Virus record (IMG/VR): IMGVR_UViG_3300003886_000001
Location: 55,666 to 119,665 of that record
Source: a virus
Strand: one strand, 5' to 3'
DNA: 64,000 bases
Within the stretch, counting starts at the first letter, position 1; each line of letters starts with the position of its first letter. Both the position numbers and the translations under genes were made by a program. This document shows, piece by piece, positions 1 to 64,000 of the stretch. The notes beneath the pieces were generated by a model. That model had not been told where the DNA came from and searched no databases. It saw nothing but the letters and a program-made list of their open reading frames with translations.

Positions 1-40
1 ATAAGGAACGTCTCTACGACCCTCTCAGAGTTTGGTACAT

Positions 41-70
41 AAAAGAAGCACCTTTTTAGGTGCTTTTCTT
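41..70 (-). terminator. Intrinsic terminator ending the small-membrane-protein operon
   Basis: Inverted repeat AAGAAGCACCT/AGGTGCTTTTCTT with A/T tracts, overlapping the stop codon of 56..223. Confidence 0.7.
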
Positions 71-223
71 TACTATAATTAAGCCGATAATTGCTAATGT
101 TACGATTATTAACAGGGCCGGAAAATGGCCGGCCGTCCAAAGAGTAATGAGGACAAATCCTCCTAGAAATGTAAGTAATATCACTATTACAACCAGTGTG
201 GCAACCCATCCAAAGACATACAT
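56..223 (-). CDS. Small 2-TM membrane protein (55 aa, not in ORF track)
   Basis: Manual translation MYVFGWVATLVVIVILLTFLGG...IIVKKST; GGAGG RBS; TAAATG coupling to upstream ORF. Confidence 0.7.
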   Translation of the reverse strand: MYVFGWVATLVVIVILLTFLGGFVLITLWTAGHFPALLIIVTLAIIGLIIVKKST

Positions 224-295
224 TTATTCCTCCAAAACTATGAAAATTAGAAGAATGAAGAAGGAACCAAAGGCTACCACAAAGTCAATAATCAT
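224..295 (-). CDS. Very small hydrophobic peptide (23 aa)
   Basis: MIIDFVVAFGSFFILLIFIVLEE; ATGA overlap with upstream ORF. Confidence 0.5.
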   Translation of the reverse strand: MIIDFVVAFGSFFILLIFIVLEE

Positions 296-450
296 TTCCA
301 CCTCTCTTCAACCATGACACCTATGATGATAAGTCCGAGCCCTACCACAAGCCCTCCAAGCATGGCTAACACGGAGCCTGTCAGGGCGGTAGCTATACCT
401 ATGAACACCACCACAGATACATATAGGACCGACACTATTAGTTTAACCAC
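292..450 (-). CDS. Small 2-TM membrane protein (52 aa, GTG start)
   Basis: MVKLIVSVLYVSVVVFIGIATALTGSVLAMLGGLVVGLGLIIIGVMVEERWK; overlaps stop of 443..709. Confidence 0.6.
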   Translation of the reverse strand: MVKLIVSVLYVSVVVFIGIATALTGSVLAMLGGLVVGLGLIIIGVMVEERWK

Positions 451-709
451 TATGAGAGTCCAACACTTCTTGGATTGCTACCACTGCTGGGGGAACAAAG
501 ATTGCCAGAGAGATTCCTCCGAGGAAGAACAGGACCCAGAAGTATGAAACCCCGAAAAACAGCGGTAGGTTACCAAACCCAATGATAATTCCGGCTATAA
601 TAAGCCCTACAAACGCTATGGCTGATAGCTGTATGACATATACAGCCACTACCATTAGTTTATTTAATACGAGCTTGTTTAAGATTTCGGTCACCATTTT
701 TTCCATCAT
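443..709 (-). CDS. Small membrane protein (88 aa)
   Basis: Two long hydrophobic stretches; AGGAG RBS. Confidence 0.7.
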   Translation of the reverse strand: MMEKMVTEILNKLVLNKLMVVAVYVIQLSAIAFVGLIIAGIIIGFGNLPLFFGVSYFWVLFFLGGISLAIFVPPAVVAIQEVLDSHSG

Positions 710-727
710 TTACTTCTCCTTATCTAA

Positions 728-1489
728 TCAGTGAGTAAACACTACTTTGGCGTCTGGTCCACGATGCAACCGCCAAGTTGAGCCATCAAATGAAGGTAAG
801 TACCCTGCAAGCCACAAGGTGCGTAGACTAGCCCATGGATTGGGTCGGCTAATCCCTTTCCAAGATGCTATACTTGGGAAGAGACTGCCTATGTAACCTG
901 TTGCGCCTATGGAATCATCTCTTATTGAATCCCCGACCGAATTCCGTACCGCACCCACCACTGAGTCACCAATTGGATACCACACCGAGTTCCATACCGA
1001 ACCCCATACCGAACTCCACATTGAGTTTCGTATTGTATGTAGCACCGATTCCCACACTGGGACCTCTGATAAATCCCACACGGTTGCCACCCAGTCTGCG
1101 AGTAGGGTGTGCAACCTGTCCTTTGGCAACTCTGGTCCATTTACAAACAGGGGATTGATAGGATGGTTAGCTTCATACAGCCAAAACTTAGCCAACCTGT
1201 TCTGCTCCTCAGCGCTGATAATGCTAACCGGTAGACACTCACTAACACGTGTTGATGTTTCATCCGCAGTAATGATGTGTTGTGGTTGTACCTCAACTTG
1301 TAGGTACTCACTTGAGCTACCCTGATACCGAACAGCATTCCAGAAGGTATGAGCTACATGTAAACCTGTTCCGCAAGTGCCTTTTTCGGGTGGGTCGGGA
1401 TTAGCGACATGTAGTGGTTTACCTATCTCCCACTGTGTTTTCTTATCGTAGTAGCTAGTCATATCAAGTGTCACAGCTTTGTAATACAC
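728..1489 (-). CDS. Phage hypothetical protein with SVWxSVWx low-complexity repeat
   Basis: N-terminal YYKAV...CGTGLHV...EVEV phage-type domain; SMWSSVWGSVWNSVW tract; AGGAG RBS. Confidence 0.75.
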   Translation of the reverse strand: MYYKAVTLDMTSYYDKKTQWEIGKPLHVANPDPPEKGTCGTGLHVAHTFWNAVRYQGSSSEYLQVEVQPQHIITADETSTRVSECLPVSIISAEEQNRLAKFWLYEANHPINPLFVNGPELPKDRLHTLLADWVATVWDLSEVPVWESVLHTIRNSMWSSVWGSVWNSVWYPIGDSVVGAVRNSVGDSIRDDSIGATGYIGSLFPSIASWKGISRPNPWASLRTLWLAGYLPSFDGSTWRLHRGPDAKVVFTH

Positions 1490-1815
1490 GATTTACTTCT
1501 CCTTTGTATTTCATTTTTCCATGAAAGGGCGTGAACTTCGCCGACTCCCCAAAGAACTACTACGGTATGGTTTTCAATACCATCGGTATACTCCTTCTCT
1601 ATAATCCTGTCCTCAGTAATACAGGTGGTCTCAGTTTCACCGTTTCCCCACCAGATATTGATGGGGCCTTTCCCGTATAGGTACAAACTAATACCTGTTA
1701 GTTCATTAGCGAATACCGACCATAATGAGTCCTTGTTATAGTTCTTTTCAAGCCACAATACCAACCCCTCATCCCCAGCTACTTCAAGGTCTTCCAGAGC
1801 GTCTTTAATGGTCAT
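1471..1815 (-). CDS. Hypothetical protein (leaderless)
   Basis: 114-aa ORF; TACTAT -10 lies 5 nt before ATG. Confidence 0.7.
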   Translation of the reverse strand: MTIKDALEDLEVAGDEGLVLWLEKNYNKDSLWSVFANELTGISLYLYGKGPINIWWGNGETETTCITEDRIIEKEYTDGIENHTVVVLWGVGEVHALSWKNEIQRRSKSCITKL

Positions 1816-1838
1816 GACCTATAGTAACAAAGTCATAT

Positions 1839-2018
1839 CTAAGAAGTATGATAGAAGAGGACAATTCCCGCTATGGCTATAAGGATGGTAAGGATAGCTG
1901 CCTCCCCCAGGATTAAGAAGGAGGAATTAATCGCCGACAAAACGAGCAACACCACAATAGCGATAAATAAAACAGCTGAAATACCAAGGGCTAGTAGCTT
2001 AATTAGGTCGACTAACAT
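1839..2018 (-). CDS. Small 2-TM membrane protein (59 aa, not in ORF track)
   Basis: MLVDLIKLLALGISAVLFIAIVVLL...; GGAGG RBS; TATAAT at 2037-2042. Confidence 0.75.
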   Translation of the reverse strand: MLVDLIKLLALGISAVLFIAIVVLLVLSAINSSFLILGEAAILTILIAIAGIVLFYHTS

Positions 2019-2036
2019 ACTGTTCCTCCACTTTCT

Positions 2037-2060
2037 ATTATATTACCATCATACATGAGA
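2037..2060 (-). promoter_or_regulatory. TCTCAT-N12-TATAAT promoter
   Basis: TCTCAT 2055-2060, 12-nt spacer, TATAAT 2037-2042. Confidence 0.7.
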
Positions 2061-2231
2061 AACATGAGTTCTCATACTTCTCATTAAAGTATGGGGTATC
2101 CTTGTTTTGTAAGTAGGGAGGTTAATGTAACGCTTCCCGGAGGTATGGGAGGCACCCCGTTAGAAGCCTCCTCCCCTGAGGTGTCTCCCTAGGATAGGGC
2201 ACCTCGGGGATTCCTTTAGGAGGAGAGATTT

Positions 2232-2531
2232 ATGCCTTGGATAATAAAAGTACCGTTTCTTGTCCCTACGTGGGCTGCTGCCCAGACTTGGGGACCAATT
2301 ATTTTGGTAAATAATAGGTATGCACTTACCACTAAAACCTTAGCACATGAATTGAGACACTATGTCCAGAGCATGTGGTTTGGTTTTATCCTGTGGCCCG
2401 CAGCTTACCTAGTTGCCTGGGCTATCGGGGGGTTTTCTTATCGCAATAATTGGTTCGAGAAGGATGCTAGAAACCATTCTGTTGACCCCCGTTATGTTAA
2501 GTGGGCTCAAAACACCAAATATCCTGTATGA
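2232..2531 (+). CDS. HExxH zincin-like protein (DUF4157-like)
   Basis: AQTWGPII...LAHELRHYVQ...NNWFEKDAR; AGGAGGAG RBS. Confidence 0.65.
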   Translation: MPWIIKVPFLVPTWAAAQTWGPIILVNNRYALTTKTLAHELRHYVQSMWFGFILWPAAYLVAWAIGGFSYRNNWFEKDARNHSVDPRYVKWAQNTKYPV

Positions 2532-2953
2532 ACACCAAACTTAAATGCCTTTGTAGTGCCTTTGAGTAGGATGTCCACTGCCTTTGTGTAGCGTGGGTTC
2601 ATGGTGTCCCATACAATACCCTTCATCAGGAGCTTGCCGTTGTTATCATATACGGCAACTTTTATTCCGCATAGTTTCTTCCCGTTTCTAAAGAACAAGT
2701 CCTGGCTTAATGCTACTTGATGGGGAAGATTCGGCCCGCAACTAGCGATACTGGGGCTGGAGTCAGTCTGGTTTTCCACGGGATTATATGCCGTGATACG
2801 CCTAAGCCTGATAATAGGGGGTAATTGTGCGGTAGGGTGGACGATGAGGCTTTTGGCTAAGGTAACATCAACTCCCATGGGGGGTATTTGTCTAGACCAT
2901 AGCAGAGTAGTAAGGCCTAGCATGATTACCAGTAGTGCAGCCATTCTAAGCAT
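2507..2953 (-). CDS. Membrane-anchored 3D-domain (MltA-like) putative peptidoglycan-active protein
   Basis: N-terminal hydrophobic anchor; ITAYNPVENQTDSSP, VALSQDL and VWDTMNPRYTKAVDI motifs. Confidence 0.75.
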   Translation of the reverse strand: MLRMAALLVIMLGLTTLLWSRQIPPMGVDVTLAKSLIVHPTAQLPPIIRLRRITAYNPVENQTDSSPSIASCGPNLPHQVALSQDLFFRNGKKLCGIKVAVYDNNGKLLMKGIVWDTMNPRYTKAVDILLKGTTKAFKFGVHTGYLVF

Positions 2954-3212
2954 GCCTAATCATCTCCGGAGAGTAACTGAGCCCGGCTAATTTGACTCCC
3001 TCTTGCTCAATCTCTTTTGTGGGGCCATGATGTTCCTGTAGGAATCCCATAACATTGTTAGGACGACACGCGGCTAGTGCCTCTTCAACCGTTTCGAAGT
3101 CCCCTAAGAATGTAGCATGAGTACCAGCTATTACCCTAACCTTGATGCTGGTACCCATGACTTCTCCTTCAAGACTCAGTTCCTGCAAGAGGAAGGGGGA
3201 AACCTCAACCAC
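2946..3212 (-). CDS. Hypothetical protein
   Basis: ORF coupled to both neighbours in the minus-strand operon. Confidence 0.6.
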   Translation of the reverse strand: MVEVSPFLLQELSLEGEVMGTSIKVRVIAGTHATFLGDFETVEEALAACRPNNVMGFLQEHHGPTKEIEQEGVKLAGLSYSPEMIRHA

Positions 3213-3567
3213 TCCACCCTACCTTTACGAGGTTAGCTACGGGCTGCGGAAGAATTTCTCCGAAGTAGTTCACGTGAGCCTTTTCTCCTTCAACGTCGAC
3301 CACCTGTACGGGAGTAGCGTACTGGATGGCATGTGCCCGGTTCTTGTAGACGTCAAGCGGGCGAACTACCGTGTCACCGGCGACAATAGGGCCATCAACT
3401 GCGACCAGCACCTTTTCCTTTTCCTTCCGGGGACGACCTACCGGACGCTTGGGGGCGTTTCGGCAAGTTGGGCACTTCAGCGGAGGCCGGCCACGACCAA
3501 GCTGTACATGCTCAAATTCGGAACCACATTCGGTACAAACCTTGGTAACTGCCTTAGTGTTTTCCAT
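3205..3567 (-). CDS. Zn-ribbon plus AT-hook putative DNA-binding protein
   Basis: CTEC...CPTC; GRGRPP and PVGRPRK; leaderless promoter. Confidence 0.75.
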   Translation of the reverse strand: MENTKAVTKVCTECGSEFEHVQLGRGRPPLKCPTCRNAPKRPVGRPRKEKEKVLVAVDGPIVAGDTVVRPLDVYKNRAHAIQYATPVQVVDVEGEKAHVNYFGEILPQPVANLVKVGWSG

Positions 3568-3573
3568 GTCTTT

Positions 3574-3597
3574 ATATTACCTCGTCTCTTTATGAGA
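3574..3597 (-). promoter_or_regulatory. TCTCAT-N12-TAATAT leaderless promoter
   Basis: TCTCAT 3592-3597, -10 at 3574-3579, ATG 6 nt later at 3567. Confidence 0.7.
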
Positions 3598-3783
3598 AGG
3601 ATGACCAAATATGGTCAAAACCTTGTCAAACTGGCAATGCTCCTCCATTTCCTTTACCTCTAGTCTAGTAGGGCTTTCATAGATGGCTAATTGCTTGCCC
3701 GGCCGGGAAGGGACCAGGTAAATCACAAAGTCCCATTCTGGGTCAGATACTTTAGTAACAAGTTGTGGTTGTCCGTATGTCAT
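3577..3783 (-). CDS. Hypothetical protein
   Basis: 68-aa ORF with ATGA overlap to the helicase stop. Confidence 0.6.
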   Translation of the reverse strand: MTYGQPQLVTKVSDPEWDFVIYLVPSRPGKQLAIYESPTRLEVKEMEEHCQFDKVLTIFGHPSHKETR

Positions 3784-5687
3784 TCTTCCAACTGCCTTCG
3801 GTATTTGTGGACAAGGTGCTGTCCTATGATTGCCTGCTTAGAAGTCAAAAACGGGGCTTCGGCCAAAGAATGTCCAATGTTAGAGTCTACCATACTAAAT
3901 CCCATCCCATTCCTTTCGGTAGCCCTGTCAGAATCTAACAGCGCTAGCTGCTGTAGCTTAGCGTGAATGATGCTAATTTCGTCCTCCTCCATGTACTCTG
4001 CGGTTTCTTCTATCTCTCGATAGGTGGGGTAATCGTCGTCATTAAGCTGATATTCGGCATCAAGCGCCTTATCAATAACCCTTTGTTTCCCGATAACGGT
4101 CTGGGCCATAAGGGCATCGAGACTGCCTTCCAATACCAAGTGCTGTACCAAGACGGCATCATCTTGTCCAATACGGTGGCACCTGTCTTCTGCCTGGCTA
4201 ATGTTTCCAGGCACCCAGTCTAACTCTGCAAACACTACGTGGGAGGCTGCCGTTAGCGTAATTCCTACCCCGGCCGCCTGTATGTTCCCGAGGAAGTATT
4301 GCACGCTAGGGTCATTCTGGAACCTGCTTACGGCAATTTCCCGGTCTTCCATCTTAGTGTCTCCGGTCAAGACAACGGCTGCCTCTCCCAGGTCTTCTTT
4401 AAGGGCGTAGATGACATCTTTATGGTGGGCGAACACAACCACCTTATGGTCGATATTGTGGAGATGTTCCAACACGTACGGTATTTTAGCTACCGCCGTA
4501 TCATGACGAAGCGCGGATAACTCACTAAAGTATACCGCAAAGTCGTGCCGGAGTTCAGAAACCGCATGGGCATATTCCTCAGGACTGCCCGCTTTAGCCA
4601 ACTCCACGTTAGCCTTCAAGGTCTCTTGCTTTTCCCACGCCTCTGCTTCTGCCTTTACCAGATAGCGTGCATCACCTTCGGGTGGAATTTCAATAATCTG
4701 TCGCCGCTTTGCTGGCAATTCTGTTAGTACGTCTTCCTTTAAACGCCTAATCATTAAACTACTCCGCAGCCGGTCCTGCAATTCTTCAAGGTTGCTTGAC
4801 CCATTAAAGTCCCAACCGTAACCATTATTTGTAGCGCCGCAGTAGCGCTGGGCGTAGGTCCAGTAGGAAGGCCATTCCTTGGAGTCCAGGGAATGGAGTA
4901 CCGGATATAGTTCAATAGGGCGATTAGTAATTGGCGTCCCTGTCAGGTAAATGCGTTTGTTGGCTTGAATGCCATTAATGGCAGCTTTACCTGTCTTTGT
5001 TTTTTTGGCCCCAAAGATGTACTTTGTCCGTTGGGCAGTCTGGTGCTTGAGGTAATGCACCTCATCAATAATGAGGATATCCCACACCTGACTAGTTAGG
5101 ACCTCGTGGTGTTTTCTAACCACGTCGTAGTTAATAATGACTATGTCCACATTCTCGGGATACTTACTGCGGTTGACAACACCGATTGTGTAAGGGAGAA
5201 CGAGCCACTTTTCTAGTTCTTTACGCCAATTGAGACGCAAAGAGGCTGGACAGATAATCAGAACTTTCTGCTTTTCAGAGGAATTAATAACCCCTATAGT
5301 TTCAATGGTTTTGCCCAGCCCCATTTCATCGCCCAACAAGGTACCGGTCTTATTTAATGCAAATGCAATCCCGGCCTTTTGGTAAGGTAGGTATTCCAGG
5401 CCTTTCGGAGAGTCTACCGAAAGGTTAGCATCAGTAGCGCGAGAAAGCTCTCGATTAGCCTCTCGTTGCTCTAAAACTTCCGTCGGAACCTTCCCCCAGT
5501 GGCAGATGGTCCATTCCCCGTCATTCTCGCGAACAACAGAATAGCCATCCTTTTTCAGATTAGCCTTGTCTTTCTTCCACAAGGCCCAGAACTCTTGCGT
5601 TGTATGGGCTTTGCGAAGAATACGTTCCCCATATTTAGTGCGGACAGTTCTGGGCTCGGTCCAGTTAAGTTGGTCTAGAACTTCCAT
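3780..5687 (-). CDS. SNF2-family (SMARCAL1/HARP-like) helicase
   Basis: LLGDEMGLGKT, ICPASL, IIDEVH, LTGTPITN, RRLKEDVL, GITLTAA, QAEDRCHRIGQ. Confidence 0.95.
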   Translation of the reverse strand: MEVLDQLNWTEPRTVRTKYGERILRKAHTTQEFWALWKKDKANLKKDGYSVVRENDGEWTICHWGKVPTEVLEQREANRELSRATDANLSVDSPKGLEYLPYQKAGIAFALNKTGTLLGDEMGLGKTIETIGVINSSEKQKVLIICPASLRLNWRKELEKWLVLPYTIGVVNRSKYPENVDIVIINYDVVRKHHEVLTSQVWDILIIDEVHYLKHQTAQRTKYIFGAKKTKTGKAAINGIQANKRIYLTGTPITNRPIELYPVLHSLDSKEWPSYWTYAQRYCGATNNGYGWDFNGSSNLEELQDRLRSSLMIRRLKEDVLTELPAKRRQIIEIPPEGDARYLVKAEAEAWEKQETLKANVELAKAGSPEEYAHAVSELRHDFAVYFSELSALRHDTAVAKIPYVLEHLHNIDHKVVVFAHHKDVIYALKEDLGEAAVVLTGDTKMEDREIAVSRFQNDPSVQYFLGNIQAAGVGITLTAASHVVFAELDWVPGNISQAEDRCHRIGQDDAVLVQHLVLEGSLDALMAQTVIGKQRVIDKALDAEYQLNDDDYPTYREIEETAEYMEEDEISIIHAKLQQLALLDSDRATERNGMGFSMVDSNIGHSLAEAPFLTSKQAIIGQHLVHKYRRQLEE

Positions 5688-5727
5688 ATCTAAATCCTAG
5701 CATAACTACATGAGAGCCTCCTGAGGA

Positions 5728-5997
5728 TTAATCTTTAACCTTCTCTAGGGTAACCATATTAAAACTTACTGCAAATCTTTCTAGGTATACCTCGGTCCTC
5801 AGAGGGTACACTTCTACCCTTCGTACCAGGTACCGTTTCTCCTTAACCAGTAACGTCCTTACCTGGTTGCGGTCAGAATCCGAGCCAGCTTCAAAAAATG
5901 GAATAACAATGTCCCCAGGTTGTAAAGGATAGGTAGGGTCATCAAAGACGACCTTACCATTTGGTAAAACATCAGGCTTAGTAAAGTTTTGTGTCAT
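5728..5997 (-). CDS. Hypothetical phage protein
   Basis: 89-aa ORF coupled to upstream gene. Confidence 0.65.
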   Translation of the reverse strand: MTQNFTKPDVLPNGKVVFDDPTYPLQPGDIVIPFFEAGSDSDRNQVRTLLVKEKRYLVRRVEVYPLRTEVYLERFAVSFNMVTLEKVKD

Positions 5998-6467
5998 CTT
6001 TCCCCCCGTATATAGCGGACTTCAAAGGGATATTCCAGATAGTTAGCCAAAGACATTTCATGCTCGGGCTGAGAGTCCTCAAGATGTAGTTGTACAACTT
6101 CCTCCATTTCCGTATATAGCTCCTCTAAGGTTGCAGCGGTGACAGCTGCCTGCCAACGCAACGCTCCTGCCGACCAATTATGCTCTAGTTGTACTGTTGC
6201 AAAAGGATAGTAACCTAGGCACAGGTCGTGGATATTATTGTATGCTAGTGCCGCGCCTGTATCTTCGACGTCGTCGTGATGGAAGTGGTTAATAAGTATT
6301 TGAGCTGGGCGTTGTATCTCGTTGAGGATTGTCTCCATAGACACGCCCTCTGCAATATCCCACCACAAAACAAGTCTAGCATGGGGAGAGTCTTCGTCTC
6401 CGCTAACTAGATAACTATCTTTTACGTGGAGGCCGATTCTCTTAGGACCGCCCATTATCAATTCCAT
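5994..6467 (-). CDS. Paralog family A domain fused to a C-terminal HicB-like domain
   Basis: IGLHVKDS..LWWDI..ILNEIQRPAQILIN..IHDLC, then AAVTAATLEELYTEMEEVVQLHLE. Confidence 0.65.
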   Translation of the reverse strand: MELIMGGPKRIGLHVKDSYLVSGDEDSPHARLVLWWDIAEGVSMETILNEIQRPAQILINHFHHDDVEDTGAALAYNNIHDLCLGYYPFATVQLEHNWSAGALRWQAAVTAATLEELYTEMEEVVQLHLEDSQPEHEMSLANYLEYPFEVRYIRGER

Positions 6468-6469
6468 TT

Positions 6470-6802
6470 TTAAGTCCTTTCTACATAATTTGAGATACGC
6501 TTTTCAGCGCCGGCGGCATTACCAACTAATGCTCTAATAAACCCCCATCTACTTCCACGTGGATAAGGTGGTGCCATAATGTACTCATTAAGAATTATTT
6601 GAGCATCCACTACCAGCTTTGGGAGTAGTGACTCAGCGTATTCCGGGGTACGTGAGGGAATAAACCACCACCTAAACACAGCACCATAAAATACTTCTAC
6701 ATCAGATACTTTAGAGTTAATAGCTAATACTCCAGTATCAAGATGCAAGGCAATATAGGATGCCTTAAGTATAGGGTGATATTCTACTTTAACAGTCTTC
6801 AT
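6470..6802 (-). CDS. Paralog family A protein
   Basis: IALHLDTGVL..FRWW..SLLPKLVVDAQIILN. Confidence 0.7.
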   Translation of the reverse strand: MKTVKVEYHPILKASYIALHLDTGVLAINSKVSDVEVFYGAVFRWWFIPSRTPEYAESLLPKLVVDAQIILNEYIMAPPYPRGSRWGFIRALVGNAAGAEKRISNYVERT

Positions 6803-7358
6803 GGTCTGGTTTTTCTCGGGCTAGATTCCGGCAATCAAATAAATATTCCTTTAGGTCTAAAAGGACCGTTATTAAATCATCCTCTTCATAGGATGCATTC
6901 AATATAGGAGCCCTAGGGTTATCCTCTAAATAATGACTCATGTCTTCCAATTGTCCGTCTGTTGTATAACTATACACAGAGTCAATAATTCTCCCATCAT
7001 CCCAATCGGCGGCCTCTACATAACGTACTGGTTTATGTTCCTCTGTACGCGTCTTGCAGGCTGTAGCTATTCTTGCGTGGGCTTCTAATGCAGAACCACC
7101 CGAATCCAAGGCAATCTGAGCATCTCCCGCAATATTTCCCAGCAAACTATCAGCGGCAATCGGGGTTAATACCCCTATAGGCCAGACTAGTGACTTCGTT
7201 CGTAGTCCCTCCGACCTCTGTATTGATAAGCTACCGGCACCCCAATCTAACACTACCTCGCAAGGATGGGGCTTATTAGTAGGAAAGTCATACCATAATG
7301 AGTTCTTGAGTCGTGCGGAATCAAGAGCAGTGGGGATGATGTTAATAATTCTCCTCAT
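6789..7358 (-). CDS. Paralog family A protein, long form with C-terminal extension
   Basis: VVLDWGAGSL..VWPIGVLTPIAADSLLGNIAGDAQIALD..IATAC; start 7358 inferred from ATGA overlap. Confidence 0.75.
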   Translation of the reverse strand: MRRIINIIPTALDSARLKNSLWYDFPTNKPHPCEVVLDWGAGSLSIQRSEGLRTKSLVWPIGVLTPIAADSLLGNIAGDAQIALDSGGSALEAHARIATACKTRTEEHKPVRYVEAADWDDGRIIDSVYSYTTDGQLEDMSHYLEDNPRAPILNASYEEDDLITVLLDLKEYLFDCRNLAREKPDHEDC

Positions 7359-7747
7359 GCTCGTACAGCCCCGCATGCTTCCGCAATACGATTATAGGAT
7401 GTTCTAGCGGATTCTGATACAACACTTCCCGCTAAGTCGTCCCAGATACTATCGGTTGGCGTTGCCGTTACCTCGCTGCCGTCAAGGACCCGTTGAGCAA
7501 ACGGTTTAACGGTGTTCATAAGTGCATCCGCCGCAGGTCCTGATAGCGGGGCGATAGGCCATTCCAACGTAATTCCTACTAACACCCCTTCCGGGATTCT
7601 TCCGACGTCCCGGGTAAGGACATATAGACGCCCCGTTTCAAGGTCAAGACGCAAGAAACACGCCTCGGCCTCGCTATTCTGTTGAAGGGCTAAGTCTAGT
7701 TGCAGGATAGTATTAACCCTAACGTCCTTGACGGTTACAAGACGCAC
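7355..7747 (-). CDS. Paralog family A protein
   Basis: LRLDLETGRL..LEWPIAPLSGPAADALMNTVKPFAQRVLDG..IAEAC; GTG start after GGGGAG. Confidence 0.75.
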   Translation of the reverse strand: MRLVTVKDVRVNTILQLDLALQQNSEAEACFLRLDLETGRLYVLTRDVGRIPEGVLVGITLEWPIAPLSGPAADALMNTVKPFAQRVLDGSEVTATPTDSIWDDLAGSVVSESARTSYNRIAEACGAVRA

Positions 7748-7748
7748 C

Positions 7749-7946
7749 TCAGTCTCCCCACCCCTCTGCTCGGTCCGCGCATTCATCACACTGGTAGTGG
7801 GCGCGGACATCGAGTTGTGTCAGCCGATTAGGTTCCCCGCAGGTGGGGCAAGGGAGGTTACGTGGGTTACGCCGAGTAGAGCGACGCAAGGCGCTACCAC
7901 TATTCTCGAATCCAACACCATCAATCGGTTCATCGTAGTAATCCAT
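7749..7946 (-). CDS. Small Zn-finger phage protein (leaderless)
   Basis: LPCPTCG..YQCDECAD; TTGACA-17-TATAGT-5-ATG. Confidence 0.8.
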   Translation of the reverse strand: MDYYDEPIDGVGFENSGSALRRSTRRNPRNLPCPTCGEPNRLTQLDVRAHYQCDECADRAEGWGD

Positions 7947-7951
7947 GTCTT

Positions 7952-7980
7952 ACTATAGCACCTGGTCATCTAGGTGTCAA
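7952..7980 (-). promoter_or_regulatory. Canonical sigma70 leaderless promoter
   Basis: TTGACA 7975-7980, 17-nt spacer, TATAGT 7952-7957. Confidence 0.85.
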
Positions 7981-8302
7981 CAGTTTGTTGACACAGTTTT
8001 GTGATTTGACGCTTCGCAGTGATAAACGGAGGGCCAAAACGCAGCACGTCTCCCGAGGCTGTATCAACAAACTGGCAGTTGTCAATCATTTGTTGAGCAA
8101 ACGGGGTAATACTCTCTAGCAGGTCGTTGACATCTTCTGGTGCAACAATAACACGCCAATGTCTGACGGGGTTAGTGCGTGCGGCAGAATCTGTTTTTGG
8201 GGCGTCGTACCCCACTAGTGTAAGCTCTTCGCTAGCAATGTTGAAACGTACGTAAACAAACTTCCTGTCAGTAGCATTAACAATCTTTAAAGTTGTGGAC
8301 AT
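7970..8302 (-). CDS. Paralog family A protein
   Basis: VRFNIASEEL..RHWRV..NDLLESITPFAQQMID..ITKLC. Confidence 0.75.
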   Translation of the reverse strand: MSTTLKIVNATDRKFVYVRFNIASEELTLVGYDAPKTDSAARTNPVRHWRVIVAPEDVNDLLESITPFAQQMIDNCQFVDTASGDVLRFGPPFITAKRQITKLCQQTVDT

Positions 8303-8687
8303 TTATCTCCCCTTCTGCTAAGACTCCGATTATATCCCATACCTCATCTTCTTTGATAAGGTTTGACATCCGGTTAGAATCGCCGGGGTCAAAAACCCTT
8401 CTACCATCCCATACCATAGCATGCCACTCTGTGAATATGATGTGAACAGGAGCAAACGACTTAGGAGGCCAGGGTTTTCTTTCCACACCCAGAATGTGAC
8501 CCTTTGGCCATGTCATGCGGTGAAGGTGTTTGATACCATAGCCCGCTTCGAGCAGTAGATGCTTTACACCTGTCACGGTAGTTGCCGACCAACAGGTAGG
8601 AATGGTGTTAAGAGGCAGTCCTGTCACCATCGCGATGCTCGCGGCGACGCATTGATTAGGCTGTTGTGAGACGTATTGGATTAGTTT
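8277..8687 (-). pseudogene. Peptidase C39-like gene whose start codon appears lost
   Basis: Open frame extends upstream of ATG 8630: KLIQYVSQQPNQCVAASIAM...HAMVWDGRRVFDP; in-frame TAA at 8688-8690. Confidence 0.55.
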
Positions 8688-8707
8688 TTACTCCGCTCGC
8701 GTATGAG

Positions 8708-8747
8708 ACAAACTGTCACCACTTGTTGATAAGTGGTGACGTTTTGT
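8708..8747. terminator. Probable bidirectional terminator
   Basis: GTCACCACTT/AAGTGGTGAC 10-bp stem, 8715-8740. Confidence 0.7.
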
Positions 8748-8751
8748 CTGA

Positions 8752-9051
8752 CTAGATTTGCTCATTTATTGAGATGGACGGTAAAGCCTGCTCTTCTAGC
8801 TCACCCATGTCTTGATAATTCAGGACCTCCAAGTTGTACAAAATGTTAACATTAAAACCTGCAACATCTTGTACTACCCATTCGGGGAATGCCGCGCTTC
8901 TTCCATCCTTAAGGTTGATTATCAATCCCCGAGGCACCTTAAAGGCTCGGACAGGGGGCGCCCCTTTATGTACTAAAACATGAATAGTGGCTGGCGAGGA
9001 GATTCTTGAGTATACTTCCTTAAGTTCGCTTTTTAATTCAGGCAGCGTCAT
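8752..9051 (-). CDS. Hypothetical protein
   Basis: 99-aa ORF with ATGA overlap to upstream gene. Confidence 0.65.
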   Translation of the reverse strand: MTLPELKSELKEVYSRISSPATIHVLVHKGAPPVRAFKVPRGLIINLKDGRSAAFPEWVVQDVAGFNVNILYNLEVLNYQDMGELEEQALPSISINEQI

Positions 9052-9467
9052 GGGCGCAACACCTTCTCTTCGCCTGCCGTGACCGTAGCCTTCCGGCTAC
9101 CATTAAGAAACTCTACTTTATCAACTGCAACTGTGACCGTAGGGCGGCGGTTGTCCTTATGGGACTTCACCGTATAAGCATACTCTCCGGTCATACTGGT
9201 AGACTTTACGACCCCGACGCTAAGAAAGTCCAGCGGACGACTAGGGTCCTGGGCATATTCCCCGGCCAGGTATACAACGAACTTGGCGGCAAGGTAAGGG
9301 GCATCATGGAATCGCGTATCTTTGGTTTCTGCCTCCACTTTGTCAAAGAAACCCTTGAATACATGAACCATTTCTTCGGGGTAGCCGTCCCAGTGCTTGT
9401 AGATAGTACCACCATTAGGTGCGAATGTTACTCGACAAGGGGTAGACATTTTAAGTTTCCTTTCCAA
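9048..9467 (-). CDS. Conserved phage protein with YxHWDGYP motif
   Basis: TIYKHWDGYPEEM; true start may be MSTPC near 9449. Confidence 0.75.
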   Translation of the reverse strand: MERKLKMSTPCRVTFAPNGGTIYKHWDGYPEEMVHVFKGFFDKVEAETKDTRFHDAPYLAAKFVVYLAGEYAQDPSRPLDFLSVGVVKSTSMTGEYAYTVKSHKDNRRPTVTVAVDKVEFLNGSRKATVTAGEEKVLRP

Positions 9468-9473
9468 AGAAAG

Positions 9474-9662
9474 TCACTTGGCTTCAATTGTTACGCTGTA
9501 GTCTCCACTTTCGATGATGTTGTCTAAAAGGTCGTCCATGTTTGACGTATCTATTGCAATCATCTCATCTAGTACCCCTTGAGTCACTTTTTCCGGGGCT
9601 TTTGTAAAGTAGCCAGAGGGGTTGGCCTCGTATTCGTGAGTAAGGGTAAGCTTAAACACCAT
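9474..9662 (-). CDS. Small acidic hypothetical protein
   Basis: 62-aa ORF in operon. Confidence 0.6.
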   Translation of the reverse strand: MVFKLTLTHEYEANPSGYFTKAPEKVTQGVLDEMIAIDTSNMDDLLDNIIESGDYSVTIEAK

Positions 9663-9807
9663 CTTTATCTATCAACCTCTCTAGTCTCAAGCCTTCTTTA
9701 AGCACCTGTCGAGCCTTTCCTCGGACCTCTTGCAAAAGGGCCATGACCCGCTTTTTTCCGTAGTCTTGTCCAAACTTCCTTTTATGTGTCTTTCCCATGT
9801 CCTTATC

Positions 9808-10482
9808 CTACTTGTCCTGACGATGAGAAAGATGTGAAGTTACACGTAGTCTCCCGCGACCGTGGGCCTTGAACCCAACCGTTAGGGAACGATTTGGCTT
9901 GAAGCAGAGGCGGCATTTATCGCAGGTCATGCCAACGGTCTGGTTCGGACATACTACCACGTCACCGAAACGCTTCCCTTTAATATCATATGGCAACACT
10001 ATGACGGTATCCCAACCTGCTGCACGAGCTTCCTTTACCTCTTCCGGTTGCTCGCAGGAAGCGCTTAATGTCAAGTTTTCGGGGAACACAAACCGCTTAC
10101 GGTCAATGACCCGCCATGCATGAGTGTACCCATACATCTTTACGTCGGGGCGCTCTTTGGCCCCGAGGATGATAGCGTCAAGGTAGTCTACGTCTAGGTC
10201 GCCATCCGCCATAACATCGCCGGATACATGTAGCCGAAGGGCGGCCCCGTGGGGAATCCTCTTCAATTCCCGGAGAAAGACTTTACCGTCTTCCGTAGAG
10301 TAAGTGCCTATACTCTGTAGTCTTACATTGCCAAATTGCGCATAGCAGCCATTGTTCAACAGGCTACAATTAGTGGGGCAAGACGTACCAACTTCACGAT
10401 AGGTAGCGTAGAATGGGAGATGCTTGTTGTTGCCTACAAGTTTTCTGTTAGCTGTAGGCTTGAGTGTTACTCGGAGTGCCAT
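9808..10482 (-). CDS. Cys-rich radical-SAM-related phage protein (gp88-like)
   Basis: SCPTNCSLLNNGCYA, RLHVSGD, YGYTHAW, CPNQ..TCDKCRLC. Confidence 0.7.
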   Translation of the reverse strand: MALRVTLKPTANRKLVGNNKHLPFYATYREVGTSCPTNCSLLNNGCYAQFGNVRLQSIGTYSTEDGKVFLRELKRIPHGAALRLHVSGDVMADGDLDVDYLDAIILGAKERPDVKMYGYTHAWRVIDRKRFVFPENLTLSASCEQPEEVKEARAAGWDTVIVLPYDIKGKRFGDVVVCPNQTVGMTCDKCRLCFKPNRSLTVGFKAHGRGRLRVTSHLSHRQDK

Positions 10483-10488
10483 GGATAA

Positions 10489-10553
10489 ATAATAGCGTTA
10501 AATAGTCTGAGAAGCATGAGACTAATCTTTCTCATTAACTATCAGACTAAAAT
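10489..10553. promoter_or_regulatory. Back-to-back divergent TCTCA-N12 leaderless promoters
   Basis: Minus: TCTCAG 10507-12 / TATTAT 10489-94 / ATG 10482. Plus: TAATCTTTCTCAT 10523-35 / TAAAAT 10548-53 / ATG 10559. Confidence 0.75.
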
Positions 10554-10558
10554 AGAGC

Positions 10559-11050
10559 ATGGAGCAGAAAAAGGCCGTCACCCTTGCCCGGAAGTTAATG
10601 AACCAACATGGTCTAGATACATTAACGCTCAAGATAAGTAGTAGTAAACGAACCTTGGGAACCTATCAGTACAGAACAAGCGCACGTGGCGTTCACGAAC
10701 CCGTGCAGATTAAGCTGTCAAAATATTGGTTAAAAATATTGGATGAGGACCAAGTACGGGACACAGTGTTGCATGAGATTGCCCATGCGCTGACCCCTGA
10801 CCATGGCCATGACCATGTCTGGCAACAGATGGCCCGGAAACTAGGAGTTTCTCCATCTCGTACGGCCCACGATGTTCCGGTAGAAGTACAGAAACGCCTT
10901 CGCCAGAGCGTGGCAAAATACGTCGCCATCTGTGAGACCGACCCATCCCATCGGTATTATTTTAATCGTATGGGGAAATTATGGTCCGCCGGAGCATACC
11001 GCTGTCACTGCGGAGGCCGTTATCATGTTTCTCATAATTCTTCGGGATAA
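10559..11050 (+). CDS. SprT-like metalloprotease
   Basis: VRDTVLHEIAHAL..HGHDHVWQQMARKLG; C-terminal Cys pairs. Confidence 0.9.
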   Translation: MEQKKAVTLARKLMNQHGLDTLTLKISSSKRTLGTYQYRTSARGVHEPVQIKLSKYWLKILDEDQVRDTVLHEIAHALTPDHGHDHVWQQMARKLGVSPSRTAHDVPVEVQKRLRQSVAKYVAICETDPSHRYYFNRMGKLWSAGAYRCHCGGRYHVSHNSSG

Positions 11051-11053
11051 GAT
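11030..11053 (+). promoter_or_regulatory. TCTCAT-N12-TAAGAT leaderless promoter
   Basis: ATG follows 6 nt later at 11060. Confidence 0.65.
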
Positions 11054-11059
11054 AAAGAC

Positions 11060-11179
11060 ATGGAACAGACACTCAAGCGCTTGGCTCGTGACTATTATAG
11101 GCACAATTGCCCCCTCCCTGATTACCTACTGGCTGTAATCACCCGTTCTCCTCTTCCTTACGGTTTTTCCTCCCCATGA
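11060..11179 (+). CDS. Small protein (39 aa, not in ORF track)
   Basis: MEQTLKRLARDYYRHNCPLPDYLLAVITRSPLPYGFSSP; ATGA overlap with next gene. Confidence 0.6.
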   Translation: MEQTLKRLARDYYRHNCPLPDYLLAVITRSPLPYGFSSP

Positions 11180-11547
11180 CTTCTATAACGTTTCTTGGAG
11201 AGGTACCTAAACCTGCTCGTCAAATTGGATTAGATGTGTTATCCGGAGAGTTATGGGTAACCTGGAACCAGAGGAAGACATCGACTCAAAAGGAATGCTT
11301 ACGTAAGGCCGGGATAGAGCCGCATAAGTTTGACTGGGCAATCCTGTGGTGGGGAATTGAAGAAGTATTACCCCCAAAGGAATTGAAGACTTTACTCCGG
11401 TCGATTAAGCCACACATACAGATTCTGTTGGATAATTATAAGCTTGTAAAAGATGCGGCTGGAAACAATAAAGTTGACCTTCCAGACGGCCCCGCGAGCG
11501 CCGCTTACTACGCCATCTGTGACCTATGCGATAGCACCTACTTATAA
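11176..11547 (+). CDS. Paralog family A protein
   Basis: IGLDVLSGEL..LWWGI..TLLRSIKPHIQILLD..AICDLC. Confidence 0.8.
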   Translation: MTSITFLGEVPKPARQIGLDVLSGELWVTWNQRKTSTQKECLRKAGIEPHKFDWAILWWGIEEVLPPKELKTLLRSIKPHIQILLDNYKLVKDAAGNNKVDLPDGPASAAYYAICDLCDSTYL

Positions 11548-11548
11548 T

Positions 11549-11572
11549 TCTCATCTTTAACGGTGCTATTGT
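11549..11572 (+). promoter_or_regulatory. TCTCAT-N12-TATTGT promoter
   Basis: Followed by an AGGAGG leader to 11593. Confidence 0.65.
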
Positions 11573-11592
11573 ATGGGTAGGAGGAAAATACC

Positions 11593-11901
11593 ATGAAGTC
11601 GGTGAATGTGATTGCGCCTTCTGAGCTGGAAGACCATTATGTTATACTGGACTACGAGACTGGAAACTTGTCTGTAGGGTCTGGTAAAAATACCGGTATT
11701 GCTACGATTTGGAAGATTCATAAGGACTTGTCAACGCCTGCTTTGAAGATGCTTTTGCAGGATATTAAACCCTATGCACAGCAGGTGCTTGATGGTTCAC
11801 ACCCGGAGCCCGTCCTGGTTGTAATGACCAAAGAAGCGGTTCGGGCAGAAGCTGATATCTCCATCCTATGCGCGGAAGTGAGCGGCTATGAGGATTGTTA
11901 A
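11593..11901 (+). CDS. Paralog family A protein
   Basis: VILDYETGNL..IWKI..MLLQDIKPYAQQVLDG..ISILC. Confidence 0.8.
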   Translation: MKSVNVIAPSELEDHYVILDYETGNLSVGSGKNTGIATIWKIHKDLSTPALKMLLQDIKPYAQQVLDGSHPEPVLVVMTKEAVRAEADISILCAEVSGYEDC

Positions 11902-12070
11902 ACATGGTAGAGAGTAAACCCGTGACAGGACCATACTTGCCTAGCGGTCCTGTTGCCGCCGCTTTGGAGATTTGTATTCCCTTGATGAAGAAAATGACCA
12001 AAGAAGCGGTTCGAGCAGAAGCTGATATCTCCATCCTATGCGCGGAAGTGAGCGGCTATGAGGATTGTTA
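11823..12070 (+). repeat. 78-bp direct repeat (11823-11900 and 11993-12070, one mismatch)
   Basis: AATGACCAAAGAAGCGGTTCG(G/A)GCAGAAGCTGATATCTCC...GAGGATTGTTA occurs twice, 170 bp apart. Confidence 0.95.
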
Positions 12071-12071
12071 G
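11904..12071 (+). pseudogene. Chimeric remnant of neighbouring family A genes (55 codons)
   Basis: VESKPVTGPYLP and PLMKKMT resemble IEGKPFIGLYLP and PLIKKMT of 12058; C-terminus identical to that of 11593. Confidence 0.6.
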
Positions 12072-12642
12072 ACGTACAGCCCCAATAGAAGGTAAACCCT
12101 TTATAGGGTTATATTTGCCTGGTAGCATTCTTTCGTGTTATAGCCTTTGTTCTGACCCAGCTAGTTTGTCCTACGACTTATTTGCTGATTCAGCTATATG
12201 GGACCGTTTTCAGCTGAATTGGGAAGTCGGGCCTCTAACCCTAAGTGGTATTAACCAGTTAATGGAGGATATTTCCGACCTGGCACAGATAATTGTGGAT
12301 GGCTCCGTGTTGGACTTTGACAACGAGACGGTTATAAGTACGGCGCCGGCTACCACTGCCATAAAAGAGATTAAAAAGGTTTGTAGGGATACTTTTCCTT
12401 CCCCTTATCCCTTGATAAAAAAAATGACGACAAAGTCATGGATAACCAGTATCCTACCTTGTCTTGATGATATTAAGGCATACACAGTTGTAGAGAAGTT
12501 GAAAGAGTGTAATAGAGACTATCACTTCCTCTTGGAATTGGAGACTGATATTGAGTCGCTATTAGGGGAGGGTATAGTGTTACTGGACCTTCCTGACTAC
12601 CTACAAGGAATGCACGATAGGATGGTGTGTAATGCAATATAG
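12058..12642 (+). CDS. Paralog family A protein, long form
   Basis: LNWEVGPLTLSGINQLMEDISDLAQIIVDG..IKKVC; C-terminal LLDLPDYLQ. Confidence 0.8.
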   Translation: MRIVRRTAPIEGKPFIGLYLPGSILSCYSLCSDPASLSYDLFADSAIWDRFQLNWEVGPLTLSGINQLMEDISDLAQIIVDGSVLDFDNETVISTAPATTAIKEIKKVCRDTFPSPYPLIKKMTTKSWITSILPCLDDIKAYTVVEKLKECNRDYHFLLELETDIESLLGEGIVLLDLPDYLQGMHDRMVCNAI

Positions 12643-12793
12643 TATTATCCCTCAAGACCATGGGTTTATCGCGGTTTGCGAGGAATACCCTTCTCTATCG
12701 GCATTTGGAGCTACGGAAGCGGAGGCCCTTACCGAGCTTGAAGGGCTAGTAGAAACCGCTATTGAAATTTATGAGGAAGAAGGCTGGGAGTAA
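12632..12793 (+). CDS. Stand-alone HicB-like antitoxin-fold protein (53 aa, not in ORF track)
   Basis: MQYSIIPQDHGFIAVCEEYPSLSAFGATEAEALTELEGLVETAIEIYEEEGWE. Confidence 0.75.
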   Translation: MQYSIIPQDHGFIAVCEEYPSLSAFGATEAEALTELEGLVETAIEIYEEEGWE

Positions 12794-13386
12794 TGGTTAC
12801 TGCTATACCAAAGAAAAGGTCACTATTGAGCTTTGACGGTAATATCCCACGAAAATGTCATGTACTCCTCGATACCCTCGCGCAGGAATTGTGGGCTACT
12901 GACGCAGTTGTTAGTGACCTTTTACTTCCTAATCTTAAATGGGAAATTGCTCCATTAACTGCGGATGGAACAAACGCACTGTTGAGGGATATTACCGAGG
13001 CGGCCCAGGAAATAGTAGACGGGGCTACCATAGATAAAAATGAATTACATCTTACAACCTCCGCTCTTATGGCGCAAGGAGATATCCTTAATCTCTGTAT
13101 TCGCACATTTGACTCCCCCTATGAAAGGGCAAAATGGGTAACCGCCGAAAAATGGATGGCTACGACGCTAGTGGGAATGTCCAAGTATGACCGTAACGCT
13201 CTTTTACTAATTGAGGACCTTCATAACCTAAAGGGCCATACCTACAACTACCTGGTAAGCCTAGAGGAAGCTGTCTACGAGCTTGTAGCGGAGGATACCA
13301 CGTTGGTAGGACTAGAAGACTATCTACAGGCACAGTATCGCAAAGCGTTGTTTTCGGACGTAGAGAGATGTCTACATGAAGCTTGA
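12793..13386 (+). CDS. Paralog family A protein, long form
   Basis: VLLDTLAQEL..LKWEIAPLTADGTNALLRDITEAAQEIVDG..ILNLC; C-terminal LVGLEDYLQ. Confidence 0.8.
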   Translation: MVTAIPKKRSLLSFDGNIPRKCHVLLDTLAQELWATDAVVSDLLLPNLKWEIAPLTADGTNALLRDITEAAQEIVDGATIDKNELHLTTSALMAQGDILNLCIRTFDSPYERAKWVTAEKWMATTLVGMSKYDRNALLLIEDLHNLKGHTYNYLVSLEEAVYELVAEDTTLVGLEDYLQAQYRKALFSDVERCLHEA

Positions 13387-14032
13387 ATTGCTACCTGAGA
13401 CATATCATTTACCGAAGAGCTATGATGACCCAGCACAACCATATGTTCAACTGGACCTAAATTTGGGAAGATTAACAATTGTACTAAAGGACCGGCCGGA
13501 TGAAAAAAGAGTGCTTCTCGGGAGTAACGCAACGGTACGTGAATGGCAAATTGCAGTGTTTTCGGTTGCGGCCGCTAATGCATTATTGAGGAAGATACAG
13601 CCATTTGCACAAGAGCTATTAAATAACATTGAGCCCAGCTACACGTTTAACGGGGCTGGGGAAAGGGCCTGGAAGAATATTGACCACCATTGCAAACTCA
13701 CCTTTACGACGATGGAGGGATATGGTGTTCACCTCAACTTTCGAGTGGAAGAAGTCGGGGACTATTATCGCTACGTTATCTTGAAGAACACTGGGATTTT
13801 TACCGCTTTGGCAATTCTTGATGATGAGACTAAAACTGACATAGTAGAGCATCATACTTTAATGTGGACGACAAGGGGGTTAAACACGGCAGAAACTAAT
13901 GACCTGCTCAAGGAGTTATCAGTCTTTGCTATGAAGCTATTGACAATCGGACTTGTAGATGATACATTTGCAGAGTGGAGTTCCGAATACGCCGAGGTTA
14001 TCGAAGCTGTATGTTCCGCCGCTGGACTTTAA
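13376..14032 (+). CDS. Paralog family A protein with two tandem domains
   Basis: VQLDLNLGRL..EWQI..ALLRKIQPFAQELLN..IDHHC, then VILKNTGIF..MWTT..DLLKELSVFAMKLL..IEAVC. Confidence 0.75.
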   Translation: MKLELLPETYHLPKSYDDPAQPYVQLDLNLGRLTIVLKDRPDEKRVLLGSNATVREWQIAVFSVAAANALLRKIQPFAQELLNNIEPSYTFNGAGERAWKNIDHHCKLTFTTMEGYGVHLNFRVEEVGDYYRYVILKNTGIFTALAILDDETKTDIVEHHTLMWTTRGLNTAETNDLLKELSVFAMKLLTIGLVDDTFAEWSSEYAEVIEAVCSAAGL

Positions 14033-14076
14033 CATCCCCTATGTTATAGTCCACCCATCATGTTAAAGGAGGAGAT

Positions 14077-14349
14077 ATGAAGGTTAAGGTGTTGCACGAA
14101 AGTGGCCGCGTTCTTCAACTTGACATGAGCACTGCGGAGCTTTCCATTCAAACGGGTTCCACCTTTGAGAAAAACTATACGCTCCTAGCCCGTTTGCGTT
14201 GGCCCATCACTACTACTAAGCATAGCGAATCTCTTCTCATGGAGGCTGCTGGTTTCGCACAAGTGCTCATTGATTGTCACGAGGCTGGGGATATCACACG
14301 CCAAGTGGCCTCTGACGCACGAAAAGCAATTCATGGACTTTGTAAATAA
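14077..14349 (+). CDS. Paralog family A protein
   Basis: MKVKV..LQLDMSTAEL..LRW..LLMEAAGFAQVLID..AIHGLC. Confidence 0.8.
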   Translation: MKVKVLHESGRVLQLDMSTAELSIQTGSTFEKNYTLLARLRWPITTTKHSESLLMEAAGFAQVLIDCHEAGDITRQVASDARKAIHGLCK

Positions 14350-14377
14350 GCATATCAAGAGATTTAAAGGAGGAAAG

Positions 14378-14452
14378 ATGAAGGTTAAAGAAGAAGAGAT
14401 GAAGGTTAAAGAAGAAGAGATGAAGGTTAAAGAAGAAGAGATGAAGGTTAAA
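14378..14452 (+). repeat. 21-bp tandem repeat x3 plus a partial copy
   Basis: ATGAAGGTTAAAGAAGAAGAG at 14378, 14399 and 14420; ATGAAGGTTAAAG at 14441. Confidence 0.98.
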
Positions 14453-14701
14453 GTGGAACATGTCACATATATTTCCCTCTCACACGAAACCGGTATCCTT
14501 TGTGGGACGGATGGGTACCAGGCAACGATGTGGGGATGGGCTACGAATACAAAGAACAGCGAGGCCTTACTTAATGCTATCTCAGGGTTTGCCCAGATTC
14601 TCTTAGATACATACAAATACGAGACGAACCCAATAATGTTACGAGCCTATAATTTGGCGGATTCGGCGATAGAGGCACTATGTCTGGAAAAAAACACATG
14701 A
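14378..14701 (+). CDS. Paralog family A protein with MKVKEEE x3 N-terminus
   Basis: Start 14378 after AAAGGAGG; ISLSHETGIL..WGW..LLNAISGFAQILLD..AIEALC. Confidence 0.8.
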   Translation: MKVKEEEMKVKEEEMKVKEEEMKVKVEHVTYISLSHETGILCGTDGYQATMWGWATNTKNSEALLNAISGFAQILLDTYKYETNPIMLRAYNLADSAIEALCLEKNT

Positions 14702-14967
14702 AGGTCAAAGTAGAAAATGAGGTTAACTTTATCTCCCTTTCGTCGGAGGATGGTCTTCTCCGTGGCGGGATGGAGTCACAGGCAAATCACTTTACGTGGG
14801 AGTGGCCTACAACTACAAAGGACGCCTACACCCTGTTTACTGTTATTAAGGGGTTTGCACAGAGTCTCTTGGACCTGGACGAGCTTGAAGATAGTGCCCT
14901 TGCAACGCTGGCTCTTGACCTGGCAGACCAGGCGATAGAAAGACTATGTCTGGAACACAATGATTAA
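14698..14967 (+). CDS. Paralog family A protein
   Basis: MKVKV..ISLSSEDGLL..WEW..LFTVIKGFAQSLLD..AIERLC; start 14698 by ATGA overlap. Confidence 0.8.
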   Translation: MKVKVENEVNFISLSSEDGLLRGGMESQANHFTWEWPTTTKDAYTLFTVIKGFAQSLLDLDELEDSALATLALDLADQAIERLCLEHND

Positions 14968-15469
14968 CGACACTTCAGCCTTCAGCGCGGCATCCTATCT
15001 AGCCTACAAAGGAGCGTACCCGCTCCTTATTGAACCCACTGGGCGCGTGACAGCAACGGATGGCTATATGTTCTTTACCCACGAGGGGTGCCTAAGTGAC
15101 TGGGATACCACGCTCCTACTAGCACCTATCAAGAGACCCAAGATTCTCCGCTCGCAACGTGGCGTTAACCTGGAATTCCTGACGAACGGGTTTGGGTGGT
15201 CATTGACACAAAGTGGGACGATATTAAACAGTTTTAAGGTCAAGGAAAGACTACAGTTTCCAGATTATCACGTTCCCGAGCTTGATGCTACCTCTCCATT
15301 GAAGGGGGACTTCGTCCCTCTTAACGCCCGGCTAGTTGCTCCGGTACTTAACATCCTCATGTCGCCAAATGATAAAAGAGCGTTCGGGTGGTATAATGTA
15401 GACGAACTAGTGTTAAAGTGGGGTCACCCAAACTATGACTTGTACGTAAGAAAGCTTGTCTCCGCATAA
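14960..15469 (+). CDS. Hypothetical protein, possibly sliding-clamp (beta-clamp) fragment-like
   Basis: LLIEPTGRVTATDGYM and FPDY motifs. Confidence 0.55.
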   Translation: MINDTSAFSAASYLAYKGAYPLLIEPTGRVTATDGYMFFTHEGCLSDWDTTLLLAPIKRPKILRSQRGVNLEFLTNGFGWSLTQSGTILNSFKVKERLQFPDYHVPELDATSPLKGDFVPLNARLVAPVLNILMSPNDKRAFGWYNVDELVLKWGHPNYDLYVRKLVSA

Positions 15470-15733
15470 TGAATCTAGAGGACATAGACACTTTGTATAT
15501 GCTGTCCGGACTCAGCGGGGGTAACAATATTTCATATCGAGGACGGTCAAGGGTTACGCCTACAAGAGCACCTGTGGTCTGTATTAGGCGTTGTCCGCTT
15601 TATTGATAGGGGAACCGGTCGAGAGAATGCGACGGCCTTACAGCGGCATCTGGGGGCTCTCTGGGGCCGTCGATACGAACAAGTAAAGTCAGTTTTGGGT
15701 GAAGGTGATATCCGATTACACCTGAGACCATAA
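15469..15733 (+). pseudogene. ORF split by an apparent +1 frameshift at a G5 run
   Basis: ATG 15469 frame stops after 45 aa; the +1 frame from GGGGG 15517-21 is open to TAA 15733 with no own ATG. Confidence 0.4.
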
Positions 15734-15822
15734 AAAGGGGCTTTCTTCCGTTTCCGCGTCCCGTCACCGCGTACTCTGGTTTACTCGCCCGGTTAAACTA
15801 AGCCTAGTATAGACCATTTCCT

Positions 15823-16128
15823 CTATTTTGTCAAGTTTGGACTCCAAAGCTTCTGAGGGCCATCATAGACCTTTGCGTCACTGTCCTTCCGTGCTTCCTC
15901 TAGCCAGAGAGACGCCTTTATCTCGTCGGCAAACGGGATGATATAATTCTCCCCACGTACAAACTTCCCGTTTACTAACTTGGCGTATTTACTGTCGGGT
16001 CCACCAACGGCATCCAAAAATGCCTCATTCTCTACCTGGTCAAAGTACAGCACCTCGATAGAGTAGGCGTCACTATCAGTCGACCTATACACCTCCGCTA
16101 CAATGTTTTCTTCTTTAATCCCCCTCAT
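15823..16128 (-). CDS. Hypothetical protein
   Basis: 101-aa ORF; ATGA overlap with upstream gene. Confidence 0.7.
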   Translation of the reverse strand: MRGIKEENIVAEVYRSTDSDAYSIEVLYFDQVENEAFLDAVGGPDSKYAKLVNGKFVRGENYIIPFADEIKASLWLEEARKDSDAKVYDGPQKLWSPNLTK

Positions 16129-16412
16129 CTCTTATGCCCTCTTTCTACGCTAGCTAGCAGCGCGTCCATGGACTGTCCGGTCTTTCCCAGGCAGTCTTTT
16201 ACTACCCGGCCGTTAGCAGGGTAGACCGCAAACTCATCGTAGGCGTGGATGATGTCCTTGGCGTATACGTCGCCCATCTCATGTTCCCACCCGAAAACAT
16301 CTACGAGGACCAACTCGTCCTTGGCGCTCTTCATGGCCTTTCGTACCACGCCGGGCCAGCCGGTTATCAGGATAACAACATCGCCCTTCTGGAGCTTCTC
16401 TTTGGTATCCAT
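16125..16412 (-). CDS. SH3/KOW-like small phage protein (leaderless)
   Basis: LQKGDVVILITGWPGVV..VDVFG..GDVYAKDI. Confidence 0.7.
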   Translation of the reverse strand: MDTKEKLQKGDVVILITGWPGVVRKAMKSAKDELVLVDVFGWEHEMGDVYAKDIIHAYDEFAVYPANGRVVKDCLGKTGQSMDALLASVERGHKR

Positions 16413-16417
16413 ACGTT

Positions 16418-16448
16418 ATTTTACGTCCCTTCTGTATGAGAAGTATTA
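16418..16448 (-). promoter_or_regulatory. TAATACTTCTCAT-N12-TAAAAT leaderless promoter
   Basis: TCTCAT 16436-41, -10 at 16418-23, ATG 16412. Confidence 0.75.
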
Positions 16449-16577
16449 TCCTTTTCAAGGCATAAGTAAATCTGTAGATGCCATGTACCAAGGATGATGC
16501 GTCTATCATGCGGGCTGGCACATAGCAGTGCTTTTCCCAGTGCTACCAGGAAGGCATCCTCAGACTTCATCATAGCC

Positions 16578-17048
16578 TCAGCTTCTGTCATTCTCCGTTA
16601 CCTCAAAATCGCCCCCACAGACACTACAGCGATAGTAATTAGGGTTAGCCCAGTGTTTTCCCATCCGGTTGAAGTAAGTCCTATGCTCGGGGTTCTTTTG
16701 GCATACGGCTACGTACTTTGCCACCTTCTGCACTACGTCCCGTGTAATCTCCTCGGGAATACAGGAAGCGGTCCTCGTCGATGCAATACCAAGTTTTCTT
16801 GCTACCTGTTGCCATTCTTTCCCATGCTCTGCATCAGTGCTGCTTAACGCATGAGCTATCTCATGGAGTATGATGTACTTTACGTGCTCTGTGGGCAAAT
16901 TGGTTACCCACGGCTCCGACAAGCTGATTGTTCCCAAAAGGTAGTACCCCAGACAATGTTTCCCTTTGTTCCACGTTAAGGCTACGTCCTCTAGCCCGTT
17001 TTCGTCCATTAGCTTCCGGGCTAGTTTGGCGGCATGGCTCTTAAGCAT
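16578..17048 (-). CDS. SprT-like metalloprotease (paralog of 10559)
   Basis: YIILHEIAHAL..HGKEWQQVARKLG..VAKYVAVC. Confidence 0.9.
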   Translation of the reverse strand: MLKSHAAKLARKLMDENGLEDVALTWNKGKHCLGYYLLGTISLSEPWVTNLPTEHVKYIILHEIAHALSSTDAEHGKEWQQVARKLGIASTRTASCIPEEITRDVVQKVAKYVAVCQKNPEHRTYFNRMGKHWANPNYYRCSVCGGDFEVTENDRS

Positions 17049-17256
17049 GGTTTAACTCTGGGAGGTTCTTGCCATGAAGGGACCACCAGTCTTGGACACA
17101 AGCGTTAACGCGGTCTTCCCATATCCGAAACACGTTAAGGATGTCCCGGTCATTATCTACCGACGCCAAAGCGTGTCCCAAGTCCCTCATGAATGTATCC
17201 TTAGAGTCGGTCATGGCAAGTAATACGTAGTAGATGGCTACGTCCTTGGATTCCAT
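17041..17256 (-). CDS. Hypothetical protein (leaderless)
   Basis: 71-aa ORF; promoter 17262-17285. Confidence 0.7.
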   Translation of the reverse strand: MESKDVAIYYVLLAMTDSKDTFMRDLGHALASVDNDRDILNVFRIWEDRVNACVQDWWSLHGKNLPELNHA

Positions 17257-17261
17257 GCCAT

Positions 17262-17285
17262 ATAATACCCTGTTTATAAATGAGA
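17262..17285 (-). promoter_or_regulatory. TCTCAT-N12-TATTAT leaderless promoter
   Basis: ATG 5 nt after -10. Confidence 0.7.
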
Positions 17286-17558
17286 AGGATGAGCTGATAG
17301 GTTAAAGTCCCGTAGCACACCGTCAAACTCAAACAGGTTGAAGTAGTCATCTTCCATTCTCAGAGCCGTCTTAGAGTCCACAACAGCCATCGCCTCTTTG
17401 AGGGTGGTTACCCCTGTCAGGTCCTTATCTTCCAAGCCTCTAGCCGCCCCTTTGTACACAAAGAATTCAGTATCGGAGTGATACTCTAGACGGGAGGACA
17501 CGCCGGGCTCCGGATAAGCTACTTCAACTTGCATGATTAAATCCATACTACTCTTCAC
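17274..17558 (-). CDS. Hypothetical protein
   Basis: 94-aa ORF in operon. Confidence 0.65.
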   Translation of the reverse strand: MKSSMDLIMQVEVAYPEPGVSSRLEYHSDTEFFVYKGAARGLEDKDLTGVTTLKEAMAVVDSKTALRMEDDYFNLFEFDGVLRDFNLSAHPSHL

Positions 17559-17730
17559 CTTTGTAAGAACGCTCGTTCTCCACGATTAAGGCTCCCATCC
17601 TACGCAGAACTTCTTGGGGCGTGATATAAGGCTCGGGTGCCCAGTCCAGCGTGTTCTCTTCTGTGAATTCTGGGGCGTAGACCTTTGCGTATGCTTCCAG
17701 GAGACTGTCCATGTTTACCTCCGTGTCCAT
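17548..17730 (-). CDS. Small acidic protein
   Basis: 60 aa, E/D-rich; start may be the second Met. Confidence 0.6.
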   Translation of the reverse strand: MDTEVNMDSLLEAYAKVYAPEFTEENTLDWAPEPYITPQEVLRRMGALIVENERSYKGEE

Positions 17731-17770
17731 CCGCTGTCCTATTGTATGTGCCCTTTCAGCTCTAGACCAA

Positions 17771-17976
17771 CACTAAGTGAGAAATATAAGAGGCAAGTGG
17801 CCCCCGGTGAAGCTGTAATGGGGGCCGCTGCGGAGTAGTGCCCCGGGTACCTCGGGTTGTGCCTTCCGCGTATACCTTAGGCACGTATGTAGTATAGGCT
17901 GATACTAAGTGAAGAGTATGAGGGCAGCGACCCCCCGGTGAAGCTATAATGGGTGGGGGCCGCTGCGGAGTAGTGC
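17771..17976. repeat. Imperfect ~70-bp direct repeat with GC hairpin
   Basis: ACTAAGTGA..CCCCCGGTGAAGCT(G/A)TAATG..GGGGCCGCTGCGGAGTAGTGC at 17771-17841 and 17903-17976. Confidence 0.9.
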
Positions 17977-18048
17977 AAATACCCGGATATATCAATATGG
18001 TGGGTATTGCAGCATATCGTGTTGCCCAGGCTCTGCCTAGGTAGCTAT

Positions 18049-18079
18049 ACTATAGGCCTAGACAGAATGAGAAGTATTA
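18049..18079 (-). promoter_or_regulatory. TAATACTTCTCAT-N12-TATAGT promoter with no downstream leaderless ATG
   Basis: TCTCAT 18067-72, -10 at 18049-54. Confidence 0.7.
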
Positions 18080-18342
18080 AAGTCACAGAGGTTGCTAATA
18101 GCTTGGCTAGCTTCTTCCCTCATCTGGTATTCCACAGTGCCCTTTGGGTGGTAGTAGTAGTCCAGGAGAATTTGGGCAAATGGAAGAATAGCCCCCAGTA
18201 TGGCCAGGTCGTCCGTATCGCGCATAATTGCCCATCCTACGGTGTTGCCTGCTGGTATCGTGCGATTGATACACAAGTCGCCCGTTTCCAAATTAAGGCA
18301 TATACTCCGAGACTCCATGGACGGGGTTATTTTAACTTCCAT
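18058..18342 (-). CDS. Paralog family A protein
   Basis: ICLNLETGDL..VGWAI..ILGAILPFAQILLD..AISNLC. Confidence 0.8.
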   Translation of the reverse strand: MEVKITPSMESRSICLNLETGDLCINRTIPAGNTVGWAIMRDTDDLAILGAILPFAQILLDYYYHPKGTVEYQMREEASQAISNLCDFNTSHSV

Positions 18343-18467
18343 AGTCTTCCTTTCTCAAAATGAGACACAGCACCCACGTTAGGCGCTGTGCTCTACGGCA
18401 TCCCCCCGTCGTGCTCTTATCCTATAGTGGGACCCGCACTGTCTAGGCGTACGTCCTAGGTAGCTAT

Positions 18468-18491
18468 ACTATAGGCCGAGTGCGCATGAGA
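18468..18491 (-). promoter_or_regulatory. TCTCAT-N12-TATAGT promoter
   Basis: TCTCAT 18486-91, -10 at 18468-73; shares CCTAGGTAGCTATACTATAGGCC with the 18049 site. Confidence 0.7.
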
Positions 18492-18756
18492 ATGATGAGT
18501 CGCAGAGGTGGATAATTGCCCGGCTAGCGCCCATGTATGCCTGATACGCCAAGCCGTCTCTTGGAACCTCAAGGCAGTCCAGGACAATCTTGGCAAACGG
18601 GGCAACGAGGCGGAGTAGCTCGTCGGTGTCCGTAGTTGCACTGATTGACCACCCGGTGACGTGCTTGCCCCGCACCGTGTAGTCCACGTACAAGTCTCCT
18701 GTCTTATGGTCCAGGCACAGCTTGTCGCCCTTTGACGAGATTACTTTAACGTCCAC
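18469..18756 (-). CDS. Paralog family A protein
   Basis: LCLDHKTGDL..TGWSI..LLRLVAPFAKIVLD..AIIHLC. Confidence 0.8.
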   Translation of the reverse strand: MDVKVISSKGDKLCLDHKTGDLYVDYTVRGKHVTGWSISATTDTDELLRLVAPFAKIVLDCLEVPRDGLAYQAYMGASRAIIHLCDSSFSCALGL

Positions 18757-18759
18757 GCG

Positions 18760-19056
18760 TCACTCCCTTTCCGTGCAAAGATTACTAATTGCCTCAACCG
18801 CTACCTCGTAGACATTTAACTTCACGTTGTCTGGTAAGGGGTTATGGAGGTTATCGTCGTAGTCTAGTATAATTTGGGCGAAGGGCTCGGCGGCCTTCAT
18901 AGTCTCGTGAGCATCACGGTTTAACGGAAGATACCACATAATAACGTCGGCCGACTCCGGCACTTCCGGCGCTACCGGGGCCGCTTGTAGAGTGCCCGTT
19001 ATGAGGTCCAGCCAGAGAACGTGCGGCTTAGCGGGTGGCACTACTTTGAGTTTCAT
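18760..19056 (-). CDS. Paralog family A protein (leaderless)
   Basis: LWLDLITGTL..IMWY..MKAAEPFAQIILD..AISNLC. Confidence 0.8.
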   Translation of the reverse strand: MKLKVVPPAKPHVLWLDLITGTLQAAPVAPEVPESADVIMWYLPLNRDAHETMKAAEPFAQIILDYDDNLHNPLPDNVKLNVYEVAVEAISNLCTERE

Positions 19057-19062
19057 AGCTAG

Positions 19063-19094
19063 AGTATAGGATAAGGACCTGTGAGAAACATTAG
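19063..19094 (-). promoter_or_regulatory. TAATGTTTCTCAC-N12-TATACT leaderless promoter
   Basis: TCTCAC 19081-86, -10 at 19063-68, ATG 19056. Confidence 0.75.
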
Positions 19095-19103
19095 GACCAA
19101 AGA

Positions 19104-19127
19104 CGCCCCCTCTGCTTAGAAGGGGCG
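19104..19127. terminator. GC hairpin, probable terminator
   Basis: CGCCCC..GGGGCG stem. Confidence 0.6.
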
Positions 19128-19209
19128 CTTATGAATGAGCGTCCAGCTTGTGTGTTTATTCGGAAGCTCCCCTTATACTACATCTTCCCCAGGTTAGAAA
19201 GATGAACAC

Positions 19210-19239
19210 TTGACAGGCCGCCACTTAGTGGACTATACT
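19210..19239 (+). promoter_or_regulatory. Canonical leaderless promoter
   Basis: TTGACA-18-TATACT-5-ATG (19245). Confidence 0.75.
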
Positions 19240-19244
19240 TGAGC

Positions 19245-19343
19245 ATGCTTATGGTCATAGTAACCCTGATAGCCGGCGTGGCATTCATCATCGTATCATA
19301 CTTTCTAGGGAGCCAGGATGGCGAAAACGCCGAAGATAATTAG
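19245..19343 (+). CDS. Small single-pass membrane peptide (32 aa)
   Basis: MLMVIVTLIAGVAFIIVSYFLGSQDGENAEDN. Confidence 0.65.
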   Translation: MLMVIVTLIAGVAFIIVSYFLGSQDGENAEDN

Positions 19344-19503
19344 GCGAGAATCCTACCCGTACGGTTACCTGGACCTGTGCGAGGACAGAATACTTGTCCA
19401 TCCCGCTAGCTACGCTACGATAGCCCAGAGGGACAGCCTCATGCAAGACGCTCTACTGTACGCGGCTAACGCTAGCAAGCCCGTTAAGGTGCTTCCAGGC
19501 TAA
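19318..19503 (+). CDS. Hypothetical protein
   Basis: 61 aa; GGGAG RBS. Confidence 0.6.
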   Translation: MAKTPKIIRRESYPYGYLDLCEDRILVHPASYATIAQRDSLMQDALLYAANASKPVKVLPG

Positions 19504-19672
19504 CGCTAGCAAAGGCTTCCTGGGGACTCATACCTTTCAGGAAGCAGTCCTTCACTTCCTGTTCGTGCTGCTTGTACCAACTACTCCATACGGTGCGTGT
19601 AACGGTCCCTACGCGGTCTTGCAGCGTATGGACGACTGTCACAAAGCCTCTGAATTCTCGTGTAGTAAACAT
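19484..19672 (-). CDS. Small phage protein with GMSPxEA motif
   Basis: WSSWYK..CFLKGMSPQEAF; AGGAG RBS. Confidence 0.6.
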   Translation of the reverse strand: MFTTREFRGFVTVVHTLQDRVGTVTRTVWSSWYKQHEQEVKDCFLKGMSPQEAFASVSLEAP

Positions 19673-19676
19673 GCTC

Positions 19677-19844
19677 CTACCTCATCTCCTGTAGCTTTGT
19701 CGACAGGAGATGGATTCTCTCCCGTCGCGCTTGGATGCTTTTCTTCAACTGAGGCGACCTTACCCTTCTCTGCTTGCCTTGCCAGTACAGGTCAGCGTCA
19801 AGCAGGAAAATTCTCAGGCTATCCGCAGTCTCTTTATCAATCAT
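19677..19844 (-). CDS. Small basic protein (55 aa, not in ORF track)
   Basis: MIDKETADSLRIFLLDADLYWQGKQRRVRS...; overlaps stop of upstream gene. Confidence 0.55.
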   Translation of the reverse strand: MIDKETADSLRIFLLDADLYWQGKQRRVRSPQLKKSIQARRERIHLLSTKLQEMR

Positions 19845-20094
19845 AAACAACAGGACCCTTTCCTTCTTCTTTCCGCAGCGTGTTGTACTCCGTTATAGTG
19901 ATGAACACGTCTGGGAGATAAATTGTGGTACCAAGTCGGGGGTCCTCAGGAAGTGCATCCCAACCTCGATACCCTTCATCGTAGTAGGAGACTTCGGCAC
20001 TAGTAGTACCGAGGACTACCACTTGATAGACTGTCCGAGGGTTGCCTTGGGCGTTATGTGTTGCGCAGAACCTCTGGACTGTTCTGGTAGGCAT
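19837..20094 (-). CDS. Paralog family B protein
   Basis: TVQ..RTVYQVV..DALP..IYLPDVFITITEY. Confidence 0.65.
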   Translation of the reverse strand: MPTRTVQRFCATHNAQGNPRTVYQVVVLGTTSAEVSYYDEGYRGWDALPEDPRLGTTIYLPDVFITITEYNTLRKEEGKGPVVYD

Positions 20095-20114
20095 TGTGAG
20101 TATCTCCTTTTCTT

Positions 20115-20138
20115 ATACTAGGCTAGTTTTCCATGAGA
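20115..20138 (-). promoter_or_regulatory. TCTCAT-N12-TAGTAT promoter
   Basis: TCTCAT 20133-38, -10 at 20115-20, then AAGGAG leader. Confidence 0.65.
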
Positions 20139-20464
20139 ATTATGGAAAACGGCACTCGAAACACTATGATGCCATTATCCTTGAGAAGAGTTACTAGGTT
20201 AGCAGCGCCGACGGGATTCATAGAATGCACAATGAAGACTGTATCCTGTAACAGAGAAAAGTCTACTCCTCTCAGGCTGCTATAGACGTCCTCACTTCCC
20301 AGGTCATGGTCAAGGAACACGACGTCAGCCTCACCTAGCAGTCCCGTATCAAAGACGGTAGAATGCACAACGTCGCCTCTGATACCGTGACGGCGCGCCC
20401 AAGCACGAATAGTGCCTACCCGGCAAGTATCATCGTCAATAATCAAAGCCTTTGACATACTCAT
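20123..20464 (-). CDS. Cyclic-phosphate-processing receiver (cREC)-like domain protein
   Basis: LIIDDD..VVFLDHDLG..IVHSMNPVGA. Confidence 0.8.
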   Translation of the reverse strand: MSMSKALIIDDDTCRVGTIRAWARRHGIRGDVVHSTVFDTGLLGEADVVFLDHDLGSEDVYSSLRGVDFSLLQDTVFIVHSMNPVGAANLVTLLKDNGIIVFRVPFSIILMEN

Positions 20465-20888
20465 AGAAGCTTGGCGTCCCTTCGGTCACAGTCTCGTTGT
20501 GGTAGTCAAGCCGAGCCTCACACTGGAAGCCGTACAAGTCGGCGTCCCGCTCTGTTGGCAACTTACGGTAGACGGCGGCATCGTGTACAGTCTTTGCAGC
20601 GTCAAACGAGTCTCTTGCCGTTGGCATATTGAAGTGTTGCCATACGTGCCGGGCCTCGTGCGCAATGATGACAACTACGTCCCGGACGTCAGAGCATTGC
20701 AACAGGTTAAGAAACAGGTCGGCGTGTAACGTCTCGGGGGAAGGGTATGAGACTACTACCGAGGACGACACTATGGCGCCGGTTACGGACGGGTCATGGT
20801 AAGCATGGAGCGTAAACTCTACGTCCTCAAGGTGTAAGTCCGAGATGACGTCCTGGAAAATGCTGGTAGCAACTACCTTCAATTCCAT
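20436..20888 (-). CDS. HExxH zincin-like metallopeptidase (leaderless)
   Basis: IIAHEARHVWQ..PTERDAD. Confidence 0.75.
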   Translation of the reverse strand: MELKVVATSIFQDVISDLHLEDVEFTLHAYHDPSVTGAIVSSSVVVSYPSPETLHADLFLNLLQCSDVRDVVVIIAHEARHVWQHFNMPTARDSFDAAKTVHDAAVYRKLPTERDADLYGFQCEARLDYHNETVTEGTPSFYEYVKGFDY

Positions 20889-20893
20889 GCTTC

Positions 20894-20924
20894 ATGGTAT
20901 GCCACCTTAGCATGAGAAAGATTA
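20894..20924 (-). promoter_or_regulatory. TAATCTTTCTCAT-N12-TACCAT leaderless promoter
   Basis: TCTCAT 20912-17, -10 at 20894-99, ATG 20888. Confidence 0.75.
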
Positions 20925-20926
20925 GA

Positions 20927-20952
20927 ATAACCCCGCCAATTGACGGGGTTAT
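20927..20952 (-). terminator. Intrinsic terminator
   Basis: ATAACCCC..GGGGTTAT stem immediately after stop of 20959. Confidence 0.7.
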
Positions 20953-20958
20953 CTGGAC

Positions 20959-21141
20959 TTACCGGGTTTCCCATGACATGGCGGAGTGTAGCATATACTC
21001 CCGTTCCGTCACTTCCAGCGGGTAGAGTGTTACTGCCTGCCGGGGAAGGTTAGGGAGGTTCCGATACACGCGGCGTTCTCCATCCTCTGTTACCACGTAG
21101 AGCGTCTTTCTTGGGGTATAAACAGCCTGGACAATTGTCAT
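20959..21141 (-). CDS. Paralog family B protein
   Basis: IVQ..LYVV..YRNLPNLP..VTLYPLEVTEREY. Confidence 0.7.
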   Translation of the reverse strand: MTIVQAVYTPRKTLYVVTEDGERRVYRNLPNLPRQAVTLYPLEVTEREYMLHSAMSWETR

Positions 21142-21142
21142 G

Positions 21143-21403
21143 TTACTTCCACCTCAGTATTGGGTGTTCTCCACGGTCTTGAGCCTTCTCCAAGCGTTCC
21201 TGGAAGTCATATTCTTCTTCCGTTATGGACAGCGGGGCTAGCAAGATGATTCTTCCGCCCCTTAATGGGATATCTTCCAACCTAGTATAAACTCGGTGGT
21301 CCATGAACACACACTCCGTCCTTAGGAGTCTCCTGCGCTTCACAGTGCGGACCAGATACAGTATCCCTCTATTCTCATTGTGGACGTGCTGTACTATTAC
21401 CAT
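21143..21403 (-). CDS. Paralog family B protein
   Basis: IVQ..LYLV..YTRLEDIP..ILLAPLSITEEEY. Confidence 0.7.
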   Translation of the reverse strand: MVIVQHVHNENRGILYLVRTVKRRRLLRTECVFMDHRVYTRLEDIPLRGGRIILLAPLSITEEEYDFQERLEKAQDRGEHPILRWK

Positions 21404-21669
21404 TTTTCCATCTTGGACAATAGACTCTTGAGGACGGGGTTGCGGTTGGACTCCAATTCGTTTTCCAAGTCGGAGTATTCATTCCACGTTACACGGTAGC
21501 TTGGAAGCTCGATGAAGTCTGTTTGGGGGAACCGATAAAACACCTCCTCAAGGGTCCGGCACAAGTAACGCTTTGCTGCCGGGATATTCTCCACAGTGTC
21601 TGCTTCTAGGACCAGGTAGAGCCGTTGGGTCTGCTCACCTTCATAGAAAAGACATTGTATCAGTCTCAT
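21397..21669 (-). CDS. Paralog family B protein
   Basis: LIQ..LYLV..RTLEEV..IELPSYRVTWNEY; start 21669 after GGAAGGGG. Confidence 0.7.
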   Translation of the reverse strand: MRLIQCLFYEGEQTQRLYLVLEADTVENIPAAKRYLCRTLEEVFYRFPQTDFIELPSYRVTWNEYSDLENELESNRNPVLKSLLSKMEKW

Positions 21670-21901
21670 ACCGTATCCCCCTTCCATGTTGGGCGATTAT
21701 CCGTAGGAACCGGCCCGAAGCTACCGTTAGTGGCGGCAGGGTTATTTTTTCGGCGGTCGGGTAGGCTCTTTCAACATCTTCCAGCATCTTGAACAGTCTA
21801 ACCCTCGCCTTGTCCACCCCGATAATGCCAACGCCGGGTACTGTGACATACACGGTCCGGTCGCCTCTGATTGTGTCCAGCCTCTGTACGAGACAGTACA
21901 T
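21641..21901 (-). CDS. Paralog family B protein
   Basis: LVQ..TVYV..FKMLEDV..ITLPPLTV. Confidence 0.7.
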   Translation of the reverse strand: MYCLVQRLDTIRGDRTVYVTVPGVGIIGVDKARVRLFKMLEDVERAYPTAEKITLPPLTVASGRFLRIIAQHGRGIRYETDTMSFL

Positions 21902-22071
21902 TATGACCCGAGGAAGCCGTGCCGCATGGCGATGCGCTTCTCTATCATGCGCAGTTTCGCTTGGCGGTGCGGGTCATGCTTGGGCACTCGCGCCCGCAAT
22001 TGCCACAATTCGGTTTCCGTCAAGATGGCTACCAGTTTACTCCACCGGTCAAATTCGGATTCTTTACGCAT
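21901..22071 (-). CDS. Small basic helical protein (56 aa)
   Basis: MRKESEFDRWSKL...; start 22071 coupled to stop of upstream ORF. Confidence 0.6.
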   Translation of the reverse strand: MRKESEFDRWSKLVAILTETELWQLRARVPKHDPHRQAKLRMIEKRIAMRHGFLGS

Positions 22072-22228
22072 GGCGCAGGTCCTCGTAGTCCGCGTCCGTA
22101 AGGAAGACGTCCGCCGTAAGGTCATAGTAGCAGTGTTCGCCGGTTGACGGTGTCCAGCCGTACAGTACGCGGTGTCCATTGACGGTCATAATCGGTTCTC
22201 CTTGTGAGGGGCGCCAGTCTGTTTCCAT
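22064..22228 (-). CDS. Small protein (54 aa, leaderless, not in ORF track)
   Basis: METDWRPSQGEPIMTVNGHRVLYGWTPSTGEHCYYDLTADVFLTDADYEDLRHA. Confidence 0.75.
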   Translation of the reverse strand: METDWRPSQGEPIMTVNGHRVLYGWTPSTGEHCYYDLTADVFLTDADYEDLRHA

Positions 22229-22233
22229 ACTTC

Positions 22234-22262
22234 AAAATATCACATAAAGGGCCGGCTGTCAA
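22234..22262 (-). promoter_or_regulatory. Canonical leaderless promoter
   Basis: TTGACA-17-(TG)TATTTT-5-ATG. Confidence 0.8.
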
Positions 22263-22393
22263 GAGCCGGCCACTAATCGGTGTACTATCACCTATGTGCC
22301 CCCTGCTAGTGTATGCACGTCGTCCGCTACGCATAGCCTGTGATATGTCCAGCCGGTTGTGTCTCGGTGGTCAAATTCTCAGGCCAGAGAACG

Positions 22394-22642
22394 TCATTCG
22401 TACGCTAAGGCCAATTCTGGCCTAGGCGTTGTCCAGGGCCGTACCACGTCGCGTCTAGTCTCCGCGTGACAGCACTTGCACTCCCGCCAATGTACCAATT
22501 CATAGTCAATTACCCCATCGAAGTCTGGCCATTTTTCGACCTGGTTAATCGCATTTTCCGTTGTGTCTGCAATAATGGGCACGTTGGTATACCCTTCTCC
22601 GCTCATCCACAGATTCCCGATAATCGTTGCACGGTACATCAT
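22394..22642 (-). CDS. Hypothetical protein
   Basis: 82 aa; AAAGGG RBS. Confidence 0.65.
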   Translation of the reverse strand: MMYRATIIGNLWMSGEGYTNVPIIADTTENAINQVEKWPDFDGVIDYELVHWRECKCCHAETRRDVVRPWTTPRPELALAYE

Positions 22643-22654
22643 CCACGCCCTTTC

Positions 22655-22762
22655 TTAGTCACACAACGCTTCATAGTCTGCCCAGTCTTCACACTCTGCT
22701 TCCGAGTCGTAGGTGTCCGGGATAAACTCGTCACTTTGGCGTTCCGTAAGAAAGTCATCCAT
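22655..22762 (-). CDS. Highly acidic mini-protein (35 aa, leaderless, not in ORF track)
   Basis: MDDFLTERQSDEFIPDTYDSEAECEDWADYEALCD. Confidence 0.75.
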   Translation of the reverse strand: MDDFLTERQSDEFIPDTYDSEAECEDWADYEALCD

Positions 22763-22767
22763 AAAGT

Positions 22768-22796
22768 AGTCTACCCCTTCCCGTCCACGCTGTCAA
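22768..22796 (-). promoter_or_regulatory. Canonical leaderless promoter
   Basis: TTGACA-17-TAGACT-5-ATG. Confidence 0.85.
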
Positions 22797-23023
22797 CTAT
22801 CGTCCCATGCATGGGATAGCTGAATCAGATATTCTGGCTCTACTACATGCAACGGCTGCAATTCTACGATATCGTATCCGCCGGCTTTGGTCGGCAAGTC
22901 CGCCACGTTGTATTGTACGGTGCCCTTATCCTTCCGCAAGTCCTCGAACGAGTCTCCGGTCCTCACTAGATACAAGAATTCGGAGTCTGTCGTCCAGATA
23001 GTCTGTACAAGCGCTAGCTTCAT
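22793..23023 (-). CDS. Paralog family B protein
   Basis: LVQ..LYLV..YNVADLP..VELQPLHVVEPEY. Confidence 0.7.
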   Translation of the reverse strand: MKLALVQTIWTTDSEFLYLVRTGDSFEDLRKDKGTVQYNVADLPTKAGGYDIVELQPLHVVEPEYLIQLSHAWDDS

Positions 23024-23025
23024 TT

Positions 23026-23367
23026 TTACTCCTCCGCGTACTTGCTACGGTCAAGCGTACGGTGGGCGTCACCGTGCCGGTTAATCCATACCGTGCGGAC
23101 CAGCCTATCCTCGGGGTTAATGACAAGTACCAAGTCCTGCTTGCCCTGGTATGGCTGCCGGTAGACCGCTTTGACTACTTTCTGCCCTTCTACTTCCGCT
23201 TCGACCAGGACAGCCTTCCGGCTGTCAAACACTGCCGGCAGGTCAATATGGCCGTACTGGTCGGTAGTTGCAGCCTGTCGCGCATGGGCGCTGTAGCGCA
23301 ACAGTGCCGAAAATTGCAGGTTACGGGCCGGGGCCGGGAAGAAAACGTCTTTGTGATAAAGGGCCAT
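23026..23367 (-). CDS. Conserved phage protein, possible BECR/DUF4258-like RNase fold (leaderless)
   Basis: YSAHA..DLVLVI..VRTVWIN..HRTLD. Confidence 0.7.
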   Translation of the reverse strand: MALYHKDVFFPAPARNLQFSALLRYSAHARQAATTDQYGHIDLPAVFDSRKAVLVEAEVEGQKVVKAVYRQPYQGKQDLVLVINPEDRLVRTVWINRHGDAHRTLDRSKYAEE

Positions 23368-23372
23368 AACTG

Positions 23373-23400
23373 ATTATAGCACTCTGACAGCCAGTGTCAA
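23373..23400 (-). promoter_or_regulatory. Canonical leaderless promoter
   Basis: TTGACA-16-TATAAT-5-ATG. Confidence 0.8.
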
Positions 23401-23708
23401 GTCCGCATAATCGTGACCGGCATACCCTCCCGGTATCGCCGGCTCATTCTGTACAAGTAAGATGGAGTCCCGGAGTACGACTAAGCGTGTCTTGCCATAC
23501 CGCCCCATGATGCTCTTTGCTAGGGATTCATGGAGTATCACGTCATACTCGATGCACGCTTACCACTACGTAGCCCAGGCCCTTTGCTAGTGCCGCGATG
23601 GACTCTACATTCCATTCTTTACCGCGACACATAAGCATGGCGTACTTTCCATTCTTCTCCACCTTGACAGCGTATGCCATGCCCCTCCCGACCGGAATTG
23701 TGAAAACT

Positions 23709-24026
23709 TTATCGAGCGTATCCCCACAGGGTAAGATGTTCTTTCAGCACAGGCCCTACTCTGGACGACAGGGTAGAGTCGTCGGGCAAGGTAGAAAACT
23801 CCCAGTCTGTGCCACCTACAGCTTCTAAGGCTTTGGCCAAGGCTCGCGCCTTCTTTTCACTTGGGATGTTGTCTATGATGCGGCGACCGGACGCGCAGTG
23901 ACTAATTTCCCATCCACGAATACCGCTTAAATTGTGATGGACTGCTAGGTGTTCGGTCAACACGGCTTCTATTTCTTCCGGTTTCCTCTTGCCACCGTAC
24001 ATCGGCCGGAAAGTCCCGGTTACCAT
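23709..24026 (-). CDS. Hypothetical protein
   Basis: LAVH..WEISHCASG; coupled to upstream ORF. Confidence 0.65.
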   Translation of the reverse strand: MVTGTFRPMYGGKRKPEEIEAVLTEHLAVHHNLSGIRGWEISHCASGRRIIDNIPSEKKARALAKALEAVGGTDWEFSTLPDDSTLSSRVGPVLKEHLTLWGYAR

Positions 24027-24196
24027 CCCGCGTCCTTGAGCGCACGCTTGGCGGCTGTCACAGGGCGAGTGTGCGACGCGTAGTCGTCCGCGTACAGGTA
24101 GTCCGGCAGGTCCTCGGCTGCGAGGCCGGCAATGCTTTCCATCGCGTCATTCACTTGTTTCATCCATTGTTTATAGGTCATTTTCTTGGAATCCAT
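24020..24196 (-). CDS. DUF5419-like small protein (58 aa, leaderless, not in ORF track)
   Basis: MTYKQWMKQVNDAMESIAGLAAEDLPDYLYADDY..PVTAAKRAL. Confidence 0.7.
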   Translation of the reverse strand: MDSKKMTYKQWMKQVNDAMESIAGLAAEDLPDYLYADDYASHTRPVTAAKRALKDAGW

Positions 24197-24201
24197 ACCA
24201 G

Positions 24202-24232
24202 ACTATACCTGGCCCTTCTATGAGAATCATTA
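24202..24232 (-). promoter_or_regulatory. TAATGATTCTCAT-N12-TATAGT leaderless promoter
   Basis: TCTCAT 24220-25, -10 at 24202-07, ATG 24196. Confidence 0.75.
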
Positions 24233-24233
24233 G

Positions 24234-24267
24234 AAAAGACGCCCCTTGTGTAAGGGGCGCCTGTCTT
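24234..24267 (-). terminator. Intrinsic terminator
   Basis: CGCCCCTT/AAGGGGCG stem plus A-tract. Confidence 0.75.
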
Positions 24268-24275
24268 GTGTGCGG

Positions 24276-24623
24276 TTACTTGACGGTTATCCGAACGGTG
24301 GCGTCGGCCGTGAACGGAAGCGTGGCCTGTACGTCCGCCGGCAGTTTCTTGATACCGGCAGCCTTGACGGTGAAGATGTCGGACGGATTCAACTTGAGCG
24401 CCCGCTGGACGCCCAACACTTCGCGCACGCGGTACAGGCGACGTTCAACTTCGGTGAGGGTCACGGTGTGACCGTTTGCGGTGTACTTGCCGCCCACGTC
24501 CCACCGCGCCTTCGCTTCGACCTTGAGAACGTTTGCGGCAGTCTTGGCGGCCGCTTCGGCGGCGACAGACTCGGCAAGGGCGTCGATAAGCTGCTCATCC
24601 GTGAGGTTCTTGAGTGCTTCCAT
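24276..24623 (-). CDS. Hypothetical protein (leaderless, start 24623)
   Basis: MEALKNLTDEQLIDAL...; TTGCAT-17-TATTTT-5-ATG. Confidence 0.75.
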   Translation of the reverse strand: MEALKNLTDEQLIDALAESVAAEAAAKTAANVLKVEAKARWDVGGKYTANGHTVTLTEVERRLYRVREVLGVQRALKLNPSDIFTVKAAGIKKLPADVQATLPFTADATVRITVK

Positions 24624-24628
24624 ATCTG

Positions 24629-24657
24629 AAAATATCATAAATCGGGCCGTGATGCAA
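24629..24657 (-). promoter_or_regulatory. Sigma70-type leaderless promoter
   Basis: TTGCAT 24652-57, TGA-TATTTT 24629-34. Confidence 0.75.
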
Positions 24658-24713
24658 GGGGGTAGGGCCTTAATCTGTTTCTCATGTTATTCTCATGCTA
24701 GATAGTTTTCACG

Positions 24714-24744
24714 AAAGAAAAAGACGGGCCATAACGGCCCGTCT
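24714..24744 (-). terminator. Intrinsic terminator
   Basis: AGACGGGCC/GGCCCGTCT stem plus A-tract. Confidence 0.8.
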
Positions 24745-24758
24745 GCTTAGGCTTAGGC

Positions 24759-24980
24759 TTAGACTCGCCCTGCCGGGTACGCCGCCATGTACTCCACGTC
24801 TACCGCTGAGCAGAGAATCGGGCTAGTGCCACGGCGAATAGTGGCCTTGAGAAGCCGGGCCAGCCGACAGGCGACGGGCCACGCCGCGCCGGAAGCGGGG
24901 CCGTAGAAGCACACACGCGGACGAGAACCGCGCGTTATGATAGTTTCGTACCCGAGGATATAGACTCTGTAGTCACGCAT
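24759..24980 (-). CDS. Small basic protein
   Basis: 73 aa; GGAGG RBS; overlaps stop of upstream ORF. Confidence 0.6.
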   Translation of the reverse strand: MRDYRVYILGYETIITRGSRPRVCFYGPASGAAWPVACRLARLLKATIRRGTSPILCSAVDVEYMAAYPAGRV

Positions 24981-25125
24981 TCTCTGTCCTCCGCGCTGCT
25001 TCTATGGGCGTCATGCCCGCCTGGTATTCTTGCCAGTAGGGGAACGCCCCGAAGGCTTGGACCGTGAATCCCGTATGTTCGACCAGCGCTTCATTCACTT
25101 TCTGAATCCACCGTTCGAATCCCAT
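24973..25125 (-). CDS. DUF5419-like small protein (50 aa, leaderless, not in ORF track)
   Basis: MGFERWIQKVNEALVEHTG..FPYWQEYQAGMTPIEAARR. Confidence 0.7.
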   Translation of the reverse strand: MGFERWIQKVNEALVEHTGFTVQAFGAFPYWQEYQAGMTPIEAARRTENA

Positions 25126-25130
25126 ATCTG

Positions 25131-25159
25131 ACGGTATCATAAATCCGGCCGGTTAGCAA
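25131..25159 (-). promoter_or_regulatory. Sigma70-type leaderless promoter
   Basis: TTGCTA-17-TACCGT-5-ATG; near-identical to the 24629-24657 promoter. Confidence 0.75.
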
Positions 25160-25190
25160 GTCCCTAACCTTAATCATATTCTCATCATAG

Positions 25191-25218
25191 AAAAGGGCGG
25201 GTAATTAGCCCGCCCCTT
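25191..25218 (-). terminator. Intrinsic terminator
   Basis: GGGCGGG/CCCGCCC stem plus A-tract. Confidence 0.75.
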
Positions 25219-25222
25219 AGTC

Positions 25223-25720
25223 TCAGAATCGCTTCGCGCATACAGGGCCGATACCTGCTTCAATCGAAACCGGGTCGGTGAGCGTGCGGCCACAGATACC
25301 GCATACTCCTAATTCGTGGCCGTAGCGCGCGGCTGCTACCTTAGGGTCGGCCAGAACGCTTTTCAGCACGTCGCAGTAGGCGCCGGCGTAGAATCGCTTC
25401 GGAGTCTGTGCCCCAAGTTTGCGGTAGTCGTCGGAAGTCTGTGCTTTGACGAATATCCACCCGGCCCACCGTCCGCGGTCGACCTTGTCCACCTTGAGGA
25501 ACCGCATGATGCCCTGAGAATCCGGCGCGGCATAATGCCCGCTTGGAATACCTGACAGGTCAATGGTAGGGGCGGTTACCCGCAGCGTGAACAGGCGCTT
25601 AATCTCACGGGAAGCATCCGAGACACTAGGACTGTTCCCGAGGAAGGCGCGGGCGGAGCCTTGACAAGAACGCTCGCCGGCCAGCTTCATAATGAACGAT
25701 ACCTGCTTAGTCGTTGCCAT
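25223..25720 (-). CDS. DUF6011-like Zn-finger protein (leaderless)
   Basis: GVCGICGRTLTDPVSIEAGIGPVC; N-terminal ATTKQVSFI. Confidence 0.85.
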   Translation of the reverse strand: MATTKQVSFIMKLAGERSCQGSARAFLGNSPSVSDASREIKRLFTLRVTAPTIDLSGIPSGHYAAPDSQGIMRFLKVDKVDRGRWAGWIFVKAQTSDDYRKLGAQTPKRFYAGAYCDVLKSVLADPKVAAARYGHELGVCGICGRTLTDPVSIEAGIGPVCAKRF

Positions 25721-25726
25721 ACAGGT

Positions 25727-25755
25727 AACGTATCACGTGGGACGCCGTCCGTCAA
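25727..25755 (-). promoter_or_regulatory. Canonical leaderless promoter
   Basis: TTGACG-17-TACGTT-6-ATG. Confidence 0.8.
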
Positions 25756-25765
25756 GAGCCTGCAC

Positions 25766-26275
25766 CTTAATCATTCTCTCATGTTCTACTCACTAATCTT
25801 TCTCTCATACTAAGGCCATACATCCACATATACATAGCTTAATCCTCTCATAAAGACAGGTTATTCCACATCTACCTCTCATGTACACAGTATTTTCTCA
25901 TGATTCTTTCATGATTCTTTCATAATGTACTCATACTCGATGATTAACATGAGAAGATGAGAGCTTTTTCACATTTAGAGCTTATTTTTCTCTCATATTC
26001 TCATCTGCGGCCCGTCTTTTTCTCATGATAATTTGGTGATAATGCATATTACCTTCATGTTTCACATACTTCTGGCCCATATTATCATCAGAATCTCATG
26101 AGACTCTCATATATCCCTAGTTTCTCTAATTCTTCTCTCATACTTTCCTCATCTTAGACTCACGTACTTAGTATACTCTCATGTAAATGGTTATATTCTC
26201 ATGTTTCACATGAAATTATCATCGTTTTCTCATAACCCCTGGGGTTTGAAAGCAAATCGGAGTCCCTGTTCTCAT
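25766..26275. repeat. Dense array of TCTCAT hexamers in a non-coding region
   Basis: 18 exact copies counted (15 on plus, 3 on minus) between 25777 and 26275. Confidence 0.9.
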
Positions 26276-26339
26276 AATCGGCCGCCCTCCCCCTTTATCA
26301 CCCCTAGGGGTATTTTTCAAACAAAACGGACTAAGCCCT

Positions 26340-26432
26340 CTATAAAAACCCCAAATTTAAAAATAAATAAACTTTTAGAAAAAAGGGAGTTAATAACCAA
26401 CTATAAAAACCCCAAATTTAAAAATAAATAAA
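26340..26432 (+). repeat. Perfect 32-bp AT-rich direct repeat
   Basis: CTATAAAAACCCCAAATTTAAAAATAAATAAA at 26340-26371 and 26401-26432. Confidence 0.95.
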
Positions 26433-26580
26433 ATCTGGGGAAGACACCTAAAAACTCAAGTTTAAAAATCTGGGAAGGAAACCCCCAAATCTAGGAAGAT
26501 TCTGGAAAGAAAAAATAAAATCTAGGGAGGAAAATTGTCTGGGGATAGAAATTCTGTAGAGATAATCTGGGAAGGAAACC
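26431..26580 (+). repeat. AATCT(G/A)GG iteron-like repeats
   Basis: 17-bp AATCTGGGAAGGAAACC at 26467 and 26564, plus partial copies near 26431, 26488 and 26518. Confidence 0.85.
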
Positions 26581-26619
26581 TAATAATGAAAAACATGGTG
26601 AGTAAAAAATCATAAAATG

Positions 26620-26640
26620 AAAATCCCCCTTTCGGGGGAA
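26620..26640 (-). terminator. Intrinsic terminator
   Basis: TCCCCC/GGGGGA stem, GAAA loop on minus strand, U-tract. Confidence 0.8.
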
Positions 26641-26643
26641 TTG

Positions 26644-26895
26644 TTAGAACTTGTTTTCCTCATCATCGTGGCAGCGATGCCAACGAGGTAATCTAAACCC
26701 ATGATAGGTCTTCGGATGGAGAGCATCATAATACTCATTGGCTAGTTGTCTAATATCTGTAGCATAATTTTGCAGTAGAATTAGGTCATAGGCAGTCATA
26801 TCCTCCATGTCGAACTTCGTATTTCTCAATTTAAATTCAGTTAATGTACCCCGTATACTAGATAATGCAGTTGCTAGTTCTTCAGCTTTTATCAT
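26644..26895 (-). CDS. Paralog family C helical protein
   Basis: MIKAEEL..YYDALHPKTYHGFRLP. Confidence 0.75.
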   Translation of the reverse strand: MIKAEELATALSSIRGTLTEFKLRNTKFDMEDMTAYDLILLQNYATDIRQLANEYYDALHPKTYHGFRLPRWHRCHDDEENKF

Positions 26896-26907
26896 TGACT
26901 TTCCTTT

Positions 26908-27135
26908 CTAATCATGAAAACTAGGTAGTCTAAAATGGTGATAATTGTCCGGATGTAGTCCATCATAATATTCGTGTATCAATCCCTTAGTCTCTGTTGA
27001 AATATTTTGTAGTACAATTAAACCTTCAGCACCAATATCCTCTAAATCAAAATGGGTATTACCTCTATTCTTTAGGTCTTGAAGTTGTGTTTTTATGTTT
27101 AGTAGAACGGTAAATATTTCTTCATATTTTATCAT
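26908..27135 (-). CDS. Paralog family C helical protein
   Basis: MIKYEEI..YYDGLHPDNYHHFRLP. Confidence 0.75.
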   Translation of the reverse strand: MIKYEEIFTVLLNIKTQLQDLKNRGNTHFDLEDIGAEGLIVLQNISTETKGLIHEYYDGLHPDNYHHFRLPSFHD

Positions 27136-27266
27136 TGATTATCCTTTCTAACTTGTTGGATGAGGGCTTCAAAAAATGAAACTAAAAAGTCTACGTCGTC
27201 TTCATCCACATCTTTGAGTTTGATGTTTATGTCCTTTAGGGCGGCCAATAAATCCTCCTTTATCAT
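27132..27266 (-). CDS. Probable family C protein (44 aa, not in ORF track)
   Basis: MIKEDLLAALKDINIKLKDVDEDDVDFL...; ATGA overlap. Confidence 0.6.
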   Translation of the reverse strand: MIKEDLLAALKDINIKLKDVDEDDVDFLVSFFEALIQQVRKDNQ

Positions 27267-27268
27267 GT

Positions 27269-27490
27269 CTAAACAGCCGTTTGTTCTTCATCCACGGGGG
27301 AGAAGTTATCGGGCTGTAATAGCTCTGATTGTATTTCTTCAAGGGATGAGATTATGTAACTTACCTCTTCGCGGAGACTAGAAAATTCTTTTATAGTCAT
27401 TGCTACTTCTAGGTATTCTACTATGGATATATCAGCTATAAGCTCTGTTATAGCGTCCAATTTTGCTTCTAGAGTTTTGAAGTTATACAT
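27269..27490 (-). CDS. Acidic helical protein, possible family C
   Basis: Heptad pattern LEAKLDAITELIADI. Confidence 0.6.
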   Translation of the reverse strand: MYNFKTLEAKLDAITELIADISIVEYLEVAMTIKEFSSLREEVSYIISSLEEIQSELLQPDNFSPVDEEQTAV

Positions 27491-27804
27491 TTTTTAGTCA
27501 ACACCTCATGCATTTCTTGTACCTTGTCTGCTAACCTTGGGTACTGAGCCGGGGATAAATGCTTCATGGCCTTTAGTGTACTGTCCAGTTGCTGGTTTAC
27601 GGATTCTAGGTATAAAAGTTTATCTATATTACCTAGGATGTCTTTTACATAGTAGTGAACATCGTACGCCTCTGTTTGTAAAGTCACGAGGTCTGCCTCT
27701 GGCAAGTCTGGTATGACAATCTCCTGTAACACTTTTGTTGCCGACTCTAGTTTTTTCTGTATTTCAGTTTTATCGGACATGTAAGCGGACATTGTGTCAG
27801 ACAT
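27469..27804 (-). CDS. Helical protein, possible family C
   Basis: IQKKLESATKVLQEI..DLPEADL. Confidence 0.65.
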   Translation of the reverse strand: MSDTMSAYMSDKTEIQKKLESATKVLQEIVIPDLPEADLVTLQTEAYDVHYYVKDILGNIDKLLYLESVNQQLDSTLKAMKHLSPAQYPRLADKVQEMHEVLTKKCITSKL

Positions 27805-27964
27805 TTTCTTTAAGTCCTAAATAAAAGTTGTCTATAATTTCTTTAAGTTTTTCTACTCTTGCTAAAAGGCCCGGATTACTTTGTACCTGAGCGTTACCTA
27901 AATCCTTTAGAGCAGTTTCGGCGAATGTTAATTTTGCGCTTATCGTTGCATAATCGTAATGCAT
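27797..27964 (-). CDS. Small helical protein (55 aa, not in ORF track)
   Basis: MHYDYATISAKLTFAETALKDL..PGLLARVEKLKEII. Confidence 0.6.
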   Translation of the reverse strand: MHYDYATISAKLTFAETALKDLGNAQVQSNPGLLARVEKLKEIIDNFYLGLKENV

Positions 27965-27965
27965 T

Positions 27966-28253
27966 TTAGTCCTTTCTAACTCTGTCGAGAAATGCAGAAT
28001 AAGCTACTTCTAAGGCTTTTCCGAGGCTAGGGGTAAGCGTAGCACTATATTCAAGTATTTCATCTAAATCCCCAATGTCTACACAATCCCTTTGAAACTC
28101 TTCCGGGCTAATAAGGATGTTGTCTTGGATTACCCACATGGGTCCTTCAACGTAGCTGCCATCCGGATTATTAGCCTTATCAATTATGCGGCGGTCACCT
28201 TCGGATAGATATTCTCCATGTAGGTAACTACTACCACATCTAATTAATCTCAT
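27966..28253 (-). CDS. Hypothetical protein
   Basis: 95 aa; AAGGGG RBS. Confidence 0.65.
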   Translation of the reverse strand: MRLIRCGSSYLHGEYLSEGDRRIIDKANNPDGSYVEGPMWVIQDNILISPEEFQRDCVDIGDLDEILEYSATLTPSLGKALEVAYSAFLDRVRKD

Positions 28254-28392
28254 ATTTTCCCTTCAGTTAATGCTTTGGTGGTGAACACTCTTATTTTACC
28301 GGTTTTTTCTCTCATTCTTACAATATCGTCAAAGTCACCCTCTAACTCCCAATCCAATATGTCTAAGAATAGCGTCTAGGGTGTTTTCTAGT

Positions 28393-28716
28393 TTAGTAGT
28401 GAAGTCGGACATATCTACCCGTAAAATAATTAACGGCCTCAAAGCTACAATAGACGGTCAGGCTGGTAAACGAGTCTCCGTTGAGCATATAAAGAAATAC
28501 ATTCTTAGGGTCACGGGTTAGGTAGACTGTACCCTCTAGGTATAGATTGTTAGTGCAGGTAGCGTCTATTGTCACACGTTGCGGAATATTTACACTAACT
28601 CCATAAAGTTCAATTGCACTACTTCCTATGACATCATAAGAATTGGCAACCGGTTGAACGATAACGGTGCATCCTCCCAAAATGAAGATGCCTAATATAA
28701 AGACCAGCTTCCACAT
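28393..28716 (-). CDS. Putative lipoprotein
   Basis: Signal peptide with lipobox-like LGGC; AAGGAGG RBS. Confidence 0.7.
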   Translation of the reverse strand: MWKLVFILGIFILGGCTVIVQPVANSYDVIGSSAIELYGVSVNIPQRVTIDATCTNNLYLEGTVYLTRDPKNVFLYMLNGDSFTSLTVYCSFEAVNYFTGRYVRLHY

Positions 28717-28767
28717 ATCCCCTCCTTTCAGGTAGTATATGATATGTGGAGATTAGAATGATGAGAA

Positions 28768-28878
28768 TTAGTCAGACTCTTTAGCGTATAATAGCTCTAC
28801 AAGCCTGTGCTCCACTATCTTTTCGAACTCTATCGCTTCTTCGTCTTCCTCAGGAATTGTATCTATTTCTTCTGACAT
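28768..28878 (-). CDS. Small acidic protein (36 aa, not in ORF track)
   Basis: MSEEIDTIPEEDEEAIEFEKIVEHRLVELLYAKESD; AGGAG RBS; upstream TATACT. Confidence 0.55.
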   Translation of the reverse strand: MSEEIDTIPEEDEEAIEFEKIVEHRLVELLYAKESD

Positions 28879-28924
28879 AGTTTTCGCTCCTACTTAGTAT
28901 AGCACACTTAAAGAGAGACATAAA

Positions 28925-31900
28925 ATGAGAGGATACCCCCAGAAAAATTTGGAAGCTCTTTATCTGATGGAGATAGAACGTCAGAATCTTATTCCTTATA
29001 GTGAGTCTCCAATTTCGGTGGGAAGCGGTAATGGAAGTACTGCGACCGTTGTATACCAATCCAATGAAGTAGATTGGAACGGTAAGAAACGAGTATGGAA
29101 ATTAACTGCCATCTCTAATTATGCAGCCCGCTCATGGGGTTACACCGACTATAACTTAAGTGGAAATTTTACCTACAGGATAAGACTAAAAAATGTAGAT
29201 TCGCCACAAACAAAGCTTCTAGTATATAATTATTTCGGGGGGACGACAGGCACCTATACTGTAGTTATAACGTGGTCCGGAGCAATACCAACTATCACAT
29301 CAGGTACCGGAACAATAACTAACCTGGGAAACGATTGGTATGAATTTGTATTTACAGTGTCTGGAATTAATGCAGGAAATACCGGTCTTAGGTTAGACCT
29401 AGAAGTTGACCTAGTCACCGGAACTAAATCTATCTTTTTTGCAGATATACAAATGGTAGCCGGTACCACCCTACCACCATATGTCCCTACCACCCATAAA
29501 CAACTTCTATATGATTACACCGGACAGGGTAATGATGGTGTTCTGGGTACTGCTGATAAATCCGCTATTAACCCAGTAGGGGAGTATTTATGGCTATCGG
29601 GCACTACAAATAATTACATCTCTACCCCAAATAATACTGGTGGCACTGTTTATTGGGATATTACACATCTTGATGGTACGGTAACAACTGGTTCTACTAT
29701 TAATAAAACTATCTCTGTTGGAGTCGGACTACGAGCTTCAATCGTAGATATAAAGGTATATAGTGATGCCGAAAAAACAATTTTAATAGCTAATTTAAAT
29801 ATACCCAGAGATGCTCCTGGTGATGTCACACAACTATATAGTAAAGCTACTGGAGAATTATGGACTATTTCCACCACAACTAGTGGGGTTTCTTCGGCCC
29901 CAGTTTTTACCTCAGGGGGATTACTTCTCAATGGTGTAGGGCAGTTTGCTACAGCTACAATACCTGGATTAGATATTTCAGGGGTAACGGTCTCTGCACA
30001 TGCTAAGTTTGATTCAACTGCTACTGCCAATGGATACGCTGTTGGACTTGGCGGTGCCGGAGGAGACCACTCGTTACTCTCAGCTCGGGTTAACACCAAC
30101 GGATGGATGGACTTGTTTGTAAGAGACACAGCGGACACATTGTCGTCAACTAATGTGTTGAGTGCGTATACACAGGATGTAGACTCTTATATAACTCTTA
30201 GAACAAACACTACGTCAACCACCCTAGACTTAAATGGTGCGGAAATATCTACACTCACGCCACCGACGGCTCCTTTCTTGTACCAAAGAATCGTCTTGGG
30301 TGGCGCGTCCGATTCTCCGGCTTCACAGTCATTTAAAGGGACACTGGGAGTTGCTGCTGTGTATTCCAGAGAACTCTCTGCTACAGAGTCGTATCAAACG
30401 TATTCCGCTGCTAAAGATTTGTTAAATAAACGAGGCATAACTTTAGCTAATACTCCTCCAGTGAATAATATTAAAGCTGCTGCCACAGACTTAGGAGTTA
30501 CGCTAGCCAGCGGTTTTGAAGCGTGGGCCTCCAGTGTTTGGACGGCCGGAATGAGCTGGACCGTGTTAAGCCAGCCCACCACAGGCATCGAGCTGGACTT
30601 GCGAGGTAACGGCGCTTGCGCGGCGTGGTGGGGGGACGGCAATACCGACGCTTACGTCCTGCTGAACACCAGCGCTGATACGGTGTTGGCTCACACGTAC
30701 GCTTCGGCCGTCACTAGACCGGTAGTGGTGCTAGGGGACGTCACTAGGTGGAGCGGTCCGGCTTCGGTGCTCACGAGTTACGGAACCAAAACGCAGTACC
30801 TCCCAGCTTCCCTCGCACTCCTAAACGTACAGGGTAGCAATACTTTGTCTGGGGACGTGCAGTACCTCCCGGCGAACCTCACGTATCTATACGTAACGGG
30901 TAGCAATACCTTAAGCGGAGATGTAGTCGGGTTGCCTAGGGGTATGACTAGTTTTAATCTAGGTGGTAATAACACCATTACTGGCGATGTAGTTGGGTTG
31001 CCAACAACTCTTACTGTTCTCAATCTTGGGAATAATAACTTGACCGGGAGTATTATAAATCTTCCTAGGGCGTTGATAACTATAACTGTGGGTGGTAATA
31101 TTGCCTTAAGTGGAGATGTTAAGAATCTACCCACGGGTGTTCAAATAGTGGTACTTAACGGTCCTGTTGCTATAATCAGTACCACTACAATACTGCCAAC
31201 GCCCCTATCGGACATCAAAATCTCCAACATGACTACTGCCAGCGTCGATGATGTCCTGGAAGCCATGGCCGCGAATGTGCTGGACACGAAACCCCTCTCT
31301 AATCGCATCATTACCCTCAATGGTGGTACTGCTCAACCGCGCAGCACCGCTTCCGACGCCGCCGTGACCACCCTCACGACCGCAACGCCGCCGTACACGG
31401 TAACTACCATTCCCCCAACCAACCTAATTACCGGAAGTGACCTCATTTCTGACCCTGTTGGTACCGTTGGTTCTTCCACGGTTTCTCATGCAACTGAAAC
31501 TGTAACTGGATTGGGCTCAATAAATGTGGTAACATGGGTACAGGCGACTACGGCGGATATCATTTCTGTCACCAGCAACAGAACGTTTAATGTTACCCCC
31601 GGTGAAGCTTTAAATATTAGCATGTATATAAACAGTACATTGGCGTCCTCAGCCCGGCTTCAGGCAATTGTTACCGTTGATACTGTGGACTATTATTTGC
31701 AGGCAGACGGAGTAACTTGGAGCACTACGGCGTGGGAGTGGGAACCAGATGTTGGCACATTAAATACCTGGAATCGCTCTGTTACTGTAACTAATACCAT
31801 TCCAGCAGGCACGTCAGCTAGTTTGCACTTCTTATCCATGTATCGTAATACCGGTAGCTTTACCTTTAAGTTAGCAGCCTGGCAGGTAACTGAAGGCACA

Positions 31901-31930
31901 ACCCTTTACCCCTACACTACTACACCATAA
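28925..31930 (+). CDS. Large fibre/receptor-binding-like protein with carbohydrate-binding, LamG-like and LRR-like segments
   Basis: LYDYTGQGNDG, FKGTLGVAAVYSRELS (LamG-like); repeats SGDVQYLPANLTYL / SGDVVGLPRGMT / TGDVVGLPTTL. Confidence 0.75.
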   Translation: MRGYPQKNLEALYLMEIERQNLIPYSESPISVGSGNGSTATVVYQSNEVDWNGKKRVWKLTAISNYAARSWGYTDYNLSGNFTYRIRLKNVDSPQTKLLVYNYFGGTTGTYTVVITWSGAIPTITSGTGTITNLGNDWYEFVFTVSGINAGNTGLRLDLEVDLVTGTKSIFFADIQMVAGTTLPPYVPTTHKQLLYDYTGQGNDGVLGTADKSAINPVGEYLWLSGTTNNYISTPNNTGGTVYWDITHLDGTVTTGSTINKTISVGVGLRASIVDIKVYSDAEKTILIANLNIPRDAPGDVTQLYSKATGELWTISTTTSGVSSAPVFTSGGLLLNGVGQFATATIPGLDISGVTVSAHAKFDSTATANGYAVGLGGAGGDHSLLSARVNTNGWMDLFVRDTADTLSSTNVLSAYTQDVDSYITLRTNTTSTTLDLNGAEISTLTPPTAPFLYQRIVLGGASDSPASQSFKGTLGVAAVYSRELSATESYQTYSAAKDLLNKRGITLANTPPVNNIKAAATDLGVTLASGFEAWASSVWTAGMSWTVLSQPTTGIELDLRGNGACAAWWGDGNTDAYVLLNTSADTVLAHTYASAVTRPVVVLGDVTRWSGPASVLTSYGTKTQYLPASLALLNVQGSNTLSGDVQYLPANLTYLYVTGSNTLSGDVVGLPRGMTSFNLGGNNTITGDVVGLPTTLTVLNLGNNNLTGSIINLPRALITITVGGNIALSGDVKNLPTGVQIVVLNGPVAIISTTTILPTPLSDIKISNMTTASVDDVLEAMAANVLDTKPLSNRIITLNGGTAQPRSTASDAAVTTLTTATPPYTVTTIPPTNLITGSDLISDPVGTVGSSTVSHATETVTGLGSINVVTWVQATTADIISVTSNRTFNVTPGEALNISMYINSTLASSARLQAIVTVDTVDYYLQADGVTWSTTAWEWEPDVGTLNTWNRSVTVTNTIPAGTSASLHFLSMYRNTGSFTFKLAAWQVTEGTTLYPYTTTP

Positions 31931-32115
31931 TGGTTCAACAAAAAGTATTACACTTTAACTCAATGATAACCTATGATGCTTGGTTGTCTCTCCACAAAGA
32001 AAGGGTAGTAATTACATCAATTTCTGCCCCAGAAGAAACCTTTGCCTACATTTTGGCTTATCAGTTACCGTTGCCGGTAATGACGGTTAACTATCTGGAG
32101 TTCCCTAATGACTAA
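31930..32115 (+). CDS. Hypothetical protein
   Basis: Coupled TAATG start. Confidence 0.55.
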   Translation: MVQQKVLHFNSMITYDAWLSLHKERVVITSISAPEETFAYILAYQLPLPVMTVNYLEFPND

Positions 32116-32893
32116 GATATATGCGTGGATTGCAGGAGTTACAAGTCAAGAAATTCCTAAATTATTAAGTATTTTTGGAGGGAAGGTAGGTGGTGTCTTA
32201 TACTCTTATAATTATGATTTGCTTTTAACCCCGGGAAATTGGATTGCATTTGTAGGTAATTTAAATGATGCAAAAAAACTAGTGAAGACCGGTGGGAGGG
32301 TCGTTACTGCTCTAATTGAAGATGAGGTAAATATAACCGGGCTGTCCGGCCCCGCTAGAACACCAGAAAGCTATGCTACTGGGTATAATCTAATTTATGA
32401 CCTATTACACCAGAATGGGATAGCAGTTAGCACAGGAGGTTTGGCTGGGCAGCCCGGCTGGGCCTCATACATGACGTTTAATACTAAGTTTGATGCAAAA
32501 TACTTTTCAAAGATGATGCCTCTACTACATGGGGCTGACTATAACGCGTTTAATCCGGGCCAAAACAGACTACAAGAAATAGAGAGAATCTTAGGAACCT
32601 ATACCGATAGAAAATGGCTATTTAGCCCGCACCCTCTAAATCCTCAGTGGTGGCCATTAAAATGGAACAATATACCTGCATACATTTTAGAAAATTACAT
32701 CTATCATGAAAACATGGACTTCTGGATAAAGAAGAGCAAAGACCCCAGATTATTAGGAATAGCAATCTGGAGCCTTAGATACAATTGGATGAATATTGAT
32801 GGTAAACGAGTTTTACAGCGTTACTGTAATCTTTTAACTGAAAAAAATGAATTAACAGTTGTTGGACGACAACTACAGCGAGGTCTAAAATGA
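32108..32893 (+). CDS. Hypothetical protein, possibly glycoside-hydrolase-like barrel
   Basis: Aromatic-rich; GIAVSTGG, LLGIAIWSL; fold is a guess. Confidence 0.55.
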   Translation: MTKIYAWIAGVTSQEIPKLLSIFGGKVGGVLYSYNYDLLLTPGNWIAFVGNLNDAKKLVKTGGRVVTALIEDEVNITGLSGPARTPESYATGYNLIYDLLHQNGIAVSTGGLAGQPGWASYMTFNTKFDAKYFSKMMPLLHGADYNAFNPGQNRLQEIERILGTYTDRKWLFSPHPLNPQWWPLKWNNIPAYILENYIYHENMDFWIKKSKDPRLLGIAIWSLRYNWMNIDGKRVLQRYCNLLTEKNELTVVGRQLQRGLK

Positions 32894-33717
32894 TTGTTCC
32901 CGATTTTATTTATAAAAAGGCCGAATGGGAGGATTTACCAACCCAAGCCAACTCCAATTACCCTAAGATTGTCATCGAAGACACCGGGGCAAGAGTAGTA
33001 AATTCGGGGTCAGTCACATTAACTACTGGGGACAAGTTCTTTTTGCAGCCACCAGACAGTAATTTTGGAACTGTATACAACTATTTGACCTATTCTAATA
33101 AGGATGGTGCATATGTGATTCGATATGTAAATAGTGGAGAGCCATGGTCATCTCCAACTAGCTCAAATGGCCAACAACTATCGTTTACCTACGGTACATC
33201 AATGCCTTTTACCGGGGTTACTCAACTCGATTACTTGGCAAACGTTGTAAGTGATTTCTGGTTTAGTGCAGGTAGTACGGTAGTAACTACGGACGGAACT
33301 CATATCTTTATCTTTTCCAATCTCAACAATTCCTCTCCAGTATATGCTCTAAATTTAGATGGTACTATTGCTTGGAAAAGAACATTACCTACCTCAGTTA
33401 TCTCTGTCTTTTCTATTAAGGACGGGGTCTTTTATATTGATACCTCAGTCACCAATACCCCTAATTCTGGGGACATGGCTATGAATCTAGTTAAACTAAA
33501 TACCACGGATGGTACTGACCATTATACTATGAATGTAACTACCCTACCCTCTGGAACTACAATAGACGAGAATACAAGGTCGATGTTTTACTATTTTGCA
33601 GATGGAACTATTATTTTGTACGCAAATACTATCGGCCACTTTGCCGTCGATGTAGTAAACAAACTAGTAACTAATTTAACCTCATCATCTACTTCGGATT
33701 TACTTGCTATAGTATAG
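32890..33717 (+). CDS. Beta-rich protein with PQQ-like propeller blades
   Basis: VYALNLDGTIAWKR, LVKLNTTDG. Confidence 0.6.
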   Translation: MIVPDFIYKKAEWEDLPTQANSNYPKIVIEDTGARVVNSGSVTLTTGDKFFLQPPDSNFGTVYNYLTYSNKDGAYVIRYVNSGEPWSSPTSSNGQQLSFTYGTSMPFTGVTQLDYLANVVSDFWFSAGSTVVTTDGTHIFIFSNLNNSSPVYALNLDGTIAWKRTLPTSVISVFSIKDGVFYIDTSVTNTPNSGDMAMNLVKLNTTDGTDHYTMNVTTLPSGTTIDENTRSMFYYFADGTIILYANTIGHFAVDVVNKLVTNLTSSSTSDLLAIV

Positions 33718-33727
33718 GAGTAAAGAT

Positions 33728-34480
33728 ATGGCACAAACATTTGGGATACAAATACTAACTCTTGCACCAAATTTAGTTAATATACAACATAATAAGACTA
33801 CTACCTATCTCTTAGGAGCTTGCGGAGCTGCTTCCTCAAGCTCTGGCGTAGCTCAGGGGGACCCCATGATAGAGTCTATTTCAACTAATGCCCCGTATAC
33901 CCGTAATTGGTTTAAGTCGATGCTGTCGTACAACTTTTACACACTACACAATGCTGCATATGATGGTACAAATCTATATTATGTCTATACTAACTCATCA
34001 ACCTATGCAACCATGTTCCACGCAATTGACGGGGCTACAGGTAATGATGTTTACGCCCCAGTACAGCTGTCTACTGGGGATGTAATGGGGGCGTTCTCTA
34101 CAAAGAGTGGTGTTTTTATTGTATACGATGATAGTGCGTCTACTCCCTCATTTAAATCTATTTCATTACTTACTGGGGCTATAACTACAGGTCTTTCTAT
34201 CCCTTCAGCTAATTCTAACGCTTGGTGGTGGTATGGAAATCCTATATTTACTGGAAATGATACTTTTGTACAATTATACTATGACACTACGAGTATTAGG
34301 TGCGCGATTTTAGATAAAACAGCGTCTGGAGTTACTATTCCAATTAAAGTAAATGGGACGCTCGTCCCTCCTCCTACACAACACCCTACTTTTGGGTATG
34401 CGGTATCTCCGGTAGGGACAAAATCTTTGTATGCTGTTAATACAGAGGCTTCTGAAGTAGCTAAGTTTACTATTCCGTAA
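33728..34480 (+). CDS. Beta-rich protein with PQQ-like propeller blades
   Basis: AYDGTNLYYV, FHAIDGATG, SISLLTG. Confidence 0.6.
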   Translation: MAQTFGIQILTLAPNLVNIQHNKTTTYLLGACGAASSSSGVAQGDPMIESISTNAPYTRNWFKSMLSYNFYTLHNAAYDGTNLYYVYTNSSTYATMFHAIDGATGNDVYAPVQLSTGDVMGAFSTKSGVFIVYDDSASTPSFKSISLLTGAITTGLSIPSANSNAWWWYGNPIFTGNDTFVQLYYDTTSIRCAILDKTASGVTIPIKVNGTLVPPPTQHPTFGYAVSPVGTKSLYAVNTEASEVAKFTIP

Positions 34481-34778
34481 GTTCTGATTCCTTTTCCCAT
34501 CCTGCTAGGATGTCCTCTAAAACCCATACCTCATAACCTCCATTAATAGTTACGAGATATTCATGGTCTATGACATCCCATTTAGTACCTTGTATAGGTA
34601 GTTGTCTAGTCTCTTTTACCCCATTAATACGGCAGCGATGAAAGCTGTACGCGCATACAGGAACAAGCCAACGAGTATTTCGAAATACTGCATACCCAGT
34701 ATTCTGAACACCTGTATTAACGTCTACCTCATGTACACCTATTTTAACGTTTACCATTTCTCCAAGTTTATATCTCAT
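34470..34778 (-). CDS. Hypothetical protein (leaderless)
   Basis: Promoter 34784-34807. Confidence 0.65.
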   Translation of the reverse strand: MRYKLGEMVNVKIGVHEVDVNTGVQNTGYAVFRNTRWLVPVCAYSFHRCRINGVKETRQLPIQGTKWDVIDHEYLVTINGGYEVWVLEDILAGWEKESELTE

Positions 34779-34783
34779 AAGCT

Positions 34784-34807
34784 AACGTACACCCAGAGAG
34801 AATGAGA
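34784..34807 (-). promoter_or_regulatory. TCTCAT-N12-TACGTT leaderless promoter
   Basis: TCTCAT 34802-07, -10 at 34784-89, ATG 34778. Confidence 0.7.
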
Positions 34808-34808
34808 G

Positions 34809-35189
34809 TTATGAGACAAACGTTTTTAGGGTGTTTATTACATTTTGCAATTCCTCGTTATTATCGAGGTCTATCTTAAATACAGACGAAGTGCTCTCGG
34901 TTAAGTACCCAGCCCATATCTTACCTTCATTTTCCATCTCAAAAAGAGCGGGTTCCTCTTTGTCATTATAATACATAAATCCTACGCCACCACCCAGACC
35001 GCCGGCTGGGAAGATTCTTTGCGGGGGAAAGTCATTCTCGTATAAAATCCCTAAAAGTTTAATTGCATTATCAATGGCTGTATCATTAGGCAAGGTTGAT
35101 AGATTCCTAATCATATACCTCAACTGTAGCTGAGAGGCGGGGACTGCCTTTCGTAAAGATTGTATAAACCTAATATCTGAATCAATCAT
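34809..35189 (-). CDS. Hypothetical protein
   Basis: 126 aa; ATGA overlap. Confidence 0.65.
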   Translation of the reverse strand: MIDSDIRFIQSLRKAVPASQLQLRYMIRNLSTLPNDTAIDNAIKLLGILYENDFPPQRIFPAGGLGGGVGFMYYNDKEEPALFEMENEGKIWAGYLTESTSSVFKIDLDNNEELQNVINTLKTFVS

Positions 35190-35526
35190 GGCTCTCCTCT
35201 TCTAATTTTAGGATTTGTTCATGAAGAGATACATTTTTCAGTTGTTCCCCATTAAGCTCTTCTTGGAGGCTATTATTTTCATGTTTCAAGTTCTCAATTT
35301 TGAGCATCAATTCATATTTTAAATCTCGTAGGTCTATATTTTGTTGGCGCATTTCGCTCAAAGCCCTATCCCTAGCTCCTAATTGTCGTTCAAGGGTATC
35401 TTGGTCTTGCATATCTAGCTTAGCTAATCGGTCTTTTCGGGCCACAACAAGTGCTATTATCGCACCTATGACTGCACTAAGAACTGCTCCAATAGCATAA
35501 TACATAGGATTAACAAACTCGTGCAT
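35182..35526 (-). CDS. Single-TM coiled-coil protein
   Basis: YYAIGAVLSAVIGAIIALVV followed by heptad repeats. Confidence 0.7.
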   Translation of the reverse strand: MHEFVNPMYYAIGAVLSAVIGAIIALVVARKDRLAKLDMQDQDTLERQLGARDRALSEMRQQNIDLRDLKYELMLKIENLKHENNSLQEELNGEQLKNVSLHEQILKLEEESHD

Positions 35527-35531
35527 GTCTT

Positions 35532-35717
35532 TTATACCCTTTGGAATGTATAGAATTCTTTAGTGTTGGCTGTCATCTCCCAGCCGTGCAACTTAAAGTC
35601 CTCGATTACATTGGCTATGGAGTTGTAGACATGGTTATAATCAAATTGAACCCTAGGTAGGATAGGCTCTACTAAGACTCCAAACCTACTATAATAGATT
35701 CGTAGGTTAATATCCAA
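35532..35717 (-). CDS. Hypothetical protein
   Basis: 61 aa in operon. Confidence 0.6.
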   Translation of the reverse strand: MDINLRIYYSRFGVLVEPILPRVQFDYNHVYNSIANVIEDFKLHGWEMTANTKEFYTFQRV

Positions 35718-35952
35718 GGTATTCTTCCTTAAATAGAATTGTCATAGTTCCCCCGGCAGCATCACTCAGGTAAATTTCTGGGTAGGTGCCGCCCGTTCGC
35801 TTTAATTTGAAGTGTGAGCATACATCCTCTATAATCCTGTCTGTATTAAAATCATATAGTCCATAAGACGCTTGTATAGAAAGAAACTCTTGAACTTGGG
35901 AGGCTATAAGAGGCTCAACCTTGTCCGTTTCGGTGACAATAAGTTTTTTCAT
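35707..35952 (-). CDS. Hypothetical protein
   Basis: 81 aa, coupled. Confidence 0.6.
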   Translation of the reverse strand: MKKLIVTETDKVEPLIASQVQEFLSIQASYGLYDFNTDRIIEDVCSHFKLKRTGGTYPEIYLSDAAGGTMTILFKEEYLGY

Positions 35953-36182
35953 TAATCCGTAACCTTTCGTGTGGATAAATCCGAAGAAAACGGTGCTAAG
36001 TATTTTATCATGGTAATTTCATCAAGTCCTAGGTTCCAATCAAACCCAACATATCTATCTCCTGTGTCGTTAACGTATATATGACACGCCTCGGAGATGC
36101 AATTTTCAGGACTCATCGCTCCCTCAGTAAAGGGGTTTTCATCCCATTCATCTTTAGTGGTGGGAAAACCATAAATAAACAT
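35952..36182 (-). CDS. Hypothetical protein
   Basis: 76 aa; AAAGG RBS. Confidence 0.6.
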   Translation of the reverse strand: MFIYGFPTTKDEWDENPFTEGAMSPENCISEACHIYVNDTGDRYVGFDWNLGLDEITMIKYLAPFSSDLSTRKVTD

Positions 36183-36203
36183 TAGCTCAACCTTTCATTA
36201 CTT

Positions 36204-36265
36204 AGTCTACTACATCTAGGTTACAAGTGCAAGTCTTGACAGCAGGGTACCAATGGGTATAGACT
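36204..36265. promoter_or_regulatory. Divergent sigma70 promoters
   Basis: Minus: TTGCAC 36227-32 / TAGACT 36204-09. Plus: TTGACA 36236-41 / TAGACT 36260-65 / ATG 36272. Confidence 0.75.
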
Positions 36266-36271
36266 ACAGTA

Positions 36272-36721
36272 ATGAACTTACTAGCGCTTGGTACTAATAA
36301 GCTGGACCATTCAGAGGACGTTTTACGGACTAAGATTCGTCAATCGTTGCAGTTTTTGGGGCCGCATCAAGTGATTAGTGATTATTCCTATGGATGGAAT
36401 TTATTAGTAGCCGAGGTTGCCCAAGAGTTCGGTATATCAGTAATAGGGGCTATTCCTTATGCTGAAGTTCCGGCAATTCTACCTCCAATCTATATACAAC
36501 GTAGGCAGATGGCGGAGAGAAAGGCACGAGCAAACACTATCTTTAATCAGACTGCCAGTAAATTTGTCATGAATGTACAAACTTATGTTGATTGGATAAC
36601 AGAGTTTAGCAACGAGGTAATAGCTTATTTTCCACCCGAAGCCTCATCCTTCTCATACTCACTTATGGTAATCTTAGAAAAGAAGGATAAGCACACATTC
36701 AACTTATATGGAGGACTATGA
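36272..36721 (+). CDS. YspA/SLOG-like protein (divergent)
   Basis: VISDYSYGWNLLVAEVAQEFGISVIGAIPY. Confidence 0.6.
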   Translation: MNLLALGTNKLDHSEDVLRTKIRQSLQFLGPHQVISDYSYGWNLLVAEVAQEFGISVIGAIPYAEVPAILPPIYIQRRQMAERKARANTIFNQTASKFVMNVQTYVDWITEFSNEVIAYFPPEASSFSYSLMVILEKKDKHTFNLYGGL

Positions 36722-37059
36722 ACGAAGAAGGCTATCAAATTGAGGACCTTATTAAAGCACTACGAGAACTTACCCCTGACGCGTACCCAGAAGAGGAAAT
36801 GATGAACATTCAATTTGGGTCATGGTCTATTGTATTTGTAGGGAAAGAAAATAGGAAGGTGCTACCTCAGCTATTTCATCATCGTATGGACTTATTTGCT
36901 GCGGTATTAACGGCTGGGAGTTGGGCAGAAATGTTTCGTCGTATGGGTAGTCTACAAGAGTGGCTAAACCTCAGAGGTTACAGTGTGGTTATCTCCGGTG
37001 AAACCTTTTTGTCTAGACTAGTTGTTAAAAGTATGTCATTAGTTGGGATGTTACCGTGA
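36718..37059 (+). CDS. Hypothetical protein
   Basis: Coupled to both neighbours. Confidence 0.65.
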   Translation: MNEEGYQIEDLIKALRELTPDAYPEEEMMNIQFGSWSIVFVGKENRKVLPQLFHHRMDLFAAVLTAGSWAEMFRRMGSLQEWLNLRGYSVVISGETFLSRLVVKSMSLVGMLP

Positions 37060-39164
37060 TTGAGGATGAAAAATTAGTGGCATTAGATATTGAAACGTCT
37101 GACGGACATGGCATGGGTACTCTTGAACCACGTAATCCTGACTCGGTCATTGCTCTTGTACAGTTAGCATATGAAGACGGGACGATAGAAGTACGTGACT
37201 GGAATAAAGAAACACATGATGTTATACAAACCCTAATTGATGAAGATTACCGATTTCTAATTCATCAAGCCGCATTTGAACTTGATTGGTTTAGAGTAAA
37301 AACAGACCTGCGGTTCAAAAAGGTCTGGTGTACCATGATAGCATCACAAGTTTTGAACGCTGGAAAACGGATGCCTGATGAGGCTACACGGGAATCGGGC
37401 AAAATAGTAGCCAAGAGCGAGCTATGGAAACCGCTACTAGAGGGTAAAACTGAAAATATAACATTGCAGCCCACTAAGAGCAGGCGTTTTAGTCATGCAC
37501 TGCAACCTACAGTACACAGATATGCTAATGGCGCTATCATAAAAAAAGACCAAGCTGTGTCCGATTGGCTGCACCGGCCGCTATCTGATGAGCAACTAAG
37601 ATACGCCGAAGATGACGTACGTTATATGATAGAGGTAGCTAGAAATCAATGGAAATATATACAAAAGTTTAACCTTGAAGATGTTATTGACTTAGAGATG
37701 AAGGTTGTTTTTGCTGTTGTAGATATAAAACATAGGGGGGTACAGTTAGATAAGAGAGAATGGAGTAAACTATCCAAAGAATACGGAATTAAATCAAAGC
37801 AATTAGAGAAAGAATTAAACAAAAGATTTGGAGATGAATTAGCAGAAAGAGAAGGTATAAAATCCCTATTCGGGACATACATTACCAAATCATTTAAGGT
37901 TAGTTCCCCAAAACAACTAGCGGATTTCTTTGGTGTTGAGAAAGCAACGGAACAGGTTTTGCGGGCTATTAACCACCCGTTAATTAAGAAACTATTAAGT
38001 TACAAAGAGGCGTCTAAACTTTCCTCAACCTATGGTAAAGGATATATTGATTTAATATGGCCTGATGGGAGAATTCATTCATTACTAATTCAGGCTGAAA
38101 CTACGACAGGAAGATTTAGCTCGCGCAAACCTAATCTTCAAAATATCCCGCCATGGATGCTAAAGAGCCTGTTAACTACTGATACGAATAAACTTATGAT
38201 TTTGGCTGACTACTCTTCAGTAGAATCACGTATTTTAGCATATGCCTCCAAAGATACAAACTTTATTGATTCAGTTAATTCTCAAGATGTTCACTGGGAA
38301 AACGCTAAGAAAGTGTTTAATTTACCAGATAATGCTAAAAAGACTGGGGTGTTCAGTGCCCTCGGAAAACTACTAGATGGTTTAGAATTGAGGAGAATAG
38401 CAAAAGGTGTATCATTTGGGATACCTTATGGAATTTCTGCGATAGGTCTTGTCAGTAGAGGGTTCGCAGAGGACGCAGACCAAGGACAAGACTTAATTAA
38501 CAGCTTTTTAGCACAATATCCTAGAGTTAATACTTTTCTAAAGCAAGCTGTTTTTGAGGCCTTCACCAGAGGATATACACAGGATATCTTTGGTCGTATT
38601 CGTTGGTATGAACTCCCGTCTAAACTTAATGAGGCGGAGTATCGTCGTATAAGGTCTGGTATTGCTAGGCAAGCTCAAAACCATAAGATTCAATCCATGT
38701 CTGCCAATATTACAAAGCAGGCCCTGGTGGACCTCTTAAGTTATTTTAACTCTACTGATTACGGTTATATAGTCCTGACGGTACACGACTCCATTATTTG
38801 TGAAGTATATAAAGAGTATGCTAATGAAGCTATTCCTAAGATAAAGGAAATTATGGAGTTGGCCGCTAAAAAGGTTTTCCCTGAAATAACAGCCCCTGTA
38901 GACCTTGATGTGGGGCAGAAAGAAAAGAGAGTATGTAGAGTAACTGGATTACCCTTTACCACCTACAGTCATAAATATGACTTTAAATCAATGAAACTGA
39001 AAGAGAATAACAGGATATTGGAACCACGGGTTGAAGCAATTCTACTCAAGAATAACATAGATACCACAGATTTTACCAGGTGCTCCTTGTTCTTAAAAAG
39101 CTATGTTAGTGACCAATCCGAGGATTGGAGGAAAGAACATCACGATATCGTAGAAGCAGTGTAA
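37056..39164 (+). CDS. polA: Family A DNA polymerase with 3'-5' exonuclease domain
   Basis: VALDIETS (ExoI), YAEDD (ExoIII), TTGRFSSRKPNLQNIP, ADYSSVESRILA, RRIAKGVSFGIPYG, TVHDSI. Confidence 0.97.
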   Translation: MIEDEKLVALDIETSDGHGMGTLEPRNPDSVIALVQLAYEDGTIEVRDWNKETHDVIQTLIDEDYRFLIHQAAFELDWFRVKTDLRFKKVWCTMIASQVLNAGKRMPDEATRESGKIVAKSELWKPLLEGKTENITLQPTKSRRFSHALQPTVHRYANGAIIKKDQAVSDWLHRPLSDEQLRYAEDDVRYMIEVARNQWKYIQKFNLEDVIDLEMKVVFAVVDIKHRGVQLDKREWSKLSKEYGIKSKQLEKELNKRFGDELAEREGIKSLFGTYITKSFKVSSPKQLADFFGVEKATEQVLRAINHPLIKKLLSYKEASKLSSTYGKGYIDLIWPDGRIHSLLIQAETTTGRFSSRKPNLQNIPPWMLKSLLTTDTNKLMILADYSSVESRILAYASKDTNFIDSVNSQDVHWENAKKVFNLPDNAKKTGVFSALGKLLDGLELRRIAKGVSFGIPYGISAIGLVSRGFAEDADQGQDLINSFLAQYPRVNTFLKQAVFEAFTRGYTQDIFGRIRWYELPSKLNEAEYRRIRSGIARQAQNHKIQSMSANITKQALVDLLSYFNSTDYGYIVLTVHDSIICEVYKEYANEAIPKIKEIMELAAKKVFPEITAPVDLDVGQKEKRVCRVTGLPFTTYSHKYDFKSMKLKENNRILEPRVEAILLKNNIDTTDFTRCSLFLKSYVSDQSEDWRKEHHDIVEAV

Positions 39165-39192
39165 CCAACCTTTGATATGAATAATAGCTTTT

Positions 39193-39215
39193 ACGCCCTT
39201 ATTGGGCGTTTTTTT
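39193..39215 (+). terminator. Intrinsic terminator after polA
   Basis: ACGCCC-TTATT-GGGCGT followed by a T-run. Confidence 0.85.
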
Positions 39216-39269
39216 ATTATTACTTGTTCTATGCACGCTGCTATGTTATACTATTTGAAGGAGATATAC

Positions 39270-41549
39270 ATGGCCGAATTAGAGATTAACGGTAAAAAGA
39301 TATCAATTAAGACTGCCCTAGCTAAACGTGCTCAAACAGCCGGCCGCATTATGGTAGCCGGGGTTGGTCAAAAGGGCAGTAACACCGCTGGTAATGAGGG
39401 TGTCTATATCTCTACCGAATATTATAGGAATGATATTAGTGGTAAGCCGTATCCTGGCCGGATTAACTTTAATACACAACGGGTGTTAGCATATAACAGC
39501 ACAGTTGTTCGTGCCATTCTTACGCTTAGGGCACACCAGGTAGCTAAGTTGCCTTTTAGTTTGGTGCCTAGCGATAAAAAAGAGCCGCCACGACAGATTA
39601 GTGTGTTAGAGTATAGTGTATATGGTCTAGACGACCATCCAGCGTTTGACGAAGCAGAAAAAGTATTTCTTCGTAAAATATATGAGAAACTAGACCCGGA
39701 ATACTACATCTCTGATAAAAAAGGTTTATTTGAAGAAAAGAAGGACGAATTTACTCCAGCTGAAATATCTACCGTTGAACATCTGCAAAATAAGCACGAT
39801 GCTTTTTATAGGAAGCGTTCAAAAGATATTAAAAATATTAAACGTCTGTTAGACGACCCGGACCCGTGGTTTACCGATACTAGGTCGTGGGGACAATTAT
39901 TAAAAAGTATACTCATGGACCTCTTGATATTAGACCGTGGCATCTTTGTTATTGTCCGTGACGAAGACGACAAGATACGTGGTCTTATGCCTATTGATGG
40001 GTCAACTGTACGTCCCCTAATTAACGAATACGGAACTTATGACAATGACAAAGCCTATGTACAGGTAGTTCATGGTTCTCCTCAGGTATACTTTAAAAAG
40101 AGGGATGTCGTAGTAATGAAGATGAACCCAATGACGGATATGAAGTATTTCGGGTACGGACTATCAAATATGGAAACCCTATACACTGATTCATTGGCAG
40201 ACATCTTTATTGATAAGGGGCAGCTTGACTTTTACCGCAAGGGAGGGTCAATTCCAGAAGGATTTATCGCTATTGAGCCTATGAGTGGAGCTGGGGCTGG
40301 TAATGAAACAGCACAAGCACAGTTTAATCAAGAATCATTAGAAACCTTCCAACGTCACCTAGCAGCAATTATGATGGGAGACTATACCCAGGTCCCAATC
40401 TTTTCTGGTGGTAAGATTTCATATATAGATTTTAAAGGTCGCCGTCGAGACATGCAATATAAAGAATTGGCTGAGTATCTAACTCGGAAGATTTGTGCTG
40501 TATATCAAGTCTCTCCACAAGACGTTGGTATTACAGCCAATGTTAATCGTTCAACTTCCGAAACACAGGCAGAGATGACCCGTAGTAAAGGCCTAGAAAC
40601 GCTCATGAGGGTAATTTCTGAATATGTAACCCAACGTATTGTAAATGAGATGCGTCCAGAACGAGATTTAATGCTGTGGTTTGAGGACGATGACCTAGAT
40701 AAGAAAAAGATTGAATGGAATATTGCTCAACAAAAGCTGGTTAGTGGTGCACTCAGCATTAATCAATACCGGGCTTCTCAAGGGGAGCATCCCGTTCCGT
40801 GGGGTAATACACCATTACAGGGACGAAAGAACTGGGTTCCAGAGGACAAGGAGCAAGATGCAACTGCTGGTTTTCCTGGGGGACTACCACCATTACCGCA
40901 ATTAGGCGGTGGTTTGCCACAGAATCCGGCTGGTGGAGATAACCCTGGAGCAGGAGGTCCAAAACAGCCTCCCGGAGGACCTAGTCCACTCGGTTCACCT
41001 ACTAATTTAAAGTCTAGTAGATTCTTTACAATGAAAGCTACTACAGAGGCAGAAGCAGAAGAACTGATGATTAAAGGATTTACTGAGATGTATGAGGCAG
41101 ACTTTCCAGACCTCGTTGAGTTACATGACATAAATAATTACCCAGGAGGAAAGTGGGTTCGTAGTCCGATGGAGTCATACGAATATTTCGTTAGCTCCCA
41201 CCCGGCTCTTGGCATAACTATTAAGAAAAGTTCGGAGGAGGATGATAAAGACCCGTTTAAGTTCTCTTCCTATGACAAAGACGGTACTATTACAGTAACC
41301 GAGGACGGGGAGTCTCCACTTATCCACACTATGGCTGAGGCTGTAGTGGATAAGTTAGATGAAGATAAATTACAGAGCATCTTCCAAGTTGGCGGGGAAG
41401 ACCGGGTACTTGAAAGTGTAGAAATGGCTATTTATAAGAGTCTAGACCCAGCACTACATTCTGCTTTGTACGAATCCTTTTATAAGTTTAAGCCCACTTC
41501 TTTGACTGATGCACAGATAGACCAGACGGGGGAAATTCTTGAACTATAA
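39270..41549 (+). CDS. Portal protein (HK97-type) with C-terminal extension
   Basis: VAKLPF, MDLLILDRG, LMPIDGSTVRP, YGLSNME, ICAVYQVSPQDVG, SINQYRASQG; start 39270 after GAAGGAG. Confidence 0.9.
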   Translation: MAELEINGKKISIKTALAKRAQTAGRIMVAGVGQKGSNTAGNEGVYISTEYYRNDISGKPYPGRINFNTQRVLAYNSTVVRAILTLRAHQVAKLPFSLVPSDKKEPPRQISVLEYSVYGLDDHPAFDEAEKVFLRKIYEKLDPEYYISDKKGLFEEKKDEFTPAEISTVEHLQNKHDAFYRKRSKDIKNIKRLLDDPDPWFTDTRSWGQLLKSILMDLLILDRGIFVIVRDEDDKIRGLMPIDGSTVRPLINEYGTYDNDKAYVQVVHGSPQVYFKKRDVVVMKMNPMTDMKYFGYGLSNMETLYTDSLADIFIDKGQLDFYRKGGSIPEGFIAIEPMSGAGAGNETAQAQFNQESLETFQRHLAAIMMGDYTQVPIFSGGKISYIDFKGRRRDMQYKELAEYLTRKICAVYQVSPQDVGITANVNRSTSETQAEMTRSKGLETLMRVISEYVTQRIVNEMRPERDLMLWFEDDDLDKKKIEWNIAQQKLVSGALSINQYRASQGEHPVPWGNTPLQGRKNWVPEDKEQDATAGFPGGLPPLPQLGGGLPQNPAGGDNPGAGGPKQPPGGPSPLGSPTNLKSSRFFTMKATTEAEAEELMIKGFTEMYEADFPDLVELHDINNYPGGKWVRSPMESYEYFVSSHPALGITIKKSSEEDDKDPFKFSSYDKDGTITVTEDGESPLIHTMAEAVVDKLDEDKLQSIFQVGGEDRVLESVEMAIYKSLDPALHSALYESFYKFKPTSLTDAQIDQTGEILEL

Positions 41550-44500
41550 CCTAACCAGTTTTAAGGGAATGACTGTACCTCAAGGATATGTTACGGGGGA
41601 ACTGGACCCCTTGTCTGCAAATAACTATCTTCGTAGGTTAGGATTGTCTTCTGATGCTAACTTATTACTTTACACCCTTAAAGGAGCTAGAGTCGCGGCC
41701 GGGTATAAAGTAACAAGCCCGGGTGGACATGTCTATGTAGGTGGTCAGTCTATCATTGGTGCTAATCATTTAGACTGGGAATCATTTGAAAATTATGTTA
41801 ATGACACTGGTAAAGCTAAAGGGTGGAGGATAGAGGAGAGCCTTGGTGAGGAGCCAGCACCAGAAACCCGGGTAGAAGTTAGCAGTGACGCAATACAGGC
41901 ACTAATGGGGGCGGTACAAATAGAGTTTAACCACGCGGTGGGGGCCGGTGACTATGAACTAGCGTCTCAGGTAATACAAAGTTACGGTAAAGATGCTCAA
42001 CAATATCTAAAACCAGGTGAAGCAGAACAATTTAATGACCAAATCAGCCAATTAGTTACAACTATGGAAAGTTATGCACGTGAAACATCTGTAAAAAAGG
42101 TATCTTCTACCCTTAGTCAGGCAGAGATATCTACTATATCTAAAGTTCTAGATAGCAGCCCGAATCCCTCAACTATATATTTAGAGTATAATGATGCTCG
42201 TAATGAAGTCATGTTTAATGTTAAGTTTAGCAAGAAGAGGGAAAGTCCGCATACTGTTGATGGGAGGGCACTTTATGCTGCTCTTATCAGTTTAGGAGTC
42301 CCAGAGCAGGATATCGGCGGGCTAAAAAAAGTTCTAGACGGTGACATCAAAACTCAGGCTAGGTCAGAGTTTGATAAGGCGCTCCCGTTTCTTAAGGATG
42401 TTCCTAAAGACCAACTTCCTATATTTATGGAAGGGTTAACCTTTGCACTCGGTAGAACGTTGGGTAATAAGTCATTTACCGATTCTTTTGATTTGTCATT
42501 AGCGGCTGCCACTTACCTCAAGCAATATACCGAGAAAAATGCTGATTTTGCAGAGAAGGAAGCAGCTACAACTACACTTGACGACTTTCATAAAATGGTG
42601 GAACAGCATAAGGAACAACTCACAAAAGTATTACAATCAGAAAAGAACTATTCAACAACGGTAAATAATGTTACAGAAGAGTTTCGTCGAGCACAAGTAG
42701 TTTCACACGCTACTAATGATGCGAAAAAGGGTAAATACTTTCTGGATGGATTATTTCAGCTTTTCAAAGCCGGGGGATACGGAAAACGAGAAGTACAGGC
42801 TTTTTTGGACAAACACTTTATCTTTCAAGTTGATAAGTATATTGACCCGAAATTTGGAGAACGACCAAGTGCTAAATCCTCCAATTTATCTGAAGGTGAC
42901 GTAGAATCCCTTTTTGAAAACTATGCTATGGTCCCCAGACGCGCGAGTGTCCCCGGGTTGCGAAGCATATATAAAGATTTGGTTAAGAAGATGCCTACTA
43001 AAAACACTGGATTACTATCAGACATCAGGCACTTTTTAGCCCCTCACGGTGGTAATCAACGATTTGCTACTATGATGGACGGTCTTAATATAGAACTTGC
43101 TATGGACCAAGATAAGGACGCTGTCTATGACGTGCTAGCAACAGCACTTACGTCGTCATTACCTCCTGGTAGCCGTTCTATGTCATCAACTATTGATAGT
43201 GGATTACGAAAAGGACTCAAATCCCTCGTTGCAGAAGGCAGGATACTGGGCTATGACGAAGGTAATCTTACTGAGGTAGCGGCCACCTTGCGTGAGGGGC
43301 TCAGCGGCAACCAACTGCTTGAAAAACATGCCTCCGCTCTTTCTTCTTCAGCCAGCCGAGCGTTTGTTTCATATGCTATAACTAACCTGTCTTCTCACCT
43401 AATGAGCGCATTCAGTTCGCCCGAAGACAAAAACTATGAGATTTTTAGTGATTTTAGCAGTAATTTCTTGGATGATATACGTCCCAATGCCTTTTTAGGT
43501 ACTTTGGAAAGCGGGCAATATCGAGAAAGAGTCCTGAGCATGTTGTTACCATCTGTATTTACTGGTGTTCCATACCAGATGGAAACGGGTAACTTACGCT
43601 GGGAGAATACCCAGGCCCGCGACCTTCTTATTGCAGCCGGATACGATGGTAATGACCTTGAGTCGCTGAATGATAAACAGGTGTTATCCGATGTATTATT
43701 AACCCACTCTTTAAGTGGCGGAAAGATGAGTTATACACAACAATTGCGGAACTCTTTTGTCCGTACGCTAGGACAACTCCCTAATTATGTTGTTGATAAC
43801 GGTCGTGGAGTTCCTCCTAAACTGTTTACAAAAGAAGAGGTGGCTGACGCAGACATCTCATCAGTACCATACATGACTAGTGAGAAAAATAGTTCTGATA
43901 CAGTTCGGGGATACGCTGATAAAGTGTTAGGCAGTGGGAACAACAATATAATTGCGCGGCTAGCAAACATAACCAACCAAACTCTAGATGAAGCAAAACC
44001 ACAAATTGATGAAGTAGTTTCCACATTTAAGACATCCTTGGGCAACGCGTTGAGTTCCGTTAATAGCGATGTTAAAGACGCGGTAATCAGTCATTATACG
44101 ACAATGTTACAAAACGGGGCGGAGAGCTTCACGCTGCCGCGTCCTTCCGGGGCTAGATTTGGCCAACGTTTTGAGTTTTTGGGGCAAATAGGGCCACTGT
44201 TATCACATCTAGAGACAACTCCTCCAATGGAAGGGTCGTTTAGACGTATTTCTCCCTCCGAAGGGTCATATTTTGACGACCAGGTTACTACTACGAGGAC
44301 GGGCCTTTATGGAATAGCCGGGTTCTCTTGGAAAGATAGGGCTGGAGCTACTCACGTCTTTGGTAATCCAGACTCACAAACTGGAGATGCTGTAGATTAT
44401 TCACATACCAGAATCTCTGCTGATTACGGTACCATAGAAGTAGTTCCGTATGAAGTTAAGATGGAGCAGGGCTTAGCTTATGCACATCAAGCCGGAGTAT

Positions 44501-44709
44501 CCACTTTTTTCCGGCAATTAGGAGAAACCATGGCCTTTGCCAAGGCACAACGTGGGGGTTCCTTGCCAAAAGTTATTTTAAGGGAGATGAGAAATATAAA
44601 TCATACGCAGGAGGGGGATATTGATGTGTCAACGGTGAACCAGTCCACCAATCCAGTATTAGGAAGTATATTTACCGGCGGATTTCGTACGGAAGGTAGC
44701 CGAGCATGA
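41539..44709 (+). CDS. Large head-module protein of unknown function (1056 aa)
   Basis: Directly follows portal; N-terminal FKGxxVPxGY and LKGARVAAGY motifs. Confidence 0.75.
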   Translation: MNYNLTSFKGMTVPQGYVTGELDPLSANNYLRRLGLSSDANLLLYTLKGARVAAGYKVTSPGGHVYVGGQSIIGANHLDWESFENYVNDTGKAKGWRIEESLGEEPAPETRVEVSSDAIQALMGAVQIEFNHAVGAGDYELASQVIQSYGKDAQQYLKPGEAEQFNDQISQLVTTMESYARETSVKKVSSTLSQAEISTISKVLDSSPNPSTIYLEYNDARNEVMFNVKFSKKRESPHTVDGRALYAALISLGVPEQDIGGLKKVLDGDIKTQARSEFDKALPFLKDVPKDQLPIFMEGLTFALGRTLGNKSFTDSFDLSLAAATYLKQYTEKNADFAEKEAATTTLDDFHKMVEQHKEQLTKVLQSEKNYSTTVNNVTEEFRRAQVVSHATNDAKKGKYFLDGLFQLFKAGGYGKREVQAFLDKHFIFQVDKYIDPKFGERPSAKSSNLSEGDVESLFENYAMVPRRASVPGLRSIYKDLVKKMPTKNTGLLSDIRHFLAPHGGNQRFATMMDGLNIELAMDQDKDAVYDVLATALTSSLPPGSRSMSSTIDSGLRKGLKSLVAEGRILGYDEGNLTEVAATLREGLSGNQLLEKHASALSSSASRAFVSYAITNLSSHLMSAFSSPEDKNYEIFSDFSSNFLDDIRPNAFLGTLESGQYRERVLSMLLPSVFTGVPYQMETGNLRWENTQARDLLIAAGYDGNDLESLNDKQVLSDVLLTHSLSGGKMSYTQQLRNSFVRTLGQLPNYVVDNGRGVPPKLFTKEEVADADISSVPYMTSEKNSSDTVRGYADKVLGSGNNNIIARLANITNQTLDEAKPQIDEVVSTFKTSLGNALSSVNSDVKDAVISHYTTMLQNGAESFTLPRPSGARFGQRFEFLGQIGPLLSHLETTPPMEGSFRRISPSEGSYFDDQVTTTRTGLYGIAGFSWKDRAGATHVFGNPDSQTGDAVDYSHTRISADYGTIEVVPYEVKMEQGLAYAHQAGVSTFFRQLGETMAFAKAQRGGSLPKVILREMRNINHTQEGDIDVSTVNQSTNPVLGSIFTGGFRTEGSRA

Positions 44710-45497
44710 ATATTAACCTTACCGCTGTAGATTATATTAAAAGTAAAGCTTTAGACACCATGAAATTGAGTTTAAATGATACTTTTATCGGTGTCAGGCT
44801 CTTTGATGAGATATATCAGGCATTTCAACTTCCTTCTTATGACTTTATACCGTTCTTAACTGAATTGAAGTCCTTAAATTATGACCATTCCTTCGATTTT
44901 ATAAATGCACTCCATACCTACGATAATATCGTCGCAGCGGGCAGTGATTATCCTAATTGGGGATTTGAGACGTACGACACTGTCAGGATTGACGTGCCAG
45001 ACTTAGAAAAAAAGGCTGATTGGGCGTTTATTCATCTATTTAGGTCTGATTCCTTTGGGGAATCTCTATTTTTATTCCAATTCCTCGCATCCGCTTTTTT
45101 AGGTGGCATTGAAAATGATGAGACCTATCAATATTTAGACCATTCTCCCATTATATCGGCATATGAGGCATTTTCCCCCAAAGCAGTAGCATATATTTTA
45201 GAAAAGGAGTATAATGGTGTAGCGATAAAGGGTATACCAGCTAATATCATGGTTAATCCAATTGATACTACTCATATTCCAGCATACCTGTTAGAGGGAA
45301 ATAGCAATATTATTACGAAACAGGATAAAGTTTATTTGAAAATTGATATTGCCAGAGCTATTTCCGCTGCTGGTGGGTTCGCCCAGGCGCTAGAACGACA
45401 AGACCTGGAAGGAAAACATGGAAAATATAACATCAAGAAGCCTAGACGACGCCATAATGACAACAATGAAAGAGTTGACGGCAAAGTTAAGGATTAA
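44706..45497 (+). CDS. Hypothetical head-module protein
   Basis: ATGA-coupled 263-aa ORF. Confidence 0.7.
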   Translation: MNINLTAVDYIKSKALDTMKLSLNDTFIGVRLFDEIYQAFQLPSYDFIPFLTELKSLNYDHSFDFINALHTYDNIVAAGSDYPNWGFETYDTVRIDVPDLEKKADWAFIHLFRSDSFGESLFLFQFLASAFLGGIENDETYQYLDHSPIISAYEAFSPKAVAYILEKEYNGVAIKGIPANIMVNPIDTTHIPAYLLEGNSNIITKQDKVYLKIDIARAISAAGGFAQALERQDLEGKHGKYNIKKPRRRHNDNNERVDGKVKD

Positions 45498-45513
45498 GTC
45501 CTATCTACAGGCG

Positions 45514-45542
45514 TTGACACCAAACCCTATGCCTAGTATACT
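45514..45542 (+). promoter_or_regulatory. Canonical sigma70 promoter upstream of CCA-adding enzyme
   Basis: TTGACA-17-TATACT. Confidence 0.85.
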
Positions 45543-45553
45543 ACAGTCATTGA

Positions 45554-47296
45554 TTGGACGTACCTATGATGACGATATCTAGCTTTACGTTAAAAGGGTT
45601 TAGAGTTCCGCCCGGTTACGAATTAGTTATACAAACCTCAGATAGTCAAATTATCCACCATGCTGGAGACCAATCGGGGGGAGCATATACATTTGAAGAA
45701 GTTCTCAACGGGGAGATACAGAATTGGGACCTTCATAAGGTGGGCTCTGGGAAAATAGAAGTAACCCAGGAACTGCGTAACATCATACAAGCCATTAAAG
45801 ACGCTGGAGGGACATTGTTATTCGTCGGTGGTGTGGTACGAGATAAACTATATGGGACGGAAAGTAAAGATATTGATGTGGAGGTTTATGGTCTTAACGA
45901 GAGGGATTTAACTCACGTATTATCTAACTTTGGCAAAGTTGATGTAGTCGGGGCGAGCTTTGGTGTTCTTAAACTAACCACCGATGCCCAGGACTATGAT
46001 TTTGCGTTTCCTCGGCGTGAGAGTAAACAGGGGAAAGGTCATAGAGGCTTTTTAGTAGAGCCAGATTCAACTATGACGCCTAAAGAAGCCTCGTCTCGTA
46101 GGGATTTTACTATCAATGCACTAGCTATGAGCCCGGATGGTGAATTGTTTGACTTCTTTAATGGTGCAAAACATCTTAAAGAGAGAATTCTTAAACATAC
46201 CTCTGAAAACTTTGCAGACGACCCCTTAAGGGTCTTACGGGGATTTCAACTAGCTGGTAGATTTGACTTAGTAATGGACCACGACACCGCACAGCTAGCG
46301 AAGGATTTACGTCGTGAGTTCAATACAGTATCAAAAGAAAGGATTTGGGGTGAATGGTTCAAATGGGCTACAAAATCAATTAAACCAAGTGCAGGACTAA
46401 AAGTATTAGACGACACCGGGTGGTTAGAGTTGTTTCCCCAACTAAATACTCTTAAGGGAATACCACAAGACCCTATTTGGCACCCTGAGGGGGATGTCTG
46501 GACTCATACCAACTATGTTACCGACGCGGCTGTAGAAATAGCCGATAGAGAAAAGTTATCAGAAAAAGATAGAACTGTTTTAATCTTTGCATCCCTTTGC
46601 CACGACCTAGGTAAGCCGGCTACTGTAGCAGACGTAAACGGGAGATGGATTGCCCCGGGTCACCCGGAAGCAGGGGTAGAGCCAACTATAGCATTTTTAA
46701 CTTCTATAGGAGCCCCCAAGGATATTATTGCACAAGTAGTACCGTTGGTAAAAGAACACATGGCTCATCTGAATCAAATCGGCCATCGCAGCATTAAACG
46801 TCTTGCGCTCAGACTGGAGCCGGCTACCATAGAATTGCTTAGCCTGGTGATGGACGCTGACAGCTCGGGGAGGCCACCATTACCAAAAGGGATGCCAGAT
46901 AAGGCACAGGAACTAATTATGATGGCGCACCAATTACGTGTGCAAGAGTCCGTACCAACTCCTATAATAAATGGTAATGACCTCATGAGGCTGGCTGAAA
47001 GTGGAGAGTTACCTCCTGAGTATGCTCGTGGAGGACCACACTTTGGGCAATTATTGACCGTTTTGTTCAATGCACAGTTGGATGGGAAGTTTGACTCCCC
47101 TGAGGATGGTATTAGTTATTTAAAAAGTATTTTTGTGGACCCGGCTACTAGTACCATTTACGCGACAATAAACTTTTTAGCGGGGCTTTCTACGAATGAT
47201 AAAGAAAGGCTAATAATTTCAGCTAATAAAAATAGTCTAAAAGAGGCAGACCTACTAAGTAGTTCTGTTGATACACTTAAAACCCTCCTTGACTAG
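45554..47296 (+). CDS. cca: Class II tRNA nucleotidyltransferase (CCA-adding) with HD domain and N-terminal extension
   Basis: FVGGVVRD, DIDVE, RRDFTINA, DDPLRVLRG, ERIWGEW, HPEGDVWTHT, HDLGK; start may be ATG 45566 or 45569. Confidence 0.9.
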   Translation: MDVPMMTISSFTLKGFRVPPGYELVIQTSDSQIIHHAGDQSGGAYTFEEVLNGEIQNWDLHKVGSGKIEVTQELRNIIQAIKDAGGTLLFVGGVVRDKLYGTESKDIDVEVYGLNERDLTHVLSNFGKVDVVGASFGVLKLTTDAQDYDFAFPRRESKQGKGHRGFLVEPDSTMTPKEASSRRDFTINALAMSPDGELFDFFNGAKHLKERILKHTSENFADDPLRVLRGFQLAGRFDLVMDHDTAQLAKDLRREFNTVSKERIWGEWFKWATKSIKPSAGLKVLDDTGWLELFPQLNTLKGIPQDPIWHPEGDVWTHTNYVTDAAVEIADREKLSEKDRTVLIFASLCHDLGKPATVADVNGRWIAPGHPEAGVEPTIAFLTSIGAPKDIIAQVVPLVKEHMAHLNQIGHRSIKRLALRLEPATIELLSLVMDADSSGRPPLPKGMPDKAQELIMMAHQLRVQESVPTPIINGNDLMRLAESGELPPEYARGGPHFGQLLTVLFNAQLDGKFDSPEDGISYLKSIFVDPATSTIYATINFLAGLSTNDKERLIISANKNSLKEADLLSSSVDTLKTLLD

Positions 47297-47327
47297 TTCT
47301 ACCTAACTAACGTATAATAGGAGCACG

Positions 47328-47939
47328 ATGATTGCGGAGTTTTATCATAAAATAAATGAAAAGGTAGTAATTGTTAAAGAACAAGTTTCTACTCTAACAC
47401 TCACTATCCGACGTATCAGTGACGGGTATTATTTCAATAACTCTACATCGTTATTTGAAGCGTATAACGCTGCCAATGCATCATATTATACCTATCCTTT
47501 TGTTGCACTGTTTGATACTACTTTAGTGTCTTTAACGTTGGCTACTTTACCGGATATTGTACAAGACCTACTCTTTACTTATACTGATAATGGAATAGTA
47601 ACATGGGAACGACATATATTTGGTGGTACCGAAGTTATTAACTCACCCTCACGTTGTATCATTTACGGAACATTATTAGACGTATCAGGTGCCCCCATCT
47701 CTAATCAACCAGTTAAGGCCGACCTTAATCGGGCTGGCTACTTCGTTTCCAAATCTGGTATTATTGGAGAGGCTGCAAGTACCTTAACCGACGAAACTGG
47801 ATATTTTGAACTTCCTCTGGTGACAGGACTAGATGTGACTATCAATATTCCTATTATAGGATTTAGTGTAAAGGGATACGTACCTAGTGTGGCGTCCGTT
47901 GAGCTAACCTCACAGGCTCTCCTGAGCTATGTTCCGTAA
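47328..47939 (+). CDS. Putative virion structural protein
   Basis: Beta-rich; IYGTLLDVSGAP..TDETGYFELPL. Confidence 0.65.
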   Translation: MIAEFYHKINEKVVIVKEQVSTLTLTIRRISDGYYFNNSTSLFEAYNAANASYYTYPFVALFDTTLVSLTLATLPDIVQDLLFTYTDNGIVTWERHIFGGTEVINSPSRCIIYGTLLDVSGAPISNQPVKADLNRAGYFVSKSGIIGEAASTLTDETGYFELPLVTGLDVTINIPIIGFSVKGYVPSVASVELTSQALLSYVP

Positions 47940-47949
47940 GGGATAGACA

Positions 47950-48549
47950 ATGCCTATTACTACTACATTAGTACAAGGAGTTATTAGGGATGGACAAGGG
48001 GAACTCTATGAGGGAGCTTTGGTCGAGGCATACCTTAATACTCAAATGGTGTTTTCCTCTGCAACCATAGGCAATTTAGTTCATCGGGTATATACTGATT
48101 CTTATGGTTCTTTCGCACTACATCTAGTACCTAGTACAAAAGATGCTAGTAGAGACAATTGGTATACCTTCAAGTTCGTACAGGACACTACTACGTTTTA
48201 TAACAAGATTGTACCTGAGTCTGTAGCGGCTATGAACTTTGAAAATCTTGTAGATTACATCTATCCTGCCCAACGTACTCCTTTATTAGGGGGATTGAAC
48301 AACAATATCAATACCACACCAGTTATTGTTCCTAGCAACTACGCTGGAACTTTCACCTGGAAAGCGTTCACTGCCGATGGTGCTACGAGAATCTTCACTA
48401 CTCCGGGAGATATCTACCTAGTAGCACTAAACGGTGTACTTCAAAGCCCGGGAGCAGGTGGTGACTATATTCTGCTTAATGCTAACACTATTGAGTTTAG
48501 TATAGCGCCGCAATTAAACGATTTGGTATTAATTCAGTACAAGATATAG
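47950..48549 (+). CDS. Putative virion structural protein
   Basis: TDSYGSFALHL; FTADGATRIF..VALNGVLQ..DY..IEF repeat typical of virion proteins. Confidence 0.7.
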   Translation: MPITTTLVQGVIRDGQGELYEGALVEAYLNTQMVFSSATIGNLVHRVYTDSYGSFALHLVPSTKDASRDNWYTFKFVQDTTTFYNKIVPESVAAMNFENLVDYIYPAQRTPLLGGLNNNINTTPVIVPSNYAGTFTWKAFTADGATRIFTTPGDIYLVALNGVLQSPGAGGDYILLNANTIEFSIAPQLNDLVLIQYKI

Positions 48550-48560
48550 GAAAGGACACC

Positions 48561-48770
48561 ATGGACATCCAACAGGTATTAACCCAACATAACCAGTCAT
48601 TAGAAACCAAAGAGGCAGAAATTAGAGGACGGTTAGAGATTCTAAAAGAAGAATTACTTAAACTCCAGGCTAAACGGGAGCATAACAATGACCTAATAGC
48701 CTACGTAAAGCAGCAGGAAACACAAAATGGCGAAGACAATTCTTCAACAATATCAGGTAGCGAAGAGTAA
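48561..48770 (+). CDS. Small coiled-coil protein
   Basis: Heptad pattern; AGGAAAGG RBS. Confidence 0.65.
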   Translation: MDIQQVLTQHNQSLETKEAEIRGRLEILKEELLKLQAKREHNNDLIAYVKQQETQNGEDNSSTISGSEE

Positions 48771-49251
48771 AAATATTGATGATACCCTAAGCTTATTAGG
48801 GTACGCAAATGTGACTGACCTTGAAGAGGATTTAAACTTTTTGAGGTCAGTTATTAAGGATTTAAAGGGAACTTCTACCTATGATACTCCGGTTACAAAA
48901 ACATTACTTGATTTAGCGAATACCCTGTCTGCCGCTGTATTTAATAATGCTCAATTAACAGGAACTCCAACAGCGACTACACCCGTAAGTGGGGATAGAA
49001 CTACTAGAATTGCTACGACCGAGTTTGTTCACACCCTTATTGATTCAATACGACAAGATGTAAAGTATACTTATACACAAGTTACCCCGGCCGGGCAATG
49101 GAACATCTCCCATAATCTAAATAAACACCCTTCTATTATGGTGGTAGACTCAGCTGGAACTGTGGTCTATGGAAATATTGAATATATAACTAGTAATAGT
49201 ATACAGTTAAATTTTAGTGCCCCTTTTAGTGGAGTTGCCTATCTTAACTAA
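48727..49251 (+). CDS. Fibre-associated structural protein
   Basis: LTGTPTATTP..TTRIATTEFV fibre motif; WNISHNLNKHPS. Confidence 0.8.
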   Translation: MAKTILQQYQVAKSKNIDDTLSLLGYANVTDLEEDLNFLRSVIKDLKGTSTYDTPVTKTLLDLANTLSAAVFNNAQLTGTPTATTPVSGDRTTRIATTEFVHTLIDSIRQDVKYTYTQVTPAGQWNISHNLNKHPSIMVVDSAGTVVYGNIEYITSNSIQLNFSAPFSGVAYLN

Positions 49252-49327
49252 ACGCCTTATCCATCAGGATACTGTATAATAATTATTAAGACGACTTGCA
49301 CCACTAAGCAGGTGACGAGGAGAATAA

Positions 49328-50779
49328 ATGAAATTTCTAACTCCCATAGACCTAAATAATAACGAGATTAAGAACTTTATCGTTGATAACTTAGCTACCG
49401 CCCCAACTAGTCCTGCCGCCGGTCGTGTTTATTATGATACTGCCCTGAGCGAGGCTAGGGTCTGGAATGGTACTGCATGGGTTACCGTAGCTGACACATG
49501 GGTTAGTAATGTGATTGGGACTGCTCCAATTGTGGCAAGTGTAACTAGTGGTGTTGCTACACTATCCATATCTGCTGCCTCAGGTACGGTTGCGGGCTCT
49601 ATGAGCGCCACAGATAAAGCTAAACTTGATGCGGCTACAAGTGTTAATACAGCGAGCACTTTGATTTTAAGAGATACGAGCGGTAATTTTTCGGCTGGGA
49701 CTATTACAGCCACCTTAGCAGGTAATGCTTCAAGTGCTACAAATGCTTCAAATTTGGGAGGACAAGCCCCTACATATTATCTATCTAGAGCTAATATGAC
49801 AGGTACACAGCTTTCCAGTACAATCTCTGACCTTCATACGGTTGTAGTAGCTTACCCATTAAGTGATTTTGCGGCCCCGTTAGCAAGCATCAGCATGAAC
49901 GCTAACAAAATTATCAATATCGCCGACCCTACAAATGCACAGGACGCAGCGACAAAGAATTATGTTGATTCAGTAGCACAAGGTTTGGTTGTTAAAGAGT
50001 CAGTAAAAGTCGCTACAACAGCTAACATAACTTTAACTGCCCCGGGTACAGCCATTGACGGGTTTACCTTAACACTTGGTGACAGAGTCTTGGTTAAAAA
50101 TCAAACTACTGTAGCTGATAATGGAATCTATACATTTGATACTTCTACAACCTCGATGGTACGGGCGACTGATGCCAATGTCAGTTCCGAAGTGACATCA
50201 GGCATGTTTACATTTGTTGAAAATGGTACCACACAGTCGGCTACAAGCTGGATTTTGACTACACCAGACCCGATTACGCTAGGAACTACATCTCTAACTT
50301 TTGCACAGTTCTCTGGTGCTGGTTCTTACGCAGCGGGCGCCGGTCTTACCCTTACAGGTACTACATTTGCCGTTGGGGCTGGCACAGGAATTACAGTTAA
50401 TGCCAGCACCGTACAAATTGCAGCTACCTACGCAGGTCAAACTTCTATTACTACCTTAGGTACTGTTGCTAGCGGTACCTGGAATGCAAATGCTATCGGA
50501 GTGGCCTATGGTGGTACCGGAGCAACTACAGCTTCGGGGGCTAGAGCAAACCTTGGAGCTACCACTAAATTTAGTGCTGCTCTTGGTGATGGTACTACTA
50601 CAGCATACGTACTTAATCATAATCTGAATACTCAAGACATCGTGATTATGGTTAGAGAAGCAGCTTCCCCTTATTCTCAAGTTATTGCTGACACTGCCGC
50701 TACCACGGTAAGTAGCGCTACAATTACCTTTACCACAGCGCCGGCAACAGGTCAGTATAGTGTTACCATCGTTGGATAA
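49328..50779 (+). CDS. Head/tail fibre-like structural protein
   Basis: DPTNAQDAATKNYVD, KESVKVATTANITL, GDRVLVKNQT..NGIY. Confidence 0.85.
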   Translation: MKFLTPIDLNNNEIKNFIVDNLATAPTSPAAGRVYYDTALSEARVWNGTAWVTVADTWVSNVIGTAPIVASVTSGVATLSISAASGTVAGSMSATDKAKLDAATSVNTASTLILRDTSGNFSAGTITATLAGNASSATNASNLGGQAPTYYLSRANMTGTQLSSTISDLHTVVVAYPLSDFAAPLASISMNANKIINIADPTNAQDAATKNYVDSVAQGLVVKESVKVATTANITLTAPGTAIDGFTLTLGDRVLVKNQTTVADNGIYTFDTSTTSMVRATDANVSSEVTSGMFTFVENGTTQSATSWILTTPDPITLGTTSLTFAQFSGAGSYAAGAGLTLTGTTFAVGAGTGITVNASTVQIAATYAGQTSITTLGTVASGTWNANAIGVAYGGTGATTASGARANLGATTKFSAALGDGTTTAYVLNHNLNTQDIVIMVREAASPYSQVIADTAATTVSSATITFTTAPATGQYSVTIVG

Positions 50780-53352
50780 TGAAACTATTAGATTCTTTGC
50801 AGGTAGACGGGGGGATAACTCCCGAAACTAATAATACCAGGGATTTAGGAAGCTCCTCGCTTTCCTGGGCGGTTTTGTATGCCGCCACGGATGTAAAAGT
50901 GGGGGGCTATTCAGTTTGGACAGCTGGAAATGATGGTCCAGGTTCGGGATTAAACGCAGATTTAGTTGACGGTGCTCACGCTTCTTCTTTTCTTCAATTA
51001 AGCGGCGGAACGATGACTGGGGAATTAACTGCTGCTCAAGTGGGGCTGCTTACTTATAAAGTCCCTACTAACATGGTTTTCTTTCCTGAGGGATATAATA
51101 ATGTTATTTCTTCATCTCCATTTAGTAATATATATTATGACGTTCTACGATGGAGTACCCCTATATATGAAACATCTTTAGATAATATAACTTGGACTTC
51201 AGCGCCGCTTCAAAAAGAATTGTTCTCAGGTAATCAAAATCAATGGTATAACGTAGCTACAAGCACTCAAATAGGGGCTAGATGGACTTGGACACTTAAC
51301 CAGTATATTGAGGGAACCTGGCTAGTAATTGACTTTGTCTATAATCCAGGTAATTCCGCTCAGGTCTTAATTGAAACATCCTCAGACGGTGTTACGTGGA
51401 TTACTTCACATAGTAGCTCTTCCTTTTATAATAATTTTTCCTATTTCTTTAGGCTAGCTAATTATTTAACTGACAAGTACCTAAGACTTACTTTAGTAAA
51501 TACCTCCACTACTACCATCGGTATCTCTACCATACAGTTTCTTACAGCCCGAGGAAACGGAATAGGATACGGCAAGGAACACGAATATCCTTATTCATGG
51601 GATGCCTATAAAAATATTACTACGGGAGCAGAACTATCATTAAATACAATAAATGACGCAACAGGTGACTTTGTTACAGTTAGTACAACCGGATTATTAA
51701 CCAAAAGGACCCCTACAGAGGCCTTAACTGATATCGGTGGACTTCCTTTATCCGGTGGAACCATCTCAGGAAGTCTTACCGTCTCTGGAAATACAACATT
51801 ATCTGGAACTCTTGCAGCAACCGGGGCGACCATCCTTGGCAACACTTTATCTGTAGCTGGTAGTTTCACTTCTATAGGAAAGGCCTATATTGAAGGTGGA
51901 AGCTCTTTCGGCGGTGGCCCCGCTATTACCCTAGCTATCGGGGATACAGACACAGGAATAAATTGGGTAGCGGATGGGCATATTGAACTTTATGCTAATA
52001 ATCAAGCGGTAGCAGATATCACGACTGCCTCTTTCGCAGTTCAAAAAGCTTTGTCGGTTGCCGGCTTTTCAAGTTTTGCTAACCCATTGTCATATACTAA
52101 CACTGCTAACAGACTATTTTTATCAATAGATGTAGACGACACTGCTTACCAAGAAATGCGGTTTGTTGGTACCACTGCACCCAGTATTTCATGGGTACGG
52201 GATGCTTCACAACAAGCTGCATTTAAGGTATATAATGAAAATACTCCTGGAACCATATTTACCATAAATGATGCTGGGGATGCCACCGTCTATGGAACAT
52301 TGCAGACTATTGGTGATACTACAATTAGTGGTAATACTACAATTAGTGGTACTCTGGATGTCACTGGCACATCTTCTACGTTTTCTGGGGGGGCTACAGT
52401 TGGAGGAAACCTATCAATTGGCGGCACTACTACAAGTACAGGAGATGTGTCAACAACCGGTAGATTTGTAGAAAAATTACTTTCATTTACCCCTACTGCT
52501 ATAGGATGGTACCGAATAGCCACGAGCGCCGCGGCATACCAAGGGGGCCAAGTTAGGATTGAAGGTGCCTATGATAATAAGGTACAGTCATTAGAATTTT
52601 TTTATACAATTCGTAGATATGCTGCCGCTACTGACCCAGCCCTCGGACAAATAAATGTAGTTAGAAGTATTAACTATAATAATGGTCCAATTACACAAAT
52701 TCGCATTGGTACAGACCCCATAGGTACAGCACTAGATATCTATATTAGCTCGGCAGGTGTCCCATCTCCGATTAATGTGTATTCATACGGACCTGGCTCA
52801 GTATTAGATGCTACAGCTACTCTCTCACCTCCTACCACAGGTGGAAAAATAATTTCCATTGTAAACATATATGGATTTCAAACCACTGACCAAATTACTT
52901 CCACAGGAATAGCATCTACAGGAAATTTAACAGTTACTGGTACTAGCACCCTTACTGGTGATGCTACTCTTTCCGGTGCACTATCTGTAACTGGTGCTAC
53001 TACCTTAGATAATACCCTATCCTTAAAAACTTCAAAACTAGACAGTGTACAGGTCACGGTTGCCTCTACATCATTGACTGCGCTTTATAGTGTTCCTATA
53101 GCTAATTTTCAAGCTATAAAAATATTTATGATTTCAACCATTACCGGGCAATATTGTACAAGGGAACTATTAGCATTACAAGATGGAACAAATGGATATA
53201 TTACCGAATATGCTGTTCTATCTTCCCCTTCTACCAGTGAGCTAGTGAATGACGTTATTTCAGCAAGTGTAAGTGGTACGGATTTTATAATTTCTATAAC
53301 AGCATACTCTTCAACTTCTCGTACCCTATCCTTAAACATTACGGCGGTATAA
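50779..53352 (+). CDS. Tail fibre protein
   Basis: GSGLNADLVDG, LPLSGGTISG, glycine-rich beta repeats. Confidence 0.85.
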   Translation: MKLLDSLQVDGGITPETNNTRDLGSSSLSWAVLYAATDVKVGGYSVWTAGNDGPGSGLNADLVDGAHASSFLQLSGGTMTGELTAAQVGLLTYKVPTNMVFFPEGYNNVISSSPFSNIYYDVLRWSTPIYETSLDNITWTSAPLQKELFSGNQNQWYNVATSTQIGARWTWTLNQYIEGTWLVIDFVYNPGNSAQVLIETSSDGVTWITSHSSSSFYNNFSYFFRLANYLTDKYLRLTLVNTSTTTIGISTIQFLTARGNGIGYGKEHEYPYSWDAYKNITTGAELSLNTINDATGDFVTVSTTGLLTKRTPTEALTDIGGLPLSGGTISGSLTVSGNTTLSGTLAATGATILGNTLSVAGSFTSIGKAYIEGGSSFGGGPAITLAIGDTDTGINWVADGHIELYANNQAVADITTASFAVQKALSVAGFSSFANPLSYTNTANRLFLSIDVDDTAYQEMRFVGTTAPSISWVRDASQQAAFKVYNENTPGTIFTINDAGDATVYGTLQTIGDTTISGNTTISGTLDVTGTSSTFSGGATVGGNLSIGGTTTSTGDVSTTGRFVEKLLSFTPTAIGWYRIATSAAAYQGGQVRIEGAYDNKVQSLEFFYTIRRYAAATDPALGQINVVRSINYNNGPITQIRIGTDPIGTALDIYISSAGVPSPINVYSYGPGSVLDATATLSPPTTGGKIISIVNIYGFQTTDQITSTGIASTGNLTVTGTSTLTGDATLSGALSVTGATTLDNTLSLKTSKLDSVQVTVASTSLTALYSVPIANFQAIKIFMISTITGQYCTRELLALQDGTNGYITEYAVLSSPSTSELVNDVISASVSGTDFIISITAYSSTSRTLSLNITAV

Positions 53353-53354
53353 TT

Positions 53355-54827
53355 ATGTCTACCTTTTTAGGTCCCAATGTAACAAGAACCGGTTTAGTAG
53401 CATCCTATGATTTCCTCAATAAAAAATCATATAGTCAAAATTATCACCCATCCCCTACCGATATTTACTCATGGACTGCTAATAACGGTTCGTCTATGGG
53501 GCTATCAAGGGATGCTACGCTAACATCTCCAGTTGGTACGACTCCATTAAAAATGTCCGTAGCTGGTATAGATTCATATACTAGGACATATAACAATGCG
53601 ATTTGGAATTTAGCTCCGGCTAAATCCGGCGAGACCTGGACAGTAAGTTGTTACGTTAAATCAAACGATGATGCTTCGATGGGTATAATGATATTTGAGT
53701 CTGATGCGACTGGAACTTACTACGCACTAGCGAACTTCACATTTCCCACAACCACTACTTGGCAAAGAATAAGTTTCTCCCATACATTTACGCAAGCATC
53801 GGCAACTTCTATCCAGACTCGTCTCAATAGTGCTGTAACTATAAATAATATTACTGGGTCTTTTACCGGGACAGCTAGTTCAACCGATGAATTATTGTAT
53901 TCTTATACTCCACCATTTAATTCAACAACTAGTACAACTTATACGTTTGCCCCATCGGATGCAGCTACCACTAGTGTGGACGCAGTCACTTTATACATCA
54001 AGGTAAATGGGGTTACTAAATTTACCCATACCTTACCAATAGGTATCACCGCGTCTTCTACCTTTACGGATGCTGTAATTGTTGCACCTGGTGATACTTT
54101 AGAATTCTATTCAGATAGCGGAGCTACTTCTTTAGCATTACTTACTGGAGTCAGTATCGCGCAAAGGGTAACTCTTTGGGTAGATGGTTATCAGGTAGAG
54201 AGGAGTTCAACAGCCTCTACATTTACATCTGTGTATCGACCGGATACCATACTCGACTTATCGTCAAGCAGTACTATAGGGACTCCCGCAGGAGGCTTTG
54301 TTTATGACGGAGGAAGCTTGATTTTTGATGGTTCTACTAATTATATCTCCTTAACCATACCTTCCATTTCCACAGTAGCTACCATTGAAATGTGGATAAA
54401 GCTAGCCTCTGGTTTTGGCAGTCGGATGCTCTGTGGATGGCCTACATACGATATTTATACCGAAAATAATAACATCGGATTTAATACATATAATGCTGAT
54501 GTATATGGTGTACCATCAGCTATAGTAACTTCTCTGGGACTAGTAGGTACTTGGGCACATTATGTGTTTGAGATGCACACAGATGTATCATATATCAATA
54601 ATAGAATATATATAAATGGAGTTCAACAACAGCTTTCACAAATATTAGCCACTGAGGATGCAACAAAGAGAACCTTTAGTGGTGGAACGTTTACTTTAGG
54701 TGGAGGGTCAGCAAATGCTTATCTTATGGTAATGGAGTGCGCTGTTTGTAATGTATATAATAGGACTTTAACACTACAGGAAGTAACACAGAATTTTAAT
54801 GGTTTGAGAACGAGATTTGCAATTTAG
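53355..54827 (+). CDS. LamG/concanavalin-like and carbohydrate-binding virion protein
   Basis: GLVASYD..KKSY; FDGSTNYI..TIEMWIK..YNRTLTLQEVTQNFN. Confidence 0.8.
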   Translation: MSTFLGPNVTRTGLVASYDFLNKKSYSQNYHPSPTDIYSWTANNGSSMGLSRDATLTSPVGTTPLKMSVAGIDSYTRTYNNAIWNLAPAKSGETWTVSCYVKSNDDASMGIMIFESDATGTYYALANFTFPTTTTWQRISFSHTFTQASATSIQTRLNSAVTINNITGSFTGTASSTDELLYSYTPPFNSTTSTTYTFAPSDAATTSVDAVTLYIKVNGVTKFTHTLPIGITASSTFTDAVIVAPGDTLEFYSDSGATSLALLTGVSIAQRVTLWVDGYQVERSSTASTFTSVYRPDTILDLSSSSTIGTPAGGFVYDGGSLIFDGSTNYISLTIPSISTVATIEMWIKLASGFGSRMLCGWPTYDIYTENNNIGFNTYNADVYGVPSAIVTSLGLVGTWAHYVFEMHTDVSYINNRIYINGVQQQLSQILATEDATKRTFSGGTFTLGGGSANAYLMVMECAVCNVYNRTLTLQEVTQNFNGLRTRFAI

Positions 54828-54850
54828 CCATGCGGGGAGAGTGAACCATA

Positions 54851-57800
54851 ATGGCAGCAAGTAATTTTAAAGTAAAATTGGGGATAACTACTCCTAAAGT
54901 AGATTATACAAATTCATCTGGTAACGTAATTACCGTTGATTTACTCTCCTTGGCGTCGCCCACCCTTTCATTTAGTGGTACTACTGGCCCATTATTCTCT
55001 ATTACAGACGATATGACAGGTACTATTTTTTCTGTTAATGATGTGTCAGGAGTACCGTCCCTCTCTGTGGACGCAGATGGTACCGTTTTATTGGCAGAAA
55101 TTTCCGGCAATGTGGGTATAGGGACCAATTCCCCAACCACTACACTAGACGTAAATGGTACGACTAGGGTACGTACCATAGCAGATGTAGCCGGGGACTT
55201 TATTACAACAGACAGTACAGGATTATTGTCAAAAAGAACACCTGCGGAGACGCTATCAGATATTGGAGCCCTTCCGCTAACTGGGGGTACAGTTACAGGA
55301 TTATTCGGGACAAGTACCAATCTTGACCCTGGTGACATTTTCAATTTGCCTACCACTGCTGGAATATACTTTGGGTGGAACAGGAGCGCCGGCGGACGTG
55401 AGGGTGTAATAGCAGTACAACCCGGAGGTACCGGAGTAATACAAACGTTGTCAATATTAAGTATTGACCCTACTGGAGCAACAACAGACTTGGTGGACAT
55501 ATCTCCTGGAGGTAACTTAGAGGCAATCGGAAAAGCATATTTTAAGGGCGGTAGTGGACTTGGAGGGGCTCCTCTAATTACTTTAGCTACTGGAGATAAT
55601 GCCAGCGGAATAAATTGGTTAACTAATGGTCATATAGCCCTATATGCACAAAACGTTAGCACTATAGACATTACACAATCTAATGTAATTATTGAAGTAC
55701 CGCTATCCATATCGGGTACTGCAACTATTACTGGTGCTACAACATTAAACAGTACACTATCAGTAGCGGGTTCTACGTATCTTTCTAATTCCCTATCTTT
55801 TACTAATACTGCTATTACAACCTTTTTAGTAGCAGATATAAGTGATACTTCTTATGGACAAATTCAATTCCATAGTCCTACCGCTCCTCTCATTTCATGG
55901 GCTCGCTATAACCCAGCTGGTAATGCGTTTGAGGTGATGAACAATACCGCTGCTAAAGAATTATTTCATGTTAGGGACAGTGGAGATACATGGGTAGCTG
56001 GGGCATTATCTGTAACCGGTATATCCACATTTACTAATGACTTAAATATTACTGGAAATGAAACAGTATCCGGCACTTTATCAGTAGCTGGGGTTATTGA
56101 CACTATTGTAACAACTGGTCCAACAAAAATATTAGGTTCTGGTACTACTGCGTGGGTAGGAATGTATGATGCAACAGGGGCTATTAGAACCGGGTATATT
56201 GGTGATAGCGTTTCATCTTCTTCAGATTTGTGGGTAGCGGCGGAACAAGGAAACCTAGTATTAAGCTCAGCTACGGGCGCTATTGTAATACCTACGTCAA
56301 CTAGTTTATCAGTTGAAAGCAATGCTTCTATAGGAGGGTCTTTATCAGTAACTGGAACTTCTGTTTTTACGGCCAGCAGCGTGTTTAATGGGACTATAAC
56401 TTTTACCAATCCATTAACATATTCTAATACCTCAACGCCAATATTTTTAACCGTTGATGTGAGTGACACATCATATGAAGAAATAAGCTTTAGCAGCCCA
56501 ACAGCATCTGCTATCTCGTGGAGACGAGACAATTCAACATCATCCTCTTTTGAGATTTATGATAAAACCTCGTCGCTATCGCTGCTGCAAGTCACAGATT
56601 TTGGTGATACAGTAATTTACAGAAATTTAGATATCGGTGGAGAACTGACTTCAGACGGTGTCAATGTCATTGACAATACCAATCTGTTCTTGAAGGCCGC
56701 CGCCATTAATCCTACGGACCCCGGAGATATAGTTTTTACCGATGATATCGGTACCGAATTATCCAGAATATATATGACGGGAGGATACACCAACCTTAGG
56801 TATAATGGAATTGGTGGTGGCCCAATTGCTATTAGTGATAATAATCTACAAACCGGGTTAAACGCTGATATGGTGGATAGCCAGCATGGAACCTACTATC
56901 TAGCATGGTCTAATTTGACAGGTGTTCCCTCCTCATTCAATCCAAGTGCCCATGTTTTAGCTACAACCTCAGGGATAGGGGCAGAACACAGAGTAAGCGG
57001 ACTAACCACTGGACAGGTACTACGTGCCACGGGCGCAACTACCGCTGCATTTGAAAGTTTACTAGTCACGGATTTACCTACCATTACAGTTCCTTATGGT
57101 GGTACGGGATTAGTGGCGTACACGGTTGGAAATTATATTAATGCTGCTACTACTACAACTCTACAACAAAGGACACCAGCACAAGTAGTAACAGACATAG
57201 GTGCCGTGGATATTTCCTCTGCACAGACTGTGACCGGAGCCAAAACATTTACAGCGGCGACTACCTTTGCTAGCCTTCTAACCTATACTGGTACATTGGA
57301 CGGCTTCTTATCGGTGGCTGTGGATGACACCTGGTTCTCGGCAATCACTTTTAATAGTACCACTAAACCTAGAATTTTATGGTCCAGAGATAACACTAAA
57401 GGAAACGCCTTACAAGTGGATAATGGCACAACATCGACGGTCTTATTCTCGGTATCAGATATTGGTAATGTCGCGACTACTGGAACTCTTTCTGTCGGAA
57501 GCAGTCTAGCTGTGACTGGTACTACTACACTTACGGGGTCACTTACAGTTTCCGATATTTCAACAACACTTGCTTCCGGTTACAAGTTGCGTGGTGCAGG
57601 AGCATTTGATTTTAAAATGACTGGGACTTCCTGGTCCGGATTTGACTTAACTAATAATACAGCTAATAGAATTATATTTGGTACAAATAAGGCACAAGTT
57701 ACTGCTAATACTAGATTACTTGATATTGAAGTAGTTGACGATGGCTGGCGTCTAGTATGGGGAATATACGCAGGAGGAAATGAATACCTCTCAGGTACTG

Positions 57801-57889
57801 GAACATTTGGAAATGGTGTCCAAGTTACTGGTACTAGTAACTTTAACGGGACTACTACCTTTACTACATTGATATTACCTATTAAATAA
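54851..57889 (+). CDS. Long tail fibre protein
   Basis: FSVNDVSGVPS, NVGIGTNSPTTTLDVNG, LNADMVD, three copies of an internal module. Confidence 0.85.
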   Translation: MAASNFKVKLGITTPKVDYTNSSGNVITVDLLSLASPTLSFSGTTGPLFSITDDMTGTIFSVNDVSGVPSLSVDADGTVLLAEISGNVGIGTNSPTTTLDVNGTTRVRTIADVAGDFITTDSTGLLSKRTPAETLSDIGALPLTGGTVTGLFGTSTNLDPGDIFNLPTTAGIYFGWNRSAGGREGVIAVQPGGTGVIQTLSILSIDPTGATTDLVDISPGGNLEAIGKAYFKGGSGLGGAPLITLATGDNASGINWLTNGHIALYAQNVSTIDITQSNVIIEVPLSISGTATITGATTLNSTLSVAGSTYLSNSLSFTNTAITTFLVADISDTSYGQIQFHSPTAPLISWARYNPAGNAFEVMNNTAAKELFHVRDSGDTWVAGALSVTGISTFTNDLNITGNETVSGTLSVAGVIDTIVTTGPTKILGSGTTAWVGMYDATGAIRTGYIGDSVSSSSDLWVAAEQGNLVLSSATGAIVIPTSTSLSVESNASIGGSLSVTGTSVFTASSVFNGTITFTNPLTYSNTSTPIFLTVDVSDTSYEEISFSSPTASAISWRRDNSTSSSFEIYDKTSSLSLLQVTDFGDTVIYRNLDIGGELTSDGVNVIDNTNLFLKAAAINPTDPGDIVFTDDIGTELSRIYMTGGYTNLRYNGIGGGPIAISDNNLQTGLNADMVDSQHGTYYLAWSNLTGVPSSFNPSAHVLATTSGIGAEHRVSGLTTGQVLRATGATTAAFESLLVTDLPTITVPYGGTGLVAYTVGNYINAATTTTLQQRTPAQVVTDIGAVDISSAQTVTGAKTFTAATTFASLLTYTGTLDGFLSVAVDDTWFSAITFNSTTKPRILWSRDNTKGNALQVDNGTTSTVLFSVSDIGNVATTGTLSVGSSLAVTGTTTLTGSLTVSDISTTLASGYKLRGAGAFDFKMTGTSWSGFDLTNNTANRIIFGTNKAQVTANTRLLDIEVVDDGWRLVWGIYAGGNEYLSGTGTFGNGVQVTGTSNFNGTTTFTTLILPIK

Positions 57890-57898
57890 GGAGTAACT

Positions 57899-58243
57899 AT
57901 GGCTACACCTGGCGAAATATGGATTAACAGTGCGGGAAGGAGTATCTCGGTAGTTGATACTGCTGGTACAACACATGTATTTCCTACTGCTGCAATCGGT
58001 ACTCCTCCCACCGCTCTGGTAACAGGGGAAGTGTACTTACACCCACCTGCTGGACTTACATCCGCTCTATTTTGGTTTAAGGATGGTTTAGGTAATACCT
58101 GCTCTTATTCGTTTGGCTTCCCAAATAGCTTTACAACATCCCCAGACCCAAATGGAAGTTTTTATCTGGGGGTTGATGAAAATAACGCGGCTGCGTTAAT
58201 ATTTGTTTATAATGGGGATGAATACCCCTTACTACTACCGTGA
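57899..58243 (+). CDS. Hypothetical structural protein
   Basis: AAGGAG RBS; beta-rich. Confidence 0.65.
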   Translation: MATPGEIWINSAGRSISVVDTAGTTHVFPTAAIGTPPTALVTGEVYLHPPAGLTSALFWFKDGLGNTCSYSFGFPNSFTTSPDPNGSFYLGVDENNAAALIFVYNGDEYPLLLP

Positions 58244-58322
58244 TACTCAGTCTTGACGCAGTATATTAAGGAGTTGTGCAATAATCATAAAAGTTTAGTA
58301 TAATATTAAAAGGTGGCTAAGA

Positions 58323-59543
58323 ATGTATGATACCTCAAAAAATCCTTTATTAGAAACGATTACGTTGGTAGACACTCTTGCACTAACATTAGATGCGTCT
58401 GTAACACGTAACTTGACCTATCTCGCTAGAGGATTAACAATTACCAATAATATAGGGGTTCCTATCAATGTATATACTTCCTCTGATAGTGATTATTATG
58501 TAAGTATACCTGATGCCTCTATTAAAGAAATTGATGTATCAACAGACTATTATCGTATTGTAGCTGTAGGAACACCTACTTCCGCTAATGTTACAGTTGA
58601 TATACTTCGTTCCAGCATCGCAGATTCCCCAACAAACGCTCCGGACGTTGGTAGAGCACTTATTGATAAGGTTCCGATTGATGCTAGAACCGAGCCTTAT
58701 CGTGAAATCGTTCAATTTGATTTAAGTAGCTCCGATTCTTATAACTCTATAGTTGCTAAGTATCCCGATGCCTGGAATGCATATTATGAAACTGGGGCTG
58801 CCCCAGCGTATTCTCCAGATAATGCCGTAAAGCTACAGTCAGCTATTAGCTTCTGGCTATATATGAGTGCTGGAGAATATATTGATGCTTCTGGCAATCT
58901 TATCTCCCCAGAAACAGCACAACAAATTGCGGGTAAAGAAGACCACGATTTTGACCCATATAATAAGGACCCTGGTAGCGGAATCTCTACCCTTAATATC
59001 CCACAGATTTATTTTGACCCTAAAGCCTACGATAATTCGGTAGATAGTTTGTTCACCGGGTCAGGTTTGAATGATATAGCCGTTGATATTATCGGTACTT
59101 TTGATTCAACGTTAGCTACTACACGGTACGCTATTAGTATTGATAGTGTAGGAGCTACAGACACCTTCTCTTGGTCAGATGATAATGGAGTAACTTGGAC
59201 AACTGGTGTAGCAATTACCGGAGCGTCTCAAACTTTATCAAACTCCATTTCCATAACTTTCGGCTCTGTAACAGGACATACATTAAGTGATAATTGGTTG
59301 TTTAATTATCGTGTTTCTCTACTTGGCCTCTCGGCCCCATTTCCTAAAACAGTACCACGGGTACAGATTGATGGTACCCGCATCGTTAGCACAGTTCCGG
59401 GCTCTGGGAGAAATGTTCAAGATACAGCACTGTTTTCTGCGTCTTATCTAGCTCTGACCGAATACCAAACAATCCGTCAAAATGTACCAAAAGGGCCGTA
59501 CGATTGGGGCGCTCAGTACGCAACTGGCAAAAAAACTTACTAA
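58323..59543 (+). CDS. Putative virion protein
   Basis: T/S/G-rich 406-aa ORF within the structural block. Confidence 0.7.
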   Translation: MYDTSKNPLLETITLVDTLALTLDASVTRNLTYLARGLTITNNIGVPINVYTSSDSDYYVSIPDASIKEIDVSTDYYRIVAVGTPTSANVTVDILRSSIADSPTNAPDVGRALIDKVPIDARTEPYREIVQFDLSSSDSYNSIVAKYPDAWNAYYETGAAPAYSPDNAVKLQSAISFWLYMSAGEYIDASGNLISPETAQQIAGKEDHDFDPYNKDPGSGISTLNIPQIYFDPKAYDNSVDSLFTGSGLNDIAVDIIGTFDSTLATTRYAISIDSVGATDTFSWSDDNGVTWTTGVAITGASQTLSNSISITFGSVTGHTLSDNWLFNYRVSLLGLSAPFPKTVPRVQIDGTRIVSTVPGSGRNVQDTALFSASYLALTEYQTIRQNVPKGPYDWGAQYATGKKTY

Positions 59544-59581
59544 TTTGCAGTATTCAATAGATATTTGATACACTGATAAAT

Positions 59582-59986
59582 ATGGCTTCTTTTAAGCGTG
59601 GATTACCCACCATATATCGTAGAATACGGTATCGTTCTAAGTGGGAAGTTTACGTAGCTAAGTTGTTATTTTATAATGATATATGTTTCCAGTACGAACC
59701 TAAACGTTTTTTCTTTAATGCGTCCTTAAGCTATCTACCAGATTTCTATTTACCGAGGTTTAAGTCGTTTTTAGAGGTAAAAGGGATATTAACCCAGAAA
59801 GATAAATTACAGATTCGTCTCCTTAGGAGACAACACCGAGTTATATATATTGGGAAAGAAGAACTAAAACATATTACAGATGAATCTTTAGCTCGTATTT
59901 CCCGGATGAATGTGGTAGAATATAAACCAAATAACGCAGAACTATACCGGTTTCGGAGGTTCTTAGAGGATGCCAGGAAAAACTAA
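59582..59986 (+). CDS. PD-(D/E)xK endonuclease (T7 endonuclease I-like)
   Basis: YRSKWE..FQYEP..YLPDFYL..FLEVKG. Confidence 0.85.
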   Translation: MASFKRGLPTIYRRIRYRSKWEVYVAKLLFYNDICFQYEPKRFFFNASLSYLPDFYLPRFKSFLEVKGILTQKDKLQIRLLRRQHRVIYIGKEELKHITDESLARISRMNVVEYKPNNAELYRFRRFLEDARKN

Positions 59987-61496
59987 ATTGGATAGGTGCG
60001 TCGAAGACGTAATGAAAAAAGGACATTCAAAGGATTCAGCGTATGCTATTTGTCAAGCATCAATCAAACAAGGAGTTATTGTGGAAAAGTTAGATGTACA
60101 AAAAGGACAAGAACAGACCATTGAAGGCGTCGATGGTACGCAATATACGGTTAAATCTGATGGAGTCTATGTTACAAAGAAGGCAAAGTTAGGTTCTGGG
60201 GCTAGATTTAAGAAGGTAGAAGAAGAAGCCAAGGAGTCCGGTGCTAAGGACCCTGCGGGAGTAGCTGCCGCTGCTGGTCGTAAAAAGTATGGTAAAAAGC
60301 GCTTTCAAGAAATGGCCGAAGCTGGGAAAAAGCATGCCAAGAAAGCGACAGTATTGAAGAGCCTTCGTACTGTTGGCGGAGCTAATGACTGGGTTAAGAT
60401 AATGAAGAGCTACTATCCTGAGGCCGTTGTTGTTGATAATGATACCTTAAAAGCTTATGGAGAAGTTGCTTGGGAAGAGCCTACCGGTCAAATAGCAGTC
60501 CCTCACCATGTCGTAATTGAAGAAGACTTGACCCCTGTTATTGAGACAATCAAGAAGGGTGATGTCATCTCAGTTATACGAGCAATGATAGACAAAGGAT
60601 TCATGGAAGTTACTGATTATGGGTCCATTAGTTTTACTACTAAGTGGAACAGCATCCTAGACAAGTTTATTCAAGATGCTATCTCCGATGCTACTAAGTC
60701 TGCTAATGACGGTGAAGTTGAACTACGACCAGAACTCATTAGTAGCATTGCCGTTGAAGTATTTGACAATTTTGCTAATATCCTTAAATCCTTGGAGGAT
60801 TCAGAGCGTTTGGCTCATGCTGCGTTACCACCAGAAGAATTTGAAACTGGTCATAAACTACGCCCTAATCAGCCCATTTCTGACGAAGAAGTAAGGCATG
60901 ACCAGCAGGTTAATTCCGGAGGCCATGTTCCGCCCGCAAATACGGAAGACAAAATGGCGATGCCCGAGCCACTTTCCCAGGAAGAAGTTCATACCCAGGT
61001 ACACGCCCACGACCATAATGCCGGTAAAGAGGTACGTGGACAACCAGGGAAGGATATAGAAGGACAAGAAATCAGTGTCGGCTCAAAAGGCAGTACCAGT
61101 ACAAAAAGTGCTGTACTAAAGGCAATCATGAGTCCTTCCGCTGCTCAAGGTACAGCGGCTCCAGAAAAAGTAGACGACCATGCTACGCAACATGCTAAAG
61201 AAGTTAGAGATGCTGAAGTTGACGCTAAAAAGACGATGACTCCTGATGACCTTAACTCAGAATTTCTAAGTCATGAAGAGGCACAGTCCCAAAAGAGCCT
61301 TATGAATACTGTGTTTAAGTCTCTAGGGGAGGCCCGAGCTTGGGAAGCTAGACTAGCGTCAGACTTACGTGAAGTTTGGCATGTAGTTCCGACTAGTTTT
61401 GAAGACAAGAAAACTCTTGGACGACGCTATGCCTATATTGTAAAGTCCCGTGCGCCAACAAAAAGAACAGGAGCTTTTGGAAATAAACTTCCATAA
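59970..61496 (+). CDS. Putative head/scaffold-associated protein
   Basis: LDRCVEDV..SAYAIC; LGSGARF..DPAGVAAAAGRKKYG; repeated LKS/LKA/FKS sites. Confidence 0.7.
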   Translation: MPGKTKLDRCVEDVMKKGHSKDSAYAICQASIKQGVIVEKLDVQKGQEQTIEGVDGTQYTVKSDGVYVTKKAKLGSGARFKKVEEEAKESGAKDPAGVAAAAGRKKYGKKRFQEMAEAGKKHAKKATVLKSLRTVGGANDWVKIMKSYYPEAVVVDNDTLKAYGEVAWEEPTGQIAVPHHVVIEEDLTPVIETIKKGDVISVIRAMIDKGFMEVTDYGSISFTTKWNSILDKFIQDAISDATKSANDGEVELRPELISSIAVEVFDNFANILKSLEDSERLAHAALPPEEFETGHKLRPNQPISDEEVRHDQQVNSGGHVPPANTEDKMAMPEPLSQEEVHTQVHAHDHNAGKEVRGQPGKDIEGQEISVGSKGSTSTKSAVLKAIMSPSAAQGTAAPEKVDDHATQHAKEVRDAEVDAKKTMTPDDLNSEFLSHEEAQSQKSLMNTVFKSLGEARAWEARLASDLREVWHVVPTSFEDKKTLGRRYAYIVKSRAPTKRTGAFGNKLP

Positions 61497-61567
61497 TAGC
61501 TCACATATGACGACCATAGGGCTGCGACTTTCGTGGCCCTTTCCTTTAACCACCAAAAACTGGTATA

Positions 61568-63082
61568 ATGAAAGTAGTTATGTTGAAAATTGATTTTAGT
61601 AAAGCTTTTCAACCAACCATAAAGAAATCGGCAAGTGCTGTTAACAAGAGGGGTAGAAAGAAGGCTGTACAACTACTCCACCTAGGGGATGAACGACGAC
61701 TCGTAAACCTCCCAGAGACGGTTACGGTAGAATTTCTCTCAGCGTATAAAGAAAATCTTGACGATTTCCTATACCCGTATGTGACGAGTGGGTATATTAC
61801 CTTGTCTCGTGCGCACGATTATGAAGATTCTCTTATCACCACAATATTTGGTGATGAAAAACATTTAGGAATATTTGAGTTTTTACAGGATAAGAACGTC
61901 GAAGGAAAGCCGGAAAAGCAACTTGTAACCATGGCTGAACAGTTAATACTAAAAGGATGGCGTATTCAATATGAAGACAACAAGTATTGGTTATTAAATA
62001 GCGATTTTGGACGTGTTATTGACCTAACTGGTAAAGCTGGCCTATCTAAAGATGCCGCATCCATGGTTTTTGACCCTTCCAACGCTCATTTATTTCTTGA
62101 TGATGATATAGCTTCAAAAGTCCAGGTACTTGCCTCTAAACAAGGATATAATGCCGATGATTTAGCGGGGATGGGGCATTTAGACCTACTGTTGGCACAT
62201 ACTAATAACTTGGAGTTTTCGGGCTATCTAATAAACTATAATAATCTCCGCAAACTACTCCACAAGGTAAATAAATACCATACATCAACTGAAGGTGTGA
62301 CAATGAAGGACCTTCATGAGGATGGATTTAGACTGCATAGCCAGATTACTTTCCCTATAGGTAAACGAACGATACTAGAACGGGATGGCCATGAAGTCAT
62401 GTTGACCGCCGTATCAGCTAAATTGAATCCTAAGTATATAGTCAATGAAACTCTTCTTTCAGTAATTGCCTCTAAATTAAAGGTAAAACTCTTCAAGCGC
62501 CTCAGATTTGTTCAACCGGAAAAACTTACGGAAATTAAAGAATTACGACAAACATTCGCTATAATGAGGGATTTCTGGTCCTCGGATACCTCGTATATGA
62601 CTTATAGCGATATGGTGGACGCACTGCATAGACTGGATGTTGGATATAGAGAAAGGACCATTAGCGAAGGTTTTTATAAGAGAGCAAAAGAAGCCTTTTC
62701 TGCTATAGTCATTACCGAAACTATATTATTAGGTAATAATAAGTTCTCGTTGGCGTCTATCGGATTTGATTCAATATCAGGCAAATTCTTTAGTTATGCG
62801 TCTAATGACAATTTTACGGTAGATATCGAAGATATTAAGAAATTAGATGAAGTTAGTGCACCCAAGCAGGACAACGAGTTCTTTAGTTATTTTACTAGCT
62901 TTGACCTTAATAGCACGAGATTTATTGAGCATCTTCCCTTGTTATGGAAAAACTTACCAAAGTCATACCTCTCGGCTATGCAAGAAGTTACCGTAGACGA
63001 CAGCGACTACGATATCGAATTTGCGGCTATTAGGGACTATTTTGAAATTGCAAGGACACTGATACTTGAAAAGGGGAAATAA
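61568..63082 (+). CDS. Hypothetical protein (504 aa)
   Basis: Long ORF downstream of TG-TATAAT; no recognised motif. Confidence 0.75.
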   Translation: MKVVMLKIDFSKAFQPTIKKSASAVNKRGRKKAVQLLHLGDERRLVNLPETVTVEFLSAYKENLDDFLYPYVTSGYITLSRAHDYEDSLITTIFGDEKHLGIFEFLQDKNVEGKPEKQLVTMAEQLILKGWRIQYEDNKYWLLNSDFGRVIDLTGKAGLSKDAASMVFDPSNAHLFLDDDIASKVQVLASKQGYNADDLAGMGHLDLLLAHTNNLEFSGYLINYNNLRKLLHKVNKYHTSTEGVTMKDLHEDGFRLHSQITFPIGKRTILERDGHEVMLTAVSAKLNPKYIVNETLLSVIASKLKVKLFKRLRFVQPEKLTEIKELRQTFAIMRDFWSSDTSYMTYSDMVDALHRLDVGYRERTISEGFYKRAKEAFSAIVITETILLGNNKFSLASIGFDSISGKFFSYASNDNFTVDIEDIKKLDEVSAPKQDNEFFSYFTSFDLNSTRFIEHLPLLWKNLPKSYLSAMQEVTVDDSDYDIEFAAIRDYFEIARTLILEKGK

Positions 63083-63424
63083 ATGGTATATATTTCTACC
63101 AGGGCGATGTACAACGAGGATAATGAGTTTCAATTAAAGGAGATTTATGTCTCCGACGGAGATATTACCTATGTACTGCAACGTGATGAGGGCTATGTTC
63201 CCTATCCTTACCATATTTCATTACAAGCTTTAATAGAGAGCACAAGAGGTATGGCTTATCCACTTGGAGGATTTAGTGAATTACGTTCTCATCCTGATGA
63301 TGATGCTAAATCACTAGCGGCGTTTTTTAGGGATAAAATAGCCAAGATAAACTTACAGTTACCAAATGCAGAAAAAACCCTGTTTGAAGTGATGAGTAAC
63401 TTCGGGGAATCCGCTAATGGATAG
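63083..63424 (+). CDS. Hypothetical protein
   Basis: AAAGGGG RBS; coupled. Confidence 0.7.
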   Translation: MVYISTRAMYNEDNEFQLKEIYVSDGDITYVLQRDEGYVPYPYHISLQALIESTRGMAYPLGGFSELRSHPDDDAKSLAAFFRDKIAKINLQLPNAEKTLFEVMSNFGESANG

Positions 63425-64000
63425 CATTCGTGTACGAGTGGGAAATCCACTTTCCCCGGTAAATCCTGGAGATGCCGTTCCTGGTGGAGGGGTCTATCGT
63501 GCCGGCCAATATTCTCCAACTATTGATGAATTAGCTAGCCTGACATTATCTGAGGCAGATAAGGCCGGCATATTACCATCTACTCTTCCTATCTACAACC
63601 CGGATGGAGTATTTGACCCTAAAAGGCTAGACGACTGGGACCCTGCCCTATCCTTATCATCTACAGCCGTTTCTATGTCGTCACAGGTACCTAAGTATTC
63701 CGCCGCGATAATCGTAGCTTCTCTAGAAAATATTGGAGATGTTGTTGATGTTATTGGACTTAATTATGTTATGCCTGGGGATACGGCCGAAGCAAAAGCC
63801 CAACGATACTTTGGAGAAACTATTATTGCAGCAAAGTTAGACGCCCGTGGAGGAAGGTTCAAGGGCTACCTAATAGTTTATCCAGAATTTTATAAGTATA
63901 TCACCACTCCCATTGTTCCAAAAATCCCTGGGCGTACTGAGGGCCTCAGTGTAGCCGCTTTGGCGGTACACCATTCAATTGGCCACCTGTTTTTTTCTAA
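63417..64000 (+). CDS. Partial ORF running off the window end
   Basis: MDSIRVRVGNPLSP... open to 64000; ends AVHHSIGHLFF. Confidence 0.7.
   Translation, partial: MDSIRVRVGNPLSPVNPGDAVPGGGVYRAGQYSPTIDELASLTLSEADKAGILPSTLPIYNPDGVFDPKRLDDWDPALSLSSTAVSMSSQVPKYSAAIIVASLENIGDVVDVIGLNYVMPGDTAEAKAQRYFGETIIAAKLDARGGRFKGYLIVYPEFYKYITTPIVPKIPGRTEGLSVAALAVHHSIGHLFFS

Follow-up and report, generated by a model that had tools for sequence, protein, structure and literature searches.

Four related phage genomes share a promoter class, here called the T class, with the pattern TCTCA(T/G/C)-N12-TAnnnT. The class is found in an analysed phage and in at least three relatives, ahead of dozens of putatively early and replication genes. 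A double box takes the place of the −35 element, which points to a factor that redirects host RNA polymerase. Judged from sequence, T-class sites are probably promoters for the host primary sigma factor (sigma-A) in which the −35 is replaced by the double box, bound by such a factor. We focused on a window of 64,000 nt, positions 55,666-119,665 of IMG/VR record IMGVR_UViG_3300003886_000001. The whole record (G000; 119,665 bp) represents a large, uncultured phage. Its relatives are G001 (portal 76% identical), G007 (DNA polymerase 59% identical) and contig L178. Kinship with Thermus phage phiYS40 is also seen: the portals are 46% identical, and only 12 proteins of the analysed phage match phiYS40.

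The original prediction listed 15 hexamers in the window. All positions are correct, and in every case TAnnnT follows after exactly 12 nt. Twelve of the 15 lie on the minus strand; hence, the plus strand there shows ATGAGA, CTGAGA or GTGAGA. Three good sites lie beyond the 15, at 2079(+), 9828(-) and 36651(+). Exact TCTCAT-N12-TAnnnT occurs 17 times in the window, against 0.63 ± 0.81 expected from 100 dinucleotide shuffles. In the whole record, 23 matches were observed at spacer 12 and 1.7 ± 1.2 were expected. Other spacers between 5 and 24 gave 0-9 matches each. Hence, the excess over shuffled controls is confined to spacer 12, as predicted. T-class sites lack the TTGACA-like hexamer, 17 ± 1 bp ahead of TAnnnT, of a canonical sigma-70 promoter. 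Consistent with the earlier statement that TTGACA is missing, a sigma-70 consensus scan (at least 9 of 12) of positions 15500-26500 matched no T-class site, while canonical sites there were recovered. One further motif match, 27351(-), lies within a gene, has no upstream box and is probably due to chance. The sites are collected in Table 1.

Table 1. T-class sites and the box array, in window coordinates, with adjoining open reading frames (ORFs). SD, Shine-Dalgarno.
Position (strand)	Element	Downstream context
2037..2068 (-)	CTCAT-gtt-TCTCAT-N12-TATAAT	1839-2018 (59 aa), short leader with SD
2071..2102 (+)	CTCAT-act-TCTCAT-N12-TATCCT	nearest ORF 2232-2531, start ~130 nt downstream
3574..3605 (-)	gTCAT-cct-TCTCAT-N12-TAATAT	ATG 6 nt past −10; leaderless 3205-3567 (120 aa, zinc-ribbon-like)
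9805..9836 (-)	cACAT-ctt-TCTCAT-N12-TAGGAT	ATG 6 nt past −10; leaderless 48-aa ORF 9652-9798
10489..10520 (-)	CTCAT-gct-TCTCAG-N12-TATTAT	leaderless 9808-10482 (224 aa, DUF7227/GP88)
10522..10553 (+)	CTAAT-ctt-TCTCAT-N12-TAAAAT	leaderless 10559-11050 (163 aa, SprT-like)
11022..11053 (+)	aTCAT-gtt-TCTCAT-N12-TAAGAT	ATG 6 nt past −10, 39-codon ORF, then 11176-11547
11541..11572 (+)	ttATA-at-TCTCAT-N12-TATTGT (weak distal box)	SD-led 11593-11901 (102 aa)
16418..16449 (-)	aTAAT-act-TCTCAT-N12-TAAAAT	leaderless 16125-16412 (95 aa)
17262..17293 (-)	CTCAT-cct-TCTCAT-N12-TATTAT	leaderless 17041-17256 (71 aa)
18049..18080 (-)	tTAAT-act-TCTCAT-N12-TATAGT	no ORF adjoining
18468..18499 (-)	CTCAT-cat-TCTCAT-N12-TATAGT	~125-nt leader, then SD-led 18058-18342 (94 aa)
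19063..19094 (-)	CTAAT-gtt-TCTCAC-N12-TATACT	leaderless 18760-19056 (98 aa); just behind terminator-like hairpin 19123-19106
20115..20146 (-)	tCCAT-aat-TCTCAT-N12-TAGTAT	SD-led 19837-20094 (85 aa)
20894..20925 (-)	CTAAT-ctt-TCTCAT-N12-TACCAT	leaderless 20436-20888 (150 aa); just behind terminator hairpin 20953-20926
24202..24233 (-)	CTAAT-gat-TCTCAT-N12-TATAGT	leaderless 24020-24196 (58 aa, weak DUF5419 match)
34784..34815 (-)	CTCAT-aac-TCTCAT-N12-TACGTT	leaderless 34470-34778 (102 aa)
36643..36674 (+)	CTCAT-cct-TCTCAT-N12-TAATCT	site within 3' end of 36272-36721
25766..26290 (+)	non-coding array, ~20 CTCAT cores (17 forward, 3 reverse)	no −10 at 12 nt behind any core

In full, the element consists of two directly repeated boxes, CT(A/C)A(T/C)-N3-TCTCA(T/C), and covers about −38 to −25. 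Across 85 double boxes from three genomes the consensus is tCTMAT-nn-TTCTCATa. The distal box, CT(A/C)AT, begins 9 nt ahead of the CTCAT core, giving a repeat period of 9 bp. The TAAT-N3 extension noticed earlier upstream of several hexamers is real, and is the 3' part of this second box. When double boxes were picked with no −10 requirement, TAnnnT was found at spacer 12 in 60 of the 85 and at spacer 11 in a further 14. From base composition, we estimate that chance would give about 2 per offset. The spacer between double box and −10 carries no sequence information in the 85. Hence, the sites did not arise by recent copying of one another.

It is possible, though unlikely, that the −10 is self-sufficient and that a repressor or a timing switch, be it a phage or a host protein, acts through the double box as its operator. 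The class would then be kept off until, or shut off after, a given stage. In D. radiodurans, a −10 motif suffices for the transcription of leaderless genes, which the −35 only enhances (PMC12340547). Because a −10 alone can be a promoter in Deinococcus-Thermus, the boxes may be dispensable for polymerase recruitment and could be negative control sites. Occupied boxes at −38 to −25 would block RNA polymerase, and box arrays lacking a −10 could titrate a repressor. However, in 74 of 85 cases the box-to-(−10) distance is fixed at 12 or 11 bp although the spacer sequence is free, a constraint that an operator would not need merely to overlap RNA polymerase. The boxes are also direct repeats that always point along the direction of transcription. 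In addition, T-class −10 hexamers resemble TATAAT less closely than do the −10s of the canonical and late promoters (described below), which fits promoters needing help rather than a self-sufficient −10. The same features bear on the Fur-family 7-1-7 operator that was first put forward as an alternative. The boxes are AT-rich, with TCAT and TAAT words resembling parts of Fur boxes. However, they repeat directly, at 9 bp and with fixed polarity, and are not two inverted heptamers. They also keep strictly to 12 bp from the −10 and occur in 20-45 copies per phage genome before unrelated genes. We consider a host Fur-type operator extremely improbable and discard that suggestion.

Between 85 and 90% of T-class sites lie outside coding cores, in genomes that are 83-88% coding. 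An ORF starts no more than 70 nt away on the same strand at 70 of 88 sites. Some sites precede tRNA genes and several directly follow terminator hairpins. The genes served include rIIA/rIIB, DNA ligase, RtcB, RNA ligase, the clamp loader, DNA polymerase, tRNA clusters and many small genes. This supports a resemblance to the delayed-early and middle genes of T4. From gene content, the T class would be "middle" in time. The promoter at 36643..36674 (+) serves 36718-37059 and the DNA polymerase gene (37056-39164), and G001 has a promoter at the equivalent place (position 16848). Ahead of the same operon, 36236 and 36651 form a tandem early-plus-middle arrangement. Two pairs of sites are back-to-back: 2037..2068 (-) with 2071..2102 (+), and 10489..10520 (-) with 10522..10553 (+). 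At 24202..24233 (-), the T-tail of terminator 24262-24237 extends into the distal box.

The same genomes contain a smaller set of canonical promoters (TTGACA-N17-TAnnnT) and TATAAT-only boxes that precede structural and late genes. Hence, the T class is one of three promoter classes. Leaderless starts had been proposed for most T-class sites. An ATG does follow the −10 after 5-6 nt at 10 of the 15 listed sites (3597, 10512, 10530, 11030, 16441, 17285, 19086, 20917, 24225 and 34807), that of 11030 opening a 39-codon ORF only. Across the class, however, about 40% of sites are leaderless, so "mostly" overstates the case. Such starts are equally frequent at canonical promoters, where the −10-to-ATG distance is likewise 5-6 nt. 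Leaderless starts characterise the entire phage/host system and are not specific to the T class.

We propose that the TAnnnT −10 is read in the ordinary way by host RNA polymerase with its primary sigma factor. Transcription would start 6-7 nt past the −10; for about 40% of sites this position coincides with the A of the start codon. The −35 would be replaced by two boxes of the same orientation, CT(A/C)A(T/C) (roughly −38 to −34) and (T)CTCA(T/C) (roughly −30 to −25). These are 9 bp apart, and 12 bp (in some cases 11) would separate the pair from the −10. A sequence-specific protein would bind the boxes head-to-tail, replacing the contact made by sigma region 4. The putative factor would touch sigma or RNA polymerase, or act after sigma remodelling. 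It would activate rather than repress, switching on a separate gene class: small accessory genes together with the rII, DNA and RNA ligase, clamp loader, DNA polymerase and tRNA genes named above. By analogy, the best reading is a mode of action like that at T4 MotA, lambda CII or PhoB promoters, with a factor outside those families.

In T4, the −35 gives way to the MotA box, which is spaced 12 ± 1 bp from the −10 (PMC2988021). The analogy in position drawn by the original prediction therefore holds. T4 middle promoters, like the T class, keep a host-type −10 and have a phage-specific box near −30 in place of the −35. They too occur in dozens of copies per genome, drive rIIA/rIIB, ligase, replication genes and tRNAs, and form tandem early-plus-middle arrangements. 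However, the box sequences are unrelated: CTMAY-N3-TCTCAY here and (a/t)(a/t)(a/t)TGCTTtA for MotA. The T class has a two-box direct repeat reaching −38, whereas T4 has a single 9-bp MotA box. The present phages also differ from T4 in having predicted leaderless starts at about 40% of sites, box arrays without −10 elements and, in three genomes, no MotA or AsiA homologue.

At lambda CII promoters (PRE, PI and PaQ) and pho-box promoters of PhoB, the −35 is poor or missing. An activator bound to direct repeats spans this region or stands in for it, a short, constant distance from the −10. T-class promoters share the direct repeats in the −35 region and the fixed −10 distance. Conversely, the repeat period is 9 bp here, 10 bp for CII (TTGC-N6-TTGC) and 11 bp for the pho box. 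The CII repeat also differs in sequence, and a Pfam scan of conserved proteins gave no regulator family among the matches listed. A PhoB/OmpR-type reader does not fit the 9-bp period, and no OmpR-type winged helix (Trans_reg_C, PF00486) was found in the three phage genomes.

We know of no phage RNA polymerase reported for phiYS40, and none was found in the analysed phage. The two also share −10-like promoters with no −35 and leaderless geometry. Sevostyanova et al. (2007, J Mol Biol 366:420) are said to have described phiYS40 middle and late promoters that have a −10-like element only, are transcribed by host holoenzyme in vitro, lack a conserved upstream element and reportedly yield many leaderless transcripts. 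Unlike the analysed phage, phiYS40 has no conserved double box and its genome contains zero TCTCAT-N12-TAnnnT. The TATAAT-only boxes before late genes fit the phiYS40 middle/late type better than the T class does. In −10-only promoters of Deinococcus-Thermus, the start codon follows TANNNT by a few bases, and the mRNA is leaderless (PMC12340547). This geometry is common to all promoter classes of the analysed phage. However, the −10-only promoters have no conserved upstream box, and the T class adds a rigidly spaced double box.

To find a box reader, we searched G000, G001 and G007, of which two are 97% complete and one is 72% complete. No match to MotA_activ (PF09114), MotCF (PF09158) or AsiA (PF09010) was obtained at E <= 10 in the three; a fold-level relative of MotA could escape such searches. 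Sigma regions 2 and 4 (PF04542, PF04545 and PF08281) were absent from the three genomes, bar one sub-threshold helix-turn-helix match in G001. This match sits in an HNH homing endonuclease. Hence, the phage sigma-70 region 2/4 gene required for promoters of the SPO1 gp28 type was not found. Pfam and PHROGs comparison of 63 conserved small proteins revealed no regulator family among the matches listed (25 of 29-31). Just one early gene, P0001 (window 23026-23367, minus strand, 113 aa), was recovered from all four genomes. Its product speaks against a role as the reader, having a RelE-like fold and not a DNA-binding fold. The prediction of a phage-specific class read with an activator or sigma remodeller is thus upheld in part: the class is separate, specific to the phage lineage and built on a sigma-70-type −10 with no −35, whereas no activator or remodeller was found. 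The reader may be a phage protein of no recognisable family or a host protein.

Conservation among relatives bears on this choice. G001 has 35 sites and none for the TTCTCAT-form pattern read backwards; G007 has 26, compared with 4 backwards. L178 has 9 sites in 11 kb. The motif is nearly unchanged among phages with proteins 35-76% identical and G+C contents of 42-52%. Such constancy, together with the failure of conserved-protein scans to find a conserved early phage DNA-binding protein among the matches listed, would suit a host reader whose signal the phage lineage copied, either an alternative sigma factor or a transcription factor serving a regulon of its own. We regard this reading as somewhat doubtful. 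Sigma-70-family −35 elements are spaced 16-18 nt from the −10, which neither the TCTCAT (12 nt) nor the upstream box (21 nt) matches, and to our knowledge the motif matches no described sigma consensus. The three searched genomes may also harbour an undetected novel factor.

The reader is very unlikely to be a sigma factor or RNA polymerase of the phage itself that has diverged beyond recognition. Several large conserved proteins do lack a family match (for example, the 1056-aa protein at 41539-44709), and Thermus phage P23-45 has cryptic RNA polymerases. However, the canonical TTGACA promoters of these genomes have the same −10 and the same distance from it to the start. Furthermore, no sigma region 2/4, single-subunit RNA polymerase or Rpb1 domain was found in the three genomes.

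Boxes also occur as stand-alone sites, since no core of the array at 25766..26290 has a −10 at 12 nt. In G001, a counterpart of this array contains 27 cores, again lacking −10 elements. Tentatively, a factor of no known family in this phiYS40-related lineage could bind the tandem CTMAY boxes (−38 and −29), replacing sigma region 4, and in some members also load onto the 20-27-box array, coupling the main early/middle transcription programme to replication or to the factor's own titration. If so, the lineage would have its own, undescribed way to redirect host RNA polymerase. An A-rich repeat block (26340-26600) follows the array in the window, and the AT-rich repeat region beside the array is a candidate replication origin. 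Elsewhere, the predicted first transcribed bases, ATAGCTACCTAGG, are identical at 18049..18080 and 18468..18499 (both minus strand).

The original prediction described 15 TCTCA(T/C/G) hexamers, each 12 nt upstream of a TAnnnT element, as a promoter class. All 15 positions are correct; a TAnnnT lies exactly 12 nt downstream in each case and 12 of the 15 sites are on the minus strand. In the window, TCTCAT-N12-TAnnnT occurs 17 times. Dinucleotide shuffles of the same DNA gave 0.63 ± 0.81 matches, with 3 the largest count. The predicted excess of spacer 12 was also evident across the whole record. This spacing was found 23 times, compared with 1.7 ± 1.2 expected, and other spacers in the range 5 to 24 gave 0–9 matches. 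Three further good sites, 2079(+), 9828(-) and 36651(+), were absent from the prediction. A match at 27351(-) is intragenic, lacks the upstream box and probably occurs by chance.

A TAAT-N3 sequence had been described as an upstream extension of several sites. The extension is real but is part of a second box rather than a separate element. The consensus for three genomes (G000, which is the whole record, and the related phages G001 and G007) is tCT(A/C)A(T/C)-nn-T-TCTCA(T/C)-a, followed by N12 and TAnnnT. With the -10 element set at positions -12 to -7, the proximal box spans -30 to -25 and the distal box -38 to -34. The boxes are direct repeats with a 9-bp period and are always oriented with transcription. 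This symmetry contradicts a Fur-type operator, the alternative offered with the original prediction, which we consider can be practically discounted. Most distal boxes of G007 read CTCAC or CTCAT. Hence, the general distal form is CTMAY. The strongest test used 85 double boxes from the three genomes, chosen without reference to a -10 element. TAnnnT was found at spacer 12 for 60 of these and at spacer 11 for 14; approximately 2 per offset would arise by chance, according to our base-composition estimate. The N12 spacer contains no sequence information. Hence, sites are maintained by selection on the boxes and their distance, not by recent copying. Two pairs of sites, 2060/2079 and 10512/10530, are divergent back-to-back units with four boxes in ~33 bp.

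G000 is linear, 119,665 bp in length, with a G+C content of 42% and 72% completeness (CheckV); the window covers its bases 55,666-119,665. The window encodes portal, DNA polymerase, helicase, tail and head proteins, and tRNA nucleotidyltransferase. Elsewhere, G000 encodes rIIA/rIIB, DNA ligase, RtcB, RNA ligase, PhoH, a clamp loader and 32 tRNA genes (29 and 31 tRNA genes are present in G001 and G007, respectively). An Rfam scan of the window identified no family. Among named phages, the closest are the Thermus phages phiYS40 and TMA, whose portals share 46% identity with that of G000. Kinship to phiYS40 is distant, with matches for only 12 G000 proteins. Using PhoH to seek the host, a scan of bacterial genomes returned only 23–45% identical matches from unrelated phyla.

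The motif recurs in the related genomes (see table). For the TTCTCAT form of the pattern, G001 has 30 matches and the reversed-pattern control 0. Sites are kept at orthologous positions; for example, 36651 in the window, ahead of the gene upstream of DNA polymerase, equates to 16848 in G001. Neither TCTCAT-N12-TAnnnT nor the reversed pattern occurs in phiYS40. A 190-kb contig, G003, is a possible carrier, with 8 sites versus 4 in the control. In an extended-motif scan of viral contigs, those listed had single chance matches.

The sites have the surroundings of promoters. Between 85 and 90% are outside coding cores, while coding DNA accounts for 83–88% of each genome. At 70 of 88 sites, a same-strand ORF of ≥40 codons starts no more than 70 nt away; 36 of these 70 starts are 5–7 nt past the -10 element. 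Some sites directly follow a terminator-like hairpin. Others lie ahead of tRNA genes, and the mature tRNA begins 8–14 nt past the -10 element. The class had been called mostly leaderless, and an ATG does follow the -10 element after 5–6 nt at 10 of the 15 predicted sites (that at 11030 begins an ORF of only 39 codons). The feature is not peculiar to these promoters, since ~30–40% of canonical sites have the same arrangement, an equal share to that in the T class (the double-box promoters). Hence, leaderless starts are a property of the phage–host system. They fit the '-10 next to the ORF' mode of Deinococcus-Thermus (PMC12340547). That work also supports a different reading, in which the -10 element suffices as a promoter and the boxes serve as an operator, for a repressor or for timing. 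The fixed spacing weakens this proposal, which we think unlikely.

Three sets of promoters can be distinguished (see table). Canonical promoters serve a smaller gene set, including P0001 (a 113-aa early protein) and the start of the DNA polymerase operon. Their presence indicates that an ordinary -35 element is read by the host polymerase. T-class genes include many small ones of no known function, rIIA/rIIB, DNA ligase, RtcB, RNA ligase, the clamp loader, a SprT-like protein, a DUF7227 protein, tRNA clusters and, via an internal promoter, DNA polymerase. By analogy, this set resembles the 'delayed-early/middle' genes of T4, from which we infer similar timing. The TATAAT-only set is likely a third, late, class. 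It resembles the middle and late promoters of phiYS40, reportedly described by Sevostyanova et al. in 2007. The phiYS40 promoters are without a conserved upstream element, whereas the T class has one. The phiYS40 study is said to have found no cis element or factor that separates gene classes. How gene timing is set in large Thermus-type phages that encode no RNA polymerase has been a question ever since, and the motif bears upon it.

Two T-class sites on the minus strand, 18049-18072 and 18468-18491, share an identical -10 element (TATAGT), and the initial 13 nt of their transcripts would also be the same, ATAGCTACCTAGG. The leader at one site is ~125 nt long, the other has no adjacent ORF, and neither matches Rfam. 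These may represent paralogous leaders or else small RNAs.

Promoter classes, associated features and related genomes
Feature	Genome	Position	Description
Canonical class	Window	7980, 15834, 19210, 22262, 22796, 23400, 36236, 45514	TTGACA-N16-18-TAnnnT
T class	G000, G001, G007, L178		Double box, then N12 and TAnnnT, without -35; genes for accessory functions, replication and repair, and tRNAs
TATAAT-only class	Window; also orthologous regions of G001, G007	47289-47325, 49250-49327, 58260-58322	Near-perfect TATAAT, no -35, no TCTCAT box, Shine-Dalgarno leader; structural genes
Terminator-like hairpin directly before T-class site	Window	24262/24225, 20953/20917, 19123/19086	
tRNA genes	G000	49005-55543, just upstream of window	32, grouped in a few clusters; with canonical as well as T-class promoters
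Box array	Window	25766-26290	Non-coding, 525 bp; ~20 CTCAT cores, none with -10 at 12 nt
Box array	G001	within 33400-34260	27 CTCAT cores in ~600 bp, no -10 elements, beside T-rich block
P0001	Window	23026-23367 (-)	113 aa
P0001 homologues	G001; G007; L178	35227-35565; 185608-185949; 969-1310	
192-aa syntenic protein	G000	19902-20480 (outside window; L220:103-681)	
192-aa protein counterparts	G001; G007	109609-110154; 44764-45306	
Receiver-like protein	Window; G001; L178	20123-20464 (-); 25059-25400; 2703-3080	Stand-alone
Related phage G001	G001	201,951 bp	97% complete; portal 76% identical to G000; 35 TCTCAT-N12-TAnnnT sites
Related phage G007	G007	194,021 bp	97% complete; DNA polymerase 59% identical to G000; 26 sites vs 4 reversed
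Related contig L178	L178	16 kb	Logan contig, G+C 52%, early region; 9 sites in 11 kb (spacer 11-12; TCTCAT/C/G)

The rigid 12-bp distance implies a direct geometry with polymerase. The polarity of the direct repeat, and the weaker -10 hexamers, lead to the same conclusion. We therefore favour, as the probable explanation, sigma-A-dependent promoters at which the -35 contact is replaced by a factor on the tandem boxes. The -10 element would be read by host sigma-A polymerase and the bound factor would stand in for the -35 contact. Promoters dependent on lambda CII and on PhoB have factor-bound boxes that replace the -35 contact. Middle promoters of T4 work alike, with the MotA box 12 ± 1 bp from the -10 element (PMC2988021). 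They differ in box sequence, in having no double box and in using MotA and AsiA, both absent here. Replacement of -35 by a box specific to one phage lineage is an established phenomenon; what may be new are the motif, the lineage and the reader (a hypothesised protein binding the double box). If the factor is a new protein, it would add a case of -35 replacement, possibly of independent origin, to MotA/AsiA, CII and PhoB. The sharp, conserved cis element with rigid geometry provides an experimental handle for finding it. In each genome of these uncultured phages the motif also marks 20–45 transcription units, and it corrects gene starts because many genes begin 5–6 nt past the -10 element without a ribosome-binding site.

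Boxes also occur in arrays without -10 elements, which indicates that the box is a stand-alone unit. Most simply, it is a putative protein-binding site. The G000 array is followed by an A-rich repeat block (26340-26600); this AT-rich block has its own repeats, AAAACCCCAAATTTAAAAAT. The G001 array contains the word TTATCCACA, which we take to be the DnaA-box consensus. Common gaps between array cores are 11, 20–22, 31 and 42 bp. Helical phasing with a 10.5-bp period (vector strength 0.41 and 0.31) is suggestive but not significant. The equivalent place in G007 and L178 has other repeats. The arrays are candidates for an origin, or for a sink for the box factor.

We searched for the reader in G000, G001 and G007. 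Profiles for sigma region 2, r4 and r4_2 had no match in the three genomes; the single sub-threshold r4_2 hit, in G001, corresponds to an HNH homing endonuclease encoded in the tRNA region. Phage RNA polymerase profiles (PF00940 and PF00623) likewise gave nothing, although PF00940 is uninformative because its control genomes also gave nothing. A cryptic phage sigma factor or polymerase is very improbable. MotA_activ, MotCF, AsiA and the OmpR-type winged helix (Trans_reg_C) were not matched in the same genomes. Pfam and PHROGs searches identified no regulator family for ~40 single proteins, or for 63 conserved small proteins among the best 25 of 29–31 matches. A literature search for the motif returned primer sequences only. 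The motif is constant while the phage proteins diverge. Hence, a host-encoded reader, either a factor or an alternative sigma, is a serious alternative, if a tentative one; its mechanism overlaps that of our favoured factor-dependent promoters.

Among phage proteins, a 192-aa syntenic protein has no Pfam match. Its predicted structure resembles homing endonucleases of the LAGLIDADG family as well as WhiA (8dy7_I), a transcription factor of LAGLIDADG origin. On visual inspection, the catalytic acidic residue is missing from both LAGLIDADG helices. On this model, it may be a domesticated DNA-binding protein. It is a weak candidate for the reader; its gene belongs to an operon of the T class, and a scaffold with two-fold pseudo-symmetry suits a direct repeat poorly. 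A DUF6011 protein (25223-25720), encoded beside the box array, is found only in G000 and L178 and was rejected as a common factor. Three of the four genomes (G000, G001 and L178) encode, in the early region, a stand-alone protein that resembles a receiver domain and weakly matches cREC_REC.

P0001 is encoded in all four related genomes, always after a canonical TTGAC(A/G)-N16-17 promoter and with a leaderless start. The structure was modelled with confidence (pLDDT 92.7), and the closest structural matches are the RelE, BrnT, MqsR and HigB toxins (Z 4–5.6). The modelled fold suggests an RNase more than a DNA binder, and we rejected P0001 as the box factor. RegB of T4 is an early nuclease, with a RelE-like fold, that cuts Shine-Dalgarno sites. 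Were P0001 a putative nuclease of this kind, the many leaderless mRNAs of the phage would be spared. Just upstream of the P0001 homologue in G007 (185290-185560) is a perfect TTGACA-N17-TATACT promoter, then ~230 nt in which no ORF is obvious, up to a hairpin and T run. This may be a small RNA.

Follow-up and report, generated by a model that had tools for sequence, protein, structure and literature searches.

DUF8280-derived paralogs at five loci of an uncultured phage diverge from a single-copy family and are candidate host-binding proteins

The 64,000-nucleotide window analysed here comes from an uncultured relative of Thermus phage phiYS40, and carries three clusters of genes that share one small domain (A). 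Open reading frames are present for all 16 genes at the positions and on the strands first described, and leave-one-out HMMs recover each of the 17 A domains (17–63 bits, E = 2e-4 to 1e-18; best of 200 shuffles per domain ≤10.6 bits). Their alignment has an invariant W and I and near-invariant L, L, A and C, at a median pairwise identity of 22% (maximum 49%). On these sequence comparisons the 16 genes (17 domains) are true paralogs, in agreement with the preliminary description, whose two example motifs we located in genes 7355 and 18058. Its count was nevertheless low: the 120-kb contig holds 22 such genes with 27 A domains (8.9% of its length) at five loci, the six genes beyond the window being a lone A gene at contig position 54743 and an array of one A gene and four A-B-A genes at contig 12118–16232. 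Architectures are A, A-B, A-A and A-B-A, with the B domain in 6789, 12058, 12793, the four A-B-A genes and probably 5994, and in none of the other 14.

The cluster at 5994–8302 lies on the minus strand and is headed by an A-only paralog of 110 aa (7970..8302, leave-one-out E = 3e-9), which the tree places as sister to the contig-54743 copy. A predicted consensus sigma-70 promoter (7952..7980, minus strand, 11/12, TG-extended) sits within its 3′ end and could drive the genes from 7749 to 5994. The first gene after it (7749..7946) lies outside the family and has weak Pfam zinc-ribbon matches. It is followed by 7355..7747, A-only and the top scorer against the outside family (external A profile, E = 6e-21), which probably starts at GTG 7747, with a GGGGAG ribosome site before it; by 6789..7358, an A-B paralog of ~189 aa with the ancestral architecture (external A, E = 9e-9; external B, E = 5e-5); and by the A-only 6470..6802 (110 aa; leave-one-out E = 5e-9, external A E = 6e-7). 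The last gene, 5994..6467 (157 aa, leave-one-out E = 7e-10), had been described as a HicB-like fusion. The HicB likeness of its C-terminal part is marginal, with no HicB-like match in Pfam or NCBIfam and a shuffle p of 0.046 against the HicB-like ORF at 12632. This part aligns in register, if weakly (E = 0.016 for the whole), with DUF8280 domain B (see below), and a decayed B domain is the more likely origin.

The plus-strand cluster (11176–14967) opens with an A-only paralog of 123 aa bearing the longest variable loop (32 aa; 11176..11547, leave-one-out E = 5e-13). A promoter-like TCTCAT-N12-TATTGT motif (11549..11572) precedes the next A-only gene (11593..11901, 102 aa, leave-one-out E = 3e-15), behind which sequence repeats mark a 170-bp recombination scar (11904..12073). 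This encodes a 55-aa chimera of three parts: a 5′ end resembling that of 12058, the beginning of a B domain, and an 81-bp copy of the end of 11593 (98% identical). The repeat lies at 11823–12073. Two A-B paralogs, 12058..12642 (194 aa; external A, E = 1.5e-14) and 12793..13386 (197 aa; external A, E = 1e-13), flank a stand-alone 53-aa HicB-like (UPF0150) ORF outside the family (12632..12793; PF21748, E = 0.011, below cut-off). The remainder comprises an A-A tandem of 218 aa (13376..14032, leave-one-out E = 3e-16 and 2e-4) and three A-only genes: 14077..14349 (90 aa, E = 1e-13), 14378..14701 (107 aa, E = 1e-18), whose start region is repeated as a 21-bp tandem unit, and 14698..14967 (89 aa, recovered by leave-one-out HMM), which forms the closest pair with 14378 (about 50%).

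Three A-only genes make up the minus-strand cluster at 18058–19056. The product of 18058..18342 (94 aa, leave-one-out E = 2e-16) is modelled as a β-sheet with two long helices (pLDDT 84); 18469..18756 encodes 95 aa (leave-one-out HMM), and its 3′ end with a TCTCAT motif recurs at the end of 18058 (38 nt, 87%). The third, 18760..19056 (98 aa), is apparently leaderless and is preceded by TCTCAC-N12-TATACT at 19086–19063. Most clusters have such predicted promoter-like sites before them. The TCTCA-N12-TAnnnT motif is common to the phage and a relative (G001, below), and may be a middle-type promoter; the earlier placement of these genes in an early region thus suits the cluster behind the sigma-70 promoter, but less so the others.

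Although the preliminary description could name no family, HHalign matches the copies to proteins annotated as PF26929 (DUF8280) across the whole A domain (99.5%, E = 2e-22). By sequence homology, then, the copies are the N-terminal domain of DUF8280, which in mobile elements is an acidic protein of ~200 aa with two domains (A-B). A profile built from outside proteins only recovers 16 family stretches across the genome with E values no higher than 1. The external A profile matches 13 of the 17 window domains at E = 0.0011 or better and the remaining four at 0.003–0.16. The C-terminal L(D/G)LxDYL domain noted earlier in 6789, 12058 and 12793 is present, and is identified as DUF8280 domain B; the external B profile detects it in 6789 and in the gene at contig 12519. 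Precomputed annotation gave no Pfam match on four window proteins; local Pfam, PHROGs, NCBIfam and PADLOC searches placed neither the copies nor DUF8280 relatives in any family, and 12793 and P0021 had zero matches in 50,697 GenBank phage records. Our literature search found no paper on DUF8280, nor a target, partner or phenotype for any member.

Domain A has the same predicted order in the copies and in DUF8280 (strand-strand-strand-helix-helix). The possibility raised earlier that the copies share no fold is countered by this common prediction and by the significant HMM homology. Models of an A-B protein and of the A-only 18058 both have the DUF8280 relative A0A6J5T181 as best BFVD match (A-only: TM 0.64, probability 0.98, E = 0.055; the model used outside sequences and is not independent). 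Neither model had a match better than chance in a sequence search of the PDB or in structure comparisons with Foldseek and VIA-align (best Z 4.6 and 5.3), which does not prove a new fold. Domain B is modelled as a small three-helix bundle, whose homeodomain/HTH-like matches are weak (Z ≤ 4.6, chance range). A predicted 18058 homodimer scored 0.25 against a mark of 0.42 and counts neither way.

Core positions L33, L40, W64, L78, A85, Q86, I116 and C120 are retained in 70–93% of the copies, and the ancestral polar motifs are gone: Q27 falls from 89% to 0% and Y20 from 80% to 4%, with Q23, R63 and the WDGxN hairpin also lost. Because the motifs conserved outside (Y20/Q23/Q27, IG-P and WDGxN) are missing, we regard the copies as derived DUF8280 members. 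They have also lost the acidity of DUF8280, being close to neutral, and two loops vary over 12–32 and 15–35 aa, compared with 23 ± 1.3 and 29 ± 1.2 aa outside. The alignment contains no catalytic-type invariant residue. Synonymous sites are saturated (dS at least 1.2) and dN/dS is about 0.2–0.5, which argues for a radiation that is old and under selection, the 170-bp scar being its one recent recombination trace; the closest whole pair shares 52% of amino acids and 61% of nucleotides (dS 1.65), and the only near-identical repeat is that of 81 bp. A gene accordion, as first proposed, therefore fails in the sense of recent near-identical amplification. The accompanying claim of a lineage-specific, diversifying expansion is supported: against 22 diverged genes here, DUF8280 occurs once in each of the 12 whole records and 33 loci that we examined from other sources, and is not a routinely multicopy family.

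The phage portal is a 46% match to that of phiYS40, and we infer a host in the Deinococcota. Its two colinear closest relatives, G001 (194 kb) and G007 (202 kb), have no DUF8280 copy although core genes are common to all three, and G001 preserves an empty site in which the genes flanking the contig 12118–16232 array are only 30 bp apart. An ancestor of the phage probably gained a single DUF8280 gene, to which homology is clear; tandem and dispersed duplication with shuffling yielded the four architectures at five loci. The best of our quick trees has 23 of the phage's domains on one side (support 64), by which a single origin is neither shown nor rejected; terminal branches are about 1.2 for the copies and about 0.5 outside. 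Less probably, the arrays came in as ready-made blocks from several other elements, or are ancient and have disappeared from the relatives; either history would fit any function. The paralogs (20–50% identity) are more divergent than G000–G001 orthologs (median 61%), and the GC of each cluster is that of its surroundings, both in keeping with such a history. Neither the 150 best of 398 matches nor 5.8 billion proteins contained a multi-copy or similarly degenerate donor, however, and the two relatives without DUF8280 and the one origin in the best tree also speak against it.

The single-copy relatives are acidic (domain B, −17 per 100 aa), and 21 of ~138 carry a coil-HTH tail (14 of these 21 had been used to build the model). 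Two outside matches, P0072 and P0022, are degenerate. Other single-copy genes have an HTH- or RHH-like gene next downstream, and at one locus an AcrVA2 homolog (E = 2e-20) is found two genes away. In Kitasatospora, the gene after a DUF8280-HTH gene looked AcrVA2-like by eye, gave no match in the test and was rejected. In being small, acidic, encoded on mobile elements and fused to or placed before HTH/RHH proteins, single-copy DUF8280 resembles acr/aca islands (PMC7648647), with inhibition as a candidate role. We saw no HTH fusion among the phage's copies, which are not acidic as a group. Acidity and HTH neighbours occur widely in mobile elements and are no proof of anti-defence, and the AcrVA2 link is a single locus. 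Such traits are ancestral, and the copies here have mostly lost them. The relatives' neighbourhoods make the earlier proposal of a host-interaction or anti-defence role plausible; HTH regulators or known anti-defence genes were seen with single-copy relatives and not with the phage's copies.

Because the core is kept and the original conserved surface lost, the copies look like a kit of host-binding proteins. Our preferred reading, to which we give about an even chance (0.5), is that they are a binding scaffold repurposed for host takeover or counter-defence. Purifying selection on the fold has kept the copies, as open frames, conserved core and dN/dS indicate; the polar surface and acidity were dropped, and the two loops between core elements varied freely in length. 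Domain A would have become a non-enzymatic scaffold, whose copies, early in infection, would each bind directly to a different host protein, or to a different allelic form of a single defence target, and block it. Together they would serve as a counter-defence or takeover kit. More tentatively, it may amount to an antibody-like repertoire, built from a domain with no solved-fold match, in which a fixed core with two hypervariable loops is deployed singly, in tandem or as A-B-A and each copy neutralizes a different host defence protein.

Other functions fit less of the evidence. Were all copies to keep the ancestral activity, multiplied for amount or allele coverage of one target like poxvirus or T6 SegB accordions, the tandem arrays, the recent scar and the duplicated gene-end/promoter units would be the expected traces of recombination, and phages are known to amplify segments that carry anti-defence genes (PMC13096335). 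Near-identical whole copies are absent, however, dS runs from 1.2 to saturation, every copy has lost the best-conserved residues of the ancestral surface, and most lack B, which makes this unlikely. We give slightly less credence to regulators of the phage's own programme, tuning transcription or translation by binding nucleic acid, RNA polymerase or one another as combinatorial dimers: the near-neutral charge, the A-A and A-B-A fusions and the HTH-like matches of domain B would suit them, but those matches are no better than chance, the B domain of the relatives is strongly acidic, and no copy is carried by G001 or G007, which have the core genes in common with the phage, G001 the unusual promoter motif as well.

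Nearly neutral filler of a head-full genome, under weak selection for folding only, is improbable. Long branches and loss of motifs and B could reflect relaxation, and jumbo phages have been proposed to grow by tandem duplication (PMC5646251), but 22 intact frames at ~22% identity with the core kept, dN well below dS, tight overlapping starts, promoter-like sites and only one broken remnant speak against it. Least probable in our view are head-packaged proteins injected alongside the DNA. In one relative, DUF8280 forms the end of an acidic multi-module protein of 1206 aa whose gene lies among large phage genes; the clusters here lie among small non-structural genes, away from the portal and structural block, and the alignment shows no common packaging tag.

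Large phage paralog arrays are known, but where they come from and what they are for is mostly obscure. Here the ancestral family is single-copy, sister phages lack it, an insertion site stands empty, and individual residues record what part of the surface was given up and which loops diverged, so why phages multiply small genes becomes testable by comparing the ancestor with 27 derivatives. DUF8280 itself now has a confidently predicted structure, which matched no solved one, and an initial clue to function; if our preferred reading is true, the A domain would be a natural small binding scaffold.

The poxvirus K3L gene accordion is a transient array of identical copies. SegB amplification in phage T6 (PMC13096335) likewise adds copies of putative counter-defence genes by recombination, transient and identical there, old and saturated here. 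Closer in scale are jumbo phages G and 121Q, as described (PMC5646251; PMC7824862), with lineage-specific expansions of one small unannotated protein to 20–35 copies, which form a single array and closely resemble each other. The present phage has an estimated genome size below 200 kb, and its copies are ~22% identical, domain-shuffled and spread over five loci, and can be followed back to an ancestor with one copy and to an empty site. Compared with DUF8280 elsewhere, which is single-copy, acidic and complete in A-B, Y/Q/Q, IG-P and WDGxN, this phage carries 22 genes, mostly truncated or shuffled.

DUF8280 (PF26929) is a two-domain protein, formed by an N-terminal domain A and a carboxy-terminal domain B, and its expansion in this phage is real. 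All 16 ORFs that the preliminary description had grouped by a shared pattern were found and align with it, and leave-one-out HMM tests recover 17 of their 17 domains as one family (17–63 bits, E 2e-4 to 1e-18, against at most 10.6 bits for the best of 200 shuffles per domain; median identity among family domains 22%). The same profile matches six extra genes upstream of the window: one A gene plus four A-B-A genes of ~310 amino acids in tandem (contig 12118–16232) and a single A gene (contig 54743). Assignment is weakest for the N-terminal A domain in each A-B-A gene (external profile E 0.01–0.7; two reach 1e-5 and 0.008 in another search). The family totals 22 genes and 27 A domains, occupying 10.7 kb (8.9%) of the contig, where no other paralog family exceeds three members. 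A small second family of at least three ORFs, each with an LYLV-type motif and a hydrophobic strand at its start, occupies window 20959–23023. Two SprT-like metalloprotease paralogs (window 10559–11050 and 16578–17048) lie in opposite orientations either side of the middle cluster, each preceded by a TCTCAT motif; a single match serves both in the relative G001.

Searching 1.84 billion representatives with the profile of the 17 domains returned 398 clusters; the best 150 are mostly acidic proteins of ~200 amino acids, and those checked for annotation carry PF26929. Profile–profile comparison matches the phage domains to DUF8280 (99.5%, E 2e-22), and a profile built exclusively from outside sequences detects 16 stretches of the phage genome. 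External-profile comparison also identifies the C-terminal LxDYL domain, noticed earlier but unnamed, as B. The HicB fusion proposed for gene 5994 lacks a HicB profile match and its C terminus runs on in register into B, so a decayed B appears likelier, with neither reading firm. A stand-alone HicB-like ORF (53 amino acids, window 12632–12793) sits within the array; a HicA partner was not seen. AlphaFold2 predicts a small β-sheet, then two long helices (pLDDT 84 for 18058 and 96.7 for an A-B protein from outside the phage). A0A6J5T181 is the best match among viral models for both; solved structures gave no convincing match to either, and our literature search found no paper naming the family.

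Elsewhere, all 12 whole records examined (two complete phage genomes, nine partial contigs and a Kitasatospora genome) carry one DUF8280 copy each, and so does each of 33 loci (260 kb in total, many short and some redundant). Exhaustive six-frame HMM searches found zero copies in two colinear relatives, each about 97% complete: G001, of 202 kb and 61% median protein identity, and G007, of 194 kb and 45%. The DHH and DUF1003 genes either side of the five-gene array are only 30 bp apart in G001, a junction that is the empty site for this array. No close outside relative of any phage copy was found among 5.8 billion proteins. The best quick tree places 23 of the phage's domains on one side (support 64), a grouping that it neither establishes nor rejects; including the four weak N-terminal domains, the phage/outside label requires two changes, and long-branch attraction is possible.

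Between the closest pairs, dS is at least 1.25 and rises to saturation, dN is 0.4–0.9 and the ratio is ~0.2–0.5; the copies are therefore old duplicates on which selection has, on balance, been purifying. Phage copies have terminal branches of ~1.2, versus ~0.5 for outside members. Core positions are retained in 70–93% of copies, and the outside family's most conserved polar positions, including a WDGxN hairpin, are lost (domain A positions Q27, 89% to 0%; Y20, 80% to 4%; R63, 63% to 7%). Two variable segments span 12–32 and 15–35 amino acids in the copies versus a near-fixed 23 ± 1.3 and 29 ± 1.2 outside, and net charge moves from ~−9 per 100 amino acids towards neutral. Recombination has left a 170-bp chimera at 11904–12073 (a start resembling that of 12058, joined to a B start and to a 98% identical copy of the 11593 end), a 21-bp tandem repeat at the 14378 start and a 38-nt gene end with promoter motif common to the 3′ sides of 18469 and 18058. 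Given the high dS and these traces, the family radiated long ago and has undergone some recent rearrangement; it is not the active gene accordion initially envisaged.

By consensus matching, a sigma-70 promoter at 7980 is directed at genes 7749–5994, with weaker matches ahead of 14077. A promoter-like motif, TCTCA(T/C)-N11/12-TAnnnT, occurs 35 times in the whole contig versus 6 in shuffles (for example, window 2060, 2079, 3597, 9828, 11030, 16441, 17285, 19086, 20138 and 24225), with spacing reminiscent of T4 MotA-box middle promoters; G001 is also rich in it (~80 loose matches). Consensus matches to TCTCA-N12-TAnnnT lie upstream of 11176, 11593 and 18760; of these genes, 18760 appears to be leaderless. 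Downstream of the TCTCAT motif ending 18058, non-coding window 17760–18050 holds GC-rich repeated units ~132–158 bp apart, possibly a small RNA. Long ORFs are scarce in window 24700–28000, where GC falls abruptly from 55% to 36% and TCTCAT-containing repeats are numerous around 25770–26280; this stretch may be an origin or terminal region, and G001 is gene-poor at the matching place.

The window is bases 55666–119665 of a 119,665-bp IMG/VR virus record of 72% estimated completeness. All 32 tRNA genes occupy one region ahead of it (contig 49005–55543); RtcB and an RNA-ligase-like gene lie close to them. The phage's portal protein shares 46% identity with its counterpart in Thermus phage phiYS40, and we infer a Deinococcota host. 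An SNF2-like helicase block (window 3577–5997) adjoining the first cluster is located elsewhere in G001 and G007, indicating rearrangement.

With no catalytic-type invariant residue among the copies, a fixed core and variable loops, we favour, at a probability of about 0.5, binding proteins with different host targets, for counter-defence or takeover. That the copies instead supply dosage against one target is unlikely, and that they regulate the phage's own programme is somewhat less probable than dosage. Near-neutral filler is doubtful, and head packaging of the copies is the least probable of these alternatives. Single-copy relatives are acidic; a coil-HTH tail ends 21 of ~138, and others have an HTH- or RHH-like gene next downstream. 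Two relatives, by our reading of the genes, lie behind FtsK/TraB-like genes of actinomycete elements. A 1206-aa acidic phage protein (L031:10001–13621), with several small modules, repeated KKTA linkers and DUF8280 at its end, may be polyvalent or packaged in the head. On another IMG/VR phage contig, an AcrVA2 homolog (L006:11844–12839, E 2e-20) follows two genes after DUF8280.

We found no earlier report of DUF8280 expansion, and none combining domain shuffling, ancestral surface loss, a traceable single-copy ancestor and an empty site. Large phage paralog arrays are a known kind, since the jumbo phages G and 121Q are on record as carrying arrays of at least 30 genes (PMC5646251, PMC7824862). 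In surroundings and make-up, the single-copy DUF8280 relatives resemble self-regulated anti-defence islands (PMC7648647).

Follow-up and report, generated by a model that had tools for sequence, protein, structure and literature searches.

A conserved array of TCTCAT promoter boxes at the head of the early region of an uncultured phage: a candidate docking platform beside an origin-like element

What could a phage gain from packing 18 copies of one hexamer, the core of a promoter motif used elsewhere in its genome, into about 500 bp of apparently gene-free DNA? The locus that raises this question lies in a linear IMG/VR contig of 119,665 bp (termed G000; CheckV completeness 72%), and positions given without a genome name refer to the window, i.e. 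the whole 64,000-nucleotide stretch that was analysed, which forms the last 64 kb of the contig. Because its portal, large terminase, DNA polymerase A and UvsX-like recombinase are 28–46% identical to those of Thermus phage phiYS40/TMA, G000 is, as far as these proteins tell, an uncultured large phage distantly related to the phiYS40 group; the portal is of the type known from SPO1/Twort-like phages. We compared it with G001 (IMGVR_UViG_3300009702_000014; 201,951 bp, 97% complete, portal 76% identical to that of G000), which is syntenic but reversed and circularly permuted, with G003 (194 kb, 97% complete, portal 60% identical), with G007 (190 kb, 100% complete), and with further metagenome contigs, namely Logan L056 and L049–L053 and contig L030 (Ga0194110_10000302). 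No near-identical DNA to the locus was found in the phage collection searched.

A sequence-only reading of the window had listed 18 TCTCAT/ATGAGA positions at this locus, together with TTTCAT variants and a palindrome at 26094. Every listed position was exact on re-checking; the variants occur at 25907 and 25918, and the palindrome is TCTCATGAGA.

Positions 25777–26275, no strand assigned: TCTCAT array with 18 exact boxes plus TTTCAT/CTCAT variants, 15 boxes on the plus strand and 3 on the minus strand.

The minus-strand sites lie at 25949, 25957 and 26098, and the extended consensus of the array is yTCTCAT(G/A)(A/T). About 0.46 sites would be expected in the array, in line with the earlier estimate of well under one copy by chance. 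The locus had also been described as lacking a credible open reading frame, and those of at least 50 aa are limited to 25661–25813 and 26201–26431, both on the plus strand, the latter interrupted by indels in the sequence of the relative. One outcome named in advance as speaking against a special array was a similar frequency of TCTCAT in other AT-rich intergenic DNA of this genome. This is not the case: the whole contig contains 119 sites, and its second-densest 510-bp window holds 4. An unbiased scan of all hexamers placed ATGAGA/TCTCAT by far first for clustering in G000; TCTCAT is also the top clustered hexamer in G001 (26 sites vs 0.5 expected), and no other word is strongly enriched in the two arrays alike (combined log10 P for TCTCAT ~ −57).

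The array had been placed at a junction between the early region and AT-richer DNA, and this step is real, with a GC content of 0.547 at 24001–26000 and 0.364 at 26001–28000 and with synteny in G001. Since homologues of the genes on both sides of the junction flank the array of G001, an assembly chimera could be ruled out. The early block as a whole (from about −8000 to 25760 in window coordinates) has a GC content of 0.45–0.55 vs 0.39–0.42 in the remaining genome, and a likewise contrast is seen in G001, G003, and G007.

The sites are not scattered at random along the helix. Neighbouring boxes in G000 are separated by 8, 11, 19–22, 26, 31, 41–43, 73, or 95 bp, and the dominant spacings in the arrays of G000 and G001 are 11, 20–22, 31–32, and 41–43 bp. 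A Rayleigh analysis gave a peak at 10.4 bp for G000 (p ~ 0.002 vs random placement) and at 10.1 bp for G001, where phasing is marginal (p ~ 0.06). Most boxes are repeated in one sense, i.e. 15/18 in G000 and 22/26 in G001. Tandem Repeats Finder (TRF) returned at most two 11-bp runs of 2.4 copies each, with irregular spacing, which makes the array a dispersed homotypic cluster rather than a tandem repeat; a simple tandem repeat or CRISPR-like array was rejected, given that neither a regular unit nor a regular spacing is present. Other words are concentrated in the same DNA, some of them within an inverted repeat.

Positions 26021–26103, no strand assigned: imperfect inverted repeat within the array, with 23-nt arms that are 83% complementary and TGATAAT/ATTATCA heptamers.

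Among the 37 copies of TGATAAT/ATTATCA in the contig, 4 fall within 200 bp here (26026, 26037, 26087, and 26221), and 3 of the 4 genome copies of TTTCACAT lie inside the array (25967, 26060, and 26204), which suggests a multi-protein hub in G000. TGATAAT corresponds to a Fur-like half site and is locally enriched in the array. Two exact copies of TCATGTTTCACAT occur within 26021–26222.

To which promoters does the box belong? In G000, the pattern TCTCAT-N12-TAnnnT occurs 23 times, compared with 0–9 occurrences at each other spacing from N8 to N17, and the peak at N12 recurs in three relatives, with 35 sites in G001, 26 in G003, and 12 in G007. Most N12 copies have a weaker second box 9 bp upstream (TCT(A/C)AT-N3-TCTCAT), and most N12 promoters have an ATG 5–6 nt past the −10 element, which gives leaderless mRNAs. 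The sequence-only reading had seen this geometry in none of the array copies it checked, and indeed none of the 18 array sites is in the genome-wide TCTCAT-N12-TAnnnT list; one site, at 26177, has TATTCT at N11. Searching the literature for a link between TCTCAT and phage promoters gave unrelated matches only. Related contigs show variations on this arrangement. In L030, a more distant relative, TCTCAT stands 21 nt, not 12, upstream of the −10 element (TCTCAT-N21-TAnnnT), often with an inverted ATGAGA 27 nt further upstream, right after a terminator hairpin, and L049–L053 have TCTCAT-N3-TCTCAT-N12-TAnnnT promoters with Shine-Dalgarno leaders.

A second promoter class, also leaderless, occupies the GC-rich block and has the canonical form TTGACA-N16-18-TAnnnT. 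Its member closest to the array serves the first early gene.

Positions 25726–25782, minus strand: early promoter of canonical form that serves the first early gene; four early promoters of G001 have the same geometry.
Positions 25223–25720, minus strand: first early gene (165 aa), whose product ends in a DUF6011 domain (phrog_636); not present in G001.

This promoter reads ATGAGA(25782-25777)-N5-ATTAAG-N10-TTGACG-N17-TACGTT-N6-ATG(25720) and yields a leaderless mRNA, so the leftmost array site (25777–25782) is part of its upstream element. The composite element ATGAGA-N5-ATTAAG-N9/10-TTGACA-N17-TAnnnT-N6-ATG is found exactly at four early promoters of G001 (35,974–40,100) and with one change at several more; G000 has two further copies (24669 and 25169), and G003 has the variant ATGAGA-N6-TTAAG before one early promoter (185,535–185,610). 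From these upstream elements it follows, on sequence grounds, that canonical leaderless early promoters use the TCTCAT box as well, in reversed orientation at about −60, and the boxes of the array share this orientation. One hexamer thereby occurs in three arrangements, namely as the −30 box of one promoter class, as the reversed box at about −60 of the early promoters, and in a promoter-less array.

The array might then be nothing but a multi-copy upstream element, enhancing or silencing in cis the adjacent first early promoter only. The G000 array does start at the upstream element of the 25720-gene promoter, and its sites share that element's orientation. We nevertheless consider this improbable: in G001, the array and the early promoters are set apart by a divergent gene of 86 aa, its terminator, and about 250 bp of further DNA, and yet the array still adjoins the conserved block described below; moreover, 18–26 sites over 500–600 bp exceed the need of any upstream element. 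Close to this divergent gene, which in G001 lies between array and early block, the operator-like sequence GCTCGTGAAAAyTGTCACAAaGCGGC occurs twice (34,470–34,500 and 35,030–35,065).

Which protein could read the box? Searches for MotA and AsiA homologues gave no match at E ≤ 1 (PF09158 in G000 and G001; PF09010 and PF09114 in G000, G001, and G003), the genomes searched being 72% (G000) and 97% (G001 and G003) complete, and a search for a sigma-70-type gene gave no Sigma70_r2 match. TCTCAT promoters with no recognisable MotA, AsiA, or sigma gene therefore imply an unknown DNA-binding regulator. Among 66 ORFs of the interval 443–36182, mostly from the early region, none matched an HTH, RHH, wHTH, or other DNA-binding Pfam family. 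The neighbours of the array include no Rep-, DnaA-, or helicase-loader-like family, as the flanking genes belong to DUF6011 or are of unassigned function, and the DUF6011 gene and the 83-aa right-hand gene had no useful relatives in viral contigs.

Two conserved early proteins were considered individually. The product of 23026–23367 (minus strand; 113 aa) is the only early protein common to all TCTCAT phages, being conserved at 43–68% identity in every TCTCAT-using relative found, with invariant His, Asp, Glu, and Arg residues. Its AlphaFold model has a pLDDT of 93.8, and the fold matches are weak and limited to RelE/BrnT-type toxins. It is not an evident DNA binder and was rejected as box factor; it may be a host-shutoff ribonuclease. 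The 149-aa early protein encoded at 36272–36721 is conserved in G001, G003, and G007 and has no PHROG match; alignment by eye leaves an impression that suggests a nucleotide-binding-type domain rather than a regulator. It is also possible that the box factor is a host protein.

Conservation of the array bears on whether it is a selected feature. The G001 array comprises 26 sites in 620 bp, 22 in the same sense as in G000, at a syntenic place between the GC-richer early block and the homologues of window positions 28393–28716, in a genome where the background outside the array is about 3 sites per 4 kb. In an alignment of both arrays, conservation is confined to the boxes and the right-hand ~75 nt, and the spacers do not align. 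Boxes kept while spacers diverge are the pattern that purifying selection on the boxes alone would leave, and on this comparative evidence the array is selected and not a chance product. With 26 boxes at the same spot in a 202-kb relative, the locus therefore looks like a selected protein-docking platform.

The same data bear on the idea that the array lacks a function of its own, consisting of leftover promoter halves of lost early genes, or that it is transcribed into a non-coding RNA whose UCUCAU/AUGAGA repeats act as an RNA sponge. In favour of such views, the early regions of the clade are hypervariable and dense in TCTCAT promoters (L049 has about 6 sites per kb), and a small hairpin with a T-run lies at 26236–26250. 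Both are very unlikely in our estimation. A site spacing of 8–11 bp is too tight for former promoters, and box number and orientation are kept in G001 despite saturated spacers. As for an RNA, helical phasing is a property of DNA, and no promoter for such a transcript, no Rfam match, and no covariation were found.

Between the array and the A-rich DNA to its right lies a block that is also found in more distant relatives.

Positions 26236–26294, no strand assigned: conserved non-coding block of about 60 nt, CCCCTGGGGTTT.AAAGCAAA.CGGAGTCCC ... CGGCCGCCCTCCCCC.

A TCTCAT box lies between its two halves, which read GGGGGAGGGCGG ... GGGACTCCgGTTTGcTTTcAAACCCCAGGGG in the sense of the early genes. 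The block is kept in five lineages, i.e. G000, G001 (33,660–33,745), G003 (184,896–184,975), G007 (~178,750–178,830), and L056 (~215–290), the neighbouring proteins being only 40–70% identical, and it is always found at the head of the GC-rich early block. A DNA-pattern search with the block returned only G001, G003, and G007. It showed no Rfam match and no convincing RNA fold or covariation, and is read as a DNA-level site.

The distribution of the array is narrower than that of the block. No TCTCAT array is present in G003 (at most 4 sites per 600 bp) or in G007, though the block is there; in L056, the block is followed directly by six ATGAGA boxes in 150 bp and then by an early promoter. 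Across lineages the number of boxes at the locus varies as 0, 3, 6, 18, and 26. No array was seen within the 18 kb of L030 examined, and no hexamer array comparable to that of G000 was found in phiYS40. Given that G003 and G007 retain the block without the array, the array is lineage-specific, and by these comparisons it is an add-on or expansion beside an older conserved cis element. The block, older than the array on the same sequence evidence, is probably the key, more fundamental cis element of the region. The locus tends to attract short repeats that differ from lineage to lineage: G007 has other ones in place of the boxes (TCTGAGAA four times and CACCGAGCACCTGC three times), and L049–L053 start within a different GC-rich short-repeat array, TAGCGGCACGGGC in tandem with TAGCAGCGACCGG variants (positions 1–300), which lies upstream of the early genes although the promoters of these contigs are rich in TCTCAT. 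An AGGACC hexamer cluster in G003 (31,190–31,650) was rejected as an iteron array because it is a collagen-like (Gly-X-Y) coding repeat.

On its other side, the block is followed by unusual DNA.

Positions 26318–26617, no strand assigned: A-rich, easily melted stretch, defined by strand bias and duplex stability.
Positions 26622–26642, minus strand: intrinsic terminator hairpin that ends the leftward operon 26644–28716.

The A-rich flank has the largest A–T strand bias of any 300-bp window of G000 (+89, ~5 sd), and the homologous flank of G001 likewise holds that genome's extreme. Of all 100-bp windows in G000, only three are less stable as duplexes than the one that starts at 26338, and the flank of G001 contains the least stable 100- and 200-bp duplexes of the whole genome. 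At window sizes of 200 and 300 bp, the stability minima of the G003 genome start about 350–400 bp from the block and overlap both the preceding gene's end and the AT-rich DNA that adjoins the block. Within the G000 flank, a 32-bp sequence is repeated exactly in direct orientation at 26340 and 26401 (61 bp apart), and 26340–26590 holds about six repeats resembling AATCTGGGAAGGAAAC (also given as AATCTGGGAAGG-like); they form a second repeat family, not common to G001. Words of the flank resembling TATAAAAAC were rejected as a genome-wide promoter motif. The G001 array includes a perfect DnaA box, TGTGGATAA, as well as TGTGGAT, perfect boxes numbering only 2 in 202 kb; in G000, DnaA boxes are weak variants or near-matches only. 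Cumulative GC skew of the genome follows gene orientation only.

A region rich in repeats, free of genes, and placed where the early block begins could also mark a genome end used in packaging or DNA entry, where the block would be a terminase or end-processing site bordering a terminal repeat with the early genes and the array a docking region. SPO1/Twort-like phages carry their early genes in long terminal repeats, and G000 has a portal of that type. All early genes read away from the gene-free region, the block is kept in several lineages, as is usual for a cleavage or recognition site, and differing short-repeat arrays stand at the early-region head of relatives. We consider a genome end unlikely, because no contig of G000, G001, G003, or G007 ends at this locus, the ends of G007 join at another place, a G-run/C-run hairpin, the map of G001 is a circular permutation of that of G000, and the large terminase gene lies about 57 kb from the array. 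The common start of five Logan contigs was rejected as a physical end: the shared start consists of 30 nt (k−1) of pure 13-mer tandem repeat and is therefore an assembly break. The YS40_Isch record is circular and hence uninformative on termini. Long G-run/C-run hairpins (e.g. G12-19 AACCG C9-13) recur in the early regions of the clade, namely at the G007 contig ends, in L030 (80–135), in G003 (184,740), and at the start of L056; the G007 assembly breaks at one of them.

Taken together, the array is well supported as a real, selected feature, and we conclude that it is probably a functional multi-site binding platform for the box factor, on account of its enrichment, its conservation under spacer turnover, its phasing, and its identity with the promoter box. 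The sequence-only reading had proposed a high-density platform for the factor behind the promoter motif, and this is supported in part and indirectly, through the promoter class, the conservation in G001, and the phasing. Our inferences are the binding of a protein, its identity with the one at the promoters, and any effect on replication. About 18 boxes (26 in G001), mostly head-to-tail on one face of the helix, would be offered to the TCTCAT-box protein, and many factor molecules would assemble side by side into one nucleoprotein complex.

Our preferred, still tentative, explanation is that this docking platform helps an adjacent origin-like element. The array is physically tied to the conserved block and to strand-biased, meltable DNA at the head of the early block, rather than to a single promoter, and the bound factor would open the adjacent A-rich unwinding region or recruit replication proteins there. 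In support, the array is constantly coupled to the block and to the most meltable, strand-biased DNA, and relatives carry other short repeats in the same region, resembling iteron turnover; the phasing, the extra motif clusters of the G000 array, the perfect DnaA box seen in G001 only, and the T4 precedent of a factor box beside an unwinding element point the same way. The surroundings thus look origin-like at the sequence level: like an iteron origin, the locus combines a phased cluster of same-sense sites with an adjacent AT-rich unwinding region. No cognate initiator gene was recognised next to or containing the repeats. Any such help is dispensable, since G003 and G007, which are near-complete (97–100%) and have TCTCAT promoters and the block, have no array; the array is therefore inessential for replication. 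No promoter reading from the array into the A-rich DNA was found, so an R-loop origin of the T4 type is unsupported.

Alternatively, the platform might act as a factor sink and timer. The boxes would soak up the first ~20 factor molecules per genome, and cooperative binding would create a sharp threshold that delays or sharpens the switch from the early to the TCTCAT (−30 box) class, or would nucleate early-promoter silencing. This role is doubtful, and nearly as likely as help at an origin. As expected of a decoy locus in the manner of P1 incA or datA, the boxes are identical to the promoter box and have no −10 element; array sites (18 and 26) are of the same order as N12 promoters (23 and 35); they share the orientation and the flanks of the early upstream element (C/T at −1 and (C/T)TAAT at N5); L056 has an intermediate cluster of 6 sites; and an accessory array, missing in G003 and G007, fits a tuning device rather than an essential site. 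However, a sink does not account for why the array always accompanies the block and the A-rich DNA (G000, G001, and L056), and the extra TGATAAT and TTTCACAT motifs of G000 point to a multi-protein hub. Besides, G003 has 26 N12 promoters and no sink, and array size is therefore untied to promoter number.

Spanning both roles, we would advance, with reserve, that a MotA-like but unrelated factor uses the array as a decoy or loading pad, which either times the early-to-middle switch or couples the factor to replication at an origin element. Examples of decoy-site timers and of origins assisted by transcription factors come mostly from synthetic biology or from viruses of eukaryotes; if true, either role would be the first natural phage example, and the locus offers a natural test case for both. 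More broadly, the analysis reveals a transcription system in an uncultured clade of 160–200 kb phages related to Thermus phage phiYS40, for which the array is an obvious bait for the box-binding protein. The conserved block merits a separate study.

Several known systems resemble the locus in part. The Omega (pSM19035) heptads and the ParG/ParR centromere-operator arrays consist of contiguous units at the promoters of partition operons. Like the array, they have short units (4–11 bp) in mixed orientation, there bound cooperatively by a small global regulator, whereas here the units are separated by variable numbers of whole helical turns and no partition genes were seen. The short-repeat arrays of T7 (SRL/SRR) flank its terminal repeat, and the injection-stop region of T5 is repeat-rich; the array locus is similarly gene-free, repeat-rich, and at the head of the early genes, but none of the G000, G001, G003, and G007 contigs ends there.

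Iteron systems, such as lambda ori, P1 oriR/incA, and P4 ori/crr, use repeats of 17–22 bp at regular spacing that are read by a dedicated initiator encoded nearby, and extra iterons, as in P1 incA, can act purely via titration or handcuffing. Phased direct repeats of a short protein site beside an AT-rich region are common to these origins and our locus; in contrast to iterons, the box is 6–7 bp long, is irregularly spaced (n × 10.5), serves as a promoter element genome-wide, and has no evident initiator gene. In SV40 (T-antigen pentamers) and EBV (the oriP family of repeats), one protein controls early transcription and also acts at the origin. Their multiple copies of a short site, with an AT tract next to them, recall the array, by analogy of architecture only, those being eukaryotic viruses with unrelated proteins, and no helicase-initiator is known here.

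Phage T4 provides the nearest parallel in mechanism. In its MotA-dependent middle promoters, a box placed 12 ± 1 bp from a host-type −10 element replaces the −35 element (PMC2988021), and at oriF and oriG such a middle promoter beside an A+T-rich unwinding element makes an origin (PMC3016281). Likewise, the TCTCAT box is found near −30, 12 bp upstream of a TAnnnT −10 element, and copies of this promoter box adjoin the most meltable DNA. The differences from oriF and oriG are that 18–26 boxes with no −10 element take the place of one complete promoter and that no transcript is predicted to enter the unwinding region; in addition, the box sequence differs from that of T4 and no MotA/AsiA homologue was found. 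With no MotA, AsiA, or sigma-70-type gene, the likeness to T4 is therefore one of mechanism and not of family. Homotypic site clusters, iterons, and decoy loci are already known kinds of element; what is new is a large, conserved, phased array of promoter boxes, with a box factor unrelated to MotA, next to a deeply conserved block.
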